37,495 nt of DNA, from positions 1 through 37,495 of the forward strand of contig DATIHK010000028.1 of assembly GCA_035480775.1 (NCBI GenBank), written 5' to 3'. This stretch comes from Candidatus Saccharimonadales bacterium (GTDB lineage: Bacteria; Patescibacteriota; WWE3; UBA101185; UBA10185). The notes beneath the pieces were generated by a model. The model was not told where the DNA came from. It saw nothing but the letters and a program-made list of their open reading frames with translations, and did not search any database. Shown piece by piece: positions 1 through 37,495 of this stretch (position 1 is its first letter; every line of letters starts with the position of its first letter). The translations under genes and the position numbers were made by a program.

Positions 1-1488
1 GATCCGAGTCCAGATCATCAACCGTATACTGCTGGTTATTCTTTTGTAACTAGTAAAAACATACTCTCTATTGGTTGTGATAGTAGTTCAAATCAATTTT
101 TCTGTTGGCCAGTTGACTTGTTGACTGCTGTTATTCAGGCAATTACATCTTTTTTTACAACAGGTTGGACGACTCACACAAATAACACCGCAGGCAAAAC
201 TTGCGGAGGTTTCAATCATACTCCTTCAGATAATGAATGTGCTTCGGGTGACATTAATTGCTCTTGTCTTAATGGAGTCATTACTGAAGATCCACAAACA
301 CTTAGACTTTCGTGTAGCGATCCTAACGGTTGGCATAAAACCCAAGTTTGGATTCAACAATATACCTGCTCAGGTGTAGTACAAACTAAACCTTTTATTG
401 TCGACAATAAACTTCCACTACCTATAAAAGGATTGGCAACAGGAATGCAAAATTTTTGTTTGGCACTTGGTATGGGGCCAGATGATGATAATACCGGTGC
501 ATTGGCTGGAGGTTCTATAGACGTTAATGCCACAAATCAAGCTAGTTTTAAAGAAGGCTTTGGTAGCGATGTAATCTGGGGTGAAGACATGAGTTATATA
601 GTTGACAAGTTTTGTTACAACGCCGAAGGTGATCCGGTTTTCGGTGGCCCAGTTTTTAAAGAACGCAATTTGTCTCAAGGTATCAGAAAAGCCCCTATAG
701 TTCCGGCTGAAGTCGGTGCTTGTTATTTGGGACGTACCGATGGAGGCTACGGAGAAATAACTGGCAGTTTGCCTGATTATTTAGTACAGATTTTGGAGCG
801 GGCAGCATTTGTAAACGACATTCCGGCGGCTCTTATGGTGTCGTACCTATATACAGAAGGCGCTTTCCATAAATATCCAGAATTATTTGACGATGGAGCT
901 GTAATGGCAGGAAGTGCTGAGGGGGCTACGTTTGGTAACTGCGATCCTACGGCTGCTAGTGCTCAAGGTCCATTTGACTGGTTAGATGCATATTGGAAAC
1001 CTCCTATTTCTGACGCAGTTAAAGATGACTTTCCAAATAGAACCCCATTTAGATGTAACTTGCTAGATCAAGCTTATGCTACGGCTAAGAGACTAGCCCA
1101 ATCAGCACAAGGTGCCGGTAGTTATGGACATAATGACTGCGTTGGAGGTGTAAACTGTAATAAATGTTACGGTTTTGAGTATTCAAGTACTCGTGGATCT
1201 TGTGAACATTGGACTATACAAAATACTATATCAGCTTCCAGAGGAATTGCTGGTTTTTGTTGGGATAACCAGTTTTCTGCTGCAGGTGGAGGAAATTATG
1301 CTAATCCAGATTGTTCTCATAAAGATCCTACAACCGGCCAGAGAGTAACTACGACCCCAGATCTTTGTCGCGAAACTTACCAAAATTGTTCAACAGGCTT
1401 GAATGCACACGATCCACCCAACTACTGCTCGAGTCTTCAGTACAGCTTTAACAATATCTTTGAGAGATACAAAAACCCAGCACAATAA
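1..1488 (+). CDS. Cysteine-rich extracellular protein, 5'-truncated by the window edge
   Basis: Frame 1 has no stop codon from nt 1 to 117. The track ORF 118..1488 (TTG start) is therefore probably the tail of a longer CDS. There are 22 Cys in the 495 visible codons and no TM segment. A weak lysozyme/SLT-like stretch is present (YTEGAF ... AQGPFDW). Function unknown. Confidence 0.6.
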   Translation, partial: DPSPDHQPYTAGYSFVTSKNILSIGCDSSSNQFFCWPVDLLTAVIQAITSFFTTGWTTHTNNTAGKTCGGFNHTPSDNECASGDINCSCLNGVITEDPQTLRLSCSDPNGWHKTQVWIQQYTCSGVVQTKPFIVDNKLPLPIKGLATGMQNFCLALGMGPDDDNTGALAGGSIDVNATNQASFKEGFGSDVIWGEDMSYIVDKFCYNAEGDPVFGGPVFKERNLSQGIRKAPIVPAEVGACYLGRTDGGYGEITGSLPDYLVQILERAAFVNDIPAALMVSYLYTEGAFHKYPELFDDGAVMAGSAEGATFGNCDPTAASAQGPFDWLDAYWKPPISDAVKDDFPNRTPFRCNLLDQAYATAKRLAQSAQGAGSYGHNDCVGGVNCNKCYGFEYSSTRGSCEHWTIQNTISASRGIAGFCWDNQFSAAGGGNYANPDCSHKDPTTGQRVTTTPDLCRETYQNCSTGLNAHDPPNYCSSLQYSFNNIFERYKNPAQ

Positions 1489-1491
1489 ACT

Positions 1492-1520
1492 TTGACAAAG
1501 CCGAACATATAGATTAGTAT
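1492..1520 (+). promoter_or_regulatory. Sigma70-type promoter TTGACA-17-TAGTAT, positioned for a leaderless start of the ArsR/suf operon
   Basis: TTGACA at 1492-1497, a 17-nt spacer, TAGTAT at 1515-1520, then 6 nt to the GTG at 1527. There is no SD sequence in between. Confidence 0.45.
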
Positions 1521-1526
1521 CTATGC

Positions 1527-1832
1527 GTGCTCGATTCCGACTCAAAAAAACAAAATACCGCACTTTGTACAACCTGTTTTAAATCACTGGGAATTCCGTC
1601 GTGCATGAAAATTTATCAATATATAAAAAAGCACGGAGCTACTTCGGTAACAATACTTACTAAAATTTCCAACTTAACTCAACCGACTGTTTCGTATCAT
1701 CTTAAAGAAATGAAAATAGATGGATTATTAAGTAGCCAAAAGCACGGCAAAGAAGTTTTATATAGTATCAATCCGTATTGCAATATTTATAAGAGAGAGT
1801 GTGTTTTAAATTCAGTCGAGATTCCAGCTTAA
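1527..1832 (+). CDS. ArsR/SmtB-family winged-helix transcriptional regulator (candidate suf operon regulator)
   Basis: HTH segment SVTILTKISNLTQPTVSYHLKEMKIDGLL is typical of ArsR. An N-terminal Cys cluster (ALCTTCF..PSC) is present. The stop overlaps the sufC ATG (TAATG at 1830-1834). The GTG start is uncertain. Confidence 0.75.
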   Translation: MLDSDSKKQNTALCTTCFKSLGIPSCMKIYQYIKKHGATSVTILTKISNLTQPTVSYHLKEMKIDGLLSSQKHGKEVLYSINPYCNIYKRECVLNSVEIPA

Positions 1833-2575
1833 TGTTAAAAGTTAAAAATCTACACGTAAATATTGGTGATAAAGAAATTCTTAAAGGAGTAGATTTAGAA
1901 TTTGCTCCCAATAAAGTTTACGCTCTGATGGGGCAAAACGGTTCTGGAAAAAGTACTTTGGCACAAGCTTTAATGGGACACCCACAATATCTTGTAACAA
2001 GTGGAAGTGTTGTATTTGGCGGCAAAAATTTACTGGAACTAGATCCAACTTCTCGTGGTCGCGAAGGAATATTTTTGTCTTTTCAATATCCCAGTGAAAT
2101 TCCTGGAGTTACGATTTCGAGCTTTTTGCGAATGATTTACAACAAAAGCCACAACACAAATATGACCCCAGTAAATTTCCGCAAATTACTAAAAGAAAAA
2201 ATGGAAATGCTCGATATCAAAGAAGATTTTATGAACCGCTATTTAAACGATGGATTTTCTGGAGGCGAAAAAAAGCGAATGGAAATGTTACAGATGTTGG
2301 TTTTAGAACCAAAATTGGCGATTCTCGACGAGACCGATAGTGGACTAGATATAGATGCTCTAAATATTGTTGCCAAAGCGGTAAACAGTCTTAAAGACCA
2401 GACTAAAATGACAGTTTTAATAATTACTCACTACACACGAATTTTAGAACATATTGTTCCAGACGAAGTTTTGGTTATGCAAGATGGGCAAATTGTTAAG
2501 AAAGGCGGAAAAGAACTCGCGCATGAACTTGAAGCAAAAGGTTATGCTGAGTACGCTCCGGTGGTAAATGGGTAA
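1832..2575 (+). CDS. sufC: Fe-S cluster assembly ATPase SufC
   Basis: Walker [13 protein letters not shown] signature FSGGEKKR, and Walker [14 protein letters not shown] chose the internal ATG at 1832 (MLKVKNLHV...) over the track start at 1799. Confidence 0.93.
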
Positions 2576-4007
2576 AAAACTTAACGATATACATTCCGAC
2601 AAAAAAAAGTCGACGATAGAAGTTAACGCGAACTACGAAAACACTTACGGTTTTAATGTTAAATCTACGCCAGTTTTTAAAGCTCAAAAAGGATTAAACG
2701 AAGACATCGTAGCCCAAATTTCTGACATGAAACACGAACCAGTTTGGATGAAAGAATTTCGTCTGCGCGCCTATAAGACCTTTTTAGAAAAACCGATGCC
2801 AACTTGGGGTGGAGATTTAAGCAAAATCGACTTTAACAATATTTTTTATTATCTAAAACCATCTAACAAAGAAGAAAAAACTTGGGATGATGTTCCTAGC
2901 GAAATCAAAGAAACTTTTGACCGACTCGGAATTCCACAAGCCGAAAAAGAATATTTAGCCGGAGTAAAAGCTCAATTCGATAGCGAAGTCGTTTACGGAA
3001 CTTTACAAGCCGAGCTTCAAGAACAAGGAGTTATCTTTTTAGGAACTGACGACGCGCTCAAAAAGTATCCACACTTTTTCGAAGAATATTTTGGAAAAAT
3101 AATTCCTCCAACTGACAATAAATTTGCAGCGCTTAACAGTGCAGTTTGGTCGGGCGGATCTTTTGTTTATATTCCAAAAGGAGTTCATTTAAAGAGACCA
3201 CTGCAAGCTTATTTTAGAATTAATGCCGAAAACATGGGTCAGTTTGAACGCACTTTAATTATTGTTGATGAAGGGGCTTACGCCCATTATGTCGAAGGTT
3301 GCACAGCTCCGGTTTATTCTGCCGATTCTTTGCATTCAGCAGTGGTCGAAGTAATAGTTAAACCAGGAGCAAGATTTAGATATACAACAATTCAAAATTG
3401 GTCGAACGATGTTTATAATCTGGTAACTAAACGCGCCCGCGTCGAAAAAGACGGAATTATGGAATGGATCGATGGGAACTTAGGATCACGTTTAACTATG
3501 AAATATCCATCGTGCTTTTTGGTAGGCGAACGAGCTCATGGCGAAGTTTTATCTATTGCCTACGCCGGAAAAGGCCAACACCAAGATGCCGGAGCCAAAA
3601 TGATTCATATCGCGCCTAATACAACTTCCACAATTATTTCTAAATCGGTTAGTGTGCATGGTGGACGCACAAGTTATCGTGGAAAAGTTCAAGTCATTCC
3701 AGCAGCCAAAAATGCCAAGTCACGTGTTGAATGTGACGCTTTAATTTTAGATGAGGATTCACGATCTGATACTTATCCAACCATGGTAATTAATGAGCCA
3801 GGTGCCAATATCGAACACGAAGCCACAGTCAGTAAAATAGGCGAAGAAAAATTATTTTATTTGATGTCGCGCGGACTTACCGAAGCTGAGGCGATGAGTT
3901 TAATTGTTTCGGGATTTATCGAGCCAATCGTCAAAGAACTTCCGCTAGAATATTCTTTAGAATTGAATCGCCTTATAGAGTTGGAAATGGAAGGCTCTGT
4001 CGGATGA
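2568..4007 (+). CDS. sufB: Fe-S cluster assembly scaffold SufB
   Basis: 479 aa with SufB hallmarks ([23 protein letters not shown]; C-terminal [13 protein letters not shown]). It overlaps sufC by 8 nt and sufD by ATGA. Confidence 0.95.
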
Positions 4008-4588
4008 AAACTCAATTAGTTACACTGGCCGAAAATACTGAAGTTAAAGTTACTGAAGACACCCAATTTGTTTTGCAATTTCCAGCTATGGCAGGTGAAA
4101 AATATTCGCTAAATGTAATTTTTGAAAAACCAGGAGTTTCGGGGGAAATTATCGGAATTTACTCTTTAAAAAAAGACCAAAGCGTAGATTTAACAACTAT
4201 TTCCACCCACAAAGCTCCTCATACAACTTGTTTTACCAGAATCAAAGGAGCTTTATACGACAACGCCAAATCAAGTTATACCGGAAAAATTATTATCGAA
4301 AAACCAGCACAACAAACCCAATCGTTTTTAGAAGATAACATTTTGGTTTTAGGAAACGAAACTTTAAATACTTCGCAGCCAATTTTGGAAATCGAAGCCG
4401 ACGATGTCAAAGCCTCGCACGGTTCTACAACCGGACGTATCAATGAAGAGCAAGTTTATTATTTAGAAAGTCGTGGACTAGATAAAACCGAAGCACAAAC
4501 TTTAATTGTAGATGGTTTTTTTGAGAGTTTAGTAAATAAAATCGAGGACGCCACCGTTGCCGAAGCAATCAGAAGCGCCCTCGTATAA
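4004..4588 (+). CDS. sufD: Short SufD-like Fe-S assembly protein
   Basis: The C-terminal SufB/D core is present ([31 protein letters not shown]). It is only 194 aa, so the usual long N-terminal beta-helix part is missing. Confidence 0.75.
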
Positions 4589-4590
4589 AT

Positions 4591-5820
4591 ATGAAACAAA
4601 TAGATGTTACAAAACTAAAAAATGACTTTCCAATACTCTCGCGAAAAATCGAGGGAAATAACCTTGTCTATTTAGACAATGCTGCAACTTCTCAAAAACC
4701 TCAAGCAGTTTTAGATGCAATTGTGGAATATTACAGTAAGCACAATGCTAATGTGCATCGTGGCGCTCACGTATTGGGCGATGAAGCCACACAAGCATAC
4801 GAAGATTCTCGCAAAAAAGTTGCTGAATTTATTGGCGCACGTTTACCTAAAGAAATAGTTTTTACTAAAAATTCCACTGATTCTCTAAATCAGGTTGCTT
4901 CTGGATTTGCTTCTCGCATTTTAAAAAGAGGAGGTGTGATTTTAACTACCGGTGCTGAACACAATAGCAATTTATTACCTTGGCTGTCAGTAGCCAAACA
5001 AACTGGTGCAAAAGTAGAATTTTTAACTTTAGATGAAAGCGGCGAACTTTCTATGAACGAACTCCGCGCCAAATTAAACGACAAAGTTAAATTAGTAGTG
5101 GTTTTTCACGCTTCCAATGTTTTAGGAACCATTTTAGATATTAAATCAATTTGTTCATTGGCACACGAAGTAGGTGCAAAAGTTGTAGTCGACGGTTCAC
5201 AAGCAATTCCACATTTACCAATCAACGTTCAGAGTTTAGGATGCGATTTTTACGCATTTTCCGGACACAAAATGTTGGGGCCAATGGGAATTGGCGTTTT
5301 ATGGGGTCGCGAAGAACTTTTAGAACAAATGTCACCGGTAAATTTAGGTGGCGGAATGATTTTGGAATTTGACCTTGAAGATCCAAAGTGGCTAGAAGTC
5401 CCTGAAAAATTTGAAGCTGGAACTCCTAATGTTGAAGGAGCAGTTGGACTTGCTGCAGCAATCGATTATTTAAATTCAATTGGAATGCAAAATATTCGCG
5501 AACACGAAATTGCTTTAAGTAAGTATGCAATCGAAAAACTGGCAACAATTCCCAATCTTACAATTTTAGGTCCTACAGATCCAACAAAAAGAACTGGCTT
5601 AGTATCATTTGTAATCAAAGATATTCATGCACACGACATCGCTGCAGTTTTAAGTCAGCAAGGAATTTGCGTTCGCTCTGGAATGCATTGTGCTATGAAA
5701 TTCCATAAAGATTTAAATTTGGCAGCTTCGACACGCGCTAGTTATTATTTGTATAATGACACTTCAGATATCGATGCATTAGTTGATGGAGTAAGAAAGG
5801 CTTTGCAAATTCTTAAATGA
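4591..5820 (+). CDS. sufS: Cysteine desulfurase SufS (class V aminotransferase)
   Basis: PLP lysine motif FSGHKMLGP and active-site loop VRSGMHCA. 409 aa, in suf context. Confidence 0.93.
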   Translation: MKQIDVTKLKNDFPILSRKIEGNNLVYLDNAATSQKPQAVLDAIVEYYSKHNANVHRGAHVLGDEATQAYEDSRKKVAEFIGARLPKEIVFTKNSTDSLNQVASGFASRILKRGGVILTTGAEHNSNLLPWLSVAKQTGAKVEFLTLDESGELSMNELRAKLNDKVKLVVVFHASNVLGTILDIKSICSLAHEVGAKVVVDGSQAIPHLPINVQSLGCDFYAFSGHKMLGPMGIGVLWGREELLEQMSPVNLGGGMILEFDLEDPKWLEVPEKFEAGTPNVEGAVGLAAAIDYLNSIGMQNIREHEIALSKYAIEKLATIPNLTILGPTDPTKRTGLVSFVIKDIHAHDIAAVLSQQGICVRSGMHCAMKFHKDLNLAASTRASYYLYNDTSDIDALVDGVRKALQILK

Positions 5821-6218
5821 CATCAAACGACGACAATTTTTATCGCGAAGAATTAATGGAAATTTACAAAAATCCTGCTAATAAGGGGAGTTTAGCCAAT
5901 CCAACAGTGCATGTTCACGAAACTAATCCCATGTGCGGAGATGTAATAGATTTGGATTTAGATATTAAAGATAATCAAGTAGTTAATGCAAAATTTAACG
6001 GAGACACATGTGCCGTCAGTGCAGTTTCAGCCGAGCTTTTATTAGAAGAAATTAAAGGCAAATCTCTTGCAGAAATTAATCAAATTGATAAAGAAAAATT
6101 GTTAAATTTAATTGGTATCACTCTTACGACAAGTCGTATAAAGTGTGCTACATTGTCTTTGGAAGCGCTCCAAAAGGCATTAAAGACTTATGAAGAAACA
6201 ACTAAAAACAGAAACTAA
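5817..6218 (+). CDS. sufU: SufU/IscU-like sulfur acceptor (NifU N-terminal domain)
   Basis: Conserved ligands NPMCGD, GDTCAVS and IKCATLS. ATGA overlap with sufS. Confidence 0.85.
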   Translation: MTSNDDNFYREELMEIYKNPANKGSLANPTVHVHETNPMCGDVIDLDLDIKDNQVVNAKFNGDTCAVSAVSAELLLEEIKGKSLAEINQIDKEKLLNLIGITLTTSRIKCATLSLEALQKALKTYEETTKNRN

Positions 6219-6447
6219 AATTACATCTACTACTGCCAAAATTCGCAAAGATATGAACCTCGCTGAGGTTGTATTTAAATATCCAAAACTTGCCGAAGTT
6301 TTGTTAGATTATGGATTACATTGTGTAGGTTGTGCAGCTAATAGTTTTGATACAATAGAGATGGGTTCTAGAGTGCATGGCATGACCGACGAAGAAATTA
6401 ATGATATGGTAGTACGCTTAAACGAAGTAGTTGATTTCAAGGAATAA
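6190..6447 (+). CDS. DUF1858 / hybrid-cluster-protein-associated redox disulfide domain protein
   Basis: KDMNLAEVVFKYPKLAEVLLDYGLHCVGCAANSFDTIE matches the DUF1858 pattern with a CxxC. The start is either 6190 (29-nt overlap with sufU) or the ATG at 6253. Confidence 0.7.
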   Translation: MKKQLKTETKITSTTAKIRKDMNLAEVVFKYPKLAEVLLDYGLHCVGCAANSFDTIEMGSRVHGMTDEEINDMVVRLNEVVDFKE

Positions 6448-6456
6448 TGCTTACGC

Positions 6457-6491
6457 ATTCTTCCTTGCGCGCTTCGCGCTAAAGGAATAAT
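6457..6491 (+). terminator. GC-cored hairpin between the DUF1858 and ferredoxin genes (weak terminator or attenuator)
   Basis: ttcctt-gcgcg-ctt-cgcgc-(ta)-aaggaa. The downstream T tract is poor (tgttgttct). Confidence 0.3.
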
Positions 6492-6505
6492 TGTTGTTCT
6501 AAAGA

Positions 6506-6739
6506 ATGAAAAAAATTCACAAAATAATGATTGATAGAAAAGCTTGTATTGGTGCTGCTACTTGTATTGTAGTTGCTCCGCAGGGATTTGAACTTGATAA
6601 CGAAAATATTGCTATTACCAAGCCTGGGGCTGAAGGTCTTGATGACGATACTTTACTAATGGCAGCACAGTCTTGCCCAACCTCGGCGATAATTTTGTTT
6701 GACGAAAATGGCGAGCAAATTTTTCCAAAGAAAGCATGA
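6506..6739 (+). CDS. Small single-cluster ferredoxin
   Basis: CIGAATC ... SCP motif arrangement typical of about 8 kDa [3Fe-4S]/[4Fe-4S] ferredoxins. 77 aa. Confidence 0.8.
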   Translation: MKKIHKIMIDRKACIGAATCIVVAPQGFELDNENIAITKPGAEGLDDDTLLMAAQSCPTSAIILFDENGEQIFPKKA

Positions 6740-6751
6740 TAAAATAAAAAT

Positions 6752-7099
6752 ATGAGTTACCAAATAACTTCTGATAACATTGATCTTTCTCCTAGTATGA
6801 CAGAGTTGGCAAAAGAGAAACTTTCACGAATCGAAGGTCACTTACCAGATTATATGGTAGAGACGAGTTCATTTAGAGTTGTAATGAATACTTCCCCTGT
6901 TGAACAATTTAGTGTTAAAATAGAAGCAGTGATTCATGGCAAAACTTTTTTTGCCGATGAAACTCGGGGAACTTTAGAGCCCGCCCTAGTTTCTGCTACT
7001 GAAGATCTCGATCGTCAAATAGAGCGCCATCTTAAAAAAGAAAAGACAGACGATTGGGAAAAGCAAAGAGAACAAAAAAGATCAGAACCTGAAGAATAA
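6752..7099 (+). CDS. hpf: Ribosome hibernation promoting factor (HPF/RaiA family)
   Basis: The N-terminus ITSDNIDLSPSMTELAKEKLSRIE is the typical sigma54-modulation/HPF fold signature. 115 aa. Confidence 0.85.
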   Translation: MSYQITSDNIDLSPSMTELAKEKLSRIEGHLPDYMVETSSFRVVMNTSPVEQFSVKIEAVIHGKTFFADETRGTLEPALVSATEDLDRQIERHLKKEKTDDWEKQREQKRSEPEE

Positions 7100-7100
7100 T

Positions 7101-7484
7101 ATGGAATTTACTGCTCAGAACGAAAAAAATAAGAAACTCGAAATTGTACTCGCGACTGTATTCAGCTTGTTATTTTTAGTTCTTGCAGCAGCTTTAGCAG
7201 GATATTCTTACTTTAAGTTTTATTCACCAGTAAAATTAGTATCGTTTTCGCGTCCTGACAGTTCAACTGTTGTAGTAAATATTACTTCTGCAACTCCGGT
7301 AAAGACAAAAGTAGAATATGGAACTTCTGATTTATACTTAAATGCCACTGATGCGGACGAAGCTTTTCAAACTACTCAGTCTCATACTATCTGGGGTTTA
7401 CTTCCAGGAAAAACTCACTTTTTTAGAGTTATTGCCAAAGATTCTGATGGCAAGACTTACTTTACTAAGTTTTATCAATACTAA
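7101..7484 (+). CDS. Membrane-anchored FN3-like / purple-acid-phosphatase-N-like domain protein
   Basis: N-terminal TM helix (LEIVLATVFSLLFLVLAAALAGY). Followed by VEYGTS...SHTIWGLLPGKTHFFRV, an FN3-like pattern. Confidence 0.6.
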   Translation: MEFTAQNEKNKKLEIVLATVFSLLFLVLAAALAGYSYFKFYSPVKLVSFSRPDSSTVVVNITSATPVKTKVEYGTSDLYLNATDADEAFQTTQSHTIWGLLPGKTHFFRVIAKDSDGKTYFTKFYQY

Positions 7485-7569
7485 ATTTTATATGTTAGAA
7501 TCTGGTTGCTTGCGTTTAGGGGGCACACTCCGGCAGCGTGTGCTTCGCACGATTGTACGCTGCCTGCGT

Positions 7570-7646
7570 GGGTGTTTAGCTCAGCTGGTTAGAGCAGACG
7601 TCTTATACACGTCCGGTCCCTGGTTCGAATCCAGGAACACCCACCA
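7570..7646 (+). tRNA. tRNA-Ile with anticodon UAU
   Basis: Hand-folded cloverleaf. Acceptor GGGTGTT/AACACCC, D stem GCTC/GAGC, anticodon stem GACGT/ACGTC with loop CTTATAC (anticodon TAT). T arm CCTGG-TTCGAAT-CCAGG, discriminator A and an encoded CCA. Confidence 0.9.
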
Positions 7647-7705
7647 TAAATTTAAATTGACCATTTTTCATTATTAACGTATATTTTGTTTTAATCAATC
7701 CAACA

Positions 7706-8146
7706 ATGGAGGTTCGGATAATGCCAAACGCATTGGTTATTATTCTCATTTTTTTCTTTTGGATATTGAGTCTGCTAGGAGCTTTACTGGCAAATAGATT
7801 GAATGTTTGGGGAGTTACAACCGGTGTTTTTCAGATGCAGCATCTGGCTTTGAAAAGGATGGCGCTATTTTTATTAATTATTTTAACCCCATTCTTTTTT
7901 TGGCTCTGGCTATTTTTGCAATTCAACAACTGGATTTTTCCGCTTCCTGCTGATGCAAATAAGTACTGGTTTCAAACTTACAGCGGCTGGATATCGATAT
8001 CAGTGAGTTTTTATTTTGGCCTAGGTTTCGGATTTTATATTGCGATATTCGGTTTACATCAAGTTCCTTGGTACACAGCTGGGGGGTTTATGCTTTTTGC
8101 AATCGCTATGATTGTATTATGGGATAGAACTTTTGGACGTAAATAA
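7706..8146 (+). CDS. Polytopic membrane protein, unknown function
   Basis: About 4 hydrophobic helices. The likely true start is the ATG at 7721, preceded by GGAGG at 7708-7712, which is unusual for core genes in this window. Confidence 0.6.
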   Translation: MEVRIMPNALVIILIFFFWILSLLGALLANRLNVWGVTTGVFQMQHLALKRMALFLLIILTPFFFWLWLFLQFNNWIFPLPADANKYWFQTYSGWISISVSFYFGLGFGFYIAIFGLHQVPWYTAGGFMLFAIAMIVLWDRTFGRK

Positions 8147-8149
8147 AAA

Positions 8150-8190
8150 CAAGGCCGCTGGTTCTCACTTTTGAGATGCCATAGGCCTTG
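8150..8190 (-). terminator. Hairpin terminator between convergent genes (best oriented for the recombinase gene)
   Basis: Stem caaggcc (8150-8156) pairs with ggccttg (8184-8190), with an inner hairpin tctca-cttt-tgaga. On the minus strand it is followed by TTTTTATTT. Confidence 0.55.
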
Positions 8191-8215
8191 CTTCATTATT
8201 TGTCTATTTTACAGT

Positions 8216-9091
8216 TTATAAAACACCAAGTTCAGACTTTTCTTCTTCACCATTGCGTTCTATATATTGCAAATATCGTTCAGTTGTAGAAATTCTTTTG
8301 TGACCAGCAATTTTTGAAACTTGCAATAAACTGGCACCTTGAGCTAAGTGATGGGCAACAAAAGTGTGGCGTAAGTCGTTTACTTTTGCGTGTTCAACTC
8401 CGGCTAATTTAAAATATCGGTCGATGGTTGATCGAATGTTTCGTACTAACAATGCTTTTCCTGTTTTAGTTATAAACAAATATTCACTTTTTTTATCTTT
8501 TGGTCGATCATTGTCCATATACTTTTTAATTCCATCAATAGCAGCTTTATTTAATGGAACTGTTCTAAAGTCTTTGCTTTGTTTTTTTGGAATATAAAGT
8601 GATCCTGGTTCTTTTGTAATATCCATGTTTTCAATTTTAATATCAGCAAGTTCTGAAATTGTTAAGCCAGTTTGTAAAAGAGTTTCAATTATTGCAAATG
8701 TTCTAGAATCATCTTTAGCAGCATCTCTCAAAGCTCGGTATTCTAGTTTTGATAAAATTCGTGGAGCTTTTAAATCGACTTTAGGGTGTTTTAATTGATC
8801 AGCGACATTACTTTGAATATGTCCTTTGTCGACCAAAAATTTAAAAAATGTTTTTGTTGAGTTGGTTTTTCTTGAGATTGATTTTGGAGTATAACTTTCA
8901 TTGGCTAACTTAGCCATGAATTCTTCAAGGTGTGCAAGCTCGATTTCGTGTACCAAATTAACTCCCTTTTTTGAAAGGAAGTCGGTTAATTGCTCTATAT
9001 CTTTACCGTAGGCGATAAGTGTTGAGCTTGATCTGCCTTCGTTTTCTAAGTGTTTTACAAAGCTCTTTTGAGCTATTTCAAGTTTAATCAT
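8216..9091 (-). CDS. Tyrosine recombinase (XerC/XerD / phage-integrase family)
   Basis: N-terminal SAM-like core-binding domain. The C-terminal catalytic region has LRHTFVAHHL ... GHKRISTTERYLQ (R..HxxR..Y). Confidence 0.85.
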   Translation of the reverse strand: MIKLEIAQKSFVKHLENEGRSSSTLIAYGKDIEQLTDFLSKKGVNLVHEIELAHLEEFMAKLANESYTPKSISRKTNSTKTFFKFLVDKGHIQSNVADQLKHPKVDLKAPRILSKLEYRALRDAAKDDSRTFAIIETLLQTGLTISELADIKIENMDITKEPGSLYIPKKQSKDFRTVPLNKAAIDGIKKYMDNDRPKDKKSEYLFITKTGKALLVRNIRSTIDRYFKLAGVEHAKVNDLRHTFVAHHLAQGASLLQVSKIAGHKRISTTERYLQYIERNGEEEKSELGVL

Positions 9092-9222
9092 AAATATTCA
9101 ATTTCTTTCTAGGGGCATGGAACCAACCATATTATATGCTATTTGCGCGGTTAAGGCAAATCCTATAGGTCAGGTTAACATCAAGCTTGATATTAGTCAA
9201 CGATTTGTTTACAATAGCCATA

Positions 9223-9594
9223 ATGTCTATGCCTGCTCAGTTAAAATATATAGTCCTATCTATACTTTTTGTGTTGGCCTCGGTCAATTTTACGCGTACA
9301 GCGCTTGATATAGTGCAAAATAGTAAAAGACTAGAAGATCTGCATTCTGATGTTGCCTCTTTACAAAAGCAACAAAGCGACTTAAACGCCTCTATATCCT
9401 ATAAGCAGTCAGTAGACTATATTGAAGAGCGCGCTCGGGATGCCCTAAATTTGATTAAACCTAACGAACAAGCTTTTGTGGTTCCCCAAGGCGCTGGAGT
9501 TTTAGCCGCCGAAGACACTAAGCCGGTTATTTTAAGTACGAAACAGAAACAAGCCTCTAATTTTCAAATGTGGATGCAGCTTTTTCTTAACTAA
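9223..9594 (+). CDS. Septum formation initiator (FtsB/DivIC-like)
   Basis: Single N-terminal TM helix plus a coiled coil (LEDLHSDVASLQKQQSDLN) and YIEERARDALNLIKPNE. I chose the ATG at 9223, which is preceded by TTGATA-17-TACAAT-7 nt (leaderless geometry). Confidence 0.7.
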   Translation: MSMPAQLKYIVLSILFVLASVNFTRTALDIVQNSKRLEDLHSDVASLQKQQSDLNASISYKQSVDYIEERARDALNLIKPNEQAFVVPQGAGVLAAEDTKPVILSTKQKQASNFQMWMQLFLN

Positions 9595-9673
9595 TTAAGT
9601 TAATATTTTGCACTTTTTGACACATACACACGGCTTTGATACCATAGCTATGCCTTTCGACTAGTAAGAATAT

Positions 9674-9747
9674 AGCGGGGTGGAGGAATAGTACCTCGTC
9701 AGGCTCATAATCTGAAGGTCCCGGTGCAAATCCGGGCCCCGCAACCA
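9674..9747 (+). tRNA. Initiator-type tRNA-fMet (anticodon CAU)
   Basis: The acceptor and anticodon arms closely resemble the canonical bacterial initiator as I recall it: AGCGGGGTGGAG..CTCGTCAGGCTCATAATCTGAAGGTC..CCGGGCCCCGCAACCA. It has a 1x72 mismatch (A/A) and A11:U24. The D loop (AATAGTA, no GG) and T loop (TGCAAAT) are atypical. Confidence 0.8.
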
Positions 9748-9753
9748 AAAAAG

Positions 9754-9828
9754 AATTGCTACCTTTGCCACGAAAACGGTCTCGCGAATACGCTCAGATG
9801 TTTTCTTAGTCAAAGGTAGCAATTTTTT
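9754..9828 (+). terminator. 14-bp perfect inverted repeat with a 43-nt loop and a T tract, between the two CAU tRNAs
   Basis: aattgctacctttg (9754-9767) pairs with caaaggtagcaatt (9811-9824) and is followed by TTTTTT. The loop is too large for a textbook intrinsic terminator. Confidence 0.4.
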
Positions 9829-9859
9829 ACTGTATAATAGCCTCGTTAATAGCTATTGT

Positions 9860-9935
9860 GCCAATATAGCTCAGGGGCTAGAGCGGGCGTTTCATAAGCG
9901 CTAGGTCGATGGTTCGAGTCCATCTATTGGCACCA
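9860..9935 (+). tRNA. Elongator-type tRNA with anticodon CAU (tRNA-Met, or tRNA-Ile2 if lysidinylated)
   Basis: Acceptor GCCAATA/TATTGGC, D stem GCTC/GAGC with a GG-containing D loop. Anticodon stem GGCGT/GCGCT with loop TTCATAA. T arm GATGG-TTCGAGT-CCATC and an encoded CCA. Confidence 0.85.
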
Positions 9936-10008
9936 TAAATTTTTTAAAAATTGACTTTTAATTTTTCTTTGCTATTTTTAACCTAATCGTATCAACATGG
10001 AGGCCTAA

Positions 10009-10353
10009 ATGGCTAAAATCTTTTTGAAAGTCGTTGATAGGCATCGCTCATATTTGAAAAGTCAGATCGAACAATCCGGTCACAAGGTCGTCGACAGCAT
10101 TGATGTCGCTGATGTTTGCTTTGTGACTTTCGAGACAAACAAACTAGCTGTTCGTGCAATTCCAGTGAATCTGCGTTTCAAATTTATCGTAGAGGGCCTC
10201 ACCCACAGCGAGCGCCTTACGCGCAAGCTTCTCGATGATGCCGGTTTGTGGGGATTTCTGGATGTTTGGGATATTTTTCCACCACTCAACCCAGCATCAT
10301 TCAATTTTTCAGAACGACTCGATATCGCTCTACACCGTCTACAGCCAATGTAA
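10009..10353 (+). CDS. Hypothetical protein (cassette A ORFan)
   Basis: 114-aa ORF with GGAGG at 9999-10003, 5 nt before the ATG. Higher G+C than its flanks (28/60 in 10081-10140). I recognised no family motif. Confidence 0.6.
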   Translation: MAKIFLKVVDRHRSYLKSQIEQSGHKVVDSIDVADVCFVTFETNKLAVRAIPVNLRFKFIVEGLTHSERLTRKLLDDAGLWGFLDVWDIFPPLNPASFNFSERLDIALHRLQPM

Positions 10354-10362
10354 ATCTGTTTA

Positions 10363-10395
10363 CTTCTCCCCGCCATCACAAACGACGGGGAGAAG
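10363..10395 (+). terminator. Hairpin terminator after cassette A
   Basis: 10-bp perfect stem cttctccccg / cggggagaag with a 13-nt loop, followed by ctcttt. Confidence 0.5.
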
Positions 10396-10434
10396 CTCTT
10401 TAAATATTTTCCAAATCTGCTAAATTATCCTTAT

Positions 10435-11427
10435 ATGAAAAGAATTCTTACCGGTGACAATACAACCGGAAAATTACATTTAGGACATTTCGTAGGTAGC
10501 TTGGAAAATAGAGTTAAGCTTCAACATGAGTACGAAACCATTATTATTTTAGCTGACATGCACGCCTTAGCTTATCCAAAATATGTAGATAAAGTCGATG
10601 TAGTAGCGGATTCAGTGCGTCAAGTTTTGATGGATAACTTATCTGTCGGACTTGATCCTTCGATTGTTACTTTCTTTAATGAATCTGCAATTCCAGAGCT
10701 TTATGAACTTGCAATAATTTTTAGTATGATCGTGAGTCATGCTCGGGCTATGCGAAATCCAACCATAAAAGAAGAAATTCGCGATAAAAACTTAGGTGAA
10801 AATTATTCGCTAGGATTTATTAACTTTCCGATTCTGATGGCAACAGATATATTAAGTGTCAAAGCCGATGTAGTTCCAGTTGGAGAAGATCAAATTCCAC
10901 ATCTTGAACAAACCCAAGAAATCGCGCGCAAGTTTAATGCGACCTACGGCAATGTTTTTAAAGAAGTTCAATATGTCAGTGGACGCGTACCTCGTTTAAT
11001 CGGCACCGACGGAAATGCCAAAATGACCAAATCTCTAGACAATTGCATTTATCTTTCAGACTCAGAAGCAGAATTAAAACGCCGAGTTATGAGCATGTAC
11101 ACCGATCCAACCAGAATTCATCCTACCGATCCAGGTAAGGTAGAAGACAACCCTGTTTTTATTTATCACGACGCTTTTAATCCCGATAAAGCCGAAGTCG
11201 CTGACTTGAAATCACGATATCAAAATGGTAAAGTTGGGGACGTTGAAGTCAAAGAAAAGTTATTGGCTGTTTTAAACAATTTTCTGGTTCCAATTCGCGA
11301 AAAACGCGCTTATTACGAAGCACATCCAAATGAAGTAAGTGATATTTTAAACGATGGTTCGAAAAAAGTTAGAACAATTGTTACAGCAACACTTTTGGAA
11401 GCAAAAGAAAAGATGAAGTTAAGTTAA
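10435..11427 (+). CDS. trpS: Tryptophanyl-tRNA synthetase
   Basis: Class I motifs GKLHLGH (HIGH) and KMTKS (KMSKS). The 330-aa length is typical of TrpRS. Confidence 0.88.
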   Translation: MKRILTGDNTTGKLHLGHFVGSLENRVKLQHEYETIIILADMHALAYPKYVDKVDVVADSVRQVLMDNLSVGLDPSIVTFFNESAIPELYELAIIFSMIVSHARAMRNPTIKEEIRDKNLGENYSLGFINFPILMATDILSVKADVVPVGEDQIPHLEQTQEIARKFNATYGNVFKEVQYVSGRVPRLIGTDGNAKMTKSLDNCIYLSDSEAELKRRVMSMYTDPTRIHPTDPGKVEDNPVFIYHDAFNPDKAEVADLKSRYQNGKVGDVEVKEKLLAVLNNFLVPIREKRAYYEAHPNEVSDILNDGSKKVRTIVTATLLEAKEKMKLS

Positions 11428-11463
11428 AAAGAACCTCTGCCCACGGAGTATAATATCAAAGCT

Positions 11464-13395
11464 ATGCCAGCAATAAATGATAAATCTAAAAAAGAAATTT
11501 TCGGAGAAAAGAAAAAATCCAGTGAACAAAAATCACGAAATCAAAATAAGTTCTCACAATTAGGCCCAGTTAAAGTTCCTAATAGTATTTTTAAAAACGT
11601 TTTTTTCTATATTTTTATAATTTTAATTGCGTATATGCTATTTGGACTTTTATCTCAAGGTTCATCTATCAAAGATCAAAAGCCTATTAGCGATTTATAT
11701 TCGTTAGCAAAACAAGGAAAAGTTCAAGATATCACTGTCGCAGATAATCGTGTTGAAGTTTTGATGAAAGATGGCACCCAATTTTATTCTGAAAAAGAAG
11801 ACGGAGTTAGTTTTGATCAACTCTTAGTTAATAACGGTGTAGACCGCTCGAAAATTGCCGGTACCATTAATGTTGAACACCGCACAACTTGGGATCAAAT
11901 CATTTCTCCGATTTTAATGTTTGGATTACCTATTTTAATTTTATTTTTTATTTTTAGACAAATGCGTAGTGCCAGCGGTGATATTTTTTCTTTTGGAAAA
12001 TCACGAGCTCGTTTGTTTAATAAAGAACGCACTAAAATTACTTTTAACGATATCGCAGGCAATATCGAAGCCAAACGTGAAATGCTTGAAATTGTAGATT
12101 TCTTAAAAAATCCAGAAAAGTATCGTAAATTAGGTGCCCGTACTCCAAAAGGAGTTTTACTGGTTGGTCCATCTGGAGTTGGAAAAACTTTGTTAGCCAA
12201 AGCAATTGCCGGAGAAGCCAACGTTCCGTTTTTTAGCGTAGCAGGTTCAGAATTTATGGAAATGTTAGTCGGAGTTGGTTCAGCTCGCGCGCGTGATTTA
12301 TTTGCTATGGCTAAAGCTGCGCAACCGAGTTTGATTTTTATTGATGAAATAGACGCCATTGGTCGTCAACGAGGAATGGGAATTGGTGGCGGTCACGATG
12401 AACGCGAACAAACTTTAAATCAAATATTAATCGAAATGGACGGATTTGATGAAAGAACCGACGTAATTGTAGTTGCAGCCACTAACCGACCAGATATGCT
12501 CGATCCGGCTTTAATTCGTGCTGGACGTTTTGATCGAAAGATTTCAATTCCGTTGCCAGATAAAACTGACCGTGCAGAAATAATTAAAATTCATATGCGG
12601 GGCAAACCATTTGCTGAAAATGTTCAAATCGAAAAGATTGCTAGAAAAACAGTAGGCTTTAGTGGAGCAGATATCGAAAATATGTTAAATGAAGCCGCAA
12701 TTTTAGCTGCTCGAGAAAATCGCACGACAATTAGCGAAGCCGATCTGGAAGAGGCCGCACTAAAAGTCACTATAGGGTCAGAACGCAAAACATTGCAATC
12801 AGATTCAGAACGAAAAATGGTAGCTTATCACGAAGCTGGGCACGCTCTGGTAGCAACCAATATGCCAGAAATTGATCCGGTATCCCGTATTTCAATTGTC
12901 GCTCGAGGAGGCTCGTTGGGTCATACCAGTTTTCCACCAGAACGTGATCGATATAACGAAACTCGCACTCGTCTGCAATCTTTAATTGCCACTATGCTCG
13001 GAGGTAGAGCTGCTGAAGAAAATGTTTTTAACGAATTAACAGTTGGAGCGTCTGATGATATTGATCGTGCTACAAATGTTGCTCGTAAAATGGTTACAGA
13101 GTATGGAATGAGTGATTTAGGTCCCATTTCTTATGAAGGTAAAAATTCTGGAAATTGGGTAGCCCGCGAAATGGGTGAATCTATAAACTACAGCCAAGAA
13201 ATGGCAGCCAAAATCGATGTAGAAGTCGCAAAGATTATTGATACTGCCTTTAGTGCAGCAAAGAAGATACTAGCTGAAAAACGCGAAACTCTCGACAAAA
13301 TTGCTCAAAGACTTTTAGAAAAAGAAACTTTAGATGCCGAAGAATATCTATCGATAATAGGAATTCCAAAAATTAGTGATACAAATATATCGTAA
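11464..13395 (+). CDS. ftsH: ATP-dependent zinc metalloprotease FtsH
   Basis: N-terminal TM helices, AAA+ Walker A GPSGVGKT, Walker B IIFIDEID, SRH region, and zinc site HEAGHAL. Confidence 0.95.
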   Translation: MPAINDKSKKEIFGEKKKSSEQKSRNQNKFSQLGPVKVPNSIFKNVFFYIFIILIAYMLFGLLSQGSSIKDQKPISDLYSLAKQGKVQDITVADNRVEVLMKDGTQFYSEKEDGVSFDQLLVNNGVDRSKIAGTINVEHRTTWDQIISPILMFGLPILILFFIFRQMRSASGDIFSFGKSRARLFNKERTKITFNDIAGNIEAKREMLEIVDFLKNPEKYRKLGARTPKGVLLVGPSGVGKTLLAKAIAGEANVPFFSVAGSEFMEMLVGVGSARARDLFAMAKAAQPSLIFIDEIDAIGRQRGMGIGGGHDEREQTLNQILIEMDGFDERTDVIVVAATNRPDMLDPALIRAGRFDRKISIPLPDKTDRAEIIKIHMRGKPFAENVQIEKIARKTVGFSGADIENMLNEAAILAARENRTTISEADLEEAALKVTIGSERKTLQSDSERKMVAYHEAGHALVATNMPEIDPVSRISIVARGGSLGHTSFPPERDRYNETRTRLQSLIATMLGGRAAEENVFNELTVGASDDIDRATNVARKMVTEYGMSDLGPISYEGKNSGNWVAREMGESINYSQEMAAKIDVEVAKIIDTAFSAAKKILAEKRETLDKIAQRLLEKETLDAEEYLSIIGIPKISDTNIS

Positions 13396-14002
13396 AGTCG
13401 TGCGACATATAGTCGTGGCGCAGAGTTACTTTAAAAGTTAAATTTTTACACCAATCGAACATTTCACACGGGTCCATATAAGCTATTTTAATTTCTTGGT
13501 GTTCTTCGTCTATAGCTGCGTTGTGTTTGGCTAATTCTGAATACTTGCTCGGTAAGTTAAACGCCACGCCTTTGTTAGCCAAAAAAAACATTTTAGAAAT
13601 AGCTTTTTTTACATATTCTTTGTGATTTGGCATTTCGATATTTAGAGCTCCACTACAGAATACATAGTCATAATTTTTGCCAAAATCTTGTTCTAAAAAG
13701 TCTGCGCAATGAACTCTTATTTGTGGATATTTTACTTTACTCAAATTGCAAGATTCTGGAGTAAATTCACATCCGGTATAATCGATATTCTTAAAGTTTT
13801 TGTTTAAGTAATGGTAAAAGTCGCCTAATCCGCTTCCAACATCTAAAATAGATTGATTGTCTAAAGTTTGGGTAATTTCGGATAAGACTTTGAAACGAGT
13901 TATCTGGCTTTCTAGAGAATTCCAGGCAATTGAACGCGGGCCATACAAGCCGTATTTTTTTAAACTAGTTTCATAAAAAGATTTAATGTTCGCTTCAAGC
14001 AT
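13373..14002 (-). CDS. Class I SAM-dependent methyltransferase
   Basis: Motif I ILDVGSGLGDF. 209 aa. The 3' end overlaps the ftsH 3' end by 23 nt (convergent). Confidence 0.8.
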   Translation of the reverse strand: MLEANIKSFYETSLKKYGLYGPRSIAWNSLESQITRFKVLSEITQTLDNQSILDVGSGLGDFYHYLNKNFKNIDYTGCEFTPESCNLSKVKYPQIRVHCADFLEQDFGKNYDYVFCSGALNIEMPNHKEYVKKAISKMFFLANKGVAFNLPSKYSELAKHNAAIDEEHQEIKIAYMDPCEMFDWCKNLTFKVTLRHDYMSHDFTIYLYH

Positions 14003-14050
14003 TTAATGATGGGCAGAATCCTCTGATCTCGATTATACTACATATATATT

Positions 14051-14977
14051 ATGAAAAGATTACTAATAATTGATACGTTTAATTTATTGCACAGGGCTTA
14101 CCATGCACTTCCAGCTACATTTACAGATAAAGATGGTGCGCCAATAAATGCTGCATACGGAGTTGCTTCGATGCTCATTAACGTCTTAACTTTGGTCAAA
14201 CCCGATTACGCGATCGCCGCACTAGATGGAATGAAGCCAACTTTTAGATCCGAAGAATTCACTGCATACAAAGCCCATCGCACCGAAATGGAAGAAGCAC
14301 TTTCTAGCCAAATTCCTAAAGTCTTTGAAATTATTGATGCTTTTGGAGTGCAAAAGTTTTTAGTCGAAGGTTACGAGGCCGATGATGTTATGGGAACTGT
14401 CGCCAAAAAATTTGGACACGAAGGTTATGAGGTTATTTTACTTTCTAATGACCGAGATATGTGGCAATTAGTTAATGGGCACGTTTTAATTATGCTTCCA
14501 TCGACAAAAGGCGATGGATTTGAATACATTGGAGAAAAAGAAGTCGTAGCTCGAATGAGCTTTACTCCAGATAAAATCCCCGATTATAAAGGTCTACGAG
14601 GCGATCCTAGCGATAATATTCCCGGTGTCTATGGAGTTGGTGAAGTTACAGCTAAAAAACTAATTGCTCAGTTTGGAACTATCGAAGAAATTTACAAACA
14701 TATAGCAGAAGTTGAGCCCAAAACTTTGCAAGAAAAGCTAGCTAACAATGCTGAGCAAGCAGTAATGAGCAAAAAGCTGGCAACGATTATTACCGAAGTT
14801 CCCTTGCAAATAGATTTGGAATTGTGCAAATATCGTGGTTTTAATTCAGCTGATGTACTAGAAATTTTAAAAAAGTACAACTTTAAATCTTTAATGCGTC
14901 GACTAGGATTTGAAGTTGACGAAGGCAAAGCAAAAAAGGCTGAAGAAGTAAGTAAAGACCAATTGAGTTTGTTTTAA
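14051..14977 (+). CDS. Stand-alone 5'-3' exonuclease / flap endonuclease (Pol I N-terminal domain homolog)
   Basis: LLIIDTFNLLHRAYHAL, the YEADDVMGT acidic cluster, and H3TH DNIPGVYGVGEVTAKKLI. No polymerase domain follows. Confidence 0.88.
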   Translation: MKRLLIIDTFNLLHRAYHALPATFTDKDGAPINAAYGVASMLINVLTLVKPDYAIAALDGMKPTFRSEEFTAYKAHRTEMEEALSSQIPKVFEIIDAFGVQKFLVEGYEADDVMGTVAKKFGHEGYEVILLSNDRDMWQLVNGHVLIMLPSTKGDGFEYIGEKEVVARMSFTPDKIPDYKGLRGDPSDNIPGVYGVGEVTAKKLIAQFGTIEEIYKHIAEVEPKTLQEKLANNAEQAVMSKKLATIITEVPLQIDLELCKYRGFNSADVLEILKKYNFKSLMRRLGFEVDEGKAKKAEEVSKDQLSLF

Positions 14978-15037
14978 TCTAATTAAAATTGTAGAATCCA
15001 CTTAACATAAACGAAGTCGTTCCCAAAAGGAGCCAGC

Positions 15038-15319
15038 ATGATACGTATCAAACGTGTTAGGCAGTGGGAAGATGTTTTACCGGGATTTAATAACGCCGCA
15101 ATTGTTGTGCTCGTACGAAGAGGCGGTTGTCATATTTTTGTAGACACCATGAAAGTATCTGGTCAACAACGATATCAAATTGAACAGGCCTTTGGTGGAA
15201 AAGACTGCAGCACTTTTCGTAGTATAGATGAGATAAGTGTACTGGTCGATTATCATCTACCAAGAGTTTCATCGAAGTATGCTCGCACTCAGTTGGAAAA
15301 ACTATTTCCGCAGGCGTAA
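15038..15319 (+). CDS. Hypothetical protein (cassette B, ORF 1)
   Basis: 93 aa, with AAGGAG at 15027-15032. An extended -10-like ttgTAGAAT lies upstream. No recognisable family. Confidence 0.55.
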   Translation: MIRIKRVRQWEDVLPGFNNAAIVVLVRRGGCHIFVDTMKVSGQQRYQIEQAFGGKDCSTFRSIDEISVLVDYHLPRVSSKYARTQLEKLFPQA

Positions 15320-15349
15320 CGAAGTTAACAAGCCCAACAAGGAGATAAC

Positions 15350-15718
15350 ATGGACGACACACCGCAGCCCAACATCACGATCAAAGGTTGGAATGGGCCA
15401 GTTTATCCGACTGATATTGAAGAAGCCAATAACTTCTTAATGGGTTACACCGGCAAGGACTATGAGTTGGTTGGCATAGCTGCAGCTATTGGAGGCACTA
15501 TCGGGTATGGAGCTACATCAGAAGCCTCTGTCAAAGGTGCTTTTTCGTATCAGCTGACATTTTATGCCCACCCGGACAGCCGCATCATGATGGCGTTTCC
15601 GCCAAGGAGCAATGGAACGATTCCACGATCAATCGCGTTTTACTACGGAAGAGGCGTCGCGCTTTCACAAATTTCAGCGCTGCTCGAAGAATTTCTTAAG
15701 GTCATAAAGCGCCGCTGA
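15350..15718 (+). CDS. Hypothetical protein (cassette B, ORF 2)
   Basis: 122 aa, with AAGGAG at 15339-15344. G+C is 29/60 in 15361-15420. No recognisable family. Confidence 0.55.
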   Translation: MDDTPQPNITIKGWNGPVYPTDIEEANNFLMGYTGKDYELVGIAAAIGGTIGYGATSEASVKGAFSYQLTFYAHPDSRIMMAFPPRSNGTIPRSIAFYYGRGVALSQISALLEEFLKVIKRR

Positions 15719-15740
15719 CTTTGTACTGCATATTTACCAT

Positions 15741-15785
15741 GCGCCTGGGGCATTTTAGCTACCTCAGGCGCGTATTTGTTTTAAA
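15741..15785 (+). terminator. Intrinsic terminator inside cassette B
   Basis: Stem gcgcctgggg / cctcaggcgc (one mismatch), followed by gtatttgtttt. Confidence 0.6.
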
Positions 15786-15846
15786 CAATTACTTATAGTA
15801 AAATTGCGATTACCCATATCTACCCATCTTTTTCAAGGAGACCTAA

Positions 15847-16113
15847 ATGCAATCTTTAGGCACGGCTCCAGAAGATGTTCTTACAGCAACAAGTAAGTCT
15901 GTACTTTGTAGGCTCGATTATCATGTCTATCGAAATCATAATCGGGTTGGCGGCGATTCAACGAAACCCCAATACTTTGATTCGGTGGAAATCGCTGTTA
16001 CAAGATTAAAAGAGCATTTACGCCGATTGTACGGATTTGACTATATCGAATGGCGCATTGTGCTTATCGACGGCAACGGAGTTACAACAGTCGAGTCTCA
16101 CCACTACAAATAA
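15847..16113 (+). CDS. Hypothetical protein (cassette B, ORF 3)
   Basis: 88 aa, with AAGGAG at 15835-15840. No recognisable family. Confidence 0.55.
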   Translation: MQSLGTAPEDVLTATSKSVLCRLDYHVYRNHNRVGGDSTKPQYFDSVEIAVTRLKEHLRRLYGFDYIEWRIVLIDGNGVTTVESHHYK

Positions 16114-16140
16114 CATTTCTGAATCCGCCCCTGCTTTTAA

Positions 16141-16175
16141 AAAGCCCCCAGACATTTAGTTTGAGGGCTTTTTTG
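16141..16175 (+). terminator. Intrinsic terminator ending cassette B
   Basis: Stem agccccca / tgagggct followed by TTTTTT at 16169-16174. Confidence 0.65.
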
Positions 16176-16188
16176 CTACAATATACAT

Positions 16189-16824
16189 ATGGATAAAAAA
16201 CAATTTGCGCTAGAGGTAGTTAAATTATTAAAAAAAGAACATCCAAATCCTAAAACAGAATTAAATCACGCCAACGAAATGCAACTCGCAGTAGCAGTAA
16301 TGCTTTCGGCGCAAACCACTGACAAAAAAGTAAATCAAATTACCGACAAGCTTTTTAAAAAATATACTAAATGGGAAGATTTTGCTAACGCCAAACTTGC
16401 CGATCTGCAAGCCGATATTAGAGGAGTTAATTTTCACATGGGCAAAGCTGAACGTCTTATTGCGGCCGCTAAAATGGTGTTAAGCGACTTCGGGGGAAAA
16501 CTTCCAAAATCATTAGCAGCACTAATAAAGATCCCTGGAATAGCTCGCAAATCCGCAAACGTAATTTTGCAAGAAGAGTGGGACATAGCCGAGGGAGTAG
16601 TTGTAGATACGCATATTACTCGTGTTTCAAACAGATTGGGTTTAACTACTAATACAGATGCAGTCAAAATTGAAAAAGACTTAATGGAATTGTTGCCCAA
16701 AGATTATTGGCGCAATTTTTCTTCAGCGGCTGTTTTGCATGGCCGATATATTTGTATTGCTCGCAAACCAAAGTGTTCAGAATGTGTTTTAAATAAAATT
16801 TGTCCGTCAGCTTTTAAAGTTTAA
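16189..16824 (+). CDS. nth: Endonuclease III (DNA glycosylase/AP lyase)
   Basis: HhH-GPD motif LPGIARKSANVIL, DTHITRVSNRLGL, and the C-terminal 4Fe-4S cluster loop CIARKPKCSECVLNKIC. Confidence 0.93.
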   Translation: MDKKQFALEVVKLLKKEHPNPKTELNHANEMQLAVAVMLSAQTTDKKVNQITDKLFKKYTKWEDFANAKLADLQADIRGVNFHMGKAERLIAAAKMVLSDFGGKLPKSLAALIKIPGIARKSANVILQEEWDIAEGVVVDTHITRVSNRLGLTTNTDAVKIEKDLMELLPKDYWRNFSSAAVLHGRYICIARKPKCSECVLNKICPSAFKV

Positions 16825-17546
16825 TATCCGCTATTTGATGAAGGAGTAGGAGCTGTTGTAGGAACGGTCGTTGTTGGTGTGGATTGCTGGTCACCTGGTT
16901 TTCTGGCTGCATTAATTGCTTGATCAATTTGTTTGGTTAAATCATCAAAAGTCGTAAAGAATAATTTTTCTCCGTTTACATAAATTGTAGGCGTCGAGTT
17001 TATTCCTAAATCATTTCCAGCTTTTACGTCTTCTTCTACTGTGGCTACAGAAGCCCCACTATCTAAATCTTTTGTAAAAGCTGCTGCGTCCATGCCAACT
17101 TGAGAAGCGTATTTTATTAAATCCGATCGTTCTAAATTTTCTTGGTTAGAAAATAAAGTTCCTGCATATTCCCAAAACTTACCGTATTTAGCTGCAACTA
17201 CAGCAGCTTCAGCGGCTCGATGCGCATTAGTGTGCATAGGAAGCGGAAAGTTTCTGAAAGCAATTCTTACTGTGTCTTTGTTATCTTTGTAATAATTTTC
17301 TAAATATGGAAAAAAGAAAGCACACCCGGGACACTGAAAATCTCCGAATTCTACAATGGTAACTGGTGCATTAGCGTTTCCTTGAGTTTGGGTTGTGCTA
17401 GTAATAAGTGATTTTTGATCGACTTTTTCTAGTGCAGGTCGTGGGCCAACTCTTCCTTGGCTCAACGCAATTATTGCTACAAAGATTAAGAGCGTGACTA
17501 TACCTATTATTAATACTGGGGCATTGCGTTTAAAAAAGTCTACCAT
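16821..17546 (-). CDS. Membrane-anchored DsbA-family thiol:disulfide oxidoreductase
   Basis: N-terminal TM helix, thioredoxin-fold active site FQCPGCAFF, and a Pro/Thr-rich C-terminal tail. Confidence 0.8.
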   Translation of the reverse strand: MVDFFKRNAPVLIIGIVTLLIFVAIIALSQGRVGPRPALEKVDQKSLITSTTQTQGNANAPVTIVEFGDFQCPGCAFFFPYLENYYKDNKDTVRIAFRNFPLPMHTNAHRAAEAAVVAAKYGKFWEYAGTLFSNQENLERSDLIKYASQVGMDAAAFTKDLDSGASVATVEEDVKAGNDLGINSTPTIYVNGEKLFFTTFDDLTKQIDQAINAARKPGDQQSTPTTTVPTTAPTPSSNSGY

Positions 17547-17551
17547 CGTTG

Positions 17552-18550
17552 CTATATTAAACTAGAAATTGTCTGTTTTGACAACTCTGTGTTCACTAAA
17601 TTCTTTGGAGGTTGATTTTTTATTAGCACATCCACAACATTTTCTGCTGCCATGCGTGCCATCTGTATACGCGCTTCTCGTGTCGCGCTAGCAATATGTG
17701 GAGTAAGAATCACATTTCTCATCTTAATTAAATCTGGATGAATTTTAGGTTCGTTTTCGAAAACATCTAATGCTGCTCCTTCGATAATATTTTCTTTAAG
17801 CGCTGTTACCAGAGCTTCTTCGTCAATAACTGGTCCGCGAGCAGTATTAATTAGGTAGGCATTAGGTTTCATAAGTCTTAATCTCTTATCATTAATTAAA
17901 TGGTGAGTTTCAGGGCTTAAGACACAATTAAGAGAAACTACATCAGAGTTTTGTAAAAGTTCTTCGACCGAAACGCAATGTGCATTGTAGGCTTCTTCAA
18001 CTTCTGTAACGCAACGTTTCATGTCGTAATATAAAATTTTCATATTTAATCCACCGTGAGCAATTTTAGCTAGATGTTGACCAATACGACCAAACCCAAC
18101 AATTCCCAGTGTTTTGTTGCTAAATTGTGGTCCCAAAAATAACATTGGATCCCAATATTTATAATCACCTTCACGACAATATTTATCAGCTTCAACAATT
18201 TTTCTCCCTAGTGCAAGCATTAAGGCGAAAGCGTGCTCTGCAACCGATTCTGTTAAATCGCCAGGAGTATTTGCCACAAAAACTTTGTGCGCTGTTGCCG
18301 TTTTTAAATCTATATGGTCGTAGCCAACAGAATATGTAGCTATCAATTTTAAATTTGGAGCGGCTTTAATTATTTGTTCTGTAATTTGGTCTGGTATTAC
18401 CGGAATAATCGCTTCCACATCTTTGATAGCTTTTTTTAATTCTTCTGCTGAAAGAGGAGCGCCTTGGCGATAGTCGATTTCTATTTGTGGAAATTGTTGA
18501 AGAATTTCAATTCCTGCCAATGGAATTTTACGAGTAATGAGCAGTTTCAC
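17552..18550 (-). CDS. D-isomer-specific 2-hydroxyacid dehydrogenase (glyoxylate/hydroxypyruvate/glycerate reductase-like)
   Basis: NAD site GIVGFGRIGQHLA, and catalytic-region motifs NTARGPVIDEEAL, DVFENEP and TPHIASAT. GTG start. Confidence 0.88.
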   Translation of the reverse strand: MKLLITRKIPLAGIEILQQFPQIEIDYRQGAPLSAEELKKAIKDVEAIIPVIPDQITEQIIKAAPNLKLIATYSVGYDHIDLKTATAHKVFVANTPGDLTESVAEHAFALMLALGRKIVEADKYCREGDYKYWDPMLFLGPQFSNKTLGIVGFGRIGQHLAKIAHGGLNMKILYYDMKRCVTEVEEAYNAHCVSVEELLQNSDVVSLNCVLSPETHHLINDKRLRLMKPNAYLINTARGPVIDEEALVTALKENIIEGAALDVFENEPKIHPDLIKMRNVILTPHIASATREARIQMARMAAENVVDVLIKNQPPKNLVNTELSKQTISSLI

Positions 18551-18571
18551 GCATTCAGTGTATCAAGAATC

Positions 18572-19504
18572 TTAAGTACAAGGAATGATTTGAAATTCTG
18601 TTGGTACTTGATAGGTTTTGTAAATATCTAGGCATTGTGTTGTTCTATCGCCTGTAAATTTATCGTCGCTATTTAGCGTCAATATAATTTTCCATCCCTG
18701 ATTAGTATTCTTTGCTAGCCATTGTTCTCCTGTATAAGAGCCAAGAATTCCAGCGGTTCCGGCAGCGAAAGTTGTAGTAATACTTTTTGCATAAACTAGC
18801 CAGAGTGGATTATTTTGTGTATTAAGTATCGTATAAAAAGCATTAAAAACTTCTTGAGTTTGTGGAGTTATTGCACCACAAGCTGTTTGCATTGCGTAAA
18901 ACACACTTTTTCCGTTAGTTACATTAAAGTCTGGAGTAGCCAATGTAGGATCTTGTGAAGAATATACTTCATCAGACCAAGAGATTTGGCACTTCAGATC
19001 GCCTTTTTCAAATCCACGATAATGCATCGGAATTGCAGTTGTAACATCAAAACTGTCATTTTGCTTTGAAACAAAATTTTGCGCTGTAAACACATCGCTT
19101 ATTTTTTTTAGATAATAGCTTTCGAGTTCTTTATCGTGGTAGCGGGTTAAAACTGTGTAAGCCGGAATTGCCATCAGTTTTCCATCTTCAAGTTTCCAAT
19201 TCATATATAAATGATTTCTAAGTAAAGATCCTGTCCACGTAAAATAAGATGTTTTGCCCATTGTCAAAAAAAGATTGTTAGTATCATCTTGCAAAACGGA
19301 AGCATCTATATCTTCATTTTTTCCGTTCTTTCCATCAGGAATTAATTTAGCAGGATCGGTAATTTCAATTGGAGTTGGAGATATTTGAGGAATTACAAAA
19401 TCGTTTTTTACTATGGATGTAGATGAATGACTAAAGTCTTTTGCAATAACTACCACCAAAGCTACTATACCCAAAAGAGCTAATATCAAAAACGCGTACT
19501 TCAT
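18572..19504 (-). CDS. Signal-anchored exported protein, unknown function
   Basis: N-terminal hydrophobic helix (FLILALLGIVALVVVIA), then a 280-aa soluble region. 4-nt overlap with the upstream fba. Confidence 0.6.
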   Translation of the reverse strand: MKYAFLILALLGIVALVVVIAKDFSHSSTSIVKNDFVIPQISPTPIEITDPAKLIPDGKNGKNEDIDASVLQDDTNNLFLTMGKTSYFTWTGSLLRNHLYMNWKLEDGKLMAIPAYTVLTRYHDKELESYYLKKISDVFTAQNFVSKQNDSFDVTTAIPMHYRGFEKGDLKCQISWSDEVYSSQDPTLATPDFNVTNGKSVFYAMQTACGAITPQTQEVFNAFYTILNTQNNPLWLVYAKSITTTFAAGTAGILGSYTGEQWLAKNTNQGWKIILTLNSDDKFTGDRTTQCLDIYKTYQVPTEFQIIPCT

Positions 19505-20370
19505 GCCTCGTTAGCGCTGCCAAACAATTTAATTTTTCGCTCAACTACATCTTGCACAGCTTTTATAGCATCTGGAGTTATTTTATAAATTGCGATTTCG
19601 TTGCTCGCATTGATGCTTTGTTGCAAGGTCATTTTAAAAGCAATTCTCATTTCTGAATTGATATTTACTTTAACGATGCCCATTTTAATCGCAGCTCGAA
19701 CGTCATCGTCGTGAATCCCCGAGCCCCCATGCAATGAAAAAAGCGTATTGGGTAGTGCTTCGGTTATTTTTTTAAACACATTTAAATCTAGTCGCTTTTC
19801 GGTAGCATAAATTCCGTGCGAATTGCCTATAAAACTGGCTAAAACGTCGACTCCGGTTTTGGCAACAAATTCTTTAGCTTGTTCTGGATTGGTATAGTAT
19901 TCGGCTTTATTAAATTGTGTAGCATCTTCTTTAGTATGATCAGCTGAACTTCCTGCAATATGAGTAAATTCTCCTTCGACTGGTAAGCCTTTTGCGTGAG
20001 CTAGTTTTACGACTTCAGTACAAATTTTTATATTTTCTTCAAAAGCGAATTTACTTCCATCAAAGTGAATATAGTCAAAGCCAGCTTCTATTGCAGATTT
20101 GCAGGCGTCAAAATCTTTTCCGTGATCTAAATTTAAAATTATCGGAATATTTAGTTCTTCTTGATAAATCTTTTTGATAGCAACTAACTGTGCCATTCCA
20201 ATATAATTTACTTCACCATCGGATGCTTCTAAAATCACAGGGGAATTGAGCTTTTTTGCGGCCTGAGTTATCGCTTTTATAGTTTCTGTGTTTGCAGCAT
20301 TAAAAGCTCCAATAGCATAACCATTTTTTCTGGCGTGCATTATTAGAGCTTTAGCATTTGTGTTCATCAT
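19501..20370 (-). CDS. fba: Class II fructose/tagatose-bisphosphate aldolase
   Basis: GYAIGAFN, LNLDHGKDF and SLHGGSGI motifs of class II ketose-bisphosphate aldolases. Confidence 0.9.
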   Translation of the reverse strand: MMNTNAKALIMHARKNGYAIGAFNAANTETIKAITQAAKKLNSPVILEASDGEVNYIGMAQLVAIKKIYQEELNIPIILNLDHGKDFDACKSAIEAGFDYIHFDGSKFAFEENIKICTEVVKLAHAKGLPVEGEFTHIAGSSADHTKEDATQFNKAEYYTNPEQAKEFVAKTGVDVLASFIGNSHGIYATEKRLDLNVFKKITEALPNTLFSLHGGSGIHDDDVRAAIKMGIVKVNINSEMRIAFKMTLQQSINASNEIAIYKITPDAIKAVQDVVERKIKLFGSANEA

Positions 20371-21341
20371 AAATTTGTACTTTCTAGTTTGACACTTTTT
20401 ACTAATTCTTCAATTTCAGGTCTGGATCGCAATCCATTAACGCCACCGATTTTTGTTGTTTTTCCTTGTGCGTTAAAATCTCCCCATTTCATAGCTTCTT
20501 CAAGAGATTTGCCGTAAATTATTGCCGATAAAAATCCTGAAGAATAAGCATCTCCAACCCCGGTTTTATCGACTACTTCGTCTTTGGTTTTATACGCGTC
20601 CATGTGTAAAAAAGTTTTGCCGTCGTATGTGGAAGCTCCATTTTCTCCATCAGTTATAACTGTAAGTTTGGCGCCGATTTTATGGAGTTCTGTATGCAAT
20701 TCTTTTGTGGAATGTTTTCCAACTATTCGAGTAGCCTCTTCGGTATTTACTAATAGAACATCCGTTATTTTCACAAATTGTTTTACTGCTTCGATATTTT
20801 TTAATTGTGATGAACCGGGATTAAATGCTACGCCGGTTTGTGGATTTGCTTTAAGGTAATCTATTAATTCGTTTTGAAATTTCTCAAATCCTGGTGCGAG
20901 TGTAGAGTAGTGAATCCAGCGTGGTACGGGCCAATCATATATTTTGTAATTTCGCTCTTTGTGATATGAAAATATTGTGCGATCACCTCCGGCTACAATA
21001 ACGGCGTGCACATTCGTAGCAGTTCCGGGATTTTTGATGCAAAACTTAGTATCAATGCCAAATTCTTTAAATTCATTTATAAATTTGTTGGCGTTATCGT
21101 CGTCACCAAGTTCGGTGTAAATAGAAGTATTTAACCCTAGCTTTTCGCAGCCAATTGCAAGATGACAAGAATTTCCAGCAGGCGATGAAAAAAAGCTTTC
21201 AACCGGAATTTTACTTCCATGCAAAAAACACATTTTAGGATGATCTGAATGAGTGAGCTCGACTGAACCTAAATCAACCTTCATATAAAGGTCAACTGAA
21301 CAATCGCCGATGCATAATAAATCGAGTGAAGAGTTGGGCAT
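20367..21341 (-). CDS. PfkB-family sugar(-phosphate) kinase
   Basis: Ribokinase-like fold with the C-terminal anion-hole motif DKTGVGDAYSSGF. ATGA overlap with fba suggests a phosphofructokinase-type role (inference). Confidence 0.85.
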   Translation of the reverse strand: MPNSSLDLLCIGDCSVDLYMKVDLGSVELTHSDHPKMCFLHGSKIPVESFFSSPAGNSCHLAIGCEKLGLNTSIYTELGDDDNANKFINEFKEFGIDTKFCIKNPGTATNVHAVIVAGGDRTIFSYHKERNYKIYDWPVPRWIHYSTLAPGFEKFQNELIDYLKANPQTGVAFNPGSSQLKNIEAVKQFVKITDVLLVNTEEATRIVGKHSTKELHTELHKIGAKLTVITDGENGASTYDGKTFLHMDAYKTKDEVVDKTGVGDAYSSGFLSAIIYGKSLEEAMKWGDFNAQGKTTKIGGVNGLRSRPEIEELVKSVKLESTNL

Positions 21342-21424
21342 TAGCTTTAGTTTAGTTTATCTGACTTTGGGATGCAATTGCTTGGGGGTATAATCGCTAT
21401 AACCGTGAACCAACAGAGGACACT

Positions 21425-21733
21425 ATGGATACTAATGCCAATAGTTTGGCAGTAGTGGTTCGCTATTATCAAATCTATCTTCAATGTGTCGAAGGATCAC
21501 ATAAAGGTAGTTATGCCTTGTTCGACCGCGCGGGTTCTGGCAGCACCCGATTTGTAAAAGATCGAAAAAAGGCATCAAGATTATCGTGGCGACACCACCC
21601 GAATGTGACAGATAAAAGAGTCGCTCGAAAAGCACTTAGAGCTTTGGCATTTGCTTTCAAAGCTGGTAATATCGTGCATTTTGGCGACCTAAACCGTTAC
21701 GATAAGCCTGGATTAAAGGCAAAAGGAGGCTGA
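21425..21733 (+). CDS. Hypothetical protein (cassette C, paralog 1)
   Basis: 102 aa. Shares IYLQCVEGSHKGSYALF ... HFGDLN with the next ORF (VFLQVMEGSLRGYFLTL ... NWGTLN). TTGGGA-16-TATAAT lies upstream at 21367-21394. Confidence 0.6.
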   Translation: MDTNANSLAVVVRYYQIYLQCVEGSHKGSYALFDRAGSGSTRFVKDRKKASRLSWRHHPNVTDKRVARKALRALAFAFKAGNIVHFGDLNRYDKPGLKAKGG

Positions 21734-21734
21734 C

Positions 21735-22040
21735 ATGTCCGGAGGAAGCAATGGTCTGCACGAACTCAAGTTGCAAGTAATGAATCGTGGGGTCACCGTG
21801 TTTTTGCAAGTAATGGAAGGAAGTCTTAGAGGTTATTTCTTAACATTGTACGGCGACCGTGGCAGCTTTATTTCATCGTTTGTTGGTGCCACCCAGTGGA
21901 CATTAACGAAAGACAATGCACAAGAGCTCGTGATCAAGATTTTGAAAGAAGTAGAAAGCAGTTTTCCTGGATCAGTAGTTTCAAATTGGGGCACTTTGAA
22001 TTCTGCACACACAGAGTTGGAAAAAGTCACTAAACAATGA
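21735..22040 (+). CDS. Hypothetical protein (cassette C, paralog 2)
   Basis: 101 aa, with AAGGAGG at 21723-21729. Paralogous to 21425..21733 by eye alignment. Confidence 0.6.
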   Translation: MSGGSNGLHELKLQVMNRGVTVFLQVMEGSLRGYFLTLYGDRGSFISSFVGATQWTLTKDNAQELVIKILKEVESSFPGSVVSNWGTLNSAHTELEKVTKQ

Positions 22041-22270
22041 CCAATCCAACACCACAGACAAGAATTTTGAAAAGTGAGGATGGTTGCTATAACATTGTTC
22101 AGGGTAATTTGCTTTTAATAAATGCCAGAAGTTCGCGTCCGATAGCTGTTCGCGATGGTCCGTATCTAATTGGGAATCTGATTCATGTCATTTCTGAGTT
22201 GGGAATCGATCCGGATTCTGTTGATTGGGGAGAACTCTCACAGTCATACTTCACTCACATGGAAGCTTAG
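22037..22270 (+). CDS. Hypothetical protein (cassette C, ORF 3, possible distant paralog)
   Basis: 77 aa. ATGA overlap with the previous ORF. The C-terminal DWGELS resembles FGDLN/WGTLN in the two upstream ORFs. Confidence 0.55.
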   Translation: MTNPTPQTRILKSEDGCYNIVQGNLLLINARSSRPIAVRDGPYLIGNLIHVISELGIDPDSVDWGELSQSYFTHMEA

Positions 22271-22286
22271 TATCTTTGATTGTCAC

Positions 22287-22334
22287 AGCGGTCGATTTGT
22301 TCTCATCTCTTGAGGCATTTCGGTCGCTTTTTTT
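22287..22334 (+). terminator. Intrinsic terminator ending cassette C
   Basis: Stem agcggtcg / cggtcgct (two G-U pairs) with an inner ctca/tgag hairpin, followed by TTTTTTT at 22328-22334. It abuts the convergent tkt C-subunit stop. Confidence 0.6.
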
Positions 22335-23373
22335 ATACTAACTTAAATTCACCAGGGACGTCGGTGCTTAAATCACCGGTTGCAAATCTTCCACCGATTT
22401 TATTCATTTCTAAAATGGCTAGTTCAATAGCTTTTTGACCTAGTCCATATTTTTCTAACAGCTCATCATAGCTACCAGATTCACCAAAAGTATCTTTTGC
22501 TCCCATTCTTCTAAGTGGAACAGGCATTTTTTCGGTCAGTAATTCGGCAACAGCTCCACCTAGTCCACCAGAAATTTGATGCTCTTCAATGGTAATAACT
22601 TTGCGGGTTTTGCTGACTGATTTCAAAATTGTTTCGCTGTCTAAAGGTTTTATAGTGGAGCAGTTTATAACGTCGCATCTAATTCCTCGGGCGTCTAGTC
22701 TATTAGCAACTTGCAGTGCACTTCTTAGTAACGGGCCGCAACAAATTACTGTAACGTGTTCGCCCTCCATCAAAACTTGTGCTTTACCAATTTCAAATGG
22801 AGTGTGAGAAGTTGTTATATGTGGAGTTGCTTCGCGCGTTAATCGTAAATAAACTGGTCCGACATGATTTGCAGCAGCCAGCGTAGCCTTTTTAGCTTCT
22901 TCATAATCACAAGGAACAATTACTGTCATATTTGGAAGTACCCGCATTAAAGCAATATCTTCTAAAGCTTGATGTGTCGCTCCATCGGGTCCATCTGAAA
23001 ATCCACTATGAGATCCTACAATTTTTACATTTGCGTTGGTATAACAGATTGAAGTTCTAACTTGTAGCCAATTAAGTCCTGCATCAAAAACGCTGTACGA
23101 TGCCATAAACGGAATTTTACCGCTCAGCGCAAGTCCTGCTGCTATTCCGGTCATGTTTTGTTCTGCTACTCCCAGTTCGGCAAATCTATCTGGAAAGCGT
23201 TTTTCAAATAGGTGACTATGGGTGGATTCTGCGAGGTCGGCAGTTAAAACTACGATCTCGCTATTTTTTTCTCCGGCTAAAACCACGCCATCACCATAAC
23301 CAAAGCGTGTGGGAACTTTTTCCACATCGGTATCAAAAATGTTTGGACTTAATTTTAAATCTTGATTCAACAT
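22333..23373 (-). CDS. tkt: Transketolase, C-terminal (pyrimidine-binding plus C-terminal domain) subunit
   Basis: GVAEQNMTGIAAGLALSGKIPFMASYSVF, and a 346-aa length typical of split transketolase subunit B. Confidence 0.92.
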   Translation of the reverse strand: MLNQDLKLSPNIFDTDVEKVPTRFGYGDGVVLAGEKNSEIVVLTADLAESTHSHLFEKRFPDRFAELGVAEQNMTGIAAGLALSGKIPFMASYSVFDAGLNWLQVRTSICYTNANVKIVGSHSGFSDGPDGATHQALEDIALMRVLPNMTVIVPCDYEEAKKATLAAANHVGPVYLRLTREATPHITTSHTPFEIGKAQVLMEGEHVTVICCGPLLRSALQVANRLDARGIRCDVINCSTIKPLDSETILKSVSKTRKVITIEEHQISGGLGGAVAELLTEKMPVPLRRMGAKDTFGESGSYDELLEKYGLGQKAIELAILEMNKIGGRFATGDLSTDVPGEFKLV

Positions 23374-23918
23374 TATTGAGGCTTACACGGTTGCGCTTTT
23401 CTAATAACATCAAACGCAATTTTCCAGTCCGTTTTACTTATCGCTACCAAATCTACTGCAACATTTGGACCGGTTTCTAGTACACAATTTTCTCCCAAAT
23501 CAATTTGCTCAATTGAGACAATAAGACTCTTGTCTGTTTTATCCGAGTAAACTTTTCTAACTTTAACTGTAGATTTTTTTACAGTTTGAGATTGAGTCGC
23601 GACCCCTAAAATATATTCTTTATTAAAGTCCACTTTATCATTTAGAGTGAGCTTACCAGTGCTGTCGACTGTGTTTAAGAAAGCAGCCAACTCTTGATCA
23701 TTATGAATTACTACTCTTTGTTTACTAATGCTAACAGTTGAATCAATATCAACTGGAAAGCCATTTAGTCTTCTCACTTCAGGTTCTTTGTTAAGGAGTT
23801 TAGAAATATTTATATCTCCTGACATTAATAAATATCCGGCACCGAGAATAAGCAAAACCAAAAGCACTACAGGCAATAGACTTATGTTAAAAAGATTAGT
23901 TGGCTTAGTCATATTCAC
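23373..23918 (-). CDS. Signal-anchored hypothetical protein interposed between the transketolase subunit genes
   Basis: N-terminal TM helix (ISLLPVVLLVLLILGAGYLL) plus a 140-aa soluble domain. It overlaps both tkt subunit genes (14 nt and 1 nt). Confidence 0.6.
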   Translation of the reverse strand: MNMTKPTNLFNISLLPVVLLVLLILGAGYLLMSGDINISKLLNKEPEVRRLNGFPVDIDSTVSISKQRVVIHNDQELAAFLNTVDSTGKLTLNDKVDFNKEYILGVATQSQTVKKSTVKVRKVYSDKTDKSLIVSIEQIDLGENCVLETGPNVAVDLVAISKTDWKIAFDVIRKAQPCKPQ

Positions 23919-24777
23919 TCCTTATTTGGCCTTCGAGCGTTCTGAGTTCTTTTAAGGCTTCTCTAGCCTGTTCTTTATCAGGAGGCTTTCCGTGCCATTC
24001 AAATTTATACTCCATAAATTTTACACTTTTTCCAGGGATCGTGTGAGCAATTATAACACTTGGTCGTTGTGACACTGCTTTGGACATATTACACGCGTTA
24101 ATTATCTCTTCGATATTGTGTCCGTCGATTTCGGTTACATACCAGTTAAATGCTTCTAGTTTTTCTCGTAATGGTTCTAAAGGCATTACGTCTTCTGTGT
24201 GTCCATCGATTTGAATATTATTTCTATCCATTATCCAAGTCAAATTGTTTAACTTGCGATTTCCGGCATACATTGCTGCTTCCCATGTTTGGCCTTCATC
24301 AAGCTCGCCGTCGCTCGTCATACAGTAAATTCTGTATGTGGAATTGTTCATTTGCGCGGCTAAAGCCATTCCAATTGCTTGTGAAAGACCTTGTCCTAGA
24401 GGTCCAGAAGTATTTTCGATTCCTGGAAGAGATCCATAATGAGGATGTCCTTGTAAACGACTATCTATTTTGCGCAAAGTCTTTAACTCGGATTTTTCAA
24501 AAAATCCAGCTTCAGCCAATGTCGCATACCAAATGGGGCAGATATGTCCGTTTGATAAAACAAATCGGTCTCGATCTGGATCGTTAGGATTTTTAGGATC
24601 GACGTGTAAAACGTTAAAATAAAGTGCTGCAAAAATATCTGCAGTTCCTAATGACCCAGCGCTATGACCAGATTTTGCTTGTAAAAGCATTTCTATTACG
24701 CTTTCTCTTAGCTTAACTGCTATTTCTTCAAGTTGCGGAATATTTGCATTGTGATGCTGCATTAAAGTTGTGGGCAT
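23905..24777 (-). CDS. tkt: Transketolase, N-terminal (TPP-binding) subunit
   Basis: SGHSAGSLGTADIFAALYF, SNGH, GPLGQGLSQAIGMA and DGELDEGQTWEA motifs. TATACT (RC of 24785-24790) lies 7 nt upstream of the ATG. Confidence 0.92.
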   Translation of the reverse strand: MPTTLMQHHNANIPQLEEIAVKLRESVIEMLLQAKSGHSAGSLGTADIFAALYFNVLHVDPKNPNDPDRDRFVLSNGHICPIWYATLAEAGFFEKSELKTLRKIDSRLQGHPHYGSLPGIENTSGPLGQGLSQAIGMALAAQMNNSTYRIYCMTSDGELDEGQTWEAAMYAGNRKLNNLTWIMDRNNIQIDGHTEDVMPLEPLREKLEAFNWYVTEIDGHNIEEIINACNMSKAVSQRPSVIIAHTIPGKSVKFMEYKFEWHGKPPDKEQAREALKELRTLEGQIRSEYD

Positions 24778-24806
24778 TGGTGAAAGTATAGATTTTACAC
24801 TTCAAA

Positions 24807-24835
24807 TTGACAAGCGGTTGTAGAAACCGTAAAAT
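24807..24835 (+). promoter_or_regulatory. Near-consensus sigma70 promoter TTGACA-17-TAAAAT driving the GC-rich unit
   Basis: TTGACA at 24807-24812, a 17-nt spacer, and TAAAT-type hexamer TAAAAT at 24830-24835. It is divergent from the tkt promoter. Confidence 0.5.
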
Positions 24836-25037
24836 TCCGGTATCAAATAACGAAAGGAGAGGCTATGCATAATGGTTAGTCGGATCACGGAGGCAATTGG
24901 TTAGAATAGGCGCTGCCGCGATTTCCAGCCGCTAGCCGCAACTATGCCAAGCACTGGTTACCGCGCCATCCCGACATAGTGATGCAGCCGGCATCACTGC
25001 CTTATTGGACGTGACCATGTTTTCCTGAGGAGGCCCG

Positions 25038-25184
25038 ATGCTCGAAATGCTCGTCGCAATGGCGCAAGCACTCGAAAGCACCGTGGTGCTGCAGCAAGAA
25101 ACCCAGAAGGCTATCCAGCCGTCTGAATCCGTTCGCGGATGGATGGTTTCATCGCTCAGCAACATGGATCGCCAGATACCCTGA
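25038..25184 (+). CDS. SD-led 48-aa micro-ORF in the GC-rich unit (coding status unproven)
   Basis: GAGGAGG at 25027-25033 lies 4 nt before the ATG. Translation: MLEMLVAMAQALESTVVLQQETQKAIQPSESVRGWMVSSLSNMDRQIP. It is below the ORF-track size cutoff. Confidence 0.35.
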   Translation: MLEMLVAMAQALESTVVLQQETQKAIQPSESVRGWMVSSLSNMDRQIP

Positions 25185-25298
25185 AGGGTTCCACCGCCTT
25201 TCAGTCCAAAACCGCTATGCATGTGTAGTGGATCTCACCTGAGCTTAGTTGAGATAGCGTAGCTAGGGAAGCAAAGCGAACATCTACAAGGAGGCACC

Positions 25299-25406
25299 AT
25301 GAAGACCGTCCAGACCCATGGAAAGTGGAATAACATCAATATCACCGCCAACACCTCCACCGGCGCCGGCCAGAGCCTGCGCACCGCGAACGTCAACATC
25401 GACTAG
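25299..25406 (+). CDS. SD-led 35-aa micro-ORF in the GC-rich unit (coding status unproven)
   Basis: AAGGAGG at 25288-25294 lies 4 nt before the ATG. Translation: MKTVQTHGKWNNINITANTSTGAGQSLRTANVNID. It is Asn/Thr-rich, with no Cys and no hydrophobic segment. Confidence 0.4.
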   Translation: MKTVQTHGKWNNINITANTSTGAGQSLRTANVNID

Positions 25407-25556
25407 ATCCGCGGCGCGGCCTGAGCAACACGTGTAATACCCGGCGGCAGTCTCGGCCATCTTCGGCCCCTGTTTTATGGATCTTGGCCATCGGCCTAGA
25501 TGCCGCCGGCTTTGTACTTTGGTTTGATTGCCTTTGATGAAGTAGAATCTGATTTT

Positions 25557-25643
25557 GGCGCCGCAAGTTCCGACGAGACCACTCATCTCGCACGAGCTTC
25601 CGGCGCCCTTTTTTTACCACCTAAAGGTGGCAAGTTTTTTTTT
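25557..25643 (+). terminator. Tandem intrinsic terminators ending the GC-rich unit
   Basis: A long imperfect hairpin ggcgccg...cggcgcc (25557-25607) followed by TTTTTTT (25609-25615). Then ccacc-taaa-ggtgg (25617-25630), followed after 4 nt by T9 (25635-25643). Confidence 0.6.
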
Positions 25644-25657
25644 GAAAACTTTAAGTG

Positions 25658-26206
25658 TTAATTTAAACTTTTAATATAGTCCAAGACTTCTTGAGGTGTA
25701 GTACAAATTTTTAAAAGATTGTCTTCTTGTTGAGTAAGTTCCATATTTTTGTGAACAAATTCCACAAATCCGTGCCAAAAATCACCAAATAAAACTATCG
25801 GTTTATAATCTGGATCGTGAATCCAAGAACTAATCCACGTCATTCCAAATTCACTAATTGTTCCTAAACTTCCGTTAAAAACTACATGAACATCCGAATT
25901 TTGCAACATTACTTTGGTGCGGTCAAAGTAATCTAAAGTTATAACTTCTTCATCAAAATCATTTGTTAAATCAACTCCTTCATAGTGGCGCTTTGGTTTA
26001 TTAGGGTGATAAGTTATTGCTAAAACTTTACCCCCGCCTTCGTGCGCACCAAGTGTAGAGGCTTTCATTACTCCAGGTCCACCACCATTAACTATTTCAT
26101 AACCACCTTGTGCCAGCAGTTTCGCAGTGAGAAAGGCGTCTTTATAAACTTGATTTTCGGGTTTCCAGGCTGCTCCACCTAGAAATGCCACTTTTTTAAT
26201 TTGCAT
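25658..26206 (-). CDS. LOG-family (TIGR00730) nucleotide phosphoribohydrolase
   Basis: VNGGGPGVMKA, and the PGGxGTxxE-like NGSLGTISEF. 182 aa. Confidence 0.85.
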   Translation of the reverse strand: MQIKKVAFLGGAAWKPENQVYKDAFLTAKLLAQGGYEIVNGGGPGVMKASTLGAHEGGGKVLAITYHPNKPKRHYEGVDLTNDFDEEVITLDYFDRTKVMLQNSDVHVVFNGSLGTISEFGMTWISSWIHDPDYKPIVLFGDFWHGFVEFVHKNMELTQQEDNLLKICTTPQEVLDYIKSLN

Positions 26207-26840
26207 AAAAGTTTTCTTCTACTTTCTTATATTTTTGAACAGCTTCTGCTGGATCTGCAGAGGCAAAAATATGCGAACCAATTACAGCACCCTTTGCCCC
26301 AGCTTTCAATATTTTTAATAAATTTTTTTCATCTAACCCGCCGTCTACTTGTATATACATATGTGGATGAGTTTTGTGGAGTTCTTTTATTTTGTTTACA
26401 ACGTGCTCATCAAAAGGCCTTCCTTGTTTACCAGGAATAACCGAAACAAATTGTACATAATCAATTTGGTCAAGATAGGGTTTTAGTTCAGTCACTAGAG
26501 TTTCTTCTTTTAGCGATAATCCAACTTTGTAAGCTAGTTTTTTAGCTTTTTGAATAAACATGTCTATGTGATGAGAATTTAATTCTATCTGCGTGCAGAC
26601 TTTTATTACTTTTCGTACTCGCTTTTCTACGAATTTACATGGATCGTTGACCATAAAATGAATTTCAAAAGCACAACTCGTTTCAATATCATCTAGTCCA
26701 GAAATGTCCATGCAGGTTGTGGAATCAACAAACTTTCCATCTGCAACATCAATGTGGACGAGTGTAGCTACATTTTCGACTTGTAGTATTTTAGTTCGTA
26801 TTTCTTCAAAATCTGTTTCTAAAATTGCAGGAACTATCAT
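26196..26840 (-). CDS. rpe: Ribulose-phosphate 3-epimerase
   Basis: MIVPAILETDF, HIDVADGKFV, HFMV and VDGG, the TIM-barrel Rpe pattern. 214 aa, next to rpiB. Confidence 0.8.
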   Translation of the reverse strand: MIVPAILETDFEEIRTKILQVENVATLVHIDVADGKFVDSTTCMDISGLDDIETSCAFEIHFMVNDPCKFVEKRVRKVIKVCTQIELNSHHIDMFIQKAKKLAYKVGLSLKEETLVTELKPYLDQIDYVQFVSVIPGKQGRPFDEHVVNKIKELHKTHPHMYIQVDGGLDEKNLLKILKAGAKGAVIGSHIFASADPAEAVQKYKKVEENFYAN

Positions 26841-27280
26841 AAGTTTTCTATCTGTTTAATTTTATTTAAGCGGCGCTTAAATCTGCTTTCCCCACTAAAA
26901 TTGGTTGTTAACCATGTTTGAACAATTTGTTTAGCTTTTTCAGAGTCTATATAATCCGCAGGAAGTGCTAACACATTGGTGTCATCGTCGTTGCGTGAAG
27001 AAGCTGCTTGCTTTGGATCAAAAGACAACACTGCTCTAATTCCATCAAATCGGTTTGCCATAATACTTACACCCACACCATTTCTGCAAATGAGTATCCC
27101 CTTATTATCTGGATTTTCTGAAACTTTTCTGACTAGAGGAACTGTATAGTCAGGAAAATCATCGTCGGGTACAAGTGTTTGCGGTCCGAGATCTACTACC
27201 TTCATATTTTTGGTATTTAAAAAATTTACTAAAGCGTTTTTTAAGTCAAAACCGCCATGATCAGAGCTTATATAGATCAT
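26837..27280 (-). CDS. rpiB: Ribose-5-phosphate isomerase B
   Basis: SSDHGGFDLK and ILICRNGVGVSIMANRFDGIRA motifs. 147 aa. Confidence 0.9.
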   Translation of the reverse strand: MIYISSDHGGFDLKNALVNFLNTKNMKVVDLGPQTLVPDDDFPDYTVPLVRKVSENPDNKGILICRNGVGVSIMANRFDGIRAVLSFDPKQAASSRNDDDTNVLALPADYIDSEKAKQIVQTWLTTNFSGESRFKRRLNKIKQIENL

Positions 27281-27701
27281 TTTTTCTCCACTTTAAAACA
27301 TTAACTATTGCGATCAAAGCAACAACCACTGCAGATCCTACGCACCAAAGACAAATTGCGTGAATAACAAAAACTTCTAGGTAGGTAAGATAGGTTGTAA
27401 ACACAAGTCCCCAAAGCATCAATAAATCTTTCGCTAAATGTAATTTTTTTAGATATTCAGATTTAGGATTGTGTTCGAGATAGTAGATTAATGCAAACAT
27501 AGCAAAATAATAAATAATCCCAAACGAGGCAACTGGGATTCCAAATACACTAGAATACTTACTATTTTGCACTTTGCTACAATCGCTGAATTCACCACAG
27601 ATAATAGTACTAGAAGTTAATTTTACGTAAGTTAGATAAAGTGAAATTAACACACCAATTATTGCTAACCCCATTATTATTTTATTTGCGTTTATTTTCA
27701 T
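27261..27701 (-). CDS. Vitamin K epoxide reductase (VKOR) family membrane protein
   Basis: 4 TM helices, a loop Cys pair CGEFSDC followed by SKYSSVFGIP, and the active-site CLWC in the last helix. Confidence 0.8.
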   Translation of the reverse strand: MKINANKIIMGLAIIGVLISLYLTYVKLTSSTIICGEFSDCSKVQNSKYSSVFGIPVASFGIIYYFAMFALIYYLEHNPKSEYLKKLHLAKDLLMLWGLVFTTYLTYLEVFVIHAICLWCVGSAVVVALIAIVNVLKWRKNDLYKL

Positions 27702-28389
27702 AAATTAGGAAGATAACTGAACCAAGTATGATCAGTATAGAAACAAGCTGCGCAACATTCAAGCCAATAATCTGCCACGGAGAAATTCGAAACTCTTCCA
27801 AAACTATTCTTATGCTTGAATAGCCTATTAAATACGATAGTGTTATAACTCCATTTTTTAACTTTTTGTGGCTCAACTGTCTTAAAAATATAAATAGTAG
27901 CAAATCTAAAATTGATTCATATAAAAACAAAGGGTGAAATCTGGCATTTTGATTTGTAATATAAATTCCCCAAGGAAGTGTAGTTTTTTTGCCATATAGT
28001 TCTTGATTAAAATAATTGCCCCATCTAGAAACGCTTTGAATAAAGGGAGCCCAAGCGGCTAATCTGTCTAGCCATTCTAAAATTGGTTCGTGTTTAAGTA
28101 TTAAATAAATTATGGCACCAGTAAGCCCAAAAATTATGCCACCTAGCACTCCAAGTCCGCCATTCCAAACTGCAAAAATTTGTAGCGGATTTAGCAGGTA
28201 ATAAGCGCGCAAATCTAACACATGATAAAGACGTGCTCCTAAAAGACCAGCTAAAATAGTCCAAAAGATTAACCCCCATAATGTATCTGGATTTTTATTC
28301 TCGTGCTTTATTTGTTTTTCTAGAAATAGTGCCGAAATTAGTATTGAGAATGCTATCAAAAGACCATACATCAGAAGATAAACAGGCAA
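27682..28389 (-). CDS. lgt: Prolipoprotein diacylglyceryl transferase
   Basis: GLLGARLYHV, WNGGLGVLGGIIFG and WGNYFNQELYGKKTTLPWGI motifs. Confidence 0.9.
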   Translation of the reverse strand: MPVYLLMYGLLIAFSILISALFLEKQIKHENKNPDTLWGLIFWTILAGLLGARLYHVLDLRAYYLLNPLQIFAVWNGGLGVLGGIIFGLTGAIIYLILKHEPILEWLDRLAAWAPFIQSVSRWGNYFNQELYGKKTTLPWGIYITNQNARFHPLFLYESILDLLLFIFLRQLSHKKLKNGVITLSYLIGYSSIRIVLEEFRISPWQIIGLNVAQLVSILIILGSVIFLIYENKRK

Positions 28390-28916
28390 TATAAAAATAT
28401 TAATACTAAGAAAAATTCGTAAATGTAGACGGCAGTCTTGCTTGGCTTAGATTTTAATGCCCAAAACCAGCTTTCATGACTGTTTTGCATAGTTTCTTCA
28501 TTTAATCTATATACAGAATTTACAAACGTAGACAAAACAAGTGCTTTTATAAAAATTCCAGTTGTAGAGGCGGTAACAAAAATTGCGGCTCCTGCCAAAA
28601 CAATTTGAAAAAGCAGGCTGCTTAAAATCTTATCTTGGATATCATTTTTATGATATTGGATAAATGCAATTGTATTCAAAAAATCTTTATGAGATATAAA
28701 CGCCCGTAGTGATTTTGAAAAATCTGCGTTTGGTTCCAGAAAATATGCGTAAATGTAATAGTCAAGATCTATAAAAAAAGTTCCTAAAAGTGTTCCTAAA
28801 ATAATAAAGGCAATTGTTAGTGGTTGCCTTTCGATTTTTAAAGCTATAAATACAACCCCGAGCGTCAAAGAAATTAACAACGGAATTTTATATACGTCCA
28901 GAATCTTTTTTAGCAT
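28371..28916 (-). CDS. Polytopic membrane protein, unknown function
   Basis: About 5 hydrophobic helices. 19-nt overlap with lgt. Confidence 0.55.
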   Translation of the reverse strand: MLKKILDVYKIPLLISLTLGVVFIALKIERQPLTIAFIILGTLLGTFFIDLDYYIYAYFLEPNADFSKSLRAFISHKDFLNTIAFIQYHKNDIQDKILSSLLFQIVLAGAAIFVTASTTGIFIKALVLSTFVNSVYRLNEETMQNSHESWFWALKSKPSKTAVYIYEFFLVLIFLYCLFIF

Positions 28917-28959
28917 TGTTAAAATTTTATCTTCTTTTGTGTTCTACAGCAAGAGACGA

Positions 28960-29244
28960 CTACTTAGCAGGTTGGACAACTACGGCTTTTTTAAGTTGAC
29001 TTAGCTTCCACATAAATAACTTACCTTTAGTTGTAGCATTTTCGGATCGCATAACATACTCGCGGGCGGCATCTAGCAAATTTCGATCTTCTAGTTTTGC
29101 GAGTCTTATATATAGCGCACGATGCGCAGAATCTCCAAACTCATCAGCAAGTCGATTGCCATAAGCCTGATACTCATATTTATTGTGTGAACGAACTGAT
29201 TTATTTATATTACGTGTTTTTAATAAGTCAGAAAGTTTATCCAT
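28960..29244 (-). CDS. Small hypothetical protein
   Basis: 94-aa basic/helical ORF in the same orientation as its neighbours. No motif recognised. Confidence 0.5.
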   Translation of the reverse strand: MDKLSDLLKTRNINKSVRSHNKYEYQAYGNRLADEFGDSAHRALYIRLAKLEDRNLLDAAREYVMRSENATTKGKLFMWKLSQLKKAVVVQPAK

Positions 29245-29280
29245 TTTTAATTTAAAAGAAAATACTCAAGGGGCAAATAA

Positions 29281-29643
29281 TTATGCTTTGTTTACTTGTT
29301 CGTGTGCGATTTTGCCTATGACAGGGAGTTCCCATTCCATTTTGTTGAAAGCTTTCCACATTAACAAAAACCAAACGACTAGTGTAGCAAGAGATACTAA
29401 TGGAGCAATCAAAAGACCTAAGACTGGAATAAGTCCTGCAACAAAGCCTATAACTAATGCAGCAACACTAAACAAGATAGATTGCATAGCGTGAAATCTT
29501 ACAAACTTATTATCTTTTTCGATTACCCAGAAAAGAACTCCTGTAAGAGGTCCTAAAAAGTAAGCCAAAGCACCAGCAATATTTGGTTCTAAACCTGTTC
29601 CTTTTGGTGAAGATTGCATTGGTTGTGTGTTATTTGGTTCCAT
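29281..29643 (-). CDS. DUF4870-like small membrane protein
   Basis: GALAYFLGPLTGVLFWVIEKDNKFVRFHAMQS is the DUF4870 signature. The start is uncertain (29643 or 29619); the track start 29697 lies deep inside the ligase gene. Confidence 0.7.
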   Translation of the reverse strand: MEPNNTQPMQSSPKGTGLEPNIAGALAYFLGPLTGVLFWVIEKDNKFVRFHAMQSILFSVAALVIGFVAGLIPVLGLLIAPLVSLATLVVWFLLMWKAFNKMEWELPVIGKIAHEQVNKA

Positions 29644-31423
29644 TGCTATTATAATACCCACGTTTCTGTAAATTATGCAAGCCCCAAATTTCCGCAACAG
29701 ATGTAGATTCTTGCGGTCGTTTGTCTGGTCTAAATTTAATTAATCTAGGAAATCTTAATGCAAATCCTGCACTATGTGTCGAAGATTTTGATATCTCATC
29801 TCCTCCAATTTCGACTACGATTTTTGGCTGAACCCAGACATCGGGAGAATAAAATTTATTTACGTCACTATTTTTAGGTTTGTCGTTTGTTTTTAATTTA
29901 TCAATTTGTTCACGTAATTTAACCCATTCTTCATCTGTTAAGCCCGATCCAACTTTGGTAAAAGTCTTATATGTATCAGTTTTTTCATCATAAACACCTA
30001 CTAAAAAGGTTCCAATGCCAAATTTATTGCGATTTCCCTTGCCAAACCAGTAACCTAAAATTACCACATCAATAGTGTCGTCGAGTAATTTTTGATCTGC
30101 TTTTTTATATTTAACCCAACTAAATGAGCGTGCCCCAGCTTGATATGGATCGGTTGGAGTTTTTAGCATCATACCTTCTAGGTTTTGTTCTTTGGCTTGT
30201 TCAAAAAAATCTTCTAAATCTTCGACCTTTGTGGTTTCGATGTGATAGCTGAGTTCAATAACTTTGTTTTCTTTGATAATTGATTTTAAAAGCTTTTGAC
30301 GATCTTGTAGGGACTTGTCCATCAATGATTCACCATTTAAGTAGAGTAAATCAAATACAAAATATCTCAGTGGAATTTCTTTGGCTATTTCGGCAATATC
30401 GTGCTTGCGTTTGCGCTGCATAATTTCTTGAAAAGGCAAAAACTCTCCACTTTCTTTGTTATATCCAATTGCTTCGCCATCTAAAATAACCGAATCAGCT
30501 TTTATATTTTTATCAGCAGCTTCAATCAAATCAGGAAACTGATGTGTGGAGTCTTCGAGATTGCGGGTATAAGTTTTTATAAAAATGTGTTCTTTTTGTT
30601 TGTCTGTTGCGAACAGGTCTTTTTGTGTTGAATCTTCTTTAATTTTTTTCTTACGATCTAGGTGAAGTTGAACACGTGTTCCGTCAAATTTAAACTCTGC
30701 CCAAACATTTCCCATTTTTTCGACTATTTCATCAATAGTTCCCAGACGCTGAGCTCTTTGTGGCAAGATAGGAACTCCAGTCTCAATTTTTACATTCTTG
30801 ATACCTTTTATTCCATCAGTTTTTAATTTAAGAGCAATCAGTCCTAAATCTGGGTGCATATTATATTTATCTTCTATTTGCTCAGAAAGTTTTTTGTCTC
30901 CCAAAAATTCTGCTAAAGCATTTATGATAGTTAACTCAGTAAATCCAAGTCTGGTAGTTCCTAAAACAATTCTGACTACAAACTTTGCCGATAATGCATC
31001 TAATTCCTTCAGTAAATTTGCAAGTTTTAAAACTTTTATCTCTTGTGAACCAGAACCTTCAATAACAGCTATTTCTAAAAGTTTTGTGTGAACTGCCGAA
31101 ATATCTAGTTTAGTTTTAGTTTCTGTTGGAGCTATTTGAAAGGTAACAGTACCTAAATCGCCTTCTTTTCCGTACATCTTTTCGACATCATCTTTATTTT
31201 TGTTATAGGCGCTAGATAGCACGCGAACAACCATTTTATCTGCCATATTAAATTTGGGATTTTCAAAAAGTGCTTTTAAACCTCCTTGAGACATGTAGAC
31301 AGCTTTATCTATTTCTTTTTCGCTAAGCTTATCCAATAATTCCGCGAGAATAGAGGTAATTTCAAGTCTTTTGGACGTGCTTTCTAAGCGTTGTAAATAT
31401 TGTGCAAAATCAGAAAATTTCAT
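29630..31423 (-). CDS. lig: ATP-dependent DNA ligase (archaeal/eukaryotic Lig1-like, three-domain)
   Basis: Adenylation motif I EFKFDGTRVQLH, motifs LDGEAI and FVFDLLYLNG, OB-fold region, and an N-terminal DNA-binding domain. 597 aa. TATAAT lies 7 nt upstream of the ATG. Confidence 0.92.
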   Translation of the reverse strand: MKFSDFAQYLQRLESTSKRLEITSILAELLDKLSEKEIDKAVYMSQGGLKALFENPKFNMADKMVVRVLSSAYNKNKDDVEKMYGKEGDLGTVTFQIAPTETKTKLDISAVHTKLLEIAVIEGSGSQEIKVLKLANLLKELDALSAKFVVRIVLGTTRLGFTELTIINALAEFLGDKKLSEQIEDKYNMHPDLGLIALKLKTDGIKGIKNVKIETGVPILPQRAQRLGTIDEIVEKMGNVWAEFKFDGTRVQLHLDRKKKIKEDSTQKDLFATDKQKEHIFIKTYTRNLEDSTHQFPDLIEAADKNIKADSVILDGEAIGYNKESGEFLPFQEIMQRKRKHDIAEIAKEIPLRYFVFDLLYLNGESLMDKSLQDRQKLLKSIIKENKVIELSYHIETTKVEDLEDFFEQAKEQNLEGMMLKTPTDPYQAGARSFSWVKYKKADQKLLDDTIDVVILGYWFGKGNRNKFGIGTFLVGVYDEKTDTYKTFTKVGSGLTDEEWVKLREQIDKLKTNDKPKNSDVNKFYSPDVWVQPKIVVEIGGDEISKSSTHSAGFALRFPRLIKFRPDKRPQESTSVAEIWGLHNLQKRGYYNSNGTK

Positions 31424-31521
31424 CTAGGTGATTATATAGCTCAAAGTGCTTTGCTCAAAATTTTGTGATATATTGCGTTTAGCCAAGACAGCCAAATCTT
31501 TATTATAATAAGGAGACAGCC

Positions 31522-31824
31522 ATGTTAGTGTTCTCGGCAGGAATTATAATTGGCGGTTTATGTGGATTTTTTGCCGGAGTTGCAACTTTGCACGAGGTAT
31601 TAAAATCGAATGGTTGGATAATCGGCGCAATTAAAGATTTTCGAAGCTCTATATATCCTCGAGACAATTTAGCTGAATGGTTTAATGGGCTTCCGGTCTA
31701 TCGCCGACTGCTAATTCTTTATTATGCCCGCTGGCCTAATTCCATCATGGATGTGGATCACAAAATGTATCCCGAAGCAGATCCAGTTCTCAAAGCTTTA
31801 GCTGCATCATTGAAAATCGACTGA
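31522..31824 (+). CDS. Hypothetical small membrane-anchored protein (cassette E ORFan)
   Basis: 100 aa, with AAGGAG at 31510-31515 and an N-terminal TM helix (LVFSAGIIIGGLCGFFAGV). G+C is 28/60 in 31681-31740. Confidence 0.55.
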   Translation: MLVFSAGIIIGGLCGFFAGVATLHEVLKSNGWIIGAIKDFRSSIYPRDNLAEWFNGLPVYRRLLILYYARWPNSIMDVDHKMYPEADPVLKALAASLKID

Positions 31825-31850
31825 GCTGTTCTGAGATTTCTTATTTTCTA

Positions 31851-31887
31851 CGCTCATACCAGCCTTTCGGCCGGGTGGGCGTTTTTT
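31851..31887 (+). terminator. Intrinsic terminator ending cassette E
   Basis: Long GC-rich stem cgctcatacc-agcc-tttc-ggcc-gggtgggcg followed by TTTTTT at 31882-31887. It abuts the convergent Fic-like stop. Confidence 0.6.
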
Positions 31888-32878
31888 AATGCAATTCGTA
31901 CCTCGAAGATTTTGTACTTCCAGTTTTGATAATAATTCCTTCATTTAGCAGCACTTTAAGATCTCGCAGAATTGAATCCTCAGATATTCCCGGAAAGAGC
32001 ACCGTAAAATCTTTGTTTTGCAAAAGTCCGTAATCTTGAAGATGTTCCACAATTCGTTCTTGGCGTTCGGTAAGTCGTGCCCGACCAGAAACTTTAGCAA
32101 CTTTGGTGTCTCGAGCAAGTAGCAAAACCTTATCTTTTATGTTTGATAACTCATCTGCCATTGTTTCAGTAAAAAACTCAAGCCAACGCGTCAGATCCGG
32201 CGAATTGTACATTAATGATTGAATAAGTTGTTCGTACATAAACTTTGAGTTGTAATAGTGAGGCTCAAGGCTAATAAAGTCTCTAATATCATAGCCATAG
32301 GCTTTTAACGATATCTGTGTGGCTAAATTCGAAATTATGTAGTTAGTTTTTTCAAATGGAATGACCATTTCTAGCCGTGCTTTTAATATTCCTGCCTTAA
32401 TAATTGGGTGAGTTTCCTGTGCGTCTAGGCTGTTGTACCAGTCAATTAGCTCTACCATTTCGGCTAAAATTTCTTCAGGATCTGTAGCGCCTTTTATCCG
32501 CCCGCTGCGATAAACTCCTACCTTACTTGTTGGAAGCAGATTTTGAGAAGCTGCCTTGTGAAGGTTTCTAAGATCTTGTTCGTCCAAATCCTTACTATTG
32601 CTTGTTGTGACAACCTCCTGTAAGGCATTGGTAAGGTTCAAAACCTCGGTTGGAAGCGACTTTTCGACGCCGTCTGCGATCTTTTTAACAGTTTCGTAAG
32701 GTAAGTTTAGCCCAAGAAACTGCCATGAAAAGGCTATAGTACGGGCTAAAGCTTCTTTTTCAAGCTGCTTTTCCCAGTGAGTTAGGATCGTGCTGTTTTC
32801 GATTAAAGCTTTACTATATTCGATACTAGCAATGTTTTTAAGGGTCTTTGAAGATATAGAATATTCAGGAATATACAT
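31886..32878 (-). CDS. Fic-fold protein with a degenerate active-site motif and a C-terminal winged helix
   Basis: HPIIKAGILKARLEMVIPFEKTNYIISNL aligns to the Fic core, but HxFx(D/E)GNGRxxR is replaced by IPFEKTNYIISN. The C-terminal wHTH is ERIVEHLQDYGLLQNKDF...LRDLKVLLNEGII. The start is 32878 (MYIPEY) or 32926. Confidence 0.7.
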   Translation of the reverse strand: MYIPEYSISSKTLKNIASIEYSKALIENSTILTHWEKQLEKEALARTIAFSWQFLGLNLPYETVKKIADGVEKSLPTEVLNLTNALQEVVTTSNSKDLDEQDLRNLHKAASQNLLPTSKVGVYRSGRIKGATDPEEILAEMVELIDWYNSLDAQETHPIIKAGILKARLEMVIPFEKTNYIISNLATQISLKAYGYDIRDFISLEPHYYNSKFMYEQLIQSLMYNSPDLTRWLEFFTETMADELSNIKDKVLLLARDTKVAKVSGRARLTERQERIVEHLQDYGLLQNKDFTVLFPGISEDSILRDLKVLLNEGIIIKTGSTKSSRYELH

Positions 32879-32947
32879 ATTTAGCCGTAGTTTGCACCTA
32901 GTGTGATGCTGGCATAATTCTCGCACATTTCCCGCAAGGGGTAAATG

Positions 32948-34006
32948 CTACCTTAATAAATTGATCACATTTTCAAACTTCAAATCTTTTAAATCTTCCG
33001 CACTTGTAACAATTGTTTGTTGTAAATCCATAATGCTTGTAACGGCTGCGCGGTGGCGTTCATCGAGCTCCGAAAAAATATCATCTAAAAGTAAAACAGG
33101 GCGTTCGCCAATGCGTTCACTCAAATAATCCATTTCGCTAAGTTTTAATGCTAAAACTGCGGAACGTTGCTGTCCGCGGGAGCCAAATCCTGCAAGTCCG
33201 CGTTCGTTTATAAAAATTTCAAAGTCGTCGCGGTGTGGTCCAACTAAGGTTGTACGTGCATAAATTTCTTTTTCGGAGTGGCTTTCGAGTCGCGCTTCGC
33301 TAATTTCGTTTTTTTGATACTTTATTGTGAAGTGGGTGTGGTTGGGATTTAATTTTTCGCCGTTTTCTATTAATTTGGGAGTTAGTGTTTTAAAAAGCTC
33401 ATCACGCTTTGTTTGAATTACTTTCCCGGACTCTAAAATTTTTTGCGTCCAAAAACCTATTTGATCTTGACCTCGATTTTCTTTAAAAATCATCTCGAGT
33501 AGCTTATTTCGTTGTCGCAATGCTTTTGTATAAGCAGCTGTGGCTTTCTTATACTCATAATCTATTTGGAACATAATCAAATCAATGTATTTGCGACGAT
33601 GGGCAGGGGAACCGGTTACTAAATCTATATCTTCGGGTGAAAACAAAACCGAGTTAAATAAGCCGGCAAATTTCTGTAGAGATTTAGTAGTCTTGTTTAT
33701 CGCTACTTTTTTTGACGACGCATTTTCGAAGGTTTTGCTTTTAATAATTAGCATTTCGAGTTTGTTTTTTTCGTTTTCTACTTCTACAGTTGCGTCAATA
33801 CGAGCAAAATCCGCGTCGTGGTTAATAACGTCACGTTCATATTCAGCGCGAAATGATTTGGTCGTCGACAGCATGTGAATTGCCTCTAGAATGTTGGTTT
33901 TTCCGGCTCCATTATTACCAAAAATTAATGTTGAATTGGCAGCAAATTCTACATGACGCTTTTTATGGCTACGATAGTTAGTTAAAGACAAAGAATTAAT
34001 CTTCAT
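32948..34006 (-). CDS. recF: DNA replication and repair protein RecF
   Basis: Walker A GNNGAGKTN, FSPEDIDLVTGSPAHRRKYIDL, GPHRDDF, signature GSRGQQRS and Walker B LLLDDIFSELD. The ATG at 34006 forms an ATGA overlap with mutM. Confidence 0.92.
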   Translation of the reverse strand: MKINSLSLTNYRSHKKRHVEFAANSTLIFGNNGAGKTNILEAIHMLSTTKSFRAEYERDVINHDADFARIDATVEVENEKNKLEMLIIKSKTFENASSKKVAINKTTKSLQKFAGLFNSVLFSPEDIDLVTGSPAHRRKYIDLIMFQIDYEYKKATAAYTKALRQRNKLLEMIFKENRGQDQIGFWTQKILESGKVIQTKRDELFKTLTPKLIENGEKLNPNHTHFTIKYQKNEISEARLESHSEKEIYARTTLVGPHRDDFEIFINERGLAGFGSRGQQRSAVLALKLSEMDYLSERIGERPVLLLDDIFSELDERHRAAVTSIMDLQQTIVTSAEDLKDLKFENVINLLR

Positions 34007-34851
34007 AGAAGAGTTGGTTGATTGCCTTCGGGTTGGCAAGAAGGGCAGAAATAGGTAGATCTTCCATTTATTTTAATAACGCATACTTTGGAATTACAAA
34101 CGGCGCAAGTAGTTTTATTATAAATTCTAAAATAATTTTGGTGCGTCCCGTATTTACCCAGTGCGTCGACAAATCCTTTGTCTTCTAGAGTAGAGCCGCG
34201 GTGTTCAATTCCTTCTAGTAAAATCTCCTTAGCAGTTTGTAGAAGCTTTTCGGCTTGCTTTAGACTAATTAGACTGGTTGAAGTCTGCGGATGAATCTTG
34301 GCCATAAATAGAGCGTCTGTGGCATATATATTTCCTAGTCCCGAGATAATTTCTTGATCCAGCAAAACATTTTTTATACTAGATCTTTTGGATTTGATTT
34401 GAGCCAAAAATTCTTCCGCAGTTAGATCTGGATTAATTGGTTCAGGTCCGTATCTGTTTTGCATTGCTTCTATTTCAGATTTTGTAACTACTACAACTTT
34501 TCCAAACATTCTGACGTCTCTAAATTTAAGTCCTAAAGACTTTTTGCCATTATCAAGAACAAAAGTTACTCTTTCGTGCGAAAACTTGCGGGTTTTTGGA
34601 TCAGAAAGCAAAACTTGCCCTGTCATTGCAAGGTGAAAGACTAGTGAATCTTCTGATGCGAGTTCGATAACAATATTTTTGGCAATTCTGTAAATACGAA
34701 TAATTTTTTGCCCTACAAGCTTTTTTTTAAAAGTTTCGTTATCGGGTAAAGCTTTGTACCCCGGTTCTATTTCAACCTTTTCAAATGTAAAGCCTAACAA
34801 ATATTTTTTGAGGTCACTACTGACTGTTTGTACTTCGGGTAATTCTGGCAT
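34003..34851 (-). CDS. mutM: Formamidopyrimidine-DNA glycosylase
   Basis: N-terminal MPELPEV (second Met of the track ORF), an H2TH region, and the C-terminal zinc finger CAVCNSKV...YFCPSCQ. Confidence 0.92.
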   Translation of the reverse strand: MPELPEVQTVSSDLKKYLLGFTFEKVEIEPGYKALPDNETFKKKLVGQKIIRIYRIAKNIVIELASEDSLVFHLAMTGQVLLSDPKTRKFSHERVTFVLDNGKKSLGLKFRDVRMFGKVVVVTKSEIEAMQNRYGPEPINPDLTAEEFLAQIKSKRSSIKNVLLDQEIISGLGNIYATDALFMAKIHPQTSTSLISLKQAEKLLQTAKEILLEGIEHRGSTLEDKGFVDALGKYGTHQNYFRIYNKTTCAVCNSKVCVIKINGRSTYFCPSCQPEGNQPTLL

Positions 34852-34860
34852 CAAAGCCTC

Positions 34861-35985
34861 CTATTTTTGCGAGTGGGCTTCCCACGCATTTGCTACAAAT
34901 TCGGCGAATTCTTTTTTAAATTTTTCTTTACTAAAGCCAAAGTTCTGCATATCTAACTTTATTTCTTGAGAGTTAAAATGATGTTTTCTGATTGCTTCGT
35001 CAAACTCTTTTACTTTTTTAACTAGGCATTCGACTGTAATTTCGTCAAAAAACATTCCGTCACGATCTTCTTTGATTGTTTCTAAAACTCCTCCAGATCT
35101 GTGCGCCAATACCGGTTTGCCGTGATACATTGCTTCTATAGGAGTTAATCCAAAGTCTTCGTCTTTAACCGGAAATATAAATCCAAGGCAGTTTTCATAC
35201 AAATCGTTTTTTTGCGCTTCAGAGACACCTCCAACGAATTGAATATTTGGTTTAGCCATTTTTTTAAGTTGCATTTCTTGCGAGCCAGTTCCAGCAATGA
35301 TTAATGGCAATCCAAGTAAATTAAAAGTTTGTACTAAAAGATTAAAGTTTTTGTAGTTCACTAAACGTCCTAAAGCTAAATAATATGGAGGTTTAAGATT
35401 GTTTGTATGTGGTTTGGTAGTTACATCTACTTCGACTGGTGGATAGATAACTTGCGCATCCCGATTGTAAAATTTCTTGATGCGACGCTGAATTTCGAAT
35501 GAGTTAGCAATCAAAAAATCCGGACGTTGAGCAGCTTCAAAATCCCAAATTCGTAAATAATGATCTAAATACGCGACAAAAGGCTTGAACAAAAAATTGT
35601 TTCGAACTGTGCTTTCTGTAGAGTACTTATACAAAAATCGAGGTGGGGTATGAATATAGCTAATATGTAATTGTCGAGGAGTTGTTAAAACACCTTTTGG
35701 CCAAGCTGTTCCATCAGAAATAATTAAATCGTACTGTCGTAAATCAAAACTTTCAAATACCGTAGGCATTAAAAAGGTAAAGATTTTAGGAAATTTATCA
35801 AACCAGCTGTTATTAGAACTATAGATTGTTCGTTGATTAATTTTGTCAGAAACTTTTTTTCGGTCGTAGATTCCTGTGTAGATAGGTGCGTTCGGAAACA
35901 ACTCCATTATAGCTTCTAGAGTTTTTTCTGCGCCTCCAATTTGATTTAAATAATCGTGTACTAACGCCACTTTTGGCTGGTTCAT
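34861..35985 (-). CDS. GT4-family (GT-B) glycosyltransferase
   Basis: C-terminal EDFGLTPIEAMYHGKPVLAHRSGGVLETI, the EX7E-type motif. tgTATAAT lies 6 nt upstream of the ATG. Confidence 0.88.
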   Translation of the reverse strand: MNQPKVALVHDYLNQIGGAEKTLEAIMELFPNAPIYTGIYDRKKVSDKINQRTIYSSNNSWFDKFPKIFTFLMPTVFESFDLRQYDLIISDGTAWPKGVLTTPRQLHISYIHTPPRFLYKYSTESTVRNNFLFKPFVAYLDHYLRIWDFEAAQRPDFLIANSFEIQRRIKKFYNRDAQVIYPPVEVDVTTKPHTNNLKPPYYLALGRLVNYKNFNLLVQTFNLLGLPLIIAGTGSQEMQLKKMAKPNIQFVGGVSEAQKNDLYENCLGFIFPVKDEDFGLTPIEAMYHGKPVLAHRSGGVLETIKEDRDGMFFDEITVECLVKKVKEFDEAIRKHHFNSQEIKLDMQNFGFSKEKFKKEFAEFVANAWEAHSQK

Positions 35986-36072
35986 AGGTAGATTATACAG
36001 GCATTATAACGTTTCGGGGAATCTATGTAATATATTATTGACACGCTATCTTATTCATGAGTACATAGTTGT

Positions 36073-36600
36073 ATGCAGAAAGGTTCAAGCGGCCTTCTGG
36101 TCATTATTTTTATCGCTTTGCTCGTCATCTTGCCCGTTTCCACTTGGGTAGTTATAAAATCGACAGCTAAAGATGGCTCAGTGCAAGGTGCCTCCACAGT
36201 AGATTCATCATCTACTTCTCCTGGTTTTTCTGTAAATGTTGTTGCCAAATCGAGTGGTTGGGATTTGGAAGAGTATGTGTGCAAAACATTAGATGAGTGT
36301 TCAAATTCTCCAGAATCAGGTATGCGCTGGGCAACAATTAGTGGAGGTCAAACAGCGCTGCATAAAGTAGATGTTTTATACACCTCTGAATTAGACTCGT
36401 ACTCGTACATGAAAGTTCTTGTTAAATCTGGTTGGGGAACATCCTTGAAGACCTTTAAAATTAGTGAGGCCGGAAGTGTACCAGGATCAAAAAAGCAAAC
36501 TCTAAAAGATGGTCAGGTAAATTATGATGTGTTGTTGCTGCCTTTAGATAAGGTAAAAACTGCTTTTTATACTTCCGCAACTTTTTCTGATAATTTATGA
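36073..36600 (+). CDS. Signal-anchored exported protein, unknown function
   Basis: N-terminal TM helix (LLVIIFIALLVILPVSTWVVI) followed by a Ser/Thr-rich linker. ATGA overlap with the next ORF. Confidence 0.6.
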   Translation: MQKGSSGLLVIIFIALLVILPVSTWVVIKSTAKDGSVQGASTVDSSSTSPGFSVNVVAKSSGWDLEEYVCKTLDECSNSPESGMRWATISGGQTALHKVDVLYTSELDSYSYMKVLVKSGWGTSLKTFKISEAGSVPGSKKQTLKDGQVNYDVLLLPLDKVKTAFYTSATFSDNL

Positions 36601-37076
36601 TTTTAATAGATAAAAATTCCAAATTGTGGGCTTATTTGGCTGACGATATAAAAGGCTTACTTGCAGATGGAGAAAATTTAGTTAATGAAGCTGAACACTT
36701 TAGCGGAAAAATTTCTGATTACTCTTACTTGGTATTTCCATTTTCAAAAGGTTATGAAGGGTTTTTAAAAAAATTGTTTTTAGATTTACATATGATACGT
36801 GATGATGAGTATTACGGCGATGATATAAGAATAGGTCGTGTATTGAACCCACATTATACTCATGAGCCAAGTTCGGTATATAAAAAGATTCTACTTCATA
36901 AAAATGGCGGTGAAGCCTTGGGGGAAAAACTTTGGAATGTCTGGAAACGCGGTCGTAACAGTGTATTTCACTACTTTCCACATAATTTTAAAAAATTAAC
37001 TTATGCTGAAGCACTCGAAATCATTACCGAAGAGCTATCGGTTATGGAAGCAACTGTAAGTCTTGTAAAATCTTGA
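36597..37076 (+). CDS. Hypothetical protein with a HEPN-like Rx4H motif
   Basis: 159 aa and mostly helical. KRGRNSVFHYF contains R-N-x3-H-Y as in DUF86/HepT-type HEPN RNases. The assignment rests on this motif only. Confidence 0.55.
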   Translation: MILIDKNSKLWAYLADDIKGLLADGENLVNEAEHFSGKISDYSYLVFPFSKGYEGFLKKLFLDLHMIRDDEYYGDDIRIGRVLNPHYTHEPSSVYKKILLHKNGGEALGEKLWNVWKRGRNSVFHYFPHNFKKLTYAEALEIITEELSVMEATVSLVKS

Positions 37077-37115
37077 TATAATAACACTCAACTTTCACAC
37101 TCGGAGGATCTATAC

Positions 37116-37451
37116 ATGGCAGACGTGCAATTACCAGCTGCTCGAGCAGCTTATCCTGCTTCATTACGAATCGGAATTTTTACTTCTGGTAAAAACGGTA
37201 TTAGCAACAAGCAGCTCGGAAGAGGCATTTTCACAGACACTGTAGATGGTGCACTTAGGTTTAAGGTAGACACTAGTGAAAACACAGAATTTAGAGTAGG
37301 TGAAACATTGACCGTTAGAAGTGTCTTACCTTTGCCGCATGTGAATCGCAGAAATAACGACAAAACGCTTGTATGTAAAGGTCGTGTAGAAAAAGTAACA
37401 CCTGGATTCAAAAAGACAGTAGTCATTTTAAGAATACGACCCATTGACTAA
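37116..37451 (+). CDS. Hypothetical protein (cassette F ORFan)
   Basis: 111 aa, predicted beta-rich, with GGAGG at 37103-37107. No family recognised. Confidence 0.55.
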   Translation: MADVQLPAARAAYPASLRIGIFTSGKNGISNKQLGRGIFTDTVDGALRFKVDTSENTEFRVGETLTVRSVLPLPHVNRRNNDKTLVCKGRVEKVTPGFKKTVVILRIRPID

Positions 37452-37463
37452 GAGGAGTAACGC

Positions 37464-37495
37464 ATGAATCAGCCAGCACGCATAAAACTTCCATT
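37464..37495 (+). CDS. Start of a further SD-led ORF, truncated by the window end
   Basis: GAGGAG at 37453-37458 lies 5 nt before the ATG at 37464 (MNQPARIKLP...). Only 10 codons are visible. Confidence 0.35.
   Translation, partial: MNQPARIKLP

Follow-up and report, generated by a model that had tools for sequence, protein, structure and literature searches.

How can one bacterial contig hold two sets of genes that appear to begin translation in different ways? The window analysed here, 37,495 nucleotides long, is a contig of candidate division WWE3 (Katanobacteria, Patescibacteria, CPR) from an uncultured organism; the relatives of its Nth protein point to this group. A sequence-only reading had proposed that its core genes have no Shine-Dalgarno (SD) sequence and are apparently leaderless, while small plus-strand ORFs in GC-elevated cassettes are SD-led. 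Our analysis covered ~48 kb of this genome and ~400 kb of relatives, and within the window we compared 41 core genes with 13 small plus-strand ORFs. The two-regime pattern is real, and it brings together leaderless genomes and islets of acquired genes, both of them already known. We consider it likely, with a probability of roughly 0.7, that this is a WWE3 genome of the GeneMarkS-2 "group C" type, with a leaderless core and recently acquired, leadered, SD-dependent accessory islets.

Initiation signals of the core genes

Judged from their sequence geometry, the core genes look leaderless. All nine promoter/start pairs that had been listed for them (9/9) are present with the positions and spacings given in Table 1, and the signature is conserved across WWE3, orthologue by orthologue. 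For example, a -10 box also lies 6 nt before the ATG of hpf in the relative loci L005, L008 and L009, and 6-7 nt before that of nth in L005, L006, L008, L009 and L010. Among 328 conserved genes from 23 WWE3 loci, the distance between a -10 hexamer (at least 5/6 matching) and the start codon peaks at 6-7 nt, with 55 matches at the two peak positions vs ~2-3 at most others. The TGn of an extended -10 element is found in 32% of the conserved genes with a box at this distance, and box frequency is 36-45% where a conserved gene follows a gap or faces a divergent neighbour vs 11% for abutting genes. Promoter-proximal conserved genes would thus be expressed from -10 boxes of the sigma-70 type, many of them extended (TGn), that lie 6-7 nt ahead of the start codon, a distance at which the mRNA would begin at or adjoining the AUG. 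In most cases a downstream operon gene overlaps the stop codon of the gene before it or follows it directly; translation there presumably proceeds by termination-reinitiation and does not involve an SD. A minority of genes would use a canonical SD site. We found no paper describing leaderless initiation in WWE3/CPR.

The anti-SD duplex energy of the core genes averages -1.6 kcal/mol vs -1.7 kcal/mol at random positions (n = 41 core genes). The claim that core genes lack an SD holds for the mean, which is at background, but it was overstated, because strong SDs precede fpg and the conserved membrane-protein gene starting at 23912 in the window, as well as trpS, tktC, LOG and dnaK in relatives. 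The fpg gene is internal, starting 9 nt past the GT4 stop, and the SD of the 23912 gene recurs in its L091 and L005 orthologues. Because these genes carry strong SDs, the host ribosome evidently uses the SD, and even a minority of genes with a canonical site implies SD competence. Loss of the anti-SD has been reported only for a Parcubacteria subgroup (PMC9297842).

Table 1. Predicted initiation, promoter and terminator signals of core genes and islets in the window
Feature	Coordinates	Strand	Signals and ORFs
Core start, GTG 1527	1515..1529	+	TTGACA-17-TAGTAT-6-GTG
Core start hpf, ATG 6752	6740..6754	+	TGaTAAAAT-6-ATG
Islet G	7657..8195	+	TTGACC-17-TATATT (7657-7685); SD GGAGG 7708; ORF 7721-8146; hairpin ~8150-8190
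Core start divIC, ATG 9223	9210..9225	+	TTGATA-17-TACAAT-7-ATG
Islet A	9951..10398	+	promoter-like 9951-9978; SD GGAGG 9999; ORF 10009-10353; hairpin 10363-10395 (-18.1 kcal/mol)
Core start trpS, ATG 10435		+	TGcTAAATT-8-ATG
Core start ftsH, ATG 11464		+	TATAAT-9-ATG
Islet B, exo-nth junction	14992..16174	+	two units; GC 43.9%
Islet B, unit 1		+	TAGAAT 14992; SD-led ORFs 15038-15319 and 15350-15718; hairpin 15739-15773
Islet B, unit 2		+	TATAGT/TAAAAT ~15794-15804; SD-led ORF 15847-16113; hairpin 16144-16168 and U run
Core start nth, ATG 16189	16177..16191	+	TACAAT-6-ATG
Islet C, pfkB-tktC junction	21367..22335	+	TTGGGA-16-TATAAT (21367-21394); leader ~24 nt; GC 43.2%
Islet C, ORFs		+	21425-21733 (SD GAGGA); 21735-22040 (SD AAGGAGG); 22037-22270 (ATGA overlap-coupled)
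Islet C, terminator	22287-22328	+	hairpin and U7
SD-bearing membrane-protein gene, tktN-tktC interval, ATG 23912	23910..23923	-	SD AAGGAG
Core start tktN, ATG 24777	24775..24813	-	TTGTCA-17-TATACT-7-ATG
Islet D, tktN-LOG junction	24807..25650	+	TTGACA-17-TAAAAT (24807-24835); GC 53%
Islet D, ORFs		+	SD-led 25038-25184 (48 aa) and 25299-25406 (35 aa, GC3 0.89)
Islet D, two terminators	25557-25607, 25617-25630	+	
Core start ATP-dependent DNA ligase (lig), ATG 31423	31421..31458	-	TTGAGC-16-TATAAT-7-ATG
Islet E, lig-fic interval	31480..31885	+	TAGCCA-18-TATAAT (31480-31509); SD AAGGAG 31510; ORF 31522-31824; hairpin 31850-31882 and U run
SD-bearing core gene fpg, ATG 34851	34849..34862	-	AGGAGG 5 nt before ATG, -10.2 kcal/mol
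Core start GT4 glycosyltransferase, ATG 35985	35983..35997	-	tgTATAAT-6-ATG
Islet F	37077..37495	+	TATAAT 37077-37082; SD GGAGG 37103; ORF 37116-37451 (111 aa)

SD-led islets between conserved transcription units

The 13 cassette ORFs have a mean anti-SD duplex energy of -8.9 kcal/mol (Mann-Whitney p = 1.5e-6 vs core), and at the scale of the window the proposed contrast between a core at background and strongly SD-led small ORFs is thereby borne out. An AGGAG, GGAGG or GAGGA core stands 3-8 nt before the ATG at 10009, 15038, 15350, 15847, 21735, 25038, 25299, 31522, 37116 and 37464, and likewise at 7721 and, in weaker form, at 21425. It had been said that every cassette ORFan is SD-led; this is correct for the starts just named but not for ORF 22037, which has no SD and overlaps the previous stop (ATGA).

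These ORFs fall into seven islets, six that were taken to be GC-elevated and one of ordinary GC (7721), and as predicted they are placed between conserved transcription units. A promoter-like site and a stable terminal hairpin of its own were found for every islet, so that each appears to be a self-contained module of 0.4-1.2 kb with a predicted promoter, an SD leader of 24-45 nt (~200 nt in islet D), 1-3 ORFs of 35-141 aa and a hairpin terminator. In islet E, no spacer separates the -10 box from the SD, and the predicted promoter and SD therefore cannot both work as drawn. Its 100-aa ORF has a hydrophobic N-terminus (islet GC 42.4%). Islet A (GC 43.5%) lies 3' of tRNA-Met and encodes a 114-aa ORFan, and islet G lies 3' of tRNA-Ile(UAU) and encodes a membrane-like protein of 141 aa that has no counterpart in relatives. 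ORF 21735-22040 of islet C is a weak paralogue of ORF 21425-21733, the GC-rich leader of islet D holds an SD-led 4-codon mini-ORF (24865), and a second ORF of islet F (start 37464, SD GAGGAG 37452) continues past the end of the window. All islets are on the plus strand of the window, as had been noted, but seven independent islets give this bias at best p ~1/64, and the SD-led ORFs of relatives lie on both strands.

Composition and phyletic distribution of the islets

Islets A-E have a GC content of 42-53%, which reaches or exceeds the 95th percentile of core windows; the core itself is at 36.9%. The description of the cassettes as GC-elevated is right for these five, only marginally so for islet F and wrong for islet G. 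GC3 is 0.446 in islet ORFs vs 0.264 in core genes (p = 2e-6). The gene order of the window is kept in 39 relative loci, and a tblastn search with the cassette ORFs gave no match for any of them there. In ~18 of the relative loci only 5-66 bp separate exo from nth, and in 17 the pfkB-tktC gap is 2-56 bp. The islets are thus missing from conserved junctions in all 39 loci, which supports the view of the cassettes as lineage-specific insertions, atypical in composition and each equipped with a promoter, an SD and a terminator. They are no assembly artefact, since independent Logan contigs cross islet-core borders.

Because GC3 is raised and they are absent from all relatives, we infer that six of the seven islets were recently acquired by horizontal transfer from SD-using donors of higher GC; no such composition signal is seen in the 7721 islet. 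The five islet ORFs that were searched gave no homologue outside this species and no donor, and the case for horizontal origin is therefore built on composition and phyletic pattern. Less probably, these are lineage-specific genes that have diverged fast.

Could the small ORFs be non-genes, with the GC-rich inserts being non-coding or structured RNA and the SD-ATG pairs arising by chance or from RNA structure? The five searched ORFs have no homologues, none of the islet ORFs scanned fell into a Pfam, PHROGs or PADLOC family, and the predicted structure models are of low confidence, including a weak PilZ-like beta-barrel model for ORF 37116-37451. Islet D also folds somewhat better than shuffled sequences (plus strand z = -2.8, minus strand z = -4.2), and only ~250 of its 850 nt show coding-like codon periodicity. 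Nevertheless, we regard this idea as very improbable. SD-core clusters followed by an ATG at 3-9 nt are in excess (23/89 observed vs 8.6 expected, p = 9e-6), and all plus-strand cases with an ORF of at least 35 aa (11/11) fall in gaps between core genes. Chance would rarely produce ORFs of 88-141 aa at 38-45% GC, and the islet ORFs have a coding-type GC1/2/3 pattern with a GC3 peak. A variant allele of ORF 37116 keeps the frame across 16 differing sites, with mostly conservative changes, and no Rfam match was found even at E <= 1.

Transcript architecture as an alternative

In relatives, a strong SD precedes 15/79 lineage-specific ORFs vs 16/299 conserved ORFs (Fisher p = 3e-4). Some larger lineage-specific genes there are leaderless, and acquisition is therefore not always coupled to an SD. 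These leaderless genes agree with an explanation in which the initiation signal is set by transcript architecture and not by gene origin. Small ORFs would then be SD-led because they have leaders, and any gene that neither forms an mRNA 5' end nor overlaps the previous stop would need an SD, the link with foreign genes being secondary. Both SD-bearing core genes are internal, a strong SD is commonest (9%) among abutting internal conserved genes, and ORF 22037 dispenses with an SD where it is ATGA-coupled. However, ~90% of abutting core genes manage without an SD, and architecture leaves unexplained both the GC3 shift with absence from relatives and why the islets should carry any leader, given that native promoters set the -10 box at 6-7 nt. 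We think it unlikely that architecture is the governing factor, though it is compatible with acquired SD-dependent islets and not exclusive of them.

Comparison with known systems

Phage morons are autonomous extra genes in prophages, and the islets resemble them as small genes with their own promoter and terminator and deviant base composition, placed between two functional units. The islets might accordingly be prophage or integrative-element remnants, either morons proper or the leftover cargo of a decayed element; islets A and G lie directly 3' of tRNA genes, and a tyrosine recombinase gene is present at 8216-9091. Yet that gene is a conserved core gene of XerC/D type found in all relatives, most islets lie between protein-coding operons and not at tRNAs, and there are no phage or mobile-element genes nearby and no flanking repeats or att-like duplications. 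With no PHROGs match and no IMG/VR viral-contig match for the two ORFs scanned, such an origin for these chromosomal islets is highly unlikely, and the term "moron" that had been applied to them survives as an analogy only. Integron gene cassettes are likewise small units of one gene each, mostly ORFans, that share an orientation, but the islets have no attC-like repeat and no IntI, are dispersed instead of arrayed, and carry a promoter and terminator each. Pangenome flexible islets share conserved flanks, content that differs by lineage at each junction, atypical composition, absence of mobility genes and recombination tracts at the borders. The islets described here differ in being very small (1-3 tiny ORFs) and in having complete expression signals that contrast with the dominant leaderless style of the host.

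GeneMarkS-2 group C combines leaderless transcription with RBS-led genes, as in Mycobacterium tuberculosis and Deinococcus deserti (Lomsadze et al. 2018, PMC6028130). The WWE3 genome has the same Pribnow box 6-8 nt from the starts of first operon genes and, within one genome, a second gene population with SD-type sites. Since this dual organisation is known (PMC6028130), a separate class of differently translated genes, as had been suggested, need not be invoked. The phylum here (WWE3/CPR) is not that of the group C examples, and further differences are that most internal operon genes have no SD and that SDs belong mainly to small, recently acquired, GC-richer accessory genes instead of native leadered genes.

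Junction hot spots and probable local recombination

The junctions are hot spots across WWE3: at the corresponding sites, relatives have small genes of unrelated content, which are often SD-led. Their content includes a receiver-domain pair in L010 (Pfam-tested), ORFans in L006, L009 and L011, an SD-led membrane ORF of 54% GC at the tktN-LOG junction of L097 and, judging by motifs, a putative PIN-type toxin-like gene in L090 and L004 and a putative GIY-YIG-like gene in L094. We propose that the islets of the window entered where one conserved transcription unit meets the next, solely in the lineage of this species, and that they would act there as insulated expression modules. The core promoters beside them are still intact. 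The islets come with neither a recombinase nor a repeat, and homologous recombination acting on the conserved flanks is the probable means by which they were put in place or exchanged. A tract of 22 SNPs lies within the final 200 nt of exo, adjoining islet B, and ORF 37116 is hypervariable between strains, with a 16-SNP tract restricted to the ORF and 0 SNPs in 1.58 kb of flanking sequence.

Gene content and relation to a deposited genome

The window has a GC content of 37.8% and encodes many housekeeping functions, namely the suf cluster, hpf, xerC/D, divIC, trpS, ftsH, a 5'-3' exonuclease (exo), nth, a dsbA-like gene, pfkB, fba, a split transketolase (tktN and tktC), rpe, rpiB, an ATP-dependent ligase, a recF-like gene, fpg, and a GT4 glycosyltransferase. 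The order of these core genes is kept across 39 WWE3-type loci. An identical Nth protein (16189-16824) is encoded by CAYYOH010000004.1 (MAG GCA_964473275.1) and by three short Logan contigs, and its closest relatives, at 60-82% identity, belong to candidate division WWE3 genomes and metagenome contigs, including the complete genome CP006914.1. Identity between the window and CAYYOH010000004.1 is 99.6-99.9%, and the window is continuous through both N runs of the deposited contig (window positions 20807-21040 and 37330-37430), one of which truncates the pfkB call while the other interrupts ORF 37116 (small ORFs are named by their start position). This near-identity, together with the filled gaps, indicates that the window represents a strain close to that of the deposited MAG, or the same population assembled differently. 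The sites of SRR9179559, SRR9179560, and SRR9179563 harbor this WWE3 population. The ligase gene (29630-31423, minus strand) encodes a 597-aa ATP-dependent enzyme of the archaeal/eukaryotic type, has a leaderless-type promoter, and is kept in WWE3 relatives.

Start signals of core genes and small ORFs

A sequence-only reading of the window had proposed that AT-rich core genes lack a Shine-Dalgarno (SD) sequence, while GC-elevated cassettes of small plus-strand ORFs all carry one. Every promoter/start and SD/start pair it listed was found at its position, and nine of the -10/start pairs show leaderless geometry within the window, with a -10 box directly upstream of the start codon. We scored anti-SD pairing on positions -20 to -1 against ACCUCCUUA. 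The mean was -1.6 kcal/mol for 41 core genes, compared to -1.7 for random positions, and -8.9 for the 13 small plus-strand ORFs, 11 of which were at or below -7.9 (Mann-Whitney p = 1.5e-6). As a class, then, core genes are no more SD-like than random positions, but fpg (ATG 34851) and the gene starting at 23912, both on the minus strand, are strongly SD-led. The statement that every cassette ORF has an SD also needs a correction, as ORF 22037 lacks one and overlaps the preceding stop codon. In a scan that used no gene list, 23 of 89 SD-core clusters had an ATG 3-9 nt downstream (8.6 expected, p = 9e-6), and those 11 on the plus strand that lead into an ORF of at least 35 aa are exactly the ORFs picked out in the sequence-only reading.

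Leaderless geometry across WWE3

For a broader view we compiled 444 ORFs from 23 non-redundant WWE3 loci and divided them into conserved and lineage-specific genes by cross-locus blastp. Upstream of the 328 conserved ORFs, -10-like hexamers (at least five of six matches, with A2 and T6) peak 6 and 7 nt from the start codon, with 25 and 30 matches, compared to roughly 2-3 at most other positions, and 32% have the TGn motif of extended -10 promoters in front of them. Genes that follow a gap or have a divergent neighbor show the signal in 36-45% of cases, compared to only 11% for those abutting the previous gene, and because it is confined in this way to operon-first genes, we interpret it as a promoter rather than an AT-rich ribosome binding site. 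The box is also kept at 6-7 nt in orthologs of nth, hpf, and divIC, even though the surrounding sequence is unalignable. Transcription of core genes would thus begin at or next to the start codon.

The same -10 spacing defines bacterial leaderless transcription in the "group C" genomes of GeneMarkS-2, which combine leaderless first genes with SD-led genes elsewhere in one genome and have been described mainly in the Actinobacteria and Deinococcus-Thermus (PMC6028130); the WWE3 peak lies inside the 6-10 nt range expected there for operon-first genes. What appears to be new here is the lineage, as we found no paper describing leaderless initiation in WWE3 or CPR, together with the near absence of SD sequences from native internal genes and the fact that SD use is concentrated in very small, insulated modules of recent acquisition.

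Architecture and composition of the islets

The small ORFs lie in seven plus-strand inserts between core genes, which we refer to as islets A to G, and each is part of a compact unit with a promoter-like element and a terminator-like hairpin of its own (see table). The hairpins are far more stable than shuffled sequences (z of -3.9 to -5.2 for six of the eight segments that were folded), with a U run after most of them, and the promoter-like element of islet D is the best promoter match within the window. Islet ORFs have a GC3 of 0.446, compared to 0.264 +/- 0.025 in core genes (p = 2e-6). The elevated GC content attributed to the cassettes is borne out for islets A-E, which reach or exceed the 95th percentile of core windows of the same size (53% in D), but not for ORF 7721, which is SD-led without raised GC.

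Elements of the plus-strand islets
Islet	Promoter-like element	ORFs (start)	Terminator-like element (kcal/mol)
A	site at 9951-9978; SD GGAGG	10009	hairpin, -18.1
B, unit 1	TAGAAT, 14992	15038, 15350	hairpin, -21.7
B, unit 2	-10-like, ~15794-15804	15847	hairpin + U run
C	TTGGGA-16-TATAAT	21425, 21735, 22037	hairpin, -18.3, + U7
D	TTGACA-17-TAAAAT; ~200-nt leader	25038, 25299	two terminators, -27.7 and -10.8
E	TAGCCA-18-TATAAT	31522	hairpin, -18.1
F	TATAAT, 37077	37116, 37464	terminal hairpin position past window end
G	TTGACC-17-TATATT	7721	hairpin at ~8150-8190, -23.1

In islet D, third-position periodicity extends exactly over the two SD-led ORFs (GC3 of 0.67 and 0.89) and is lacking in the minus-strand ORFs, one of which is called in the annotation of the deposited MAG. 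That annotation misses or mis-strands the SD-led ORFs of islet D and has no call across the gap in the 37116 region. Gene calling and annotation in CPR/Patescibacteria genomes need to model core genes as leaderless, alongside a model for small accessory genes that allows for SD sequences and atypical composition. Two segments of islet D (24842-25037 and 25407-25556) have about 55% GC and no codon periodicity, and the 5' segment contains a mini-ORF of 4 codons (ATG 24865) that is preceded by an AGGAG. As a whole, the unit is more stably folded than shuffled sequences, particularly on the minus strand (z = -4.2), and it has no Rfam match. It is possible that the long GC-rich leader or the 3' region acts as a regulatory leader or small RNA, but with such modest z-scores a structured RNA is not established. 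Rfam searches of the window returned only three tRNAs, both at the gathering threshold and at E<=1, and nothing in the equivalent gaps of seven relatives.

Two of the islets follow tRNA genes. A tRNA-Ile(UAU) lies at 7570-7646, directly downstream of a GC-rich segment (~7520-7569), and two tRNA(CAU) genes follow further downstream at 9674-9747 and 9860-9935. The UAU form is uncommon in bacteria, most of which use a lysidine-modified CAU tRNA. After both 7570-7646 and 9860-9935 there is an identical TAAATTT, followed by a TTGAC promoter-like site and an SD-led ORF.

Turnover of islets at conserved junctions

None of the islet ORFs has a tblastn match (E<=1e-3) in any of the 39 syntenic loci, and the junctions that hold them in the window are often near-empty there. 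The exo-nth junction, 1211 bp in the window, measures 5-66 bp in about 18 loci and 111-1226 bp with differing content elsewhere; the pfkB-tktC junction is 992 bp in the window compared to 2-56 bp in 17 loci; and the tktN-LOG junction is 881 bp in the window, 75-129 bp in five loci, and 540-1831 bp in others. Where these junctions are filled in relatives (loci designated by L numbers), the content is diverse. L010 carries two SD-led receiver-domain genes (Pfam PF00072); L006, L009, and L011 carry SD-led ORFans of 102-130 aa; L090 and L004 carry a putative PIN-type toxin-like gene, recognized by an N-terminal motif, with a small upstream ORF; and L094 carries a candidate GIY-YIG-like gene, also recognized by a motif. 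The tktN-LOG insert of L097 has 54% GC in a locus of 42% and consists of TTGACA-17-TACAAT, GAGGAGG-4-ATG, a 162-aa membrane ORF, and a terminator, in the same orientation as islet D but with no homology to it. GC is above that of the own locus in the tktN-LOG inserts L097 15499-16280, L094 8771-9387, and L103 15939-17065.

A junction that is empty in one relative can thus hold unrelated genes in another, and the atypical composition points to a horizontal origin, as expected of flexible islets. Islets of this kind, with atypical composition and located at hot spots, are well established in pangenome biology. These data pinpoint conserved intergenic hot spots where reduced genomes acquire and turn over tiny foreign genes, and we regard the result as a testable description rather than a new mechanism. 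All seven islets of the window are indeed on the plus strand, but SD-led analogs in relatives occur on both strands, so this orientation is not a rule. Inserts at the tktN-LOG junction carry genes that run antisense to the operons on either side in six lineages and with them in one, a bias that is suggestive but not significant.

Several other origins for the islets were considered. The sequence-only reading had compared them to morons, and one could also see them as prophage remnants. Their own promoters and terminators and atypical base composition do fit this picture, but their neighbors are housekeeping genes in conserved synteny rather than phage genes, and we found no att-like repeats, no PHROGs matches, and no IMG/VR matches for the two ORFs scanned. 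Integron cassettes are likewise small, mostly ORFan units in a common orientation, but there is no attC, no IntI, and no repeat family or imperfect inverted repeat common to the islets, and the only tyrosine recombinase is the conserved XerC/D-type gene. The islet flanks have neither repeats in common nor terminal inverted repeats, and we reject integrons, IS elements, and MITEs alike on these grounds. An assembly chimera was ruled out by independent Logan contigs that span the islet borders.

Strain-level comparisons also show variation at and near the islets. Between the window and L088, a contig from SRR9179563, all 16 differences in 1962 bp fall inside the 336-nt ORF 37116, producing 10 mostly conservative amino-acid changes with the frame kept, while the 1.58 kb of flanking sequence is identical. 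The other islets have too few SNPs for dN/dS. It is unlikely that the small ORFs are spurious and that the islets are instead non-coding RNAs, given the allele data for 37116, the SD-ATG statistics, and the codon periodicity. Compared to L001, the deposited MAG, the window has a cluster of 22 mostly synonymous SNPs at 14764-14952, in the last 200 nt of exo and adjoining islet B, which is consistent with recombination breakpoints at islet borders. A second dense cluster of 20 mostly synonymous SNPs lies at 23544-23880 in otherwise near-identical sequence, and both look like recombination tracts from a diverged strain.

SD use among conserved and lineage-specific genes

In our census, which took the first ATG of each ORF and therefore undercounts SDs, only 5% of conserved genes have a strong SD, and the figure for internal genes that abut the preceding one is 9%. 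SDs are frequent only among lineage-specific small genes, with 11/13 in the window and 19% in relatives. The difference persists when the window is left out (15/79 lineage-specific vs. 16/299 conserved ORFs, Fisher p = 3e-4). In SD-led lineage-specific genes, -10-like hexamers are found 12-37 nt upstream and never at 5-9 nt. The separation is not complete in either direction: trpS (L009/L103), tktC (L010), LOG (L012), and dnaK (L110) are conserved genes with a strong SD in relatives, and several larger lineage-specific genes of relatives have leaderless geometry, so acquired genes are not all SD-led. Few native genes of the window have an SD, and among them is the membrane-protein gene at 23373-23912 (minus strand), which sits between the N- and C-terminal transketolase halves, an arrangement kept across WWE3 relatives; the SD of its ortholog is also present in L091 and L005.

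A survey of CPR ribosomes reports anti-SD loss only in a Parcubacteria subgroup (PMC9297842). Together, the start-site patterns suggest that initiation in WWE3 is mainly leaderless or coupled, with a ribosome that would remain SD-competent. One could argue that SD use simply depends on gene position. To a degree this holds, and it forms part of our explanation, but it leaves the composition shift and the phyletic pattern unaccounted for. A stronger generalization is that SD-dependent initiation by the 30S subunit is, in WWE3 and perhaps in further Patescibacteria, almost wholly reserved for fast-turnover, small, horizontally acquired genes in insulated hot-spot islets, with the conserved genome being leaderless or coupled; we consider this improbable as a general statement, at roughly one chance in seven. 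If it were true, the two translation pathways would be separable regulatory channels, through which accessory, host-interaction, or defense peptides, for example, could be switched apart from housekeeping synthesis, and the type of start signal could indicate the age of genes throughout these genomes.

Identity of the islet proteins

Searches of Pfam, PHROGs, and PADLOC gave nothing significant for the islet ORFs. When 15350, 37116, and 10009 were used as queries in word-indexed searches of 5.8 billion proteins, only self matches or same-species alleles were recovered. No match was obtained in IMG/VR for the two islet ORFs scanned, or by blastn of islet D against plasmid and phage sequences. 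ORFs 21425 and 21735 are weak tandem paralogs, and apart from the pair itself, a full HMMER scan of 1.84 billion representatives with their profile gave no more than a short repeat-motif match to two large repeat proteins, which we judged non-informative. A structure model of the 10009 product was discarded for its low confidence (pLDDT 49). The islet ORFan peptides are candidates for strain-specific host-interaction or defense functions.

One possible lead comes from islet F. The 159-aa product of the gene directly upstream of 37116 (36597-37076) scores just below threshold against the RnlA-toxin DBD (26.6 vs. a cut-off of 27 bits) and HEPN_RnaseLS (27.4 vs. a Pfam cut-off of 29 bits), and neither this gene nor islet F has a PADLOC match. 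The product of 37116 is modeled as a PilZ-like beta-barrel at low confidence (pLDDT 61, TM 0.5-0.59), in which it would differ from the known RnlB of RnlA/LsoA-like toxin-antitoxin systems. It may be that this gene, together with the two SD-led small ORFs from 37116 onwards, forms a toxin-antitoxin or defense-type module.

What the first reader, a model, noticed from the sequence alone, without database searches (positions are those of the whole stretch)
21342..22334. Cassette C: three tandem, divergent paralogous small ORFs (102/101/77 aa) inserted antisense between pfkB and tkt
ORF 21425 and ORF 21735 share a clear pattern: xYLQCVEGSHKGSYALF / xFLQVMEGSLRGYFLTL near the N-terminus, and HFGDLN / NWGTLN near the C-terminus. 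The third ORF, coupled by ATGA, ends with a related DWGELS. G+C is about 50% (30/60 at 21481-21540). The unit has TTGGGA-16-TATAAT upstream and a T7 terminator that touches the convergent tkt stop. I recognised no known family. Tandem diversifying paralogs of about 100 aa are typical of immunity, antitoxin or anti-defence-type modules, but that reading is speculative.
Basis: partly seen in the sequence, partly recalled or inferred. Interest (0 to 1): 0.62.

Follow-up and report, generated by a model that had tools for sequence, protein, structure and literature searches.

The report
Orphan three-gene cassette splitting a sugar operon
A roughly 1-kb stretch carrying its own start and stop signals and three small protein genes found nowhere else (two of them old copies of each other) sits backwards inside a conserved sugar-metabolism operon of an uncultured ultra-small bacterium (WWE3 group, part of the Candidate Phyla Radiation, CPR); it is a real but fairly ordinary lineage-specific add-on whose function is still unknown.

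Summary
The three + strand ORFs are real: O1 21425-21733 (102 aa), O2 21735-22040 (101 aa), O3 22037-22270 (77 aa). They look protein-coding. Codon log-odds are positive only in the annotated frames. O1 and O2 have Shine-Dalgarno (SD) sites, and the junctions are a 1-nt gap and an ATGA overlap. A promoter-like site lies upstream and a convincing intrinsic terminator downstream.

O1 and O2 are true but old paralogs (about 26% identity, shuffle z about 7, synonymous sites saturated). O3 shows no significant similarity to either, so "three paralogs" is not shown. G+C is 42.6% against a genome mean of 36.8%, not 50%.

In about 18 of 24 related WWE3-class genomes, tktC and pfkB lie on the same strand 0-55 nt apart. 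Here 994 nt lie between them. The cassette is therefore an antisense insertion into a conserved operon junction.

No homolog was found in any search: Pfam, PHROGs, PADLOC, NCBIfam, PDB, 1.84 billion representative proteins, metagenomes, viral contigs, or 134 genomes of the same class. AlphaFold models are of low confidence and match no known fold.

The cassette belongs to a genome-wide set of GC-elevated, SD-led orphan genes. The best reading is an acquired, moron-like small-protein operon. A conflict-type role (toxin-antitoxin-like or anti-phage) is only a guess.

The parts
21367..21394 (+). Sigma-70-like promoter candidate TTGGGA-16-TATAAT, about 30 nt upstream of the O1 start codon
   Evidence: matches 10 of 12 consensus positions. 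The position fits, but promoter-like sites are not significantly enriched in the region.
21416..21420 (+). Shine-Dalgarno-like GAGGA, 4 nt before the O1 ATG
   Evidence: sequence read directly.
21425..21733 (+). O1: 102 aa, soluble, strongly basic (pI 10.4); paralog of O2
   Evidence: codon log-odds +0.19 in frame, -0.47 to -1.22 in the other five frames.
21724..21729 (+). Strong Shine-Dalgarno AGGAGG, 5 nt before the O2 ATG, lying inside the 3' end of O1
21735..22040 (+). O2: 101 aa, soluble, near-neutral (pI 6.7); paralog of O1. The low-confidence model is four beta strands followed by a long helix
   Evidence: log-odds +0.23; pLDDT 49.9.
22037..22270 (+). O3: 77 aa, soluble, acidic (pI 4.8); coupled to O2 by an ATGA overlap; not demonstrably related to O1 or O2
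   Evidence: (log-odds +0.21).
22287..22334 (+). Intrinsic terminator: a 42-nt hairpin plus a U7 tract. The tract overlaps the stop codon of the convergent tktC. The hairpin is much weaker on the - strand and has no U tract there
   Evidence: dG -18.3, z -3.36; dG -11.7.
22333..22400 (-). C-terminal tail of tktC, about 17-23 aa, absent from orthologues. It is possibly encoded by the right edge of the inserted DNA
   Evidence: C-termini compared by eye; relatives align only to residues 310-332 of 346. Inference.

Best explanation
Cassette C is an autonomous accessory operon that was inserted, in antisense orientation, into the tktC-pfkB junction. That junction belongs to an operon conserved across WWE3 (Patescibacteria/CPR) bacteria.

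Likely expression (inferred):
- Transcription probably starts at its own sigma-70-like promoter and ends at its own intrinsic terminator.
- The three genes are translated as a coupled unit: an SD site before O1, a strong SD before O2, and an ATGA overlap into O3.

Products: three small, soluble, cytoplasmic orphan proteins.
- O1 (basic) and O2 (neutral) are ancient paralogs with a predicted beta-meander plus helix layout.
- O3 (acidic) is an unrelated partner.
- The tight coupling suggests that they act together in fixed proportions, as a small-protein complex (inferred).

Origin (inferred): the unit most likely arrived already formed from an unsampled gene pool, such as a CPR phage or another mobile element, in the manner of phage 'morons'. 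It is one of many GC-elevated, SD-led orphan genes in this genome.

Function (guess, about 25-30% odds): a conflict-type role, such as a toxin-antitoxin-like or superinfection-exclusion/anti-phage module, with basic O1 as the nucleic-acid-binding effector. A metabolic link to the flanking sugar genes is unlikely.

Side effect (inferred): the insertion cuts direct tktC-to-pfkB coupling. It also sets up convergent transcription with the tkt operon, whose transcripts are probably not stopped by the cassette terminator.
For: Coding status:
- Codon log-odds are +0.19, +0.23 and +0.21 in the annotated frames and negative in all 15 other frames.
- ORF coverage of this extent arises in 0.8% of composition-matched simulations.
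- The SD sites and gene coupling are read from the sequence.
- No Rfam match at E<=1.

Paralogy.

Old duplication: pS 0.73 (saturated), pN 0.57.

Insertion:
- In about 18 of 24 relatives, tktC and pfkB are co-oriented and 0-55 nt apart. Here the gap is 994 nt.
- The junction is identical in four assemblies, including contigs from two separate runs.

Signals: promoter-like site; terminator, weaker on the other strand.

Orphan status.

Atypical composition:
- GC is 0.426 against a genome mean of 0.368.
- Synonymous codon usage scores +0.03, -0.05 and +0.10. Core genes score +0.23 +/- 0.09 and GC-rich island genes -0.24.

Class context:
- An SD 5-mer lies upstream of 36-62% of ORFs with GC 0.42-0.50, against 5-13% of low-GC ORFs.
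- Ten such ORFs have no Pfam hit.
- A second tandem paralog pair lies on contig C34.
- An unrelated antisense SD-led orphan ORF occupies the same junction in genome G068.

Charges.
Against: - No donor or homolog exists, so horizontal origin is inferred from composition and synteny only.
- The GC rise is modest, within the top 5-10% of native windows.
- SD sites also occur on native highly expressed genes such as L7/L12.
- No mobility signature is present: no terminal inverted repeats, target duplication, integrase or tRNA.
- Structure models are unreliable (pLDDT 40.6 and 49.9) and match no fold.
- Nothing positive supports a conflict function.
Confidence: 0.55

Rival explanations
1. The genes arose in place. 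The three ORFs emerged or diverged rapidly within this WWE3 lineage, by de novo birth from intergenic DNA followed by tandem duplication. They were not imported.
For: - No homolog exists anywhere, not even a distant one.
- Codon usage is partly host-like: the overall coding log-odds are positive with the host model.
- There are no mobility signatures.
- The genus has only this one genome, so unsampled close relatives could carry the cassette.
Against: - The paralogs are saturated at synonymous sites yet both frames are intact. This implies a long history that left no trace in 134 genomes of the same class.
- GC is elevated, synonymous codon usage is about 2 sd from core genes, and SD sites are present in a genome whose core genes mostly lack them.
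- The complete promoter and terminator set, and the antisense orientation inside a tight operon junction, fit insertion better than gradual birth in a 0-55 nt spacer.
Confidence: 0.15
2. The cassette is a bona fide toxin-antitoxin, immunity or anti-defence module. For example, basic O1 is the toxin, and O2 and/or acidic O3 neutralise it. Or it is an array of orphan immunity proteins.
For: - The sizes (77-102 aa), tight translational coupling and autonomous expression signals fit.
- The charges are opposite: pI 10.4, 6.7 and 4.8.
- The tandem divergent paralogs fit.
- O1 carries a GSH tripeptide at a predicted strand end, where O2 has GSL.
Against: - No hit in PADLOC, Pfam (including toxin-antitoxin and immunity-protein families), PHROGs or NCBIfam.
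- A profile comparison with WWE3 HicA proteins gives a probability of 0.5%.
- No toxin, polymorphic-toxin or defence gene is adjacent.
- True toxin-antitoxin and immunity families normally have many homologs, and here there are none.
Confidence: 0.2
3. The ORFs are not functional genes. The region would be a decaying remnant of inserted DNA, or a non-coding spacer or antisense regulatory RNA for the tkt-pfkB operon that happens to have open frames.
For: - There are no homologs, so no conservation test is possible.
- The only polymorphism seen between strains is non-synonymous (Arg to His in O3).
- AlphaFold confidence is low.
- tkt read-through would produce a long antisense RNA.
Against: - Frame-specific codon bias is present in all three ORFs.
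- The three abutting ORFs show operon-style coupling and SD sites.
- Paralogs remain recognisable at the protein level although synonymous sites are saturated.
- No Rfam family matches.
Confidence: 0.1

Closest known systems
Phage 'morons' (autonomous promoter-gene-terminator units inserted between conserved genes; Hendrix and colleagues, cited from my own knowledge)
   Same: It is a self-contained unit with a promoter-like site and an intrinsic terminator. It lies between two genes that are adjacent in relatives. Its composition differs from the flanks, and its content is accessory and unrelated to the neighbours.
   Different: It sits in a chromosomal core-metabolism operon of a CPR bacterium, not in a prophage. 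It lies antisense to the host operon. It carries three genes rather than one. No phage homolog is known.
Type II toxin-antitoxin operons (e.g. HicAB, tripartite toxin-antitoxin-chaperone systems)
   Same: The genes are small and translationally coupled, the proteins have opposite charge, and the unit is autonomous.
   Different: It matches no toxin-antitoxin family profile. The HicA comparison failed. Two of the components are paralogs of each other, which is not typical of toxin-antitoxin pairs.
Tandem arrays of orphan immunity genes in polymorphic-toxin loci
   Same: It has tandem, strongly diverged paralogs of about 100 aa.
   Different: No toxin gene or toxin-delivery context is present. 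No immunity-protein Pfam family matches. Only two copies exist, and there are no homologs in other genomes.
Lineage-specific bacterial small-protein (sORF/ORFan) operons, including the other GC-elevated cassettes of this same genome
   Same: The genes have GC above the genome mean, are SD-led, and have no Pfam domain. They lie between core genes, and tandem paralogy is seen again on contig C34.
   Different: It has no sequence similarity to any of the other cassettes.

Membership tests
HicA-like mRNA interferase toxin (PF07927) | Significant match to the HicA profile | tested here: not met
   Pfam scan of O1 and O2 at E<=10 gives no HicA hit. The family search of the own genome gives no match. 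hhalign of the O1/O2 profile against five WWE3 HicA proteins gives probability 0.5%, E=0.12.
HicA-like mRNA interferase toxin (PF07927) | Adjacent HicB-type antitoxin partner | tested here: not met
   O2 and O3 have no HicB, UPF0150 or DNA-binding domain hit.
Known anti-phage defence systems (PADLOC-DB v2) | Match of any component to a defence-system model | tested here: not met
   Zero families at E<=1 for all three proteins.
Polymorphic-toxin immunity proteins | Match to an immunity-protein family, and a toxin gene or toxin remnant upstream | tested here: not met
   No Pfam hit. The neighbours are pfkB and transketolase.
Moron-like autonomous insertion | Insertion between genes that are adjacent in relatives | tested here: met
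   The tktC-pfkB gap is 0-55 nt in about 18 of 24 relatives and 994 nt here.
Moron-like autonomous insertion | Own promoter and own terminator | tested here: inconclusive
   The terminator is convincing. The promoter is only a consensus match.
Moron-like autonomous insertion | Composition different from the host | tested here: met
   GC is 0.426 against 0.368. Synonymous codon usage is about 1.4-2.9 sd from core genes. The shift is moderate, not extreme.
Moron-like autonomous insertion | Resides in a phage or prophage genome | tested here: not met
   The flanks are core metabolic genes. No PHROG or phage match was found.
Integron gene cassette / IS / MITE | attC-like or terminal inverted repeats, target-site duplication, integrase or transposase nearby | tested here: not met
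   Only short repeats at chance level. The DNA is single-copy in the genome. No integrase-type gene lies within 10 kb on either side of the cassette.
Structured non-coding RNA | Match to an Rfam family | tested here: not met
   No match at the gathering score or at E<=1.

The most novel reading that the evidence does not exclude
O1/O2 and O3 may be founding members of new small-protein families. Together they would form a three-part conflict module, for example a basic effector, its inactivated paralog and an acidic neutraliser. The module would have been delivered by a so far unsampled mobile gene pool of CPR bacteria. The genome's GC-elevated, SD-led orphan cassettes would then mark a distinct imported 'expression regime' inside an otherwise SD-poor ultra-small genome.
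Probability: 0.15. Interest if true: 0.6.

Novelty: new member of a known kind. Interest (0 to 1): 0.3.

Why it matters
CPR/Patescibacteria genomes are tiny, and most of their accessory genes are uncharacterised. This case shows cleanly that a conserved pentose-phosphate/glycolysis operon can be split by an autonomous orphan cassette, and that the insertion is stable across independent assemblies. It adds one data point to a genome-wide pattern of GC-elevated, SD-led orphan genes. That pattern may trace an unknown donor pool, possibly CPR phages. On its own the cassette gives no functional insight. Its value is as a candidate for expression and interaction tests, and as a marker of gene flux in these bacteria.

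Tried and rejected
1. HicA-like toxin idea, prompted by a GSH tripeptide in O1. Rejected: no Pfam hit, and hhalign against five WWE3 HicA proteins gives probability 0.5%.
2. O3 as a third paralog. BLASTP, shuffle tests and hhalign are all non-significant.
3. The two extra hits of the exhaustive profile search (P0004, P0005). These are long repeat proteins that match a 25-35-residue motif 6-8 times. They are not homologs.
4. Two metagenome 'relatives' of O3 (L142, L143). These are antisense frames of a GC-rich phosphoglycerate-dehydrogenase gene and are spurious.
5. Fold searches with the O2 model against PDB and BFVD. Best E-values are 0.28 and 0.022 with TM about 0.35, and the model pLDDT is 49.9, so they are uninformative. 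PDB sequence searches returned only designed proteins.
6. Mobile-element signatures (inverted or direct terminal repeats, further copies in the genome). None found.
7. Similarity to the other cassettes of the window or genome, or to the G068 junction ORF. None found.
8. dN/dS between O1 and O2. Synonymous sites are saturated (pS 0.73), so the ratio is meaningless.
10. TGA read-through of the O1 stop codon. Read by eye, it would add only a short out-of-frame tail and would not fuse O1 to O2.

Full report
**What is there**

Window 21342-22334 lies between pfkB (20367-21341, − strand) and the C-terminal transketolase subunit gene tktC (22333-23373, − strand). It holds three abutting + strand ORFs:

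| ORF | Coordinates | Length |
|---|---|---|
| O1 | 21425-21733 | 102 aa |
| O2 | 21735-22040 | 101 aa |
| O3 | 22037-22270 | 77 aa |

- O1 ends 1 nt before the O2 start codon.
- O2 and O3 overlap by ATGA.
- GAGGA lies 4 nt before the O1 ATG, and AGGAGG lies 5 nt before the O2 ATG.
- TTGGGA-16-TATAAT lies at 21367-21394 and matches 10 of 12 consensus positions. The region as a whole is not significantly enriched in such sites, and an equally good one lies on the other strand.
- Downstream of O3, a 42-nt hairpin (dG -18.3 kcal/mol; 1 of 200 shuffles folds as well) is followed by U7. The U-run overlaps the tktC stop codon.
- On the − strand the same hairpin is weaker (-11.7) and has no U tract. 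tkt transcripts are therefore probably not stopped there. This is an inference.

**Are the ORFs genes?**

- I trained a codon model on 391 long ORFs of the same genome. It gives +0.19, +0.23 and +0.21 bits per codon in the three annotated frames, and -0.29 to -1.40 in the 15 other frames. Real genes average +0.33 (sd 0.12).
- ORF coverage of this extent appears in 0.8% of dinucleotide-matched simulations.
- No Rfam family matches, even at E<=1.
- The same sequence, with the same junctions, occurs in a 48-kb NCBI contig (GCA_964473275.1) and in Logan contigs of two separate runs. The only difference is one non-synonymous SNP in O3. The arrangement is therefore not an assembly artefact.
- I take the three as real protein-coding genes with odds of about 85-90%.

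**Paralogy**

- O1 and O2 align at 26-28% identity over their whole length: BLASTP E=4e-5; Smith-Waterman z=7.06 with 0 of 2000 shuffles reaching the score; z=6.5 on repeat.
- Each is among the other's best two or three non-self hits (E 0.58 and 0.96) across all 7571 six-frame ORFs of the genome.
- In the codon alignment, synonymous differences are saturated (pS 0.73) and pN is 0.57. The duplication is therefore old, and dN/dS cannot be estimated.
- O3 is not significantly similar to either: BLASTP E=0.21 or no alignment, z 0.9 and 1.1, and hhalign aligns only the ten-residue 'WG-L' stretch at E=0.16.

**Composition**

- The cassette has 42.6% G+C, with a 400-nt peak of 45%. The genome mean is 36.8%. 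This is the 90th-95th percentile of windows, not 50%.
- I scored synonymous codon usage as core genes versus GC-rich island genes. O1, O2 and O3 score +0.03, -0.05 and +0.10. Core genes score +0.23 +/- 0.09 and island genes -0.24 +/- 0.08. The flanking genes pfkB, tktC and fba score +0.18 to +0.20.
- The cassette is therefore atypical but not extreme.

**Insertion into a conserved junction**

- The genome is 0.92 Mb in 91 contigs and 95.5% complete.
- The genome belongs to the WWE3 lineage of Patescibacteria. Its family-level relatives carry contigs that are titled 'candidate division WWE3' in GenBank.
- In about 18 of 24 related genomes with both genes, tktC and pfkB are on the same strand and 0-55 nt apart, or overlapping. 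Here they are 994 nt apart, with the cassette antisense between them.

| Exception | What lies at the junction |
|---|---|
| G011 and G053 | A homologous small membrane ORF (81-85 aa) on the same strand |
| G068 | An unrelated antisense 129-aa orphan ORF with GGAGG 5 nt before its ATG |
| G067 | A gap of about 200 nt, not examined |
| G094 | The two genes are not adjacent |

- The junction has therefore been hit independently at least twice by SD-led antisense orphan genes.
- tktC of this genome is 17-23 aa longer at its C-terminus than the G068 and G011 orthologues. The insertion may have displaced the original stop codon. This is an inference.
- No terminal inverted repeats, target duplication, tRNA or integrase are present, and the DNA is single-copy.

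**Homology searches**

All searches were negative:

- Pfam, PHROGs, PADLOC and NCBIfam.
- The word-indexed search of 5.8 billion clusters, for each of the three proteins.
- An exhaustive HMMER profile search with O1+O2 over 1.84 billion representatives. The only other hits were two repeat proteins that match a short motif many times.
- Metagenome, genome and viral contig scans.
- tblastn of O3 against phages.
- PDB sequences.
- Six-frame searches of 86 family-level genomes with O1 and of 134 class-level genomes with O3 and with the O1/O2 profile.

AlphaFold2 models are poor. O1 has pLDDT 40.6 and O2 49.9, and both are predicted as three or four beta strands followed by a long helix. Foldseek finds nothing significant in PDB or BFVD.

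The proteins have no signal peptide or membrane segment by eye. Their pI values are 10.4, 6.7 and 4.8.

**Genome-wide context**

I tested a lead from earlier notes (e1-4479282, e1-3368168).

- The 16S rRNA has the normal CCTCCTT tail.
- Only 5-13% of low-GC ORFs have an SD 5-mer upstream (about 2% internal background). For ORFs with GC 0.42-0.50 the figure is 36-62%.
- Ten such SD-led GC-elevated ORFs have no Pfam domain at all.
- One other locus, C34:3601-4248, is again a tandem pair of small paralogs (z=7.2).
- Caveat: the native L7/L12 gene is also GC-elevated and SD-led. SD use is therefore not exclusive to imported genes.

**Interpretation**

Shown:
- A real three-gene unit with coupled genes and a convincing terminator.
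- Two ancient paralogs.
- An insertion into a conserved operon junction.
- Strict orphan status.
- Moderately atypical composition, shared with a class of similar genes in this genome.

Inferred:
- Acquisition as a ready-made unit from an unsampled donor. The paralogs are saturated at synonymous sites, yet no relative carries either copy.
- Action as a stoichiometric complex.
- Interference with tkt-to-pfkB co-transcription.

Guessed (about 25-30%):
- A conflict-type role, toxin-antitoxin-like or anti-phage.
- The one specific version I could test, HicA-like, failed.

**Limits**

- The exhaustive profile search covered O1/O2 only.
- The genus has a single genome, so the time of insertion cannot be bracketed.

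**Verdict**

The 'three paralogs' and '50% GC' claims are overstated, and the functional suggestion is untested. This is a new member of a known kind: a moron-like orphan small-protein cassette. Interest is modest.

Noticed in passing
window 22333-22400 (- strand): tktC carries a C-terminal tail of about 17-23 aa (…NKIGGRFATGDLSTDVPGEFKLV) that is absent from the G068 and G011 orthologues. It ends exactly at the cassette terminator. It may be read-through into inserted DNA.
   Followed up: partly
genome contig C34:3601-3921 (-) and C34:3973-4248 (-): This is a second tandem pair of SD-led, GC-elevated (0.43-0.45) small orphan ORFs (106 and 91 aa). They are paralogs of each other (shuffle z=7.2), have no Pfam hit, and are unrelated to O1-O3.
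   Followed up: partly
whole genome G000: The genome has 72 islands with GC>=0.44 against a mean of 0.368. ORFs with GC 0.42-0.50 are SD-led in 36-62% of cases, against 5-13% for low-GC ORFs. Ten of them that I tested have no Pfam domain. Contig C65:7701-15800 is an 8-kb island of about 50% GC with membrane proteins and an M23-peptidase-like motif. It could be a mobile element, a prophage or a mis-binned contig.
   Followed up: partly
L048 (G068:C1) 2049-2437 (+): An unrelated 129-aa orphan ORF with GGAGG 5 nt before its ATG lies antisense in the same tktC-pfkB junction of another WWE3 genus. This suggests the junction is a recurrent insertion spot.
   Followed up: partly
L045 (G011:C4) 2017-2262 (-) and L019 (G053:C107) 1013-1270 (+): A homologous small membrane ORF of about 81-85 aa (…KMLISMLFGTIAYSAGKLVVLA… and …KMLLSMFVGTVAYTIGKLAVLA…) lies between tktC and pfkB on the operon strand in two genera.
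   Followed up: no
window 23373-23918 (-): A 181-aa ORF with an N-terminal hydrophobic segment is wedged between the two transketolase subunit genes and overlaps both. The sister assembly also calls it, as 179 aa with no Pfam hit.
   Followed up: no
window 24778-25657: This stretch of about 0.85 kb has 53-56% G+C and no Rfam match at the gathering score. It lies between tktN and the LOG gene. An earlier report already covers it.
   Followed up: no
relatives' pfkB and tktC matches: Several related genomes show single in-frame TGA, TAG or TAA codons inside pfkB or tktC (for example G077, G085, G068, G064, G005). I did not check whether these are sequencing errors, pseudogenes or recoding.
   Followed up: no
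L005 about 9210-9310 (GCA_964473275.1 contig): A run of N about 100 nt long lies inside pfkB in the sister assembly as served. This explains why the gene is called as only 135 aa there. It is masking, not a real difference.
   Followed up: partly

Follow-up and report, generated by a model that had tools for sequence, protein, structure and literature searches.

An uncultured WWE3 bacterium (Patescibacteria/CPR) carries an element of about 840 bases in its pentose-phosphate operon, within the stretch of 37,495 nt that was analysed as a whole and is called the window below. LOG (PF03641/PF18306) flanks it on one side and tktN, the N-terminal half of a split transketolase, on the other. The preliminary description, made by reading the DNA alone, had placed the element correctly between tkt and LOG. 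LOG is convergent with the plus-strand unit carried by the element, whose features are collected in Table 1. As judged from the comparison with related loci (numbered L005, L006 and so on), the tktN promoter is native and is the left edge of the insertion: in L078 and L079, which are among the closest relatives, the arrangement TTGTCAA-N17/18-TATACT-N7-ATG occupies the 42-nt LOG–tktN spacer.

Table 1. Features of the element and its left border (positions in the window)
Feature	Position	Strand	Basis
Leaderless tktN promoter, TTGTCA-17-TATACT, then 7 nt to the ATG at 24777	24785–24813	−	10/12 match
Sigma-70-type promoter of the unit, TTGACA-17-TAAAAT	24807–24835	+	11/12 consensus match
AT-rich leader: SD AGGAGAGG and 4-codon mini-ORF MHNG (stop follows; ATG at 24865)	24855–24879	+	Sequence, SD scan
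GC-rich body, 56% G+C in a 37% genome	24880–25612	none	Windowed composition
SD GAGGAGG and ORF48 (25038–25184), MLEMLVAMAQALESTVVLQQETQKAIQPSESVRGWMVSSLSNMDRQIP	25027–25184	+	ORF list, SD scan
Antisense ORF of 58 aa that GCA_964473275.1 lists as a gene	25284–25460	−	Judged a shadow ORF of GC-rich DNA
SD AAGGAGG and ORF35 (25299–25406), MKTVQTHGKWNNINITANTSTGAGQSLRTANVNID	25288–25406	+	ORF list, SD scan
Long GC-rich hairpin in the 3′ UTR, then a T-rich stretch	25441–25509	+	Predicted fold
Terminator 1: imperfect 22-nt arms, then T7	25557–25615	+	Inverted repeat I1 (25557–25607), predicted fold
Terminator 2: CCACC-TAAA-GGTGG, CAAG, T9	25617–25643	+	Hairpin 25617–25630 in terminator scan

The promoter and both tandem terminators were recovered as first described and, together with the SD-led ORFs between them, bear out the proposal of an autonomous plus-strand unit. 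The −35 hexamer of the unit overlaps that of the tktN promoter on the opposite strand, and the TTGACAAG of the unit's promoter is common to the units found in L080, L082 and L016. A comparable SD with a short first ORF (5–29 codons) occurs in L080, L082, L016, L018 and L010. The 5′ SD and mini-ORF of the element may possibly be a ribosome-loading site or a 5′ stabiliser.

The base composition of the element is at odds with its surroundings. In 300-nt windows, G+C reaches 0.567 and 0.560 at 24901–25500, as compared with 0.28–0.48 elsewhere. The body, at 0.56, stands 6.4 standard deviations above the other 700-nt windows (z = +6.4; mean 0.374, sd 0.029, maximum 0.461), and its tetranucleotide divergence (KL 0.39; mean 0.149, sd 0.031) is the maximum of the window. 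Both measures thus agree with the earlier claim that this is the strongest compositional outlier of the window, and the hand counts behind that claim (33/60 and 35/60 G+C, against 23/60 in the adjacent rpe gene) proved exact on recount. The change is abrupt, with a left step at about 24861–24880 and a right step at about 25620. Some 60% of the GC-rich body is non-coding, a proportion that the micro-protein model leaves unexplained.

Such an abrupt GC change might in principle be artificial, assembly or binning having fused the contig with DNA of a GC-rich organism, and it is the sole observation in favour of such a chimera. However, the junctions are present in three assemblies. The Logan assembly of SRR9179559, which is independent, contains both, with 100% identity along 3991 nt that include the element in full. 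GCA_964473275.1, which keeps both as well, represents a different strain, distinguishable by 28 SNPs in 8549 nt (0.33%); only one of the 28 falls within the element, outside the ORFs. Since the flanks are moreover collinear with those of relatives on both sides, an artefact is extremely improbable, and the concern about a chimera raised in the preliminary description is settled against misassembly.

In the three closest relatives (L078, L079 and L081), the LOG–tktN gap is about 42 nt and the element is absent, which identifies the latter as an insertion. The earlier suggestion of foreign DNA is therefore sustained as far as deviant composition and absence from close relatives are concerned, but not in respect of a source: searches of phages, plasmids, viral contigs and JGI metagenome contigs revealed no donor, the element's DNA has no similarity to phages and plasmids, and no further copy is present in 584 kb of relatives' loci. 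With no donor identified, 'foreign' is a term that we infer from composition and phyletic pattern. A transposable element, whether MITE or IS, was considered and rejected, as there are neither terminal repeats nor flanking direct repeats, nor a copy in the relatives' loci.

One explanation of these observations is that the element is inert, recently captured DNA, a fragment of a higher-GC donor joined by illegitimate recombination after uptake at a permissive intergenic site, the ORFs being leftovers of the donor. The sharp compositional jump and the phyletic absence would suit such an event, as would the lack of terminal repeats, target-site duplication and mobility genes, the presence of unrelated cargo at the same junction in different lineages, and a codon usage far from that of the host housekeeping genes (GC3 0.22–0.30). 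We nevertheless regard this explanation as unlikely. Besides the failure to find a donor, a random fragment would hardly be expected to bring a complete unit, with three well-spaced SDs on one strand, two terminators and a consensus promoter set in AT-rich DNA like that of the host, and the element is nearly unchanged in two strains that are 0.33% apart locally. Furthermore, the small gene at the junction in L084 and L086 has kept a GC3 of 0.61–0.65 through 17 synonymous changes, so that GC-richness need not mean recent arrival.

The alternative is that the element encodes small proteins. No plus-strand ORF of at least 60 aa is present, as had been stated (the longest has 53 aa), and the three SD-led ORFs of 4, 48 and 35 codons were recovered at the places given for them. 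GGAG-N4–10-ATG occurs three times in the element against 0.38 expected (5000 dinucleotide shuffles, P = 0.006), and GGAGG-N3–9-ATG twice against 0.09 expected (P = 0.005). In the whole window the latter pattern is found 10 times as compared with 3.0 expected, and two of the 10 occurrences are inside the element, which makes up 2.3% of the window. All three SD–ATG sites of the element are on the plus strand and none is on the minus strand. In the host, housekeeping genes are mostly SD-less or leaderless and GGAGG-type SDs precede a minority of genes, several of which are small, lack Pfam families and have the top GC3 values among host genes; the GC3 of both ORF48 and ORF35 exceeds that of all the small SD-led orphan genes of the host.

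Codon-position composition points in the same direction, most clearly for ORF35. There, G+C is 0.39, 0.44 and 0.89 at the three positions, of which the third has a C/(C+T) of 0.88; the signal is confined to the ORF, and its GC3 contrast is the largest of the element, above that of all 500 shuffles. ORF48 shows a moderate period-3 signal (0.61/0.39/0.65), with a GC1 higher than GC2, as suits the plus strand rather than an antisense shadow. The lengths of the two ORFs are ordinary at 56% G+C, with estimated probabilities of encountering no stop of about 0.16 and 0.26. The ORF35 peptide is rich in Asn and Thr (Asn/Thr/Ile), and both peptides are polar or amphipathic. Single-sequence AF2 modelling, with confident values for orphans of such short length, gave a helical hairpin for ORF48 (pLDDT 87.7) and a beta-hairpin for ORF35 (pLDDT 82.7 for the best model and 61–70 for the others), which for short single sequences is weak evidence. 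A Thr-type leader peptide or attenuator was also considered for ORF35. Hairpins do follow it, but the next gene, LOG, is convergent, and the idea was rejected because there are no downstream genes on the ORF35 strand.

Annotation of the region differs between assemblies, with the 48-aa ORF in one and an antisense 58-aa ORF in another. The latter has neither an SD nor a GC3 phase of its own. A 155-aa antisense frame in the same phase was likewise rejected as coding; it has no homologue and no SD, and its GC1 is lower than its GC2. As none of the minus-strand ORFs of the element matches Pfam or PHROGs either, their previous dismissal as GC-driven artefacts seems correct. The sole hydrophobic ORF of the element is a 54-aa antisense one, which also lacks an SD.

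NCBI nr lists ORF48 as a protein, which is a singleton cluster, and both predicted proteins appear to be orphans. HMMER found no homologue of either among 1.84 billion protein representatives; the only match besides the self-hit, an 809-aa tandem-repeat protein, was rejected as spurious, since 11 weak matches to its repeats add up to its score. A concatenated six-frame query of 1090 aa brought up no match within a saturated list of 8000 candidates, from which the window's own proteins were missing as well. No match came from scanning viral and JGI metagenome contigs for patterns of the peptides, from tblastn against plasmids or from comparisons with Pfam, PHROGs, PADLOC, NCBIfam and PDB, and fold searches with both AF2 models gave none that was meaningful. 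Literature searches found no description of such a locus.

Alternatively, the peptides may be irrelevant and the element may specify a fast-evolving GC-rich non-coding RNA, whose SDs, chiefly the 5′ SD with the 4-codon ORF, bind ribosomes for the stability or localization of the RNA. The 5′ SD would then presumably act as a 5′ stabiliser of the STAB-SD type. This would account for an island whose G+C content, in an otherwise AT-rich genome, is like that of the tRNAs of the window (0.53–0.59). It is also in keeping with several of the units found in relatives: those of L080, L082, L016, L013 and L060 show no phasing of GC by codon position and contain none but very short ORFs; folding is somewhat stronger than in shuffles for the bodies of L080, L082 and L060 (z −2.1 to −2.9); L080 and L082 have two collinear GC-rich 11-mers that are unique to this pair among 82 loci; and the SD and mini-ORF leader is the most recurrent feature among the units. 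On the other hand, the Rfam 15 covariance search of 24700–25750, which covered RNase P, tmRNA, SRP, 6S, riboswitches, OLE/GOLLD/ROOL/HEARO/raiA and introns, returned zero matches at E ≤ 10, and ARAGORN detected no tmRNA, in agreement with the earlier failure to recognize an RNase P, tmRNA or SRP consensus. At gathering thresholds, Rfam yielded only three tRNAs in the whole window, all outside the element, and the relatives' units gave nothing at E ≤ 1 or at gathering thresholds.

Folding energies give an RNA of this kind no clear support. As compared with dinucleotide shuffles, the z-scores of 24840–25645 are −2.9 (plus strand) and −3.85 (minus strand) and those of the body without terminators −1.3 and −2.3, respectively, so that the plus strand has no advantage over the minus strand. 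The parts are weaker still (5′ leader +0.68, inter-ORF spacer −0.34), and only the terminator-bearing 3′ region, 25404–25648, reaches −2.27. The perfect 7-bp stem and the UUCG-capped 5-bp stem that had been noted as RNA-like are both present as described, the UUCG hairpin sitting within ORF48. Moreover, a GC3 of 0.89 confined to ORF35 is unexpected for an RNA helix, and the bodies of different units cannot be aligned. The structured-RNA reading was thus not borne out, and we consider it unlikely, whereas the micro-ORF reading was upheld by the enrichment of SD–ATG sites, by the coding-type periodicity and by the presence of an analogous unit under selection in relatives.

This last unit lies at the same junction, a site that varies repeatedly among WWE3 genomes. 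The cargo found between LOG and tktN in other WWE3 lineages is unrelated, has the same orientation and is in large part GC-rich; examples are a PGA_cap gene (L084 and L086), a GC-rich 167-aa membrane ORF (L005) and small ORFs (L050 and L006). Across 12 units at the junction, 17 SD-led starts are in sense and two in antisense orientation. L084 and L086 also have a promoter, an SD, a GC-rich ORF of 51–55 aa encoding a Cys-rich peptide, and a terminator. The two versions of this ORF share 21 identical codons and differ by 17 synonymous and 13 non-synonymous ones; on the strength of this codon comparison, it is demonstrably protein-coding and under purifying selection. The class is heterogeneous, given the flat phase and very short ORFs of the five units named above. 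Homology of the element's body to the units of L080, L082 and others was rejected, since local alignment scores equal those of shuffles and MAFFT alignments are meaningless. Only the promoter and the SD consensus are common to the element and the relatives' units, and this could be convergence.

It is tempting to speculate that the LOG–tktN junction of WWE3 is a dedicated expression site, in which a consensus promoter and a strong SD/start module beside the leaderless tktN promoter repeatedly precede unrelated cargo of abnormally high G+C. This might be either an undescribed system that captures or invents small genes at one site or a very fast-evolving GC-rich RNA family with a 5′ ribosome-binding stabiliser. 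Although we hold this to be quite improbable, it would make the element one allele of a system rather than a one-off insertion.

Taken together, our data are best described by a lineage-specific, indeed species-specific, self-contained micro-protein cassette that encodes two predicted orphan proteins at a variable LOG–tktN hotspot, a reading to which we give an even chance. Its insertion point lies between the stop codon of LOG and the −35 hexamer of the leaderless tktN promoter, and tktN keeps its own promoter. Convergently with LOG, transcription from the consensus promoter of the cassette would produce an mRNA some 800 nt long. Ribosomes would load at the strong 5′ SD ahead of the 4-codon mini-ORF and at the two further GGAGG sites, yielding a 48-aa predicted helical hairpin and a 35-aa Asn/Thr-rich predicted beta-hairpin, and the GC-rich 3′ UTR hairpin and the two intrinsic terminators would halt the transcript before LOG. 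Both transcription and translation of the element are presumed, as is its horizontal or rapid-turnover origin. By analogy with what is expected of strain-variable small-protein loci, our guess would be an accessory or competitive role.

Small proteins and lineage-variable accessory loci are almost unexplored in CPR/Patescibacteria, and episymbiosis probably depends on such factors. If both peptides are made, they would be new micro-proteins without relatives, although a single-species orphan carries modest weight. If the hotspot is real, the junction between rpe-LOG and tktN would be a defined and easily surveyed locus for the gain, loss and invention of small genes in ultra-small genomes. In practical terms, small orphan genes form a class that is recognizable in this genome by a strong SD and a raised GC3, and gene callers disagree over the strand to be annotated at the element.

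The element shares with known bacterial small-protein genes a length of less than 50 codons, a canonical SD and ATG, an intergenic position, missed or inconsistent annotation and the lack of a family. It differs from them in its lack of conservation and in being strongly GC-rich relative to the host, as well as in having two ORFs and a mini-ORF on one predicted 800-nt transcript with long GC-rich untranslated parts. Contrary to many known small membrane proteins, ORF48 and ORF35 are not hydrophobic. Type I toxin–antitoxin systems are comparable in that small ORFs are carried on structured, GC-rich, intergenic mRNAs that are poorly conserved and strain-variable, but neither peptide of the element has a transmembrane-like hydrophobic segment, and there is no sign of an antisense promoter or RNA. 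This assignment was rejected, both peptides being polar or amphipathic and the body containing no minus-strand promoter.

Phage morons are autonomous promoter–gene–terminator units of deviant composition that are inserted between genes. The element resembles them in having its own promoter and terminator, a deviant G+C content, conserved gene order around it and a pattern of presence and absence among close relatives. It lies, however, outside any prophage: family scans show no phage genes in the 37-kb window, and the cargo has no PHROG match. Of the marks of a horizontally acquired, moron-like islet, the element shows an aberrant composition and is missing at a conserved junction in its closest relatives; a donor or related copy was not found.

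GC-rich intergenic regions in AT-rich genomes are the kind of signal that structured-ncRNA pipelines flag. The element, a long GC-rich intergenic region of an AT-rich genome, carries this signature; yet it differs from structured ncRNAs in that it matches no Rfam family, shows no clear excess of folding stability, lacks homologues in which covariation might be seen, and possesses clear translation signals and coding-type periodicity. The pipeline of PMC11109978 provides a point of comparison for the element.

Finally, the Cys-rich unit of L084, L085 and L086 differs from the element in having a single ORF, without similarity to ORF48 or ORF35, whose sequence two lineages conserve, and in being accompanied by a PGA_cap gene. 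It nevertheless matches the element in its position between the LOG-side genes and tktN, in its orientation and in its sequence of parts, namely a consensus promoter, an SD of the AAGGAGA type, a GC-rich small ORF and a terminator.

The element lies between LOG and tktN, the N-terminal half of a split transketolase, in the genome of an uncultured candidate division WWE3 bacterium (Patescibacteria/CPR) whose tktN half is 72–75% identical to those of WWE3 metagenome-assembled genomes. Gene order around it is conserved, ligase ... LGT-VKOR-rpiB-rpe-LOG on one side and tktN-orphan-tktC on the other. In the closest relatives by tktN, among the numbered tktN loci of other WWE3 genomes (L078, 86%; L079, 83%; L081, 79%), LOG and tktN are only ~42 nt apart, and this spacer, in the two that were read (L078 and L079), is a leaderless promoter, TTGTCAA-N17/18-TATACT-N7-ATG, which is kept in the window at 24785–24813. 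The element is therefore an insertion of ~840 nt, bounded by the stop codon of LOG and the −35 box of tktN. It is not an assembly artefact. The Logan assembly of SRR9179559 spans the element and matches at 100% identity over 3991 nt, and a second assembly with the same locus, GCA_964473275.1, also has it, while representing a distinguishable strain (28 SNPs over 8549 nt); the misassembly envisaged in the preliminary description, a chimera, is thus essentially excluded. The single SNP within the element, 25011 G>A, lies in the leader.

Coordinates of the features discussed (L numbers, tktN loci of other WWE3 genomes)
Feature	Position	Strand	Remark
LOG	25658–26206	minus	flanks element
tktN, N-terminal half of split transketolase	23905–24777	minus	other flank of element
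Orphan ORF, 181 aa	23373–23918	minus	between tktN and tktC
ORF48	25038–25184	plus	SD GAGGAGG
ORF35	25299–25406	plus	SD AAGGAGG
Strong-SD genes of ~100 aa, examples	15350–15718, 10009–10353, 21735–22040, 21425–21733, 15038–15319, 31522–31824, 37116–37451		window
Cys-rich small protein, 51–55 aa	L084 2035–2199, L085 438–602, L086 2211–2350	minus	adjoins tktN and PGA_cap gene
GC-rich units (0.59–0.63)	L080 3181–4000, L082 2545–3000	minus	LOG/tktN junction
L010 unit	2402–3482	minus	SD-led mini-ORFs at unit positions 106 and ~326

Two further features of the locus may be mentioned. The rpe and LOG genes, separate and overlapping in the window and its closest relatives, are apparently fused into one ORF of ~380–410 aa upstream of tktN in L010, L016, L050, L011 and L083. 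The 181-aa orphan ORF, conserved in position in relatives (169–195 aa), had no Pfam, PADLOC or NCBIfam match; it holds 20 of the 28 SNPs (at 23544–23880), 18 of them at third codon positions. It is therefore a real gene under purifying selection, within a locally divergent (~6%) tract that has probably recombined.

The preliminary description of the element was accurate in its G+C counts, made by hand, and in the position of every item it listed. The region 24880–25610 is, as claimed, the strongest compositional outlier (GC 0.56, z = +6.4 versus other 700-nt windows), as well as the largest tetranucleotide outlier (KL 0.39 versus 0.149 ± 0.031); in 300-nt windows over the whole stretch, GC is 0.567 and 0.560 across 24901–25500 versus 0.28–0.48 elsewhere. 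The proposed promoter, TTGACA-17-TAAAAT, matches the consensus at 11 of 12 positions, and its −35 hexamer (24807–24812) overlaps the tktN −35 (24808–24813) on the opposite strand. One of the tandem terminators was picked up by scanning; the other consists of an imperfect 22-nt stem and a T7 tract after it. All plus-strand ORFs are below 60 aa, and the 4-, 48- and 35-codon ORFs (the last two hereafter ORF48 and ORF35) and their SDs are as described.

The suggestion of a structured RNA fared less well: there is little to favour an RNA that is known or clearly structured. Rfam gave no match to the element, either at gathering thresholds or at E ≤ 10, and ARAGORN found no tmRNA. Relative to shuffles, the whole transcript folds with z −2.9, and its reverse strand more strongly (z −3.85); piece by piece, neither the 5′ leader (+0.68) nor the inter-ORF spacer (−0.34) stands out, −2.27 is reached by the 3′ end alone, which bears the terminators, and the body without terminators has −1.3. 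A fast-evolving non-coding RNA, with the SDs acting as ribosome-binding stabilisers, would nevertheless be a conceivable if rather unlikely identity for the element.

The micro-ORF reading, in turn, gained significant translation signals. GGAG-N4-10-ATG occurs three times in the element versus 0.38 expected (P 0.006) and GGAGG-N3-9-ATG twice versus 0.09 (P 0.005), all these sites being on the plus strand. GC by codon position is 0.39/0.44/0.89 in ORF35, a pattern confined to the ORF and above 500/500 shuffles, and 0.61/0.39/0.65 in ORF48, where the excess of the first position over the second fits plus-strand coding and not an antisense shadow. The long minus-strand ORFs, already suspected to be artefacts, indeed do not look genuine: they lack an SD and show no independent GC phase, the ones searched against protein families gave no match, and for a same-phase antisense frame of 155 aa there was no homologue. 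Alignment-free AF2 models, a helical hairpin for ORF48 (pLDDT 87.7) and a beta-hairpin for ORF35 (82.7 in the best model, 61–70 in the others), lend weak support to both as proteins; neither resembles any solved structure. Public annotations conflict here: the window's record calls ORF48, GCA_964473275.1 an antisense 58-aa ORF (25284–25460, minus), and each is a singleton cluster.

Most window genes lack an SD, and in several the ATG is closely preceded by a −10 box. Among the housekeeping genes, mostly SD-less, many carry such a box and are probably leaderless; housekeeping GC3 (GC at third codon positions) is 0.22–0.30. There appears to be a second class, of ~100-aa genes with strong GGAGG or AAGGAG sites and no credible Pfam match, several having the highest host GC3; the first three in the table, small and without Pfam domains, reach 0.42–0.50. 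ORF48 (0.65) and ORF35 (0.89) exceed every host gene in GC3, and the element's strong SDs match the host's own GGAGGC-type sites. Structural RNAs also stand far above the 37% genome background, the window's tRNAs (7570–7646, 9674–9747 and 9860–9935; one tRNA-Ile with UAU anticodon, encoded tat, and two CAU-anticodon tRNAs called Met) having GC of 0.53–0.59.

No homologues of ORF48 or ORF35 were found in Pfam, PHROGs, PADLOC, NCBIfam, PDB sequences, plasmids, viral or JGI metagenome contigs, 1.84 billion protein representatives or the 584 kb of WWE3 loci compared; the single non-self match among the representatives was a tandem-repeat artefact. The element DNA likewise matched no phage or plasmid. 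Alternatively, the element may be inert captured foreign DNA, as its deviant composition might suggest; we regard this as rather unlikely.

The LOG/tktN junction is variable across WWE3. The gap is short in most of 74 genome loci, and L080, L082, L016, L018, L010, L013 and L060 each carry a GC-rich, same-orientation unit with consensus promoter and terminator; an AAGGAGA-type SD and first short ORF (5–29 codons) are present in all of these except L013 and L060. Other cargo comprises a 167-aa GC-rich membrane ORF (L005), small membrane or secreted ORFs (L050, L006) and a PGA_cap gene with a small-ORF unit (L084, L086). Over twelve junction units, SD-led starts number 17 in sense versus 2 in antisense. 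The unit bodies cannot be aligned with each other or with the element, and none of the relatives' units matched Rfam.

Codon comparison of the Cys-rich ORF in L084 and L086 (21 identical, 17 synonymous, 13 non-synonymous) indicates purifying selection on a small protein, and its GC3 of 0.61–0.65 is maintained in 41% GC hosts. It follows that a junction unit of such design may be a genuine protein gene and may stay GC-rich as lineages diverge. The protein (consensus MS(N)K(H)CTCT[RK]CPNCGHL.EDQQGCNVC...YDLNCP[IV]HG, seven conserved Cys) looks zinc-ribbon-like and family-less. The L080 and L082 units, flat in codon-phase GC and with only tiny SD-led ORFs (MRPFY and MDPPFFSFFVHNLKNY, each followed by a stop), share two collinear GC-rich 11-mers, GCCGCGCAGCG and TCCACCGTTTC, absent from all others of 82 loci, and may represent an unrecognised RNA family. 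In L010, the mini-ORFs MAVVFTMCFDL and MEAVVFMS, both stop-terminated, have a common core, AVVF(T)M, in different codons, which might reflect selection for a very short peptide or else an internal duplication.

On balance, the identity with the best support, to which we give about even chances, is a species-specific, self-contained micro-protein cassette inserted at a variable hotspot; its signals and their statistics, its status as an insertion and the recurrence of such units are observed, its expression, function and origin inferred. Starting at ~24842, the transcript would take up ribosomes at its 5′ SD and mini-ORF, a step that might protect it, would have both ORF48 and ORF35 translated, and would end at 25615/25643, ahead of the convergent LOG, with tktN served by its own leaderless promoter. 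However, a micro-protein cassette leaves ~60% of the body, GC-rich and non-coding, unaccounted for, as well as several relatives' units without convincing ORFs. The recurrence of same-orientation cargo, much of it GC-rich, at one junction is a more interesting lead than the element alone. It is tempting to see in the junction a dedicated capture or expression site, but this is an improbable, minority possibility, because the promoter and SD features that the units have in common could simply be consensus signals. The micro-protein cassette, itself family-less, would be of the same kind as small-ORF accessory genes and moron-like islets.
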